This document shows positions 1-31,587 of a DNA stretch of 31,587 nucleotides, one piece after another; the stretch's first letter is position 1, and every line of letters begins with the position of its first letter. This DNA is from a virus (lineage: Duplodnaviria > Caudoviricetes): the IMG/VR virus record IMGVR_UViG_3300047669_002593, positions 1-31,587 of that record; one strand, given 5' to 3'. A program made the position numbers and the translations under genes. Below the pieces are notes generated by a model. It did not search any database, was not told where the DNA came from, and was given only the letters and a program-made list of their open reading frames with translations.

Positions 1-1
1 T

Positions 2-3000
2 ATGGGAGATATACTCACGGCCGTTTCGATGTCAGAGAAAGGGTGGGACAAAACTCAACAAGATTCTGCCACAAAGCTAATTAAGGCATACGTCTCAAAT
101 CTGAATGATGACTGGGAGGAGACCATATCCCTGCCTGCAGACGATAAGGGGGTTAGCCAAACTGACACAGTGGACAAAGAAAAACTATTAAAACAAATAA
201 ATAAAAATGAGGAAGCGGGGATAACTATCGAACCTTTGGCGAGGCAACTTGCGGAAAAACATATCGCGTCAGTCAAAGGGTCAGACAAAGAATCTGAGGC
301 AGCGATAAAGCAGCTAAATTTAAAGAAGATCCAGATAATGCTGCAGAAAAGGCGAAATGACTCAATAAGGGGCATTACCGAAAGTCATAAGTCATTCTCC
401 CACGAACAAACACTACGGAACGCCCAATTCGGGCGATCCATGACTGAGTTGGATAAAAGTTCAGTTAATTATAGGGTTGGCATGGACAAGGCGGCTAAAG
501 ATTTTGCAGCATCTAATGTAGATGTTAGGGGTAAGACTAAAGAGCAAATAGTTGCCAAAATAACCACGAACAAAGCTCTAACGCAGGATTTTAAGTACGG
601 AGCAGATGTATTTAAGAACACCCAACATTTGAAAGGAATAGGCGCCGAGATAGGGAAAAAAAGGGTCAAAGGACTAGATGAAGAAGTGGAGGTCTCATTG
701 GCTAAAGAAATAGCCAAACTTGATGATGCGGGTATTACGGAACTGCTGAAGGTATTTGACGACATGGAAAGTAGAGGTCATAGGATTAATGAAGAGTTCG
801 CCGCGATATTGCAAAGCTTAGAAGATCAATTAGACACAAACGTAAAGAAGAAGGGCCAACAGGAAAAGGAGCTTGGAAGAACAAAGGTTCTAAAGGATCT
901 CGAAGGAGACAGGAAGGACATCCTTAATTCGATTGCCAATACTAGCAGGATTTCTGCTCTGAGGAGCGAAATTAATGCCTCCAAGGAGAGATTAAGTCTT
1001 GAGATGAAAATCATGGAGATTAAGCTTAAGGGAGTAGGAGGTCTAACTACTCATGGGCAACTCTCCATAGGCGAACAAGTTATGGGGGCGAATTCCTCAG
1101 CGCAACAAAAGATTGCCCAAAAACAAATAGCGGATAAAATGATCTCCCTCTTAAGGGATCCCTCTAGCGGGTTCAAGCCTGAGGACTTAGAAGAAATAAA
1201 TCCTCAGCTTAGGATGATGAAAGAGCGTACGGACACTACACCTCAACAAGTAAGGGACCTAATTAGCCCTGAGAAAATGCCTTGGGTCGGCCAGCCGAAG
1301 GTCGACATCCTGGAAAAGCAAAAGGCTTTAGCAGAAAAAGATCTCCTAGCCGTACTCGCTGACCCTGATATGGGCAGAACAGGCAACACGGCGCTTGTCG
1401 AGGTTGCAAGGCTTGCACAAGAGATCTCGATTATGGAGAAGGAAATTGCAGAAGAAAAGGCGGAGATACTGATCACCGATAAGGATATAGCTGCTTCTTA
1501 CCTGAAGAATAATACCACCCTTCAGGGCACAAACGATATGCTTGACCTTCATGTAAAGAAATCGGGGATAATCGCTGATGAGTCAGAAAGAAAATTGGCT
1601 GCAGAAAGAAAAGCTCTCTGGCATTTACACGAACAAAAAACAGGACAATTGAAAGGCCAAAAGAGAAGCGCTGAGGAAGGCGGGGGAACATATGGAGGGT
1701 CCATGAAGGAAGGTTATCGGGCTGCCCGAAGGGGCATGCAGGAAGAGATAACCTATTTTGAATTTAATTTAGCAGAAAACGTCACCACAAGTTTTCGAGA
1801 TGGTATGGTTGAGGCTATGCAAGCGGCAATCAACGGAGCCGATGACCTAGGTGATGTGCTGGGCAATATTGCTATAAATTTCTTACAAATGATTCAGAAA
1901 GCCTTCTTGCAAAACGCAGCTAACATGATAGTATCTGGAGTTACTGGCGGCGGCGACAGCGGTGGTGGTGGCAAATACCTAGGGGGACCGATTCGTAACT
2001 ACGCCAAAGGGGGAGCGGTAAACTCAATGGTTACTAATGGAGAATATGTTATGAGCCCAGAGGCTGTGCAAAAATATGGAGGCTCTTTTATGCACTCCTT
2101 AAATGCTAGGGGCAAGATCCCTGGGTATAAAGAAGGGGGGCTAGCTCCCCTCAAAAGCGGTCGCACGCTGACAAACACAGGAAACACAAATAGGCTCGAT
2201 GTCGAAGAGCCGCCTCCATCCATTTTTCAAGGAATAATAGAAAAGCTTGAAAGCAACAGGCTGTCCTCAGCAAAACAAATTCAGCCTGGCTCCATGTTGT
2301 CTGCAAGAGGGAGCCCTGCAGGGGGAGGGAAGTTAGAATATCTAGGAGACAACTCTAACAATATGTATCAAAAAAGGCACATGTCCTCGTATTTTTATAG
2401 TGGAATGGCTGGAAATCAGCTCTTGAACGAGGACTCGTCTTCATCAAAACGAAATATCGAGGAAGCGTCCAGGAAGGCGGTTGAAAAAACCCTAAAAAGA
2501 AAACAAAGACAACAACAGATGTGGGGGACCTTAATTAGCACCACCGCATCTATGGGGGTAAACCTAGCGATGAACAAAATTGGAGGTGCAATAGGAAAAG
2601 GGGGAGTGCTAACCAAAGCAGCCAAAACTATGGGTTATTCTGCAAGCAATCCTCCGCCAGAGGGCCAACATGTTCTTGTTGATACCCAAGGCAATGCTGT
2701 AGCTAGCGTTCCAGAGGGACACTCTCCGAAGCAGAGTGGATATAACGTAGTTGATCCCTATAGCTGGAACCCTATGAAGTGGGGCTCTGGCCCCGACACC
2801 CCTGCGACGGCGATGAATATGGGAGCATACGGAAGTTCTAAATCGTCTGGAGCAGATTTCTTGTCGAAAGATTGGAGAAATCAGTTCAAGGAAGAGTATG
2901 GCTATGAAAAGTTTCCGTTCTACTTTAATAAGGCTGGAGCAGCCAACCAAACGGACGTTACGACATCGAGGGGTCGGGGCGGAATTGGATCACCCACAGG

Positions 3001-3526
3001 AGTCAGAGGGGACGCGATGGGCGAACAGGGGCATCTGGATTGGTACAAGGGTGCTGCAAATAGTGGGCTAGACGTGTTAGATTCCAGTAACATATGGGAT
3101 ACTGGAGGCTTTAGATTCGCCAAAGGGGGGATTGTCAAGGGGAAAAGCGGGATAGATCAAATCCCCGCAATGTTATCTGAGGGCGAATACGTAATTAAAG
3201 CAAACTCTGCTCAGGCAGCGGGCAAGCCCCTGTTGGATAAAATTAATGCTGGGAAATTTGCCGAAGGCGGCCCAGTGGGAAAAACAGAGTCTCTTATGGA
3301 GAAAAGCGACTCCTCTATGTCTGGAGGAGTAACTAATAACGTCAATATTTCCGTTAACGTAGAAAAGGGTGGCGGAGGAAATAAAAAAGAAGATTCTATT
3401 GGAGCTAACCCGAGCGACGCAGCGCAAGACGAAAACAAACAAAAAAAATTAGGGGAAAGGATTCGAGCGTCCGTCGTGCAAACAATACGTGAAGAGCAAC
3501 GGCCTGGAGGGCTACTGTACGATTAA
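2..3526 (+). CDS. Tail tape measure protein (lambda gpH-like), probably truncated at the window's 5' edge
   Basis: Long K/E/A-rich helical region, then two copies of the TMP motif (YAKGG..MVTNGEYVM..AV; FAKGG.V...GIDQIPAMLSEGEYVI..FAEGG). It ends in VVQTIREEQRPGGLL, like gpH C-termini, and lies upstream of the M-L-K-J genes. Confidence 0.9.
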   Translation: MGDILTAVSMSEKGWDKTQQDSATKLIKAYVSNLNDDWEETISLPADDKGVSQTDTVDKEKLLKQINKNEEAGITIEPLARQLAEKHIASVKGSDKESEAAIKQLNLKKIQIMLQKRRNDSIRGITESHKSFSHEQTLRNAQFGRSMTELDKSSVNYRVGMDKAAKDFAASNVDVRGKTKEQIVAKITTNKALTQDFKYGADVFKNTQHLKGIGAEIGKKRVKGLDEEVEVSLAKEIAKLDDAGITELLKVFDDMESRGHRINEEFAAILQSLEDQLDTNVKKKGQQEKELGRTKVLKDLEGDRKDILNSIANTSRISALRSEINASKERLSLEMKIMEIKLKGVGGLTTHGQLSIGEQVMGANSSAQQKIAQKQIADKMISLLRDPSSGFKPEDLEEINPQLRMMKERTDTTPQQVRDLISPEKMPWVGQPKVDILEKQKALAEKDLLAVLADPDMGRTGNTALVEVARLAQEISIMEKEIAEEKAEILITDKDIAASYLKNNTTLQGTNDMLDLHVKKSGIIADESERKLAAERKALWHLHEQKTGQLKGQKRSAEEGGGTYGGSMKEGYRAARRGMQEEITYFEFNLAENVTTSFRDGMVEAMQAAINGADDLGDVLGNIAINFLQMIQKAFLQNAANMIVSGVTGGGDSGGGGKYLGGPIRNYAKGGAVNSMVTNGEYVMSPEAVQKYGGSFMHSLNARGKIPGYKEGGLAPLKSGRTLTNTGNTNRLDVEEPPPSIFQGIIEKLESNRLSSAKQIQPGSMLSARGSPAGGGKLEYLGDNSNNMYQKRHMSSYFYSGMAGNQLLNEDSSSSKRNIEEASRKAVEKTLKRKQRQQQMWGTLISTTASMGVNLAMNKIGGAIGKGGVLTKAAKTMGYSASNPPPEGQHVLVDTQGNAVASVPEGHSPKQSGYNVVDPYSWNPMKWGSGPDTPATAMNMGAYGSSKSSGADFLSKDWRNQFKEEYGYEKFPFYFNKAGAANQTDVTTSRGRGGIGSPTGVRGDAMGEQGHLDWYKGAANSGLDVLDSSNIWDTGGFRFAKGGIVKGKSGIDQIPAMLSEGEYVIKANSAQAAGKPLLDKINAGKFAEGGPVGKTESLMEKSDSSMSGGVTNNVNISVNVEKGGGGNKKEDSIGANPSDAAQDENKQKKLGERIRASVVQTIREEQRPGGLLYD

Positions 3527-3527
3527 A

Positions 3528-4409
3528 ATGAGCTTTTCGAATTATGAGCAAACAGTTATTATCGATTCGGTCTCTTTATCTGGAGTAACCAACGTCAAGG
3601 GTAGCTATAGCATAAAAGAAAAGCCAATTAAAATTGCGGGGGTGGGTTTTATTGATGCATTAGTCGATGGGCCTGCGGAAGGGGATTTTACAATTTCAAG
3701 ACAAATGGTTAGTAGGGACCCCATTATTAAATACGCCCAAGACGGAAGTTATTTATATGATCAAGATTATATAAGCGGAGCAATATTGTATGATAACAAC
3801 ACTAAAGGTTTTGGCTTCACCAAGGGTCGGATAACGAAATATTCCGTAAGCTGTCAAGTTGGCGAAATACCTACTATATCTACTGATATTCGCGTATTTG
3901 GAAATCTGGGGAGCGGTATTAACGTAGCTCTAGCAACAAAGGAACACCCAAAAATACAGTTTCCAGATCAAGAAAGCATTAGTATCGTTGTGGGTGATTT
4001 TTCAGCAGACTCAATCACGGATTTCAGCTATACCAGATCTTTGGATATAAACCCTGTTTATGCAATTCCCAAGGGAACTTCTGTGGACTGGGTGGCGGGG
4101 ACCTCTGCTAGTTTCGCAAATCAAGACCCCGTTCAGACTGACGTTCAGTACCCTATACAAACTGATATTACTTTTACAATGATCCCAAGCGAGTATGAGG
4201 TGAGGCAGATGAAGGATAAATTTAAAAAAGCCTCTAAAACAGATGTTGTCATAGATATACTAGACTCAAGAAGTAATGAAAGTGTTGCTAGCTTTACTGG
4301 AAAAAACGTTAGACTAATTTCGGAGTCGGTCAACTCGACAATTGAAGGGGAGATGAGTATATCCTTATCCTATAAGGGTTATGAAACACTACATAATCCA
4401 GTATCATGA
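3528..4409 (+). CDS. Putative tail structural protein (293 aa), possibly tail-tube-like fold
   Basis: ATG at 3528 follows the TMP stop (TAAAATG), which I prefer to the GTG at 3489. It is beta-rich with two loosely similar halves and sits inside the tail operon. The fold is inferred. Confidence 0.55.
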   Translation: MSFSNYEQTVIIDSVSLSGVTNVKGSYSIKEKPIKIAGVGFIDALVDGPAEGDFTISRQMVSRDPIIKYAQDGSYLYDQDYISGAILYDNNTKGFGFTKGRITKYSVSCQVGEIPTISTDIRVFGNLGSGINVALATKEHPKIQFPDQESISIVVGDFSADSITDFSYTRSLDINPVYAIPKGTSVDWVAGTSASFANQDPVQTDVQYPIQTDITFTMIPSEYEVRQMKDKFKKASKTDVVIDILDSRSNESVASFTGKNVRLISESVNSTIEGEMSISLSYKGYETLHNPVS

Positions 4410-5311
4410 AGCAACCTTTTCTAAGATTTGAGGATGGAAAGATCTCCTTGGGGGGGAAGGATCTACTTGTGAAGTCTGCTCAGTTGTCTGTGGAGCCGTC
4501 GTTAGAGCCTCAAAGGGTTTATGGGGAATATGACTCAAGTGTCGCTGGGGCGCGAACAGAATTCGTAGACTTTTCCCCACAAGGAGGGCTTCGCGGAAAG
4601 CTGGGCATTACATTTGTTATTAATGGCGACTTTTTTAGCGCTAATAGTATTGATAGATTGTTTGATATTAGTGCGGGCATGAGTGAGGCTCCGATTAATG
4701 AAAATAAGGTGGGGAGGTATTTGTTTAACTATATGTATCTCAAGTCTTTGTCTTTTAGCATAACTCCGTTTAAGGTAATTGAGGCTAAAGCGGACTACGA
4801 TATATATGGAACGATTAAACAGGGGCCCGCCCAAAGGTTCTCGAAGACCTCGATTGATCCCGCTCATGGATTAAAGTCTTTTGGGGAAGTGAAGGCTGGT
4901 GGACAAAGAATGGATTCTCATGCTGACGGACAATTTGAAGTTACGAATTTAAATTATAACATCTTAGTAGGTAGGAAGATACATCATCATATTAGAGACT
5001 CAGAAAACACAACAATAAACACTAAGGCTGATGGAGTGGTTCCCCAAAGGGTTTCGGTGGAAAATATAGAAATCAGTATGACTGTGGAAGGAAATGAAAT
5101 AGTGGAAAATCTTAATCCCATGGGAAATGTGCAAGCAGGCACGACCACGGAAAAATTAGAGCAATCCTCTATATCTGCATACCTTTATAGCCTGCGAGGT
5201 AAACAGCTCGCAAGGTTTTCTTGCACGGGTAGGATCATGTCGCAGTCCCTGGTTGTCTCTGAGGGGCAATATTCCAAAGGTAAAATAAGCATCCAACAAA
5301 TAGTAAAATAA
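4406..5311 (+). CDS. Putative tail structural protein (301 aa), possibly tail-tube/distal-tail-like
   Basis: ATGA overlap with the previous gene and TAATG overlap with the next. Beta-rich and similar in size to its neighbour. Function is inferred from position only. Confidence 0.55.
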   Translation: MKQPFLRFEDGKISLGGKDLLVKSAQLSVEPSLEPQRVYGEYDSSVAGARTEFVDFSPQGGLRGKLGITFVINGDFFSANSIDRLFDISAGMSEAPINENKVGRYLFNYMYLKSLSFSITPFKVIEAKADYDIYGTIKQGPAQRFSKTSIDPAHGLKSFGEVKAGGQRMDSHADGQFEVTNLNYNILVGRKIHHHIRDSENTTINTKADGVVPQRVSVENIEISMTVEGNEIVENLNPMGNVQAGTTTEKLEQSSISAYLYSLRGKQLARFSCTGRIMSQSLVVSEGQYSKGKISIQQIVK

Positions 5312-8300
5312 TGGCAAACCAGAGGCCCGCATATCTTACTAATATATCCAATTATTCTGGAGTATTTTCTACTGGAGTTAGTTATGAGAAGTTTGATTTT
5401 GTTTTCAATACTGGAGACTATCGCTTCTATTATGCCAAGGAGGGTCTTGCCCTGGGGGGCGCAACTACTGCATCAGGAGTAAATAGATTTTCGTTTGAGG
5501 TTAACGGGCCTGCATCAAACGGCTCTTTGGGGCATTACTTCTTTGATAACAAAAATACTCTTGCAGAATCAGGGTTTAAGGTTGGGCAAAGGGTAAATAT
5601 AGGAGGTTCGCTTAAGGATAATAATGGTTCGTATAGAATATTAGACCTGGAAAAAGATCTTGAACGCTCCATTGATGGAGGGGATATCATAACTGCCTTA
5701 GGGGCCGCTCGCCAACCCCTAATGAGCATTGCGCAAGGAAGCGAGCAATTGATAGAGCGGTCGAGTCATTCGGAGTGGGAGTCGGATTGGTTTTTTAACC
5801 CAAACTCAATCGATATAGCGAGCCTCGAATGGTGGGAAAAATCAGCAAATTTTAAACTTTACGGCGGGCTGTTTAATTGGGGAGGTCCCGATTATGGGGG
5901 CTACGTTGATCTATACGAAGACCTTGCGAAAGCTTATTCTGACTATACGTTAGGATTGCACGATGGGCAAGAACTCGTTCCCTATGGGGCTTATCCAGCA
6001 GCACCAAATACCCTGTACGACAACTCTCTTGCTAAGAGTGAGTGGGGGAACGTTCATTATTGGAAATACGGACACACGACCAGCGAGAATCGAAAACTCC
6101 CCTCCTTGAGCCAGTGGATAGTTAATGGAAGCCTCGGAATGCTATATATTTCCCCAGATGACAGCGAAGGGCGTAAAGAGGCATGGTTTTATAAAGACAC
6201 ATTGGGGTGGAACTGGACCAGTACTGGCGTTATTGAAACTGGATTTGTTTGGCTTGGAGACTCAACGGATAGCACCATAGGTCCAACTGGCTGGACTTAC
6301 TGGACATCTACTCCGCACGAAAAGCATGCCAAATCCGCGTCCTTACAAGACCTTTATGTTTATAACTATAGCTCACAAGACTGGTATCTATTTGAAAAAG
6401 AGGACGGGAATGATCCTGGAGGCGGTAAAAAGGACTCTCCAGAAACTTGGGCGAGCGACCTTTTGCCTCCTGAGCCCACATGGATAACTCATCCATTCGA
6501 TATTCCTTCAAAGAATAAGTTTACAAGGCTATGGGTTCAAGGAATTTCTCCGTCCACTAAATTCAACCATAACGAATCAGCTGGCAACAATAATGTATCT
6601 ATAACTCCCCTGAATGTAAAACCATCAGAGAATCTGGATTCTTGGTCTAAGGATTTGTTTTTCTTTGACGCGGACTACGGATCCTCTGTCAAGTTTAAAA
6701 CAAATAACCAGCGATATTCCTACGGAAATGGATATTATATAATACAGCCGAGGAATGTTAATACCATCGGGGCAGAGTTTGATCTAAAGTTTAAAAATAG
6801 AACTAATCGAGAGGCGAACGCAATTGTTCATTTTCTAGAGAATCACCAAGGGCAACATGAGTTAGATTCTTCGTCTTCAAAGTTAAAATACACAAAGGGT
6901 ATTTCTGGTTTTAGGTGGGGCGGCGATTCTACTTTTCACCCCTACGACTCTATAGAAAATCAATCTAGAAACTTCTACTGCTCTAAATTTGATCATACAT
7001 TGACTTTTGAGAATAGTAATGATCTAAGCGTTAAATTAAGAAATCTTGACGCCTCTATACTTGATAAGTCTAATGGTATGTTTGTTAAAGCGGCTCCAGA
7101 TTACATAGATGGACACCCTTACGAAAAGAATGATGTGGTATTATATACTGGGAATCACCAGTTTTATTACTGCAATCCAGAGCCAGAGCCTGTGGTTGAG
7201 GATACATGCGGCTTAACAACTAATCCATGGCCAGGAATCTATGATGTAACGTCTGATGTTGATCAAGTCCCCGCCACGATTACTATGACTTATAGTTTTA
7301 TACAATCGGGCACGAGGGTTTTTGACTCGAAAGAACCCCTATTCAGTGCGCTGTCAGGGGCTTATGCGACAACCCTGCAATACCCGTCAACAGGCGACAG
7401 TGCTGGAACTCAGGTCTCTCACGCCTCGTTTACTGGAGAAATTGGGGAAGCTCTTTCGGAATGGAAGATCGCATTCGAACATCTTTATCCTTGGTTAACT
7501 TTAAATTTTAAAAATTTAAAAGAAGAGTTGGGGCAACATGGGGCTTCTGCAACCTATGAAGGAGGAATGCCTAGCGACGGTTATGAAGGAAACTATAACC
7601 TCCCTCATGCTGATAATATTGGAGATCTTCGATTCGGAATGCATCATATAGATATAGAGGGTGGAGCAAGAGACTCCTTAGCCCACGCCTATTATCCTGG
7701 CGGAAGAATAGGGTCTATAGGTAATGTTGGCGGAGATGTTCATTTTGATTCGACAAACGCGTGGGGCACGGAACTTGATTGCGACCCTTCAGAGGTAAGC
7801 ATTAAGTATATCGCAACGCATGAGCTTGGTCATGTTTTTGGGCTTACTCACAACTCTAACCTGGCTTCTATAGTGCATGCTTCCGCAACTCTTGGGCAAA
7901 CTTATTCTGAAAAGTTTCCTAATGGAATAACTGAGTTGGATTTTAAATGTTTAGAAAAAATGTATGGACCTAGGGCAACCATCGTTAAGACAAAACCCCC
8001 AGTCGTTCAAACCCCAAAGTGGACTGAGGCATCTGGTTACTATAAAGATTCAAACGCTGATCTCTGGACGAGAGATTTTTATTGGAAACCTTCTCTCGGC
8101 TTAACCGTTGAGCAAGGGCCTAGGCTGTCAGAACTTAACTTGGGAGGGGGGTACACTCAACTCCATAAGGACGGAATAAACGAAAGTCTCTTGACTCTCA
8201 ATCTAAACTTTAACGGTAGGGACGACAACGAAACTAAAGCAATGCTGCATTTTCTTGAAAATCATTATGGAGCTATCCCGTTTAATTTTTCTCCGCCAGC

Positions 8301-10449
8301 TCCGTACGAAACTCCTCAGAATTTTATTTGTGAAGAGTGGTCGCATACATACGACTACAAAAATAGCCACTCAATTAGTGCGAGATTCGAGCAGTTTCCT
8401 TTTAACTTTACTGCAGAGCAGTACTCTAATTTGGTTCCAGAGCTTGATCCTTTTTCCGCAGAGGCTAGAGCTCACGATCCCCCCTCCAGCGCAGAGCTGC
8501 TGAAGTCTGGAAATTTAGAAGCCTTAAATGCGACTGACCTGGGAAATGGTTGGTATCAATCCTCATGGCTTTGGAAGGGTTTGCCAGATTCAAAGAGCGA
8601 GGGCTTCTTTCATCTATCTGATAGTAATCCTGGATGGATCTATCTTGCTAATTCCTGGGAATGGTGGTGGCTCACTACGGGGGGGTACACTGCAGAGGGT
8701 TCGACTGGAGTGTGGATGTTTAAATCAGCTTATTCACAAAATAATACTCCTATAACTGGGCTAGATTGGCAGTGGTCATATTCTGGTATAATGGGTACTG
8801 GCGTGGCAGATGCATGGACCTTCTCTCCATTAAGGGGTAATGCAACTCAGAAATGGACGTCTGAGATTGGAACGGGTTGGTTTTATTGGAGACCTCCAGA
8901 TATTAATAAGAGGGGGAAATGGGACTCTGTCGGAAATCGTTATGTATCTGGGGCCGACGCTAGGGTATGGGGAGCAGAGTCAGGTTTATGGTACGATGTA
9001 GAACTAGATGGGTTATCTGAGGAATTTTCTAACGACGGCGGTGGTGATCCAGTAGGTTATGCTGATCTGGAGGAAGCGCTCATTAGCCTCTTACTCGGCG
9101 AACAAGGGGATATGAACGACGAAGGCTTCGATCCATTCAAAAAATTAAAAGAAACATATCCCACAGAAGAAGAGAACGGAGAATTCGATCCTCCCGTACA
9201 GGAGGAAACAGGCGCTGATGAAACCCCATTGGTTTCGGAACAACCAGAAGTAAGTGAAACCCCGCCGACACTTCCAGTTGGCGGCAGCTTGATTTTCGCT
9301 GATCCGATAATTTTTTCAGGGCCAGAGCAAGAGCAAAAATGGATAGCTCCAGGCCAGAAGGGGAAGTATAGAGTGAGTCTTGAAAATGTTGGGGAAGCGG
9401 ATGTTGATTTGAGTCGAGCGCGTGTAGTCGGGAGGTCTGAAGGAATTAATTTCGCCCTCCTTGGGCAAACCTCCTATGGGGGGGATAACTTTAAGGGGTA
9501 TATACCTGGTCATTCTCCCGAAAAGGAATTAACCGAGGGGGCTCTTAACGCAGAATGGGGAAACGTGCCAGCGGTCAATAGGAGCGCGGTGGAGGATAGC
9601 GACAACTTTAGCTCTATGGAAGACTTCTTTAATGCCAATAGGGTTGACATTCCAGACAAAGGGCTTCCCTTTGATCTAGGTCTTGCGTCCAAGGGAACCA
9701 CTAAGGCTATACTTTTTACTCAGAAAAGCTATAATGCACCTGCCGCTGACGGGGGCGCCTTTTTTAAGCTTCAAACAGGGCATACTAATGCGGATCTCAG
9801 TTTTGAGTATAGGGATAGAATGGTAAAAGTCTATGATCCTTACGCTGTTGACGAGTTGGGTAATTTAGTCGTCGGGGCAGGTACTGACTATCCGTTGGGG
9901 CTATGTAAGGATGCGTATTATCAACGAAACGATGCATCTATCCTTTCTGGATTTAAAGACCCCACGATTACTGCATACAACAAGAATCCGCAGCTTAATA
10001 AAGTTGGGGACTGGGGAGGTCTTAAGGGGGGTAAGTGGATGATGCCAGGCAACGGGGTCTCGCATTATATTGAAAGCGGATACTTTGTTAAAAATCTCAC
10101 CAATGTATTAAAGCCTGGGGAAAAGGCTTTCATGGATATAGTTTTTAGTGGAATCCCCTCTGATAAATATTCAACCAACTCTACGGGCCCAGTAGATTTC
10201 CTTGCCTCTGGATGGTTTGGGGATGATCACTTGCCGATTGTTCCTCATCCAGTCAATGGAGATGTCAGTTACCAGGACTCTAGTTATAGAATAGAGTTTG
10301 GCGACGACAATGACGCAACCTATGATGGGAACATAGTTTTTGAAAATCCAAGAACTTATTATTATGGAGATCTAACCGTATCTAGCACGGACGCACACAG
10401 CCCACAAACTTCTGAAATAAGGGTTTTCGTGTGGGATCAATCGGAGTAA
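5311..10449 (+). CDS. Giant minor tail protein with two gpM-like domains, a matrixin (M10-like) zinc metalloprotease, two Trp-rich domains and a C-terminal Ig-like region
   Basis: gpM-like segments at ~6643-7044 (YGNGY..NVN..FDLKF..EANAIVHFLENHQG) and ~8065-8400 (FYWKPS..LGGGYTQ..DGIN..AMLHFLENHYGAIPFNFSPP..FICEEWS..ISARFEQ). Also LAHAYYPG, GGDVHFD and HELGHVFGLTH. It lies directly upstream of gpL. Confidence 0.85.
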   Translation: MANQRPAYLTNISNYSGVFSTGVSYEKFDFVFNTGDYRFYYAKEGLALGGATTASGVNRFSFEVNGPASNGSLGHYFFDNKNTLAESGFKVGQRVNIGGSLKDNNGSYRILDLEKDLERSIDGGDIITALGAARQPLMSIAQGSEQLIERSSHSEWESDWFFNPNSIDIASLEWWEKSANFKLYGGLFNWGGPDYGGYVDLYEDLAKAYSDYTLGLHDGQELVPYGAYPAAPNTLYDNSLAKSEWGNVHYWKYGHTTSENRKLPSLSQWIVNGSLGMLYISPDDSEGRKEAWFYKDTLGWNWTSTGVIETGFVWLGDSTDSTIGPTGWTYWTSTPHEKHAKSASLQDLYVYNYSSQDWYLFEKEDGNDPGGGKKDSPETWASDLLPPEPTWITHPFDIPSKNKFTRLWVQGISPSTKFNHNESAGNNNVSITPLNVKPSENLDSWSKDLFFFDADYGSSVKFKTNNQRYSYGNGYYIIQPRNVNTIGAEFDLKFKNRTNREANAIVHFLENHQGQHELDSSSSKLKYTKGISGFRWGGDSTFHPYDSIENQSRNFYCSKFDHTLTFENSNDLSVKLRNLDASILDKSNGMFVKAAPDYIDGHPYEKNDVVLYTGNHQFYYCNPEPEPVVEDTCGLTTNPWPGIYDVTSDVDQVPATITMTYSFIQSGTRVFDSKEPLFSALSGAYATTLQYPSTGDSAGTQVSHASFTGEIGEALSEWKIAFEHLYPWLTLNFKNLKEELGQHGASATYEGGMPSDGYEGNYNLPHADNIGDLRFGMHHIDIEGGARDSLAHAYYPGGRIGSIGNVGGDVHFDSTNAWGTELDCDPSEVSIKYIATHELGHVFGLTHNSNLASIVHASATLGQTYSEKFPNGITELDFKCLEKMYGPRATIVKTKPPVVQTPKWTEASGYYKDSNADLWTRDFYWKPSLGLTVEQGPRLSELNLGGGYTQLHKDGINESLLTLNLNFNGRDDNETKAMLHFLENHYGAIPFNFSPPAPYETPQNFICEEWSHTYDYKNSHSISARFEQFPFNFTAEQYSNLVPELDPFSAEARAHDPPSSAELLKSGNLEALNATDLGNGWYQSSWLWKGLPDSKSEGFFHLSDSNPGWIYLANSWEWWWLTTGGYTAEGSTGVWMFKSAYSQNNTPITGLDWQWSYSGIMGTGVADAWTFSPLRGNATQKWTSEIGTGWFYWRPPDINKRGKWDSVGNRYVSGADARVWGAESGLWYDVELDGLSEEFSNDGGGDPVGYADLEEALISLLLGEQGDMNDEGFDPFKKLKETYPTEEENGEFDPPVQEETGADETPLVSEQPEVSETPPTLPVGGSLIFADPIIFSGPEQEQKWIAPGQKGKYRVSLENVGEADVDLSRARVVGRSEGINFALLGQTSYGGDNFKGYIPGHSPEKELTEGALNAEWGNVPAVNRSAVEDSDNFSSMEDFFNANRVDIPDKGLPFDLGLASKGTTKAILFTQKSYNAPAADGGAFFKLQTGHTNADLSFEYRDRMVKVYDPYAVDELGNLVVGAGTDYPLGLCKDAYYQRNDASILSGFKDPTITAYNKNPQLNKVGDWGGLKGGKWMMPGNGVSHYIESGYFVKNLTNVLKPGEKAFMDIVFSGIPSDKYSTNSTGPVDFLASGWFGDDHLPIVPHPVNGDVSYQDSSYRIEFGDDNDATYDGNIVFENPRTYYYGDLTVSSTDAHSPQTSEIRVFVWDQSE
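7273..7971 (+). other. Matrixin-like metzincin protease domain within the gpM-like protein
   Basis: TYSF start, GDLRFG, LAHAYYPG, GGDVHFD..W, HExxHxxGxxH at 7819-7851, and a closing D...LEKMYG helix. Confidence 0.88.
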
Positions 10450-10453
10450 AAAT

Positions 10454-11560
10454 ATGAGCCACTCAACAAAAACCTTCAATCAACAGTTATTGTCTATCGC
10501 TCCAGATGTTATTATAGATTTGTATGAAATTGACTTTAGTAATCTTCAGGCTAATTTTGATGCAGTCAAAGACTTAGAGGGAATCAACTTTGGCGCCGAG
10601 CCTGCTTATAGATTTTGCCCAATGATCCACGGAACAAATCCAATAATATGGCAAGGCAAATCCTACCAGCCCCTTCCGATAAAAATGGAGAACTTTGAGC
10701 ATCAGGCTGACGGAAGATTGCCTCGCCCCAAGTTGACCATAGCAAACCCAGAAGGATTATTGTCTATAGTGACTCACTCCAATCATGATTTTGCAAATTG
10801 CATGGTTACGAGGAGGAGGACTTTTGCTAGATTTCTGGATGACGAAAACTTTCAAAATAGAGGGCTTAACAGGGAGGGTAAAAATCCATTTGGCGCAGCG
10901 GATAGAGCGTCTCATTTTCCCGATGATGTTTATTTTGTAAACAGGAAAACCGCAGAAAATAAGGAGTCTCTTGAGTTCGAGTTGGTTTCCGCATTAGAAC
11001 TAGAGGACGCTCAGGTTCCAGCGAGAATAGTTTTGTCTGGCTATTGTCCTTTTAAGTATAGGTGTTCGGTTGGATGCGGATATAGTGGATATCCTATAGA
11101 GAATTCTGACGGAAAGAATTTTAAGGACCATTTTCTGGCAGACGTTTTGCTTCTGGAAGACATGAGTCCTTTGGAGAGCCACCTCCTCGCCACCGCCGCC
11201 CAGGACGCATTGGGCCTCGCCAAAAAAAGCGTCGACCCAAGATTTCCAGAATGGAGCCCATTTGGCCCCAAAGGCTCCGAAGGCAATATAAGACCATACG
11301 AGGTGGGGAAGATGGTTCAAGTGAATCCAACCCACGAAACGGACCCTGCGCCATTGGTTTTTATGTGTATTAAATGGCACTCTACTCCAGGCAAGCATAA
11401 TCCTTTGCATGATCGAGAGCATTGGGGGTTGGATGAATGCAACAAAGATGTAAGCGCTTGTAAGAAGCGGTTTGGTAAAGTAAACTCGTGGAACCAGTCT
11501 GATGAAAAGGGATTAAGATTCGGAGGATTCCCATCTACTGAGAGATATTCTTTTGAATAA
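10454..11560 (+). CDS. gpL: Minor tail protein L (lambda gpL-like, Fe-S cysteine set)
   Basis: IDLYEID, IIWQGKSYQPLPI..ENFE..GRLPRPKLTIAN, VTRRRTFARFLD..NF, EFELVS, CPFKYR..CGYSG, DECNK..ACKKRFG, FGGFP. GGAG lies upstream of the ATG. Confidence 0.93.
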   Translation: MSHSTKTFNQQLLSIAPDVIIDLYEIDFSNLQANFDAVKDLEGINFGAEPAYRFCPMIHGTNPIIWQGKSYQPLPIKMENFEHQADGRLPRPKLTIANPEGLLSIVTHSNHDFANCMVTRRRTFARFLDDENFQNRGLNREGKNPFGAADRASHFPDDVYFVNRKTAENKESLEFELVSALELEDAQVPARIVLSGYCPFKYRCSVGCGYSGYPIENSDGKNFKDHFLADVLLLEDMSPLESHLLATAAQDALGLAKKSVDPRFPEWSPFGPKGSEGNIRPYEVGKMVQVNPTHETDPAPLVFMCIKWHSTPGKHNPLHDREHWGLDECNKDVSACKKRFGKVNSWNQSDEKGLRFGGFPSTERYSFE

Positions 11561-11894
11561 ACGAATTCTGCAGGATATTAAGGAGTACGCAAGACTCTAC
11601 CCAGGTCAAGAAACCTGTGGTCTGGTGGTTCGCGAAGGAGAAGGGTTGTCGTTTGTTCGTTGTGATAACGAGCATCCACGTCCAGAGTCCGCTTTCCTTA
11701 TGTCTGCTCAAAAGTTTTTATCCTACGAGAATGTTGAATATATTTATCACTCTCACCCCAATTCCTCGTCCGCTCCTTCGGATCTAGATAGAGATTATTC
11801 CGACGAATTAATGATGCCATTTTTAATTTATAGCTTGCCTGATGATAATTTCACTTTATATAAAAATAAAAGTGTATATTCTGATTGGGTATAA
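11553..11894 (+). CDS. gpK: Tail assembly protein K-like, JAB/MPN domain only
   Basis: ETCGLV...YHSHP...PSDLD is the JAMM motif. It sits between L and I/J and has a TTG start overlapping the gpL end. At 113 aa there is no room for NlpC/P60. Confidence 0.88.
   Translation: MNKRILQDIKEYARLYPGQETCGLVVREGEGLSFVRCDNEHPRPESAFLMSAQKFLSYENVEYIYHSHPNSSSAPSDLDRDYSDELMMPFLIYSLPDDNFTLYKNKSVYSDWV
11869..11880 (+). promoter_or_regulatory. Candidate late-promoter motif AAAGTGTA plus AT-rich tail
   Basis: AAAGTGTATATT begins 32 nt before the I-J start. The same 8-mer precedes the S74 gene. Confidence 0.3.
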
Positions 11895-11900
11895 GGTAAA

Positions 11901-14900
11901 ATGAAAACGATCCATCTTCACGGGGAACTAGGAGAACGCTTTGGTAAAAAGTGGAACTTTGCTATTGACACTCCGAACGAAGCGTTTAGTGCAATACATG
12001 CAAATACAAGCGGGTTTATTGAATATCTAAATAAGCAGGCGAGAAAGGATATTCAATATGTTGTCCTAACTAAAAACCCAGAGAAGCTTAAAACAGAAAA
12101 AGATTTCTTGAAAAACGCTATTACTTCCGATGGTTTAGGAATGCGCACTTCGAAGAAAGAGTTTCATATTATTCCTCTGATTCAGGGAGGGGGACCCGTA
12201 GTCGGAGCGTTTATTGTTGAAGTTCTTGTATATACCGCAGTTGCTATCGTTGTCGGCCTTATCGTGCAGGGCATTATGAAAATGCTATTTAAGCCTCCAG
12301 AGAAAAAGGATCCCGTAACGAGCAAGTCTTACTTGTTTTCTGGACCCCAAAACGTAGAAGCTCAAGGGATTCCAGTGCCCCTAGGTTACGGAAGGTTAAG
12401 AATCGGCTCTGTTGTCGTAGGGGCAAAAAAAAGCTCCCGCAGAGATAAGAATAGGAACACTTCTACAACCAGCCAGAACGAGGCGGCGAGGATGCTCCTA
12501 GAGTCCATCTCCGAATTTGAGTATTCGGAGTTGCTATGCGAGGGTCCAATTGAGGGATTTGTAAATATGAATGGGGGTCCAATATCTTCTCCAGAGGCCG
12601 TTACAGAGGGGATATTCTTTAATGAGGTTCCAGTTAAGAATACTCCAAAATACGGAGCTGGAATGGGCGACCCTAATTTCCTTAGGCCAGGAGGGGGAAG
12701 GGACGAATACGGAACTCTAAATTTCATCATGAACGAAGGAGTGGAGAGGGAAGATGGCTCCATGAAGATGAAGATGCCTCAAGTAAGGTTGGGACATGCT
12801 AAAGAGTGGGATAGCTCCTTCTTTGGAGAGGAGGCGGCCGAAGCTTGGGTTGGCACCTCATCGACGTCTAATTATCAGACTATCTTATATGGCGGAGCGC
12901 CTTATAGAAAGTCGTCGGAGAGGCTTTTTGCCAGTGCGGACTCTACGGTAAACAGCACGGGAAATGAAAAAGGCGATCTCACAACTTTAAGGCTTAGTTT
13001 TGAGGAATCTATAGCTGGAGGAGCGAAGCTTTGGAGCCACAGCGTAATAAATAGTGATGTTGATCATATCAAAATTAGCTTGCGCTCCATGCTGAGTCGC
13101 CAAAAGGACAACGGTGAGGTTGCACCCAATCATATTATGTTTGGCATTCGGGTAAGGATAGGAGATAGGTATTATAACCCCTTGGAGCAGAGCCACTTCC
13201 CTCTGAGCTCTTATTTTGTTAATGCCAGTAAGGTTCGCAACGATAAGGGTGACTTGTGGAATATTATACCTAATCAAACGAGAATTCATGGTGGTGTTAC
13301 CTTAGTGAAAGAAGGTCAAAAGATTCGATTTTTCTCCAATCACATTGGGCTTCCGCCGCCACGAGACGGAGAACCCCGTCGGATGCTTCCGACAACAAAT
13401 GAAGGCGTTCTGCTTGAGGATAAGGAATATTTCGTGCGAAATGTCGAACGCGGCGAAGATATGAAGATTCAAGGTTACGGAACTACGGGAACGTCTACTT
13501 TTGAAATATCTGAAACGATAGATGGTGCCGTTCTTACTTTTACCAAAAAGGGTGCGTGGACCAGTAAGTCCGTAGAAGCGTCCGAAAGGATCGGTGTCGC
13601 ATCATATTGGGGGTTTGTGGAACCCTCTTGGAATCTTAGCTACAAAGGCACGCAAGAAATGAGGGATGGAAAAGGAGGCCTCAACCAGGTTGTTGGAAAT
13701 ATCCCTGATAATGCTTTTTTTCAACTAACGGGTTGTTGCACTTCAGAGTATGAATTTGACATAGAGTTTAATATTCCAAAGGTAGATGCTTCTGGATATA
13801 AAATACCTACGCTGGGCGAGGCTTCACAGATACAGATTTGCAAGTTCTCTTCGGAATTGGATCCAAGCGTAAAGTTTACTCCTGCAAGCATTAGCAACAC
13901 AGATGAGTTTGTTCTTCCAAAAAATTACAGTAACTTAAACAACCCCGAGCCGATAACAGTTCAAAGAGTTCATACTGGGACTTCTCAAAACTGGAGGGTT
14001 CTTGTGCTGTTGGAAGCCTGGGAAAAAAGGCAAGGCTCTCCCTTTCCCATTCCGAGGCACTGGTGGACAACTGAAAAACAGGTAAGCGAGGGTATAGGCG
14101 GAGTCAACCAGATAAAAAATCTAACCATTTCCTCCATAACTGAATCCGTGCAAGAGAAGTTCTTGTATCCTCACAGCGCTATGATTAAATTGTTTTTTGA
14201 TAGCAAGAATTTCTCGCAAATCCCAACGAGGTCTTATCATTTAAAATTAAAAAAGGTGCTGGTCCCTTCTAATTATGACCCAGTTTCGAGAGTGTATGAT
14301 GGGCCATGGGACGGGCTGTTTCGTGGGCAGAGCACCTCATCCGCTTCCATTCATAGTGTTGATGATAGGGATTTAGCGTGGACAGATAACCCAGCTTGGA
14401 TATTTTATGATTTGGTGACTAACACTAGGTATGGATTGGGCAAGTTTGGGGTGGGTGAGGCTAATGTGGATAAGTGGCAGTTATATAAAATTGCAAAATA
14501 TTGTGACGAATTAGTTGAGACTGGCTATCCCTATGAATCCCAAAGAAGAGGTTGCCTTATTAGCAATACCTTAGGTTTTCTTAAAATAAACACCTCGGAC
14601 AACGGGGGCGTTGTCGGCTCAGACTGGGAGAATCATTATCCCACTGAGGGCAAATCCGCAATGATTGATTACGGCGCGAGGAATAAAATGCTGCGGAGGG
14701 AAGCTTTGAAATCTGGAGGGTCGGATGAGGTGTTCGCAGTTGCAGTGGAAAACCTTACTGCGGAAGAGTTTGAATTTGAGTTTGGGGATAAGTTTAGCTT
14801 TAAGGGGAAGAGGGTCGCCTTTTTCATAAATGAAAATAGCTCCGACGACGTGAGTGCATCTTCTGCTCAATTATTCGCGTGGACTGATGAGGGAAATAAT

Positions 14901-17819
14901 CCAATAGGTTCTGTTGAGGAAAGGGCTATTTTCTGGAGCAGTAAACAGGATAGAACGATTTACTTGAAAGGTCCAACTTTTGCGAATCACCCCCTGGCGA
15001 AGGAGTATATTGATGCAACCTTGAATGATTTTGATACATATGTTGACTACAGCGGAAACACAGACCTCTTGGCGGCATTTAATTCATATGCTGCAGGAAC
15101 CCAAGAGGGGCAGGGGGGTGTGGCATCTGCGGCATATGGAGTTTGGAGTAAAGACTTACCTAAAGAGGGGTGGGGTTTTGCCCATTGGGAAAATCACGGC
15201 CAATTCGAAACTACACGCCACATGCCAAAGAAGGACGTTCGAATCCGCGGCTCGTTTATAGTTGGATCGAATGCAAAATGCATTACTCAAAATAACTACA
15301 ACTTAGTTGAACCAAGGTTTTCTGCGAACATGTATATAACCGACAGGATGCAGGCCGTAAAGATACTGAATCACCTGGCCTCTATATTTAGGGGTATAGT
15401 CGCTTATTCAGGAGGGAAAGTTCTTGCGATTCAGGACGCCTTAAAGGAGCCGATTCAACTATTTAATAATTCTAATGTTTCTCCAGACGGATTTTCCTAT
15501 ATGGGGACTGTGAAAAATAAAAGATTCACAGCTGTTTTGGTTCGATATAATGATAAGGATAATAACTTTAAGCCCGCCGTCGCGTATATGGAGGACGCTG
15601 ATGCAATAAATAAATTTGGATATATAGAAAATGACACAATCGGCTTTGGGGTAACTTCTCCCAGTCAAGCTCAAAGGCTAGCCAAATGGATTCTTCACAC
15701 CTCCCAACTGGAAACTGAAACCGTAACTTTTGTCACAGGGCAAGAAGCTGGTTATCTTTTTCCTGGATCAATTATAGAAATTTCAGATGAATCTAGGGCT
15801 GGGTCGTGGAGAAGCGGTCGTCTCTTGGGGGTGTACCCAACAACAGAAACTAGCGACTCCAACGGAGAATCCATAACAGTCAATTCTTCTTATTTTGCTA
15901 TAGATAAGACTCCTTCTGCTCCGACAACCGATAGGGTGGAGATTACCGTTCCTGCTGGTAGGGCGAACACTGCTCTACATAATCTAGACTCGAGAGCCGC
16001 TTCTGAAGGCAGCGCAGAAGATCAAGACTCTGAAATAGCAAATGTCCACGCCGCTCAGATGTTTAAATTTGACGGAATAATCTCCTCCTCTTCGAGTCAG
16101 CATACTACAAAGGGGCCTCGGGGACAGGATTCTATAATAAGAGACTTGAAGCTCAAGACGATAATCCGAGTTAAGTCTGAGGAAAACAAAATTACCTCCC
16201 CCTCTCACGGCTTAAAAATGGGGGATCGGGTAAGCTTTGTTTCTGAAGGAATTTTGCCCAAACCTTTAAGCAAATACAAGAGGGGGAGCACTGCCTATTG
16301 GGTGGTGGGCGCCACGAAGCACACTTTCCAAGTTGGCTTGGAAAATCCTTTTCTACCTCCCGCGAAAAGCGCCGTGTATATGTCATTTTTTCCAGAATAT
16401 AAATCACTTCATACTGCAGAAAATCAGTGGGGATTACCCCTAACGTTCTCAGACCTAGGAAGGGACGAATTCAATAACGAAGGTGGGTATCACTATTGGT
16501 GTCCAGAAGATCCTAAAAAAACTAGGGATGCAGTCTCTCAGGTGATGATCGGATCTCCTTGGGCTATTAAGGGTAGGGTTGGAGTGTCGGAAGATTCTCC
16601 GCTTGTCCTCGCTGGAGGAACCTTAGATAAGCTTTTCGGAATTTTTGATGTTGTAGGAGGGGTTGATGCGGGATATGGTTGGTACGAGTCTACCTGGCTT
16701 GGGTATTTTCAGATCACTGGTGTCGAAGGGTGGGTTTATACAACCTCCATAGGTTGGATATATTCCAAGGAAATTTATAATAGAGACCCAGGTAGCGACG
16801 ATATATGGTTTTGGAGCACCTCACTCGGGTGGATTTGGACTAATGATGATAATAAAAATACTTATTGGTACGTTAATGCGCGGGAGAGTCTCGACGCCTC
16901 AGCAGCTGTCTTCGCTGGATGGCTATATATCTCTAAGCTACCCTCTCACTTTTTCGTATTTGTGGATAATGCCAGGGAAGCATTTGTTACAAAAATGAAC
17001 GAAGAAAAACGATCAAACTGGGTTGGAACCTCTCATCGTATAGGCGGGGGCAGTGAATCGTTTAGTCTTATCGGGTCTGTAGAAAATCTGGGGTATTGGT
17101 TCGCAGCCAGTCAGTGGAAAAAGGGAGACTCGACCAGCACCTCTCCAGCATCCCCGTCTGCTCTGTCTAAAGCGGCTCTGGCCGCTAGGGATCCAATCTC
17201 TGCCATAGACGATATACCTATTGTGGAAATCTCCGCCTTGACGGACAGCCAGTCTGCCCTTGGAAGTTATTCGATAAAAATTAGCACTTATAATCCTGTG
17301 GGATTGGTTGGGAACTTGCATAAATTGGAAACTGGGGACGAGATTAGAATGAATGGAACTGATTCTTCATTGTATTTTGACTCAGATAGCCAAGATTTGG
17401 ATAATGAGTTGATTGGCTCTGACCCGAATCCTGATCCTCACCCTGGGAAATATTGGGTAATAGTTAGGCTTAATGAATACGAGTTCGAGTTGCAGGATTC
17501 GTCTGTCGCCGCCAAGCTCATGGATGGGGCAACAATCTCAACTAAGGGCAGTATAAACAAGGAAAGGCGCCCAGAAATCTCCGTAGAAAGGAAGCTTCAG
17601 GGGCAGTTCTTTAGAACAATTTCCATTAAAGAGGCTTCTGGTGGTAAATATGAAGTAGCTGGACTTGAATACAACCCAGCGAAATTTGACTCGATTGATA
17701 AAAAGACCGTAATCAAGAAGCCTTCTTTGCCTATGCCTCCGCAGGAGGACATGTCTCTCCCCGTCGCTCCAGACGATTTGAAACTAGTCGACTTAAGTTA
17801 CAACACGAAAGCTCAATAG
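11901..17819 (+). CDS. gpJ: Fused tail assembly protein I / tip attachment protein J, with multiple insertions
   Basis: gpI-like N-terminus MKTIHLHGELGERFGK..HIIPLIQGGG, a hydrophobic helix, and SYLFSG..QGIPVPLGYGRLRIGS. J motifs: LLCEGPIEG, YPHSA, VPSNYDP..YDGPWDGLF, WTDNPAWIFYDLVTN.RYGLG, IAKYCDELV, EPRF, QAQRLAKW, ETETVTF, YNPAKF. AAGGT lies upstream. Confidence 0.93.
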   Translation: MKTIHLHGELGERFGKKWNFAIDTPNEAFSAIHANTSGFIEYLNKQARKDIQYVVLTKNPEKLKTEKDFLKNAITSDGLGMRTSKKEFHIIPLIQGGGPVVGAFIVEVLVYTAVAIVVGLIVQGIMKMLFKPPEKKDPVTSKSYLFSGPQNVEAQGIPVPLGYGRLRIGSVVVGAKKSSRRDKNRNTSTTSQNEAARMLLESISEFEYSELLCEGPIEGFVNMNGGPISSPEAVTEGIFFNEVPVKNTPKYGAGMGDPNFLRPGGGRDEYGTLNFIMNEGVEREDGSMKMKMPQVRLGHAKEWDSSFFGEEAAEAWVGTSSTSNYQTILYGGAPYRKSSERLFASADSTVNSTGNEKGDLTTLRLSFEESIAGGAKLWSHSVINSDVDHIKISLRSMLSRQKDNGEVAPNHIMFGIRVRIGDRYYNPLEQSHFPLSSYFVNASKVRNDKGDLWNIIPNQTRIHGGVTLVKEGQKIRFFSNHIGLPPPRDGEPRRMLPTTNEGVLLEDKEYFVRNVERGEDMKIQGYGTTGTSTFEISETIDGAVLTFTKKGAWTSKSVEASERIGVASYWGFVEPSWNLSYKGTQEMRDGKGGLNQVVGNIPDNAFFQLTGCCTSEYEFDIEFNIPKVDASGYKIPTLGEASQIQICKFSSELDPSVKFTPASISNTDEFVLPKNYSNLNNPEPITVQRVHTGTSQNWRVLVLLEAWEKRQGSPFPIPRHWWTTEKQVSEGIGGVNQIKNLTISSITESVQEKFLYPHSAMIKLFFDSKNFSQIPTRSYHLKLKKVLVPSNYDPVSRVYDGPWDGLFRGQSTSSASIHSVDDRDLAWTDNPAWIFYDLVTNTRYGLGKFGVGEANVDKWQLYKIAKYCDELVETGYPYESQRRGCLISNTLGFLKINTSDNGGVVGSDWENHYPTEGKSAMIDYGARNKMLRREALKSGGSDEVFAVAVENLTAEEFEFEFGDKFSFKGKRVAFFINENSSDDVSASSAQLFAWTDEGNNPIGSVEERAIFWSSKQDRTIYLKGPTFANHPLAKEYIDATLNDFDTYVDYSGNTDLLAAFNSYAAGTQEGQGGVASAAYGVWSKDLPKEGWGFAHWENHGQFETTRHMPKKDVRIRGSFIVGSNAKCITQNNYNLVEPRFSANMYITDRMQAVKILNHLASIFRGIVAYSGGKVLAIQDALKEPIQLFNNSNVSPDGFSYMGTVKNKRFTAVLVRYNDKDNNFKPAVAYMEDADAINKFGYIENDTIGFGVTSPSQAQRLAKWILHTSQLETETVTFVTGQEAGYLFPGSIIEISDESRAGSWRSGRLLGVYPTTETSDSNGESITVNSSYFAIDKTPSAPTTDRVEITVPAGRANTALHNLDSRAASEGSAEDQDSEIANVHAAQMFKFDGIISSSSSQHTTKGPRGQDSIIRDLKLKTIIRVKSEENKITSPSHGLKMGDRVSFVSEGILPKPLSKYKRGSTAYWVVGATKHTFQVGLENPFLPPAKSAVYMSFFPEYKSLHTAENQWGLPLTFSDLGRDEFNNEGGYHYWCPEDPKKTRDAVSQVMIGSPWAIKGRVGVSEDSPLVLAGGTLDKLFGIFDVVGGVDAGYGWYESTWLGYFQITGVEGWVYTTSIGWIYSKEIYNRDPGSDDIWFWSTSLGWIWTNDDNKNTYWYVNARESLDASAAVFAGWLYISKLPSHFFVFVDNAREAFVTKMNEEKRSNWVGTSHRIGGGSESFSLIGSVENLGYWFAASQWKKGDSTSTSPASPSALSKAALAARDPISAIDDIPIVEISALTDSQSALGSYSIKISTYNPVGLVGNLHKLETGDEIRMNGTDSSLYFDSDSQDLDNELIGSDPNPDPHPGKYWVIVRLNEYEFELQDSSVAAKLMDGATISTKGSINKERRPEISVERKLQGQFFRTISIKEASGGKYEVAGLEYNPAKFDSIDKKTVIKKPSLPMPPQEDMSLPVAPDDLKLVDLSYNTKAQ

Positions 17820-17820
17820 A

Positions 17821-20800
17821 ATGGAAAACATGCAAACTTCAATTGGGATAGGTTTTGACGTTAATGATGTAAAGTCTTCTTATGAAGTTATAGGCACTTC
17901 AGATAATTATTCTTTCCAGGAAAAACTAGGAAGGGGAGGTTCGCTAGTTCTCTCTGAAGGGGAAAGATTTGAAAAGGCTATATCTTTGAAGGGTAATTAC
18001 GGTTATTTTAATGTTAGAGTTTTCGCCGTAAGCGATATAGGTATCCGATCCTCATTTATTGAATCGGGCATACATATTAACCCTCCCCAGTTCGATGACA
18101 CTTTTACTTTTTCAAAACTCGAAATCTCTAACCTTCCCAAAAATCCAACTGTAGGGTCTGCAATTGCGAATCTGCCAGAGCGTGAAAATAATATTCTCTC
18201 TGTTTCGTCTGAATATGTTGGCTCAGAAGTGCAATTTAACTGGGAGTTGACTCCTCCTCCTGGGCACTCTAGGGAGGGAACCTCTCTCTCGGACCAACTC
18301 CTGTCTGATGATTTATTTGACAAATTCTCATTGGAGCTAAAAAACGAAGGGACTGGTACGCTGGGGAATTTAAACGAATGCCAATCTCTTGTTTCATACT
18401 TAAAAACCCAAGATATATCTGGGGCTTTTTCGAGCTACAAGAACTTCTCTTTGCTTTTGGATGAGCAATGTTTCCACGAACTCAATATCGACAGGGCTTT
18501 TTCCCTTAAAGTTGTCGCTCACGACGTTTTTGGAAATACCTCTACAGGGGTAATAACTGGAACAAACTACAAGCCAGTAATAAATACCTTCAGCTCTTCT
18601 GTTATTGATTCCATTGCTGTTTTTCAATGGGGTCTTTTTGATACAGATTCAGCAGGGGTTTATGTCGGTCAGTTGGGGCTTCCTTATGGCGCTAGCTTGT
18701 ATGACCCAAAAAGCTTAAACAAAAGCTTAGATCATCTTAAATCTCTTCAAGGCGCAGAGGCATTTTCTGAGATGCGCACTTATGAGTCTGGGGAAGTTGC
18801 TTTATATTATGAAAATGTATACAAAGCCTCAGGAGACTTTGATGGCGCTGGAGTATTTAACCTTGCAGATTGGGATAATCTGGGACCTCCTATAGAGTAT
18901 CATCATCAAACCTATCACCAAGATTCTGATGAAATTGCCCTAGAACAAAATTGGGGATGGTCTTATTGTTATGCTTTTCAGCCTGAAGACGGCTACGGAA
19001 GGGGAGAGGTACATAACTTAATGCAAGACGGGAATATAGCCACAGGGTCGACGCTGGGGCAATTTAGGTCTACTTTAACGATTGCAGATCTTCGCTTTAG
19101 TGAGAGCGCTGATTCTTTTGCGTTTAACTGGAAAGTTAAGGATGATTCAGATAATACTATCGACCTTAATCGTTATAGGTTTTTAACGGATAAATCTGCT
19201 GGTATCGCGCCCAGGGTATTGGGGCTTAGTGGCTCCCTCTTTGATGCTGACACGAATCTATTTCTCTCTGGATTAACACAGGGAACCACTCAAGACTATA
19301 AGAGAAACACATTAAATATCGACAGCTTTGAGTATAAAAGAGAGCTAAATAATTTATTATATGGTACTGAAGGATGGCCTGGTGTTCCTCAAGCCTGGAG
19401 CTCTGCGGAATCATACTCTAGTGGGGATTTGGTTTTGGCTGATACTTTGTATGATATCTGGTCCGCAACTTCTGGCGTCGATTCCGACGTTTCCCCTTAT
19501 GTGTCTCCAACGTATTCATCATGGAAATCTAGTGGAAATTATACCTACCAGTCCAGCCCGCTTTACTACGATGTTGTTTCACAAGGAGGTTCATTATATG
19601 CTCCTACTGGCACTGGGTCTAAGTATGTCATGGGGCCGCTGGGCAATAATGTAAGCGGCGTATATAATGAACTATTGGATTATGTATCTGGAGACAAGGT
19701 TATTTGCCCCCTGTTTGTTAATATTTATTCTTCTGGGGAGGAGTACGCCGTTGGAGATAAGGTTTTATATGAAGGTAACATGTATAAGTGCGGCGTTACT
19801 CATGACCCTATCGATCCAGTTTCCCCAGGCGGGATTTATCCTCTGTATGTTGGAGTCGTAAAGGATTGGTGGTGGGCGGATCCATTCAGGGATGCTTATT
19901 CTGACGTTTATTTATGTACTGGTGCGAATGGCACGGGATCTGTTAACCACCTATCTTTACCAAGTACTGGATATCGCCACTGGCATTGGGAGGTTCCTGA
20001 GACCTCTTCTGGCTGGGTTAAGATTATTGACGCTTATCCGCTATCAGCTAAGGAGTGGAGCGACAAAGTAGCTTATACGGCTGGAGACTTTGTTTCTTAT
20101 TCTAATGATATATGGAGCGGAAGCAAGTATAGTGGGCCAATGTTCGCTAACGGAGCCCAGCCCCCCTCAGAAGGGTCTCTTTACTGGGACAATGAGCCAT
20201 ATGGAAACGATATAACTACCAGTCACCAAAAAGGCAATAAGGCTTACTTCTATAACTCTGTATATACCGCCTTAAGTGACAACCCAACTGGCTCCCCCAT
20301 GAAGCCGATCCAAGGTCATTGGGGCGTAGACTCTCAATGGATGCCTTATTGGGAACAAGTACAACTTAACTCCAATGTTGTCTATAAACACTTAGCAATC
20401 CCGCAAAGCGGAAAAAGAAGCGTTGGTTTTGAAATAGGAATTATTGATAGGGACGGAAAGCTCATTAGCTCTGAAAAAATCACTGCAGATAATCCCGCTC
20501 CAGCAATTCAGCAAGAGGGGTTTTCGGTAAATAGTCTAGAGGAAGCTGAAAAGGTCAAGTTTAACTTTAAGTACGCATTTGGACACAGGGAAAAAGTAAC
20601 TAAAGTTGAGCTTTATAGATCATCTAGCGATTCAGATTTATCCATACTTGACTCAAACGGACTTCCTGGATCTGGAGCACCCACTTTTGTGCAATCTTAT
20701 TTCGGAGGAGCAGAAAGGGATTTTGGTCAAAATATAACCCAAATAACTGACACTCCCCCCATAACTAACATCCAGGGAGAGGATCAAATTGTTTCGAATT

Positions 20801-23800
20801 ATTACAAAATTCTACCATACGATGACTTTGGTAGTGGTTACGAGTTCGATGTGAGTGAGTGGTTGGTGTCTATTGGGGAAAGTCCTGGGGTTTTGTGCTA
20901 CCCAAAAACCTTAAATAATAAAGATCCAAGCGTTCCTCCTGGGCCCATTCTTCGCCTTGCGTCTGGAGATATGCCTGGCGCGCCTTCAGGCTTCTCTGGA
21001 AGCTCTTCTTTTGAAAATTATTTTCTAAAATGGAGCATCCCTCCCGTTCACCCGCATCTATCCCCCGAAAGACAACCTAATGATCTTAGTCATTACGAAT
21101 TATGGTCTACTTCCAAGGGCGCTGCAGGAAACGATGCTCAGGATTACTTATATTTTCAAAGCGAAGCAAGCAAGTTAACCCATTATAGCAATACTGGCTA
21201 CAGGAGAATACTTGGAGATGTTTCGTCTGTAGGTCTCGTCCCTAATACTCAAGTTGATGCCTCCGAAGGAATTACAAACGCAACCAATATACTAAATGTG
21301 GACGCGTCTTCTCCGTATGTAAATATATCCGTCAAGGGGAGCTCGAACGAGAAAAGATATTTCTGGGTAAGGGCTGTTGATCAGGCTGGGAATAAAGGGC
21401 CATTCACTGGCAGTGCTAATTTGGTTGGGAGCGACGTCTTGGGTTTGGATGCGGGAACTCTCGGTCAGGTAAAAACCACAGACGTTGCAGATTTTGAGCA
21501 AAATATAACCAAGACGTTCCCTAATACCTTAGCTCTAGTCCCCACTAATCCATTTGAGAATGAAGATCCAAACTCCAACTCTATTAGTTGGCCGCAACAT
21601 TTTCTTTATCAAGATGGAGATGGTTATGTCGTCTCTGCGGGTAATACGGACGACTCTTATGTATACTGGAACTCAACTGGAGATAACGTAGTTGCTCTTA
21701 CCTCGTCTCAATCTGGCGAGCTAGGCTTGTTGCCGTCTCAAACTATAAACTCAAGCAATCCCCTGAGAAATATTGTCTGGAGCGGAAGATATGACTCTAT
21801 AGATCGTCATCCAGCTGGCAATAATGCTCAAGCCAGCGTTTTAGGGGAGAATAATTTCATTATCGCGAGAAACAGTAATGGCTTGGCCGTCCCGATGTGG
21901 CACGCATTTGCAAATGCCTCGATAGGAACTGCGCATATCCAGAACGCTGCGATTACAAATCTGAAGATTCATACTATGACCGCAGATAAAATAACTGCTG
22001 GAGAAATTCATAGTGAAGATGTTCAGATTGGAGGGACTGGACAAATTAGGTCCGCTGGCTTCGAAGGGCTGTCTGCCCCTGTTGGTCAGCAAGGTTTTGC
22101 CCTAAGTGGTGACGGCAGTTTTATATTTGCTGGAGACACGGGGAGGTTGTACTTCGATAATGGCGTCTTAACTATCGAAGGTATTATAAGAGAGAAAGAC
22201 GGAAGGCCGTTTACCATGACCACGGTAAGAGCAGAGCCTAGTATGTTTAAGTATACCCCAGCGGGAGTTGCGGATGGGCCTTCATATATAGATATATATG
22301 CGCAATTTCAAAACGTAGATGCCCACCTGGTCGAAAACGATATAAAATGGGCTATAGAGGGAGGGCCTACGTTAAACCCTTTCTCTTTGGGTTTCTCTGA
22401 TTCTCCATCGGTTGGACAAGAAATCAGCGGATTCACTTACGAGGGTTATAATGCAACCTCTATGGAGGCGCACGCAACGCTAACCTTAACTGGTTTTAAT
22501 GCTATGATAAGCGGTTTGCCCCCCTCGTCCTCAAGGTCAGACAGCGTTACGGTTTACGTCTCTGGATTTGAAACTAGAGCAATACATGCTGTAACTGTAT
22601 ACAAAAATGAAGATGGGGAAGCTGGGGTAACCGCCAATATAAACGCAGGAACTCAAGCGTTTGCTTATGGAACAAATCCTGCCGACGGGCTGATTGGGCC
22701 AGCAAGCGTTGAGGTGACTGGCGAAAGCTTTAAGTCTTTCGGTGATATATATTATCAGTTCTATGTTACTGGGGGTGAAGTGCAGAACTCAAATAGCGAC
22801 ACTACTATTACATACACTCCTCCCACTGGCTTTAATCAGATGCCAGAAAAAATAGAGTTGATCATAAGGGATGGCGCAACCAACGGCCCGATCCTAGCTA
22901 AGGACGCATTTACCATGTACGGAGTTAAGGCTGGCGAAGACGCTTATAGCGTATTTTTGACTAACGAAGCTCATACCTTTCCAGCAAACGAAAACGGAGA
23001 CGTTTTGTCTTCGAATTTATCTGACGGCTCAACAGAAATAAGGTTCTTTAGGGGGGACGATCAATACACTTATTCAAACGGAGGGTCTGCGGCAAATACA
23101 TATAGTGTCGCATCCAACACGAATGGAATTACTTTAAGTAGTGCCACTGTTGACAACCAACTGAAATTAACTCCCACAGACGTAACCAGCTCGAAGGGGT
23201 CTGTGGATTTTACTATTACAGATAATAAATATGGAGATTCCTTTGATAAAAGTTATACTTTTTCCGTCTCGTCGGTAGGCAGTGGAGCCAGAAGCGTCGC
23301 TTTGGCCTCAAGCTCTCAGGCGTTTTCCTATTCGATGCAGTCATTAACAAGGGCAGAACCAACGGGGCTACTGGACCCCGATGACCAATACCAAACTGTA
23401 ACTGCAACAGCCGAGGGCTTTACTGGTACCCCATATTACATTTTCTCGACTGGATTTTCAGGGGATATGGAAGCAAGTCACCGCGGGCCATGGAGGTCGC
23501 ATTGGCTTCCTCATCACACATATTATCCCCAGAAGCTTTTCGATGATATGCCAGAAACGCTTGAGGCGAGGGCTTATGATGGAATTCAGTGGACTGGCAC
23601 ATTACTGTGGGACGGAGACAGGTCTTTATCTCCCGATGATGTTTTCCATTTTTACAATTCCAACATGAATCCTCATTCTACTTCTTGGGATTCGGACCTG
23701 GGGCACTATGTTGGAGAAGGAACGGGTTGGATGTATCAAAACCCTTATCCCACGCTAAAGAATCCGCTTATCCCATATTACTCCCTCTGGAACGCTGCTG

Positions 23801-26800
23801 GTGGTGATGGTCGCTTTAATCCATATGGACCTGTTTTGGCCTATGACCAAGTAACGATGTTCGGCTTAAAGCCTGGCGAGGACTCCTATACCGTATTTTT
23901 AACCAACGAAAACGTAACCTTTAAAGCAAACGAAAAAGGAGAAATTTCCAATTCGGAGTTTGAGCTAGGAGCTACAGAGGCGAAATTTTTCCACGGACTA
24001 CAAGAATACAGCTACGGATATGTCGGACAAGCTAATACATTTGGCCTTAGTACTTCGTCCCCTGAACAAGGAGGGGCCCTCTTCAGTATCAATGGAGGAA
24101 AGGCAACTCCTACAAGTGTAACCCCCGACAATGGCACTGGTTTTGCAACTTTTACGTTTTTTGACAACACTTCCGATCTTACGTTTGAAAAGAAATATAC
24201 TTACACTGTAGTCTCTGAAGCTAGCGGCTCTAGAACCGCCTCCTTTGAGACTGCGACTCAGGCGTTTTCCTATAATCAAACTGGATCTCTTGATCCTGAT
24301 ACACAAAGTACGAAAATAACTGGTTCAGTTTTAGGTTTTACTGGGGTGCCGTATTATGATTTCATAACACCAACTGGAAGCATCTTGGGAACCTCAACTA
24401 ATACTTTTGAGTATTACCCCGCAGGGGGAGGAGGGAGAGTTCACGGAACGAACTTTGATACGATGCCAGAACTTATCAAGATGAATGTCAGGGACGGATC
24501 TCCTGATGGTAAGGTGCTTGCTCAAGACCTCCTTACTATGTTTGGGGTTAAGCCAGGAGAAGACTCCTATACCGTATTTTTAACTAACGAGACTCATGCT
24601 TTCCCAGCTAATTCAGCGGGAGTTGTAGCGCCGTCAGATTTACCATTTGGATCCACAGAGACGAGGTTTCTTAAGGGGAAGGTTCCATATAGCTATGGAA
24701 CGGGCCCGAATACTTACACTATTTCAAATGTTGAATTGCATAACATCGCCTTTTCTCCCGCAGACGGAACTGCCGCTGGCACTAATAGAAAGTTTACTCC
24801 AAGCTCTATAACTTCAAACATAGGCTCTGGGGTTTTTACGTTTAAGGATAATGCCAATAACCTAACTTTTGATAAGGCTTACACTTTTACAAAATCGTTG
24901 GATGGGGCAAGCGGAGAAGATGGAAAAACTGGGATGTCCCCAGTCTACAGAGGGAACTGGAAAAATGCTGAATCTTATTATGGAGACCCAGCTGGGAGGA
25001 GGGGGGATGTTGTCTACTATACGGGGACAGATTCGTATTACATAGCCGAACTTAGCCATACTAGCAGTGAACCTCCAAGCGCAGATAAAAGACCTAGCGC
25101 CTCAAGTATATACTGGAATCAATTTGGCGCAACATTCGATAGCGTCGCAACTGACCTACTATTATCTAAAGACGTTTTCGTCACCAACGAGCTCGTAATG
25201 GGAGAGTATGACGCGAATAATCCGAGCCAAGGAGATGGCGGAACATTTAGAAGCGCAAACAAAAAAGAATTCGGAAGGGGTACAGGGTACTTTTTTAAGC
25301 ATGGGGGACATAAAGATTATGAAGCTTATGTTGGAGGAACGTTTACTGGCGAACAAGATGTATATGGACTAACTACAGGATCTTATGTTGGGATAGGATT
25401 TAGCGGTTATGGTCAGCCTGGAGAATCCGATGATCCGAGCGTGGGTTCGAATGGCGGCCATTATAATTATGATTTATCCTATGCGTGGGCGAATTATGTT
25501 TTAGGGGGAAAGAAATCGGTTGGAGCGTTTGGGGCTGGACTCAGTTTATTTGATTGGGGCAGAACTCATTATTGGAGTTATTATAACGAATATAATCAGG
25601 GCGTTTCTAGATATATGCCCTTACATACTGGGGTTAAATTTGACATAGGGCATGATCATATATCTGAACACATGACCTTGTTTGATGGCATCTCTGGGGC
25701 TCTCAGGAAAGATTCGTATATTCGCTATGACGGAGCCAGGGGGAAGGTTGAAATAAAAGGAGCTTTTCAAAACAACTCTATTCAGGATTCGTCTATTGGG
25801 AGCAATATTACACAACTCCTTGAAAACAATTCTGATCCATTGGCTACGTTTATTGGCGGAGGATACAATAACGAAATTCTAATGACCCAGGACGGGCTTG
25901 GTTATGATAGCGTAGGCTCTTCGATTGTTGGCGGCGGATCAGGGGTTATCCAAGGAAGGTTCTCTTTAATTGGTAATGGATTTGGAAATGAATGTTACGA
26001 TAACTTTTCGGTAATTGGAGGAGGGCTTTATAATACTATGCCCGCGAAAACCCCAAGTAATGAAGGGGGGAATTTCATTGGGGCAGGATCTTATAACTCA
26101 ATAAGCGGGGCAAGTTTCTCTTCTATCATTGCGGGGACAGCTAATTCCATACAAAGGTCTAACAGCTCTTCCATTGGAGGCGGAAATAATAATTTTATTA
26201 TCGGCGAGTCTGGCTCTGTCCGATTTGATGAAGATAATAGCCCTATGGGGCATAGGTTCCTTGGGCATTTTGGCGCTAAGGAAAGCTTGGGGGTTAGTAG
26301 TGAAGCTCCTGGCTGGGTAACGGGAATGTGGTTTCCCGCTTCTGGCAGTCGGGCTGGGGTTCAAAATTGGGGAAATGATATGTGGGCTGGAAACCAACTA
26401 AGGGGATTGGCTTCATCTGCATGGGCCTACCATTCGGACTTTAGCTGGATCTATATTGCTGAAAATACTTTTACTGGACAGGCTTATTCAACTTCCGCAA
26501 TGAACGGTATGACGATTTGGTTACAAGATCCAGTTGCGACGTCCCCCGATGCAGGCCCAGGGTGGTGGCACTTTTATAGAGAATCAGGGATATTTAATGG
26601 CTTAACCCCATCTCACTCACATTGGGTTTTCGAACACCCCTCATACGCCCCAGCGCAAAACTGTAATACGGGAGAAGGGGTACTTGCTTATTCCTATGGG
26701 GAAGAAAAGTATTATGCCCTACAGGCGGGGTCTGATGGTAAAGTTTATTGGAATGACCCGCTATCTCCATACCCCAAGAACAACTGGCAAGTATTCTGTA

Positions 26801-26805
26801 ACTAA
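17821..26805 (+). CDS. Giant tail fibre / C-terminal continuation of J (FN3-like domains, CBM5/12-like motifs, three tandem repeats, Gly-rich repeats, Trp-rich tip)
   Basis: FN3-like FNVRVFAVSDIGIRS and PGAPSG..LKW..DLSHYELW..YFWVRAVDQAGNKGPF. J-type ASIGTAHIQNAAITNLKI..ADKITAG. Repeated W....Y..GD.V.Y motifs and IGGG.NN repeats. Confidence 0.82.
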   Translation: MENMQTSIGIGFDVNDVKSSYEVIGTSDNYSFQEKLGRGGSLVLSEGERFEKAISLKGNYGYFNVRVFAVSDIGIRSSFIESGIHINPPQFDDTFTFSKLEISNLPKNPTVGSAIANLPERENNILSVSSEYVGSEVQFNWELTPPPGHSREGTSLSDQLLSDDLFDKFSLELKNEGTGTLGNLNECQSLVSYLKTQDISGAFSSYKNFSLLLDEQCFHELNIDRAFSLKVVAHDVFGNTSTGVITGTNYKPVINTFSSSVIDSIAVFQWGLFDTDSAGVYVGQLGLPYGASLYDPKSLNKSLDHLKSLQGAEAFSEMRTYESGEVALYYENVYKASGDFDGAGVFNLADWDNLGPPIEYHHQTYHQDSDEIALEQNWGWSYCYAFQPEDGYGRGEVHNLMQDGNIATGSTLGQFRSTLTIADLRFSESADSFAFNWKVKDDSDNTIDLNRYRFLTDKSAGIAPRVLGLSGSLFDADTNLFLSGLTQGTTQDYKRNTLNIDSFEYKRELNNLLYGTEGWPGVPQAWSSAESYSSGDLVLADTLYDIWSATSGVDSDVSPYVSPTYSSWKSSGNYTYQSSPLYYDVVSQGGSLYAPTGTGSKYVMGPLGNNVSGVYNELLDYVSGDKVICPLFVNIYSSGEEYAVGDKVLYEGNMYKCGVTHDPIDPVSPGGIYPLYVGVVKDWWWADPFRDAYSDVYLCTGANGTGSVNHLSLPSTGYRHWHWEVPETSSGWVKIIDAYPLSAKEWSDKVAYTAGDFVSYSNDIWSGSKYSGPMFANGAQPPSEGSLYWDNEPYGNDITTSHQKGNKAYFYNSVYTALSDNPTGSPMKPIQGHWGVDSQWMPYWEQVQLNSNVVYKHLAIPQSGKRSVGFEIGIIDRDGKLISSEKITADNPAPAIQQEGFSVNSLEEAEKVKFNFKYAFGHREKVTKVELYRSSSDSDLSILDSNGLPGSGAPTFVQSYFGGAERDFGQNITQITDTPPITNIQGEDQIVSNYYKILPYDDFGSGYEFDVSEWLVSIGESPGVLCYPKTLNNKDPSVPPGPILRLASGDMPGAPSGFSGSSSFENYFLKWSIPPVHPHLSPERQPNDLSHYELWSTSKGAAGNDAQDYLYFQSEASKLTHYSNTGYRRILGDVSSVGLVPNTQVDASEGITNATNILNVDASSPYVNISVKGSSNEKRYFWVRAVDQAGNKGPFTGSANLVGSDVLGLDAGTLGQVKTTDVADFEQNITKTFPNTLALVPTNPFENEDPNSNSISWPQHFLYQDGDGYVVSAGNTDDSYVYWNSTGDNVVALTSSQSGELGLLPSQTINSSNPLRNIVWSGRYDSIDRHPAGNNAQASVLGENNFIIARNSNGLAVPMWHAFANASIGTAHIQNAAITNLKIHTMTADKITAGEIHSEDVQIGGTGQIRSAGFEGLSAPVGQQGFALSGDGSFIFAGDTGRLYFDNGVLTIEGIIREKDGRPFTMTTVRAEPSMFKYTPAGVADGPSYIDIYAQFQNVDAHLVENDIKWAIEGGPTLNPFSLGFSDSPSVGQEISGFTYEGYNATSMEAHATLTLTGFNAMISGLPPSSSRSDSVTVYVSGFETRAIHAVTVYKNEDGEAGVTANINAGTQAFAYGTNPADGLIGPASVEVTGESFKSFGDIYYQFYVTGGEVQNSNSDTTITYTPPTGFNQMPEKIELIIRDGATNGPILAKDAFTMYGVKAGEDAYSVFLTNEAHTFPANENGDVLSSNLSDGSTEIRFFRGDDQYTYSNGGSAANTYSVASNTNGITLSSATVDNQLKLTPTDVTSSKGSVDFTITDNKYGDSFDKSYTFSVSSVGSGARSVALASSSQAFSYSMQSLTRAEPTGLLDPDDQYQTVTATAEGFTGTPYYIFSTGFSGDMEASHRGPWRSHWLPHHTYYPQKLFDDMPETLEARAYDGIQWTGTLLWDGDRSLSPDDVFHFYNSNMNPHSTSWDSDLGHYVGEGTGWMYQNPYPTLKNPLIPYYSLWNAAGGDGRFNPYGPVLAYDQVTMFGLKPGEDSYTVFLTNENVTFKANEKGEISNSEFELGATEAKFFHGLQEYSYGYVGQANTFGLSTSSPEQGGALFSINGGKATPTSVTPDNGTGFATFTFFDNTSDLTFEKKYTYTVVSEASGSRTASFETATQAFSYNQTGSLDPDTQSTKITGSVLGFTGVPYYDFITPTGSILGTSTNTFEYYPAGGGGRVHGTNFDTMPELIKMNVRDGSPDGKVLAQDLLTMFGVKPGEDSYTVFLTNETHAFPANSAGVVAPSDLPFGSTETRFLKGKVPYSYGTGPNTYTISNVELHNIAFSPADGTAAGTNRKFTPSSITSNIGSGVFTFKDNANNLTFDKAYTFTKSLDGASGEDGKTGMSPVYRGNWKNAESYYGDPAGRRGDVVYYTGTDSYYIAELSHTSSEPPSADKRPSASSIYWNQFGATFDSVATDLLLSKDVFVTNELVMGEYDANNPSQGDGGTFRSANKKEFGRGTGYFFKHGGHKDYEAYVGGTFTGEQDVYGLTTGSYVGIGFSGYGQPGESDDPSVGSNGGHYNYDLSYAWANYVLGGKKSVGAFGAGLSLFDWGRTHYWSYYNEYNQGVSRYMPLHTGVKFDIGHDHISEHMTLFDGISGALRKDSYIRYDGARGKVEIKGAFQNNSIQDSSIGSNITQLLENNSDPLATFIGGGYNNEILMTQDGLGYDSVGSSIVGGGSGVIQGRFSLIGNGFGNECYDNFSVIGGGLYNTMPAKTPSNEGGNFIGAGSYNSISGASFSSIIAGTANSIQRSNSSSIGGGNNNFIIGESGSVRFDEDNSPMGHRFLGHFGAKESLGVSSEAPGWVTGMWFPASGSRAGVQNWGNDMWAGNQLRGLASSAWAYHSDFSWIYIAENTFTGQAYSTSAMNGMTIWLQDPVATSPDAGPGWWHFYRESGIFNGLTPSHSHWVFEHPSYAPAQNCNTGEGVLAYSYGEEKYYALQAGSDGKVYWNDPLSPYPKNNWQVFCN
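19393..20352 (+). repeat. Cluster of about six CBM5/12 (ChtBD3)-like motifs in the fibre
   Basis: AWSSAESYSSGDLV, SWKSSGNY..YDVV, YNELLDYVSGDKV, YSSGEEYAVGDKVLYEGNMYKC, WSDKVAYTAGDFVSY, HQKGNKAYFYNSVYTA. Further copies occur near 18763 and 24946. Confidence 0.7.
22633..24906 (+). repeat. Three tandem protein repeats (about 213, 309 and 226 aa) in the fibre
   Basis: Each unit reads QAF.Y...F..MPE...DG..G..LA.D..TM.G.K.GED.Y.VFLTNE...F.AN..G...TE..F..G...F.K.YT. An identical 23-mer GACTCCTATACCGTATTTTTAAC occurs at 23881 and 24562, and CTCAGGCGTTTTCCTAT at 23315 and 24257. Confidence 0.92.
25846..26205 (+). repeat. Gly/Ser/Asn-rich short repeats, probable trimeric beta-solenoid
   Basis: TFIGGGYNN, SSIVGGGSG, SLIGNGFGN, SVIGGGLYN, NFIGAGSYN, SIIAGTAN, SSIGGGNNN. 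Confidence 0.75.
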
Positions 26806-26817
26806 AGTGTAATATAT
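26804..26817 (+). promoter_or_regulatory. Candidate late-promoter motif AAAGTGTA plus AT-rich tail
   Basis: AAAGTGTAATATAT occupies the 15-nt gap before the S74 gene and matches the motif at 11869. Confidence 0.3.
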
Positions 26818-26820
26818 TGT

Positions 26821-27396
26821 ATGAGCGAAAATCCTACATTCATTGGTATAGACCAAGGCCCCTTTGGTGATTATTATAACGATACCAACGCTATATTGTG
26901 CGGACAAGACAACACTATTGAAGGCTGCCAAAGATCCACCATCATTGGCGCTAATAATTATTTGAGCGGGACATATAACTGTCATGTTATTGGTGATTAT
27001 ATAGGCACGATTTATCCCGCAACAAGCAACGCTCTTCATGTTGCTACCCAGAATGGGTTATTTTGTTATGGGGACGTTGTGTCGTTTTCTGCATCGGATG
27101 AAAGACTAAAGGATGATATATCTCCAATCAAGGACCCCTTAAGCAAGGTAACATCCTTGGACGCTATAGAGTTCAGGTGGAACTCGAAACAAGAGACTCA
27201 CAAGGGTCGGGATATAGGTCTCGTAGCTCAGCAGGTCGAATCTATTGCTCCAGAAATCGTATCCGAAAGAATGGATGGGTATAAGGGAGTCAAATATGAA
27301 AAGGTGGTGCCTCTACTGGTTGGGGCAATCAAGGAACAGCAGAAAATAATAGAGTCTCTGGAGGGAAGAATAGAAGACTTGGAATCTATTCGTTAA
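26821..27396 (+). CDS. Short tail-fibre protein with peptidase S74 intramolecular chaperone
   Basis: GDVVSFSASDERLKDDI, FRWN, DIGLVAQQVE..PEIV, GVKYEKVVPLLVGAIKE, and a terminal coiled coil. Confidence 0.9.
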   Translation: MSENPTFIGIDQGPFGDYYNDTNAILCGQDNTIEGCQRSTIIGANNYLSGTYNCHVIGDYIGTIYPATSNALHVATQNGLFCYGDVVSFSASDERLKDDISPIKDPLSKVTSLDAIEFRWNSKQETHKGRDIGLVAQQVESIAPEIVSERMDGYKGVKYEKVVPLLVGAIKEQQKIIESLEGRIEDLESIR

Positions 27397-28264
27397 TTAA
27401 TTTCATTAATACCCTAGATTCTATTGCGGGGATATCCGAAAAATCATTCCACTCCTTAACTGCTGGATTTTGATATTTATTTGATTTCCACCAATCCCTT
27501 AGCACGACCTTAAACTCTTCAAAGTTGGAACAATTTAATTTTTCTTTAGACGCAGTCAGGAGCATGCCTTCTGGGGTTAGTGCCGCCCCAGTTGTAACTC
27601 CAGAAAAGTTGCTCTTTGAATTTGATTTGTCTATTTCGTCGTCTCCGACAATGTGGACGTTTAAAAAATTCCTGACGCACCTTACGAAGGCTCGATTGCA
27701 TGCAATAGTTTCTAGGAACTTTGTTGCGAAACTACTAGTGTTATTTAGGGTTGCATTTGCGACGTCTTGAAACGCAATGGTTCTGCTTCCTGTTTCATAA
27801 TTTGCTGTGAAGCAGATGGTGCAAGTGACCGCAACGTGATCGCTTTCGCATTTTTCCATGTTATAGCTAACCGATGAAAATCCGCGCAATCGTGCGAGCT
27901 CTTTGATTCCTCCAAGTTTAATTAGTAATTGGTGGTCTTTTAGTCCCTCTATGGAGTTTGGCACGTCCTTCTTCCGCCCTTCAAACCAGGAGCGATTTGG
28001 GAATAATTGATCATCCTTGATCATAGCCCTCCAGTTGACAGATCCGTCTTCGTTGAAAATATAGCTTGCATTAACTAATAGCCCGTACTGGTCTCGCCTA
28101 TACTTTTGGGGACCCTCTAGGTTGGGGTTGTCTGCGACCTCCGCTTCTTTTACCCATGGAACTTTCGTTAAGGAGTCGCCCTCTCCGTTGGCGACTGCTT
28201 CAATTGTGACGCTATTATCCGACGAGCTCTCGCTCTTGTTTTTGCTCCCTTTTGGTCTTCCCAT
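27386..28264 (-). CDS. Hypothetical protein, possible Rad52/Sak-like ssDNA-annealing protein with AT-hook-like N-terminus
   Basis: N-terminal GRPKGSKNK. The core GIKELA..V.CTI..FQDVANA..ETIACNRAFVRCVRNFLNV..DDEI resembles the MA.TRA..RA.R..L....EE pattern of phage annealing proteins. The function is tentative. Confidence 0.5.
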   Translation of the reverse strand: MGRPKGSKNKSESSSDNSVTIEAVANGEGDSLTKVPWVKEAEVADNPNLEGPQKYRRDQYGLLVNASYIFNEDGSVNWRAMIKDDQLFPNRSWFEGRKKDVPNSIEGLKDHQLLIKLGGIKELARLRGFSSVSYNMEKCESDHVAVTCTICFTANYETGSRTIAFQDVANATLNNTSSFATKFLETIACNRAFVRCVRNFLNVHIVGDDEIDKSNSKSNFSGVTTGAALTPEGMLLTASKEKLNCSNFEEFKVVLRDWWKSNKYQNPAVKEWNDFSDIPAIESRVLMKLINE

Positions 28265-29429
28265 TTTTCTCTTCTTTGTTGTAAAGTTTTAGTGTGTTGA
28301 TCTCTTCCCAGAATTCTGGACAATCGATAATCTTCTCATCTGTTGTTTGGGGTATGTTTCTAAGCCACGCGGCCTTACTTGAGTACTTTTGTCCACCTGA
28401 GTATAATGTTCTTGAATTTTTATACCTTGTATTGTCGCATATTTCGATGCAGTTGTCAAGATCTTTTTTTGTTTCATTTTTGATGAGCGCAATATTCCAG
28501 TCAAAAAGGTGTAGTCTAATGTCTTTGATTTTATCCTCATCTTTCGAGAAGATTTGAGTTTTGATCCCAGCCCTGTTCAGGACCTTGAGGTATGTTGGGT
28601 TTGTGTCCATGGATGCTTCGTAGTTGATTTGAATAATATTACTCTTTATCATTTGCAGATATTTAATTTGCATAGGCTCCTTTAGGAAAATGTTTACCTT
28701 TCTGCCGTAACCCCATCTCGCTATGTTCTGTTCGTCAAGGCATTCGTTTCCTAATATATTGACTGGTTGACCGCCGAGGAAATCAAGAGGCATAACGAAA
28801 TTTGGGACAATCGCGACAGAGGGGAGGTGGTACTCTTTCCCTATGTGCAATGTTTTAGGTAGGGGGGTTTTGGGGGGACTTTTTAATAGTTTGAGCACTG
28901 CCCCCGCTATGTCTTCTGGTTTAATCTGATTTACGGATTTAGGGTTTTCTTCTGAAGAAAACGAAGGTTTTGTTTTTGACCTGTTTGGCTCTAGTAGGAT
29001 TTGTTGGGACTTGTCTCCCCAGTAGGGTCCACAGCACTCCTTGAAGAGGACGCTGTACAGCGCCACGATTTTCTTATTGAATCCGCTCGCCACGTGGACG
29101 CCGAAGGAGTCGTTTCCCAAGTGTAATGTTGAGTTCTGTATCAAATAGCAGACTTGTTTTAGGTTGGTTGCTCCATTATAGTGGATGCATCCATTTATCC
29201 TTCTATCTTCCTCCCCTCCAATTTGTATGATGTCTATACCTTGTTCGTTGAGGTTGGGAAGGAGGAGATCTACTACGTCGTTATAGTAGTCGTAGTTCTT
29301 GGACGCCATTCCGCTGCTAGCGTGAAGGGTAATGTACTTATCTGACGGAACTGGATAAAAACAAGTCTCTATAGATGGTTGATCTATTTTAACTCCGCAA
29401 GAGAGAGCGTACTGTTCAATTAGGTGCAT
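28215..29429 (-). CDS. Glycosyltransferase family 9-like protein (C-terminal GT-B half plus unknown domain)
   Basis: YITLHASS..KNY, IIQIGG, LKQVCYLIQNSTLHLGNDSFGVHVASGFNKKIVALY matches the heptosyltransferase DSG..H.A motif region. Confidence 0.82.
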   Translation of the reverse strand: MHLIEQYALSCGVKIDQPSIETCFYPVPSDKYITLHASSGMASKNYDYYNDVVDLLLPNLNEQGIDIIQIGGEEDRRINGCIHYNGATNLKQVCYLIQNSTLHLGNDSFGVHVASGFNKKIVALYSVLFKECCGPYWGDKSQQILLEPNRSKTKPSFSSEENPKSVNQIKPEDIAGAVLKLLKSPPKTPLPKTLHIGKEYHLPSVAIVPNFVMPLDFLGGQPVNILGNECLDEQNIARWGYGRKVNIFLKEPMQIKYLQMIKSNIIQINYEASMDTNPTYLKVLNRAGIKTQIFSKDEDKIKDIRLHLFDWNIALIKNETKKDLDNCIEICDNTRYKNSRTLYSGGQKYSSKAAWLRNIPQTTDEKIIDCPEFWEEINTLKLYNKEEKNGKTKREQKQERELVG

Positions 29430-31345
29430 AAATCGAATTGAAGTTTATCTTTCCCGTTATGCATATAGTTAAGAATCCTTTGTGTTCCTATGAAAGGAAG
29501 AAAGGCTATCTCGAAGTATCCCTCGTGCTCTCCTTGCCCTTCCATTGTTGGCAAGTTGTCTAAGTGGCTAGAATATGGGATCGTTTTGAATATGTACGGA
29601 TTCCCTTCTAGAATGTGAAAATACTCTGGTTTCGTAGCGAAATAGATATTGTACTCTGGATAAGTTTCTTTTATGTTTTTAAGAAGAGCTGTACATAGGT
29701 AAACGTCTCCAATGCTTTGAGGCATGCTTATTAATAGCCTTCTGCCTTTGTCGTCCTTTCCTAAAATATCATTAAAGTCTATTGATCGATTCTTTTGGTT
29801 GTCTTCCAGAGCGACTTGCTTGAAGTAGGCCAACACGTCCCCTCTGTTGCTATCTTGGGAAAGTCTATTCATCCAGTGCTTGTGACCATCTTCACTCTTG
29901 TCTACTTCCATATCTAAAATATTTTTGTAGAGATCAATAAGCCACTCTGCATCGTTTTCTATTTTTGGAGGATTGTATTCTGGGTTTTTGAGTTTCCCTG
30001 TGAAGTCGAAGTCCCAATCGATTTCTGGCAGAGAGTCAATGAGTTTCTCTAGTTTTGTGCATACTGCCTCTATGCTGTAGTTATCTATAACATATTGTCT
30101 GGCCTTCCTTCCTAGTTCGGTCCTCTTGGAGGGCTTCATATTATAGACTTTTTTTAATTGTTTTGCTATGCTGGAGGGGCTGGTACTAGCCTTAATGAAT
30201 TGGGTTCCTGGCTCTCTGTATTCTGACCAATCTAGAGGCAATCCTCCGCTTTCGTTGGAGCACCCCTCTTCTCCGCAGCTATAGTTTGTAACAATCGTAA
30301 TTAGCTCCGTAAGCTTTGCCTCCTGTACGGGAATCTCCTGCCCTCCGCTAGTGAAGGGGTGACAATAAACGTCCATGAGATTATATATCTGGTTTAGCTC
30401 GTCTTCTGAAACCCCCACCTTTACGTTGGTAGTGACTTGGGACCCTTTCGCTCCACAAAATCTACAGTCCTGGTTTTCTCCCGACTCTTTAACTTCTCCA
30501 GCAAAGCTTTTGATTTCATATTCTTTACAATTTTGACAAACATAGGTTGTAAGGATACTGGAGGGGTCTAAGCCTTTTTCTTGAATTAACCTAGGAATGT
30601 CCCAACCTTCTTGCCAGTGGGTGTGTAGGAATAGCTTGGCTCTGCTTCCTGGGTTCTGTTGTAAAAACAACTTGAAGCCCTCTAGTAAATTTGGGACGCT
30701 TTTTCTGAGTTGATTTCTGAAAACGAATCCAATAATAAACTCGTCTTCAGGTATCGAATATTTCTCCCTAAGCTTCTTTCTCGACTCATCTTTTAGTCTG
30801 TGGTATACTCCTGTGTCTACTGCTCCGTGTAGTGTTTTAACGTGATCGTGCCCCAGTTCTTTTAGGGCTCTCTCCGCGAAAGACGACCAAACATAATAGT
30901 GTTTAATTTTCGAGGCTACTTTTTCCGCTTCTGGAAGAATGGGGAGGCTGTCTAGCGTTGTCCATATCATGGAATTGATCTTGTTCCACCATTTTTTATC
31001 TGTATACCCACTGAACCCCCAAATGTCTTCAATTCCTATATACATATCTGGCTTCTCCTCTTTTATTATTTGGTCTATCATCTGTGCACCATAACCAGCT
31101 TGCCTGCCTAAGTTTGGGTCTTGATTAAGTTTTCGAAGGAGTCCTGGGTCATTAGGAAGAGACCCTTCGCACTTCCAAGGGAGCTTTTTAAGCTCTGGGT
31201 CGCCCCAGTGCATTCCGTTGGAAAATTCTACAATATCATACTTGCCTGTTTTGTGCAAGTGGATTAATATGTTTTTTGTATGCTTACCGAAGCCAGTGAA
31301 GGCCTTGCAGTGATTGCTGTGAATCAACAGCTTTTTCTTTTTCAT
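29420..31345 (-). CDS. Glycosyltransferase family 4-like protein with zinc ribbon, DUF4214-like domain and GT9 N-terminal domain
   Basis: TGFG, HGAVDTGVY..RKKLR, FIIGFVFRNQLRK, LNQIYNLMDVYCHP..IPVQEA, GRKARQYV..YS. Also CQNC-x20-CRFC and a C-terminal LLISMPQSIGDV..LEGNPYI. Confidence 0.85.
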   Translation of the reverse strand: MKKKKLLIHSNHCKAFTGFGKHTKNILIHLHKTGKYDIVEFSNGMHWGDPELKKLPWKCEGSLPNDPGLLRKLNQDPNLGRQAGYGAQMIDQIIKEEKPDMYIGIEDIWGFSGYTDKKWWNKINSMIWTTLDSLPILPEAEKVASKIKHYYVWSSFAERALKELGHDHVKTLHGAVDTGVYHRLKDESRKKLREKYSIPEDEFIIGFVFRNQLRKSVPNLLEGFKLFLQQNPGSRAKLFLHTHWQEGWDIPRLIQEKGLDPSSILTTYVCQNCKEYEIKSFAGEVKESGENQDCRFCGAKGSQVTTNVKVGVSEDELNQIYNLMDVYCHPFTSGGQEIPVQEAKLTELITIVTNYSCGEEGCSNESGGLPLDWSEYREPGTQFIKASTSPSSIAKQLKKVYNMKPSKRTELGRKARQYVIDNYSIEAVCTKLEKLIDSLPEIDWDFDFTGKLKNPEYNPPKIENDAEWLIDLYKNILDMEVDKSEDGHKHWMNRLSQDSNRGDVLAYFKQVALEDNQKNRSIDFNDILGKDDKGRRLLISMPQSIGDVYLCTALLKNIKETYPEYNIYFATKPEYFHILEGNPYIFKTIPYSSHLDNLPTMEGQGEHEGYFEIAFLPFIGTQRILNYMHNGKDKLQFDLCT

Positions 31346-31587
31346 TAAAACGGAACATCGGATGGGGGTTTGTAGGGCTTCGTGTCTTTGGCTGGTATTT
31401 TTTCCATGCCCATTTCTGTGGATTTCTTATTTTTGTGTAGTTTAATTTCCTCTCTGCGGCGATGCTTGTACAGCTCATGGAGAAAGAACTTTAGAAACTC
31501 CGAAAGCGTTTCTACCTCTCCAGGCTCTAGGGGGATCCTGAAGGTCTGATTGCCGTTTCTGGTAAAGACTGCCCCGAATGCAGGAAC
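31345..31587 (-). CDS. 3' end of an uncalled gene, candidate ssDNA-binding protein
   Basis: Manual translation gives an open frame from the window edge: VPAFGAVFTRNGNQTFRIPLEPGEVETLSEFLKFFLHELYKHRRREEIKLHKNKKSTEMGMEKIPAKDTKPYKPPSDVPF*. The stop overlaps the next ATG (TAATG). Confidence 0.7.
   Translation of the reverse strand, partial: VPAFGAVFTRNGNQTFRIPLEPGEVETLSEFLKFFLHELYKHRRREEIKLHKNKKSTEMGMEKIPAKDTKPYKPPSDVPF

Follow-up and report, generated by a model that had tools for sequence, protein, structure and literature searches.

A Trp-rich module common to the tail tip of a large-phage clade and to exported proteins of Opitutales

This study focused on an unnamed, Trp-rich protein module of about 95–130 residues that occurs four times in the tail genes of one virus record and also on numerous, probably exported proteins of Opitutales (Verrucomicrobiota). 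The DNA analysed, hereafter the window, is the whole of the linear IMG/VR virus record IMGVR_UViG_3300047669_002593 (31,587 nt; 29% complete according to CheckV). This module is a marker of a large-phage clade in which the copy in the tail-tip protein gpJ is fixed and the copies at other sites are variable. The reading we favour, by analogy with the tails of other siphophages, is that an ancestor of this clade took the module from its host and that the tail tip now displays the copies in the role of an accessory, host-surface adhesin, which may well be the case. Binding modules that decorate Dit and Tal proteins are known, while the open-access literature searched had nothing on the present module or on its use by phages, and described neither its recurrence across three tail proteins nor the fact that a host export tail is the same module.

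The window carries the end of a tape-measure gene, two genes without a name (g2 and g3), and genes for gpM, gpL, gpK, a gpI–gpJ fusion, a fibre and an S74 chaperone, with GT9 and GT4 glycosyltransferases encoded on the opposite strand. The tail features described here all lie on the plus strand. After the tape-measure gene comes g2 (3489–4409), a conserved, unnamed tail gene that has no family match and lacks the Trp-rich module, which is present in the g2 of one relative (an insertion in L174). The gpM/Dit-like distal tail protein (5311–10449, 1712 aa) matches PF05939 in two stretches (E 2.8e-26) and is built of two lambda-gpM units plus inserts, namely the module copies M1 and M2, a matrixin-like metallopeptidase domain (PF00413, aa 785–886) and a second small module; the gpM of relatives comes in forms of 732–1081 aa that lack some or all of these inserts. 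Next are the minor tail protein gpL (10454–11560; PF05100, TIGR01600), a gpK-like JAB protein (11553–11894; PF14464, phrog_30) and the gpI–gpJ fusion, the Tal or baseplate hub (11901–17819, 1972 aa), which matches phrog_32 at aa 1–181, PF13550 at aa 1148–1307, phrog_31 (E 2e-116) and NF049904 (lambda_TipJ). The fibre (17821–26805, 2994 aa) matches phrog_19445 (Tal) at aa 1366–1419 and has CBM5/12-like repeats (PF02839). Its homologues come after gpJ in every relative that reaches that far, and the fibre is likely to be the split-off C-terminal half of gpJ, i.e., the central fibre. It is followed by its chaperone, with an S74 domain (26821–27396; PF13884). The nearest gpJ cores among GenBank phages are about 42% identical to that of the window.

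An initial annotation of the window had placed four copies of a Trp-rich pattern in gpM, gpJ and the fibre, and all four were located in frame inside these genes. The places were right, while some of the spans needed adjustment. Copy M1 (5773–6393) has its core at 6109–6393 and its first motif at either 5773–5796 or 6037–6063, and the span also encloses a different mobile module (5893–6093) with the pattern Y-x-x-Y-V...L...H-aromatic...G...E-x-R, which recurs in the gpM of L008/L183 and occurs by itself in L180, in the homologue of g2. Copy M2 (8527–8997) follows the second gpM unit and was seen only in the phage type of the window. The gpJ copy (16650–16976) is the best conserved of the tail copies and extends further than first described, to about 16970, and the diverged copy at the fibre C-terminus (26311–26715) ends earlier, at about 26715.

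Pairwise comparison linked M1 with M2 (z 5.1) and with the gpJ copy (z 6.5), no shuffle in 1000 reaching either score, and M2 with the gpJ copy (z 4.7, 1/1000), whereas the fibre copy gave no significant pairing with any of the others (z 1.1–1.9, 52–146 of 1000 shuffles). A profile made from five copies of other phages, with all window sequences excluded, scored M1 at 25.7, M2 at 14.5, gpJ at 20.3 and the fibre copy at 12.6 bits, aligning the last across most of its length; none of 300 shuffles reached the score in any of the four cases, reversed sequences gave at most 1.7 bits, and -0.8 was the score of another fibre stretch, rich in Trp, that served as a control. The four copies are therefore homologues, strongly so for M1 and gpJ, and weakly for M2 and the fibre copy, which are decayed. 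Profiles of cellular copies gave 57.9–62.6 bits for gpJ, 23.6–26.6 for M1 and 12.7–15.7 for the fibre copy (0/300 shuffles), the gpJ score with the cellular-only profile being partly circular because this copy was the query that collected the profile rows. With the cellular-only profile, the alignment to the fibre copy covered no more than its first half (12.7 bits, E 0.002 in 399 ORFs); across four profiles this copy scored 12.6–15.7 bits, with 0/300 shuffles each time. M2 was missed by the cellular profile (-1.1 bits, reached by 5/300 shuffles).

The statement that a very similar domain sits at the C-termini of many secreted Opitutales proteins proved sound when the taxonomy and position of matches were tallied. 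A phmmer search of 1.84 billion representatives with the gpJ copy gave 37 matches: the query itself, five other phage gpJ proteins, and one unrelated repeat protein (P0006, left out of the counts). The remaining 30 were cellular-type proteins; large, adhesin-like ones are frequent among them, and their domains include cadherin, Ig, InlB-B, LamG and the like. All taxon-bearing names among these matches were Opitutae, Puniceicoccales or Verrucomicrobiota. A motif scan of 12 of the 64 parts of GTDB found 122 loci, of which 115 were accepted as true (at least 20 bits) and seven dropped below that score; 108 of the 115 were from Verrucomicrobiota, 88 of them named Opitutia, and the other seven were from Syntrophobacteraceae, Deltaproteobacteria or Myxococcota, where one genome had six matches. 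The module was present in 6/251 genomes of a phylum sample (E cut-off 1e-5), in 59/201 genomes of the order (1e-12) and in 39/41 genomes of the Ca. Chordibacter family, labelled Ca. Seribacteraceae at NCBI (1e-20). Its distribution among Verrucomicrobiota is patchy.

One Opitutales genome of 7.2 Mb (G002) has 127 matches, and 49 proteins taken from it carry one copy each, 43 of them ending no more than 15 residues past the copy. In two sets of cellular-type proteins the copy lies within 15 aa of the C-terminus in 70/74 and 17/30 cases, respectively. A crude signal-peptide rule was satisfied by 28 of 48 module proteins with a closed start, compared to 6 of 45 neighbours. There are exceptions to the terminal position: five of the 49 proteins from G002 have a tail of more than 30 aa beyond the copy, N-terminal copies were seen in P0012, P0036 and P0133, and internal and tandem copies also occur (P0009, P0075 and P0076 are among the non-C-terminal set). 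Such copies are easier to reconcile with a module that binds something than with a strictly terminal signal.

AlphaFold models of a cellular copy (pLDDT 91) and of the gpJ copy (pLDDT 81) both have 11 short strands in the same run, a likeness of strand order rather than of superposed coordinates, between models whose alignments share rows. The prediction for these two copies is about five short, aromatic beta-hairpins arranged as a meander. No named family or fold could be attached to it. The window copies matched no family of Pfam or NCBIfam at E 10, and 28 module members gave only scattered weak rows at E 1, with none matching W_rich_C (PF07483), an entry touched solely by the unrelated P0006 and below the cut-off. 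The single row of a PDB sequence search was XepA (E 0.32), and Foldseek found no match at E 0.001 in PDB or BFVD. The best VIA-align score was Z 4.5 for both models, with no chain at Z 5 or above among 48,161, a result from which neither a new fold nor a difference can be read. In the ESM Atlas the closest clusters were unnamed and from Verrucomicrobiota (0.89–0.90, at low recognition, hence a lead only) and the named clusters gave nothing, while word-index searches with the gpJ copy or the phage alignment returned the query itself or nothing. Homotypic docking of the cellular copy with the gpJ copy was predicted with a score of 0.00, which tells nothing either way. An autotransporter-like membrane barrel was considered and dropped because the predicted strands, of 4–6 residues, are too short to span a membrane.

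Queries with the tail core recovered relatives of the window from viral and metagenome contigs, including contigs of 177 and 184 kb. The gpJ copy was found at the same site in all seven phage types that span it (16–58 bits with the cellular-only profile), and the gpJ cores of relatives are 56–61% identical to that of the window where measured. In gpM, three of six types have a copy at the first site and one of six, the window type, at the second, M2 being absent from the five other types with a whole gpM. The gpM copies are dispensable, as three of the six types lack them. Weak copies were detected at or just past the fibre end in G006, L185, L186, L007 and L173, and none in the fibre region of L005. 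The distant relative L017 has a bare gpM, its gpJ lying outside the locus.

Phages of this clade also carry the module in stand-alone genes of host type. The complete relative G006 has a separate gene whose product combines an HExxH peptidase with a signal peptide (judged by eye) and has a canonical copy of the module at its C-terminus (73.6 bits). Of 11 viral motif matches, from which L175 and L179 were dropped before counts were made, six were small stand-alone genes with a signal peptide or lipobox plus the module; three of these genes are distinct, and on their contigs the neighbouring genes have matches of up to 69% among the genes of G006. Four stand-alone phage copies are 41–47% identical to their nearest cellular copies, compared with 22–38% for the tail copies. 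In a tree of the copies (unrooted, 94 columns, with 66 kept of the 88 true loci that passed the filter), a single branch unites ten gpJ copies (SH-aLRT 95) and joins six further tail copies with a value of 88, the placement of M2 and of the fibre copy is unreliable, and the four stand-alone copies scatter among the cellular branches, as expected from repeated uptake from hosts. No copy was detected in GenBank plasmids, and a search of viral contigs with P0010 gave nothing. GC3, checked as a sign of recent transfer, gave no signal (0.39–0.45 in the domains and 0.39–0.43 in the genes).

Several known systems resemble parts of this arrangement. In lambda, gpM is a hexameric Dit and the last 149 residues of the gpJ trimer bind the receptor, and in other siphophages Dit and Tal can have inserted carbohydrate-binding modules (CBMs) whose affinity for the host is below that of the main receptor-binding protein (both as described in the available part of PMC7291167); such modules decorate several virion proteins in varied combinations (available part of PMC6669499). 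The window shares with lambda the gene order and core domains of the gpM-gpL-gpK-gpI-gpJ tip (PF05939, PF05100, PF13550, NF049904) and differs in its two-unit gpM with inserts (1712 aa), in the fusion of gpI to gpJ and in having what is apparently the C-terminal half of gpJ as a separate protein of 2994 aa. A close parallel would be the evolved Dit and Tal proteins found in siphophages of lactic acid bacteria, where accessory, aromatic-rich modules on Dit, Tal and other tail proteins vary among relatives, are multivalent through tail symmetry and in some cases were shown to bind the host, as far as the available text goes. The window likewise combines a Dit/Tal core (PF05939 twice, PF13550) with an insert whose presence differs from relative to relative; its tail would work like an evolved Dit/Tal decoration equipped with a new module, a likeness drawn from the core and the variable insert. 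There are differences, too: the tip is of the lambda gpM/L/K/I/J type, the phage is large and its host is likely to be a diderm of the PVC group, the searches gave no match to a CBM family or to a solved fold, such as the BppA-like one of CBMs, one module recurs in three proteins, and the presumed host puts that same module on its own exported proteins.

Choline-binding repeats (CW_binding_1, PF01473) are common to pneumococcal surface proteins and phage lysins, and resemble the present module in their aromatic-rich beta-hairpins of about 20 residues and in being shared by host surface and phage proteins. However, none of the 28 members at E 1 and none of the four window copies match PF01473, the Foldseek rows bearing on a beta-solenoid fold, those for CbpF and LytB, were non-significant (E 1.5–4.3, TM about 0.2; CbpF E 1.5, TM 0.20), and the present module is a fixed unit of five hairpins on a virion, as opposed to a variable array of repeats on a lysin. 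The T9SS C-terminal domain (PF18962/TIGR04183) and PEP-CTERM (TIGR02595) are similar in being small C-terminal units, one per protein, of signal-peptide proteins that are otherwise unrelated and can number about a hundred in a genome; they differ from the present module, which also occurs in N-terminal, internal and tandem positions, belongs to another phylum and has no transmembrane helix in its model, and 0/28 module members match their profiles.

The ancestor of the clade is likely to have taken the module from Opitutales, although the tree is unrooted. The cellular module would bind a component of the envelope non-covalently, as suggested by its N-terminal, internal and tandem copies. If the gpM with two Dit units is a trimer, then, by analogy with lambda and together with a trimeric gpJ and fibre, there would be around 12 copies per virion (6+3+3). 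These could provide a reversible, avidity-based first attachment, like that of CBMs on evolved Dit and Tal proteins, and their target would be the envelope component held by the host's own exported proteins. That the module is kept on the virion tip suggests a ligand accessible from outside, and this retention is a functional clue for a host module that has no name.

The strongest complication for a common ligand comes from one residue. A histidine in the second hairpin is present in 103 of 104 cellular-type copies (30/30 and 73/74), which were gathered without selecting for it, and in 46/49 copies of genome G002, yet it is absent from all 11 gpJ copies and from M1 and M2 of the window. It is retained in the fibre copy, the L173 copy and the gpM copies of L174 and L180. 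The ligand site may have changed where the histidine is missing from gpJ and the window gpM copies, possibly with altered affinity or specificity, and the ligand or affinity may differ by tail position. The missing histidine and the seven of 115 matches outside Verrucomicrobiota both complicate the notion of same anchor, same ligand. It could be argued that the module was re-purposed after capture, so that the tail copies no longer bind what the cellular module binds but a strain-specific glycan, an algal polysaccharide or gel particles that the hosts inhabit. The loss of the histidine from gpJ, the long loop insertions in tail copies and the occurrence in the same tail of CBM5/12-like repeats and a metallopeptidase, which would suit contact with particles or capsules, all speak for this, while the four histidine-bearing tail copies and the retention of the Trp/Gly pattern and the predicted strands speak against it; on balance it is doubtful, though the most credible of the alternatives to an accessory adhesin for the host surface.

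A further, bolder possibility, of about the same doubtful standing, is that marine Opitutales have an undescribed envelope-tethering system in which one ligand or outer-membrane partner holds tens to more than 100 exported proteins, with the tail copies of a clade of large lytic phages mimicking its cargo so as to dock on the anchor, and the phage copies secreted during infection filling those sites and so keeping out competing phages. If true, the phage modules would be ready probes for an anchor used by an abundant lineage of uncultured polysaccharide degraders.

It is rather unlikely that the module is instead a tag that marks cargo for a protein of outer-membrane export or tethering, in the manner of T9SS C-terminal domains, and on which the phage copies would dock as their receptor. 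In keeping with it, many signal-peptide proteins that are otherwise unrelated have their single copy at the very C-terminus, one genome has more than 100 copies, and the fibre copy lies at the place of the end by which lambda gpJ binds a protein receptor (PMC7291167, available part), while the N-terminal, internal and tandem copies are unlike a strict terminal signal. Slightly less probable still is a structural or neutral decoration, i.e., a compact, tolerated insert that stabilizes the tail tip or has no role in adsorption. It would explain why the module is patchy in gpM, g2 and the fibre region and why M2 and the fibre copy have decayed strongly, but a neutral insert sits poorly with the preservation of one gpJ site in 7/7 types despite the divergence of the gpJ cores, with gains in four different tail genes and with the secreted stand-alone forms of the same clade. 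An origin in phage tails or in a shared mobile pool, with later passage to bacteria, can be largely set aside: the tree is unrooted and the tail copies have a deep branch of their own, but cellular copies are far more numerous and more diverse in architecture, the four stand-alone phage copies occupy four separate positions among them, and two queries of 50,697 GenBank phage records found no copy of the module.

Returning to capture from the host and use as an accessory adhesin, the module should also point to the host, which is very probably a member of the marine Opitutales and, with somewhat better than even confidence, of Ca. Seribacteraceae. The initial annotation had taken the domain to predict the host; the seven true matches outside Verrucomicrobiota mean that the domain alone does not fix it. 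The window clade is uncharacterised, with one complete member of 184 kb, and is hereby tied to a likely marine Opitutales host. A group of marine Verrucomicrobia phages averages 39 kb (PMC3861242, available part), and the one cultured Opitutales phage found in the literature search, P8625, is also small (PMC4642752, available part); judged by size, neither looks like the window clade. To seek the host's own protein-anchoring module on a phage tail is a suggested general route to host prediction.

Other host signals were sought. A prophage search with the gpJ core found none in 401 Opitutales genomes, none of 201 genomes matched the peptidase portion encoded by the stand-alone gene of G006, and the tmRNA of G006 matched in its T-arm alone, which is uninformative for the host. 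A gene pair of the same relative (not of the window) encodes a DUF1501 protein adjoining PSCyt2/PSD1. PSD1 was not found in the three module carriers outside Verrucomicrobiota or in 14 controls. In a comparison that covered Verrucomicrobiota genomes and plasmids of other phyla, the DUF1501 protein reached 56% identity (about 505 bits) with proteins of G278 and G305, both of the module-rich Ca. Chordibacter family, but at most 53% (462 bits) in the phylum-wide sample and at most 31% against the plasmids. Among the Verrucomicrobiota tested, the pair is closest to Ca. Seribacteraceae and supports the host assignment independently of the module.

The gpM (Dit-like) protein of the window (5311-10449) carries two PF05939 units within a single chain, as do its counterparts in relatives, and this pairing suggests that gpM is a trimer forming a pseudo-hexameric ring. 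Between the two units sits a matrixin-like HExxH metallopeptidase (7663-7968, gpM aa 785-886; PF00413 match), which would be a virion-borne protease on Dit; among the relatives' gpM proteins compared, those of the related viral loci L006 and L008 are without it. Besides the Trp-rich module, gpM includes a second mobile module (5893-6093) with the pattern Y-x-x-Y-V...L...H-aromatic...G...E-x-R, which recurs in gpM of L008 and L183, stands alone in the L180 homologue of the tail gene g2, and gave no match in a Pfam search. The gpM of another related viral locus (L174:6057-13733), at 2558 aa, is an extreme case of Dit decoration; by eye, RCC1-like repeats followed by a Pro-Asp linker make up its N-terminal part.

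Downstream, gpI is joined to gpJ (within 11901-26805), and the C-terminal half of gpJ appears to have been split off as a separate fibre of 2-3 kaa, with CBM5/12-like and Ig-like repeats; relatives share this layout. The minus-strand gene that lies at 27386-28264 (292 aa) had neither a family match nor a GenBank phage match in searches.

Related phages also carry the Trp-rich module in stand-alone genes. In G006, a complete 184-kb relative, one such gene (L145:4068-5477) encodes a signal peptide, an HExxH peptidase and a canonical C-terminal module, the peptidase part of which was not found in the 201 Opitutales genomes searched. Small genes of related large phages (L172:7815-8525, L176:7839-8228 and L178:7878-8273) specify exported proteins or lipoproteins with hardly anything beyond the module; these products may act in superinfection exclusion or in remodelling of the surface. 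The G006 genome (L140-L148) is also rich in glycan genes (GT2, GT4, GT9, GT25, two DUF2827, WavE and two NDP-sugar dehydratases), and encodes DNA polymerase III alpha, ClpB, UvdE, a tmRNA, an S74 fibre of 2381 aa, and a DUF1501 plus PSCyt2/PSD1 (DUF1549/DUF1553) gene pair (L146:15391-18725). A literature search on DUF1501 with phage returned only unrelated-looking matches.

Outside Verrucomicrobiota, true module copies occur at the bacterial loci L024, L026, L040, L052, L099 and L129, and at L097. Among those in Syntrophobacteraceae/Deltaproteobacteria, the five copies included in the tree form a single branch, and one genome, G003, has six matches. Both matches in a Myxococcota MAG lie on a single contig and may reflect a binning error.
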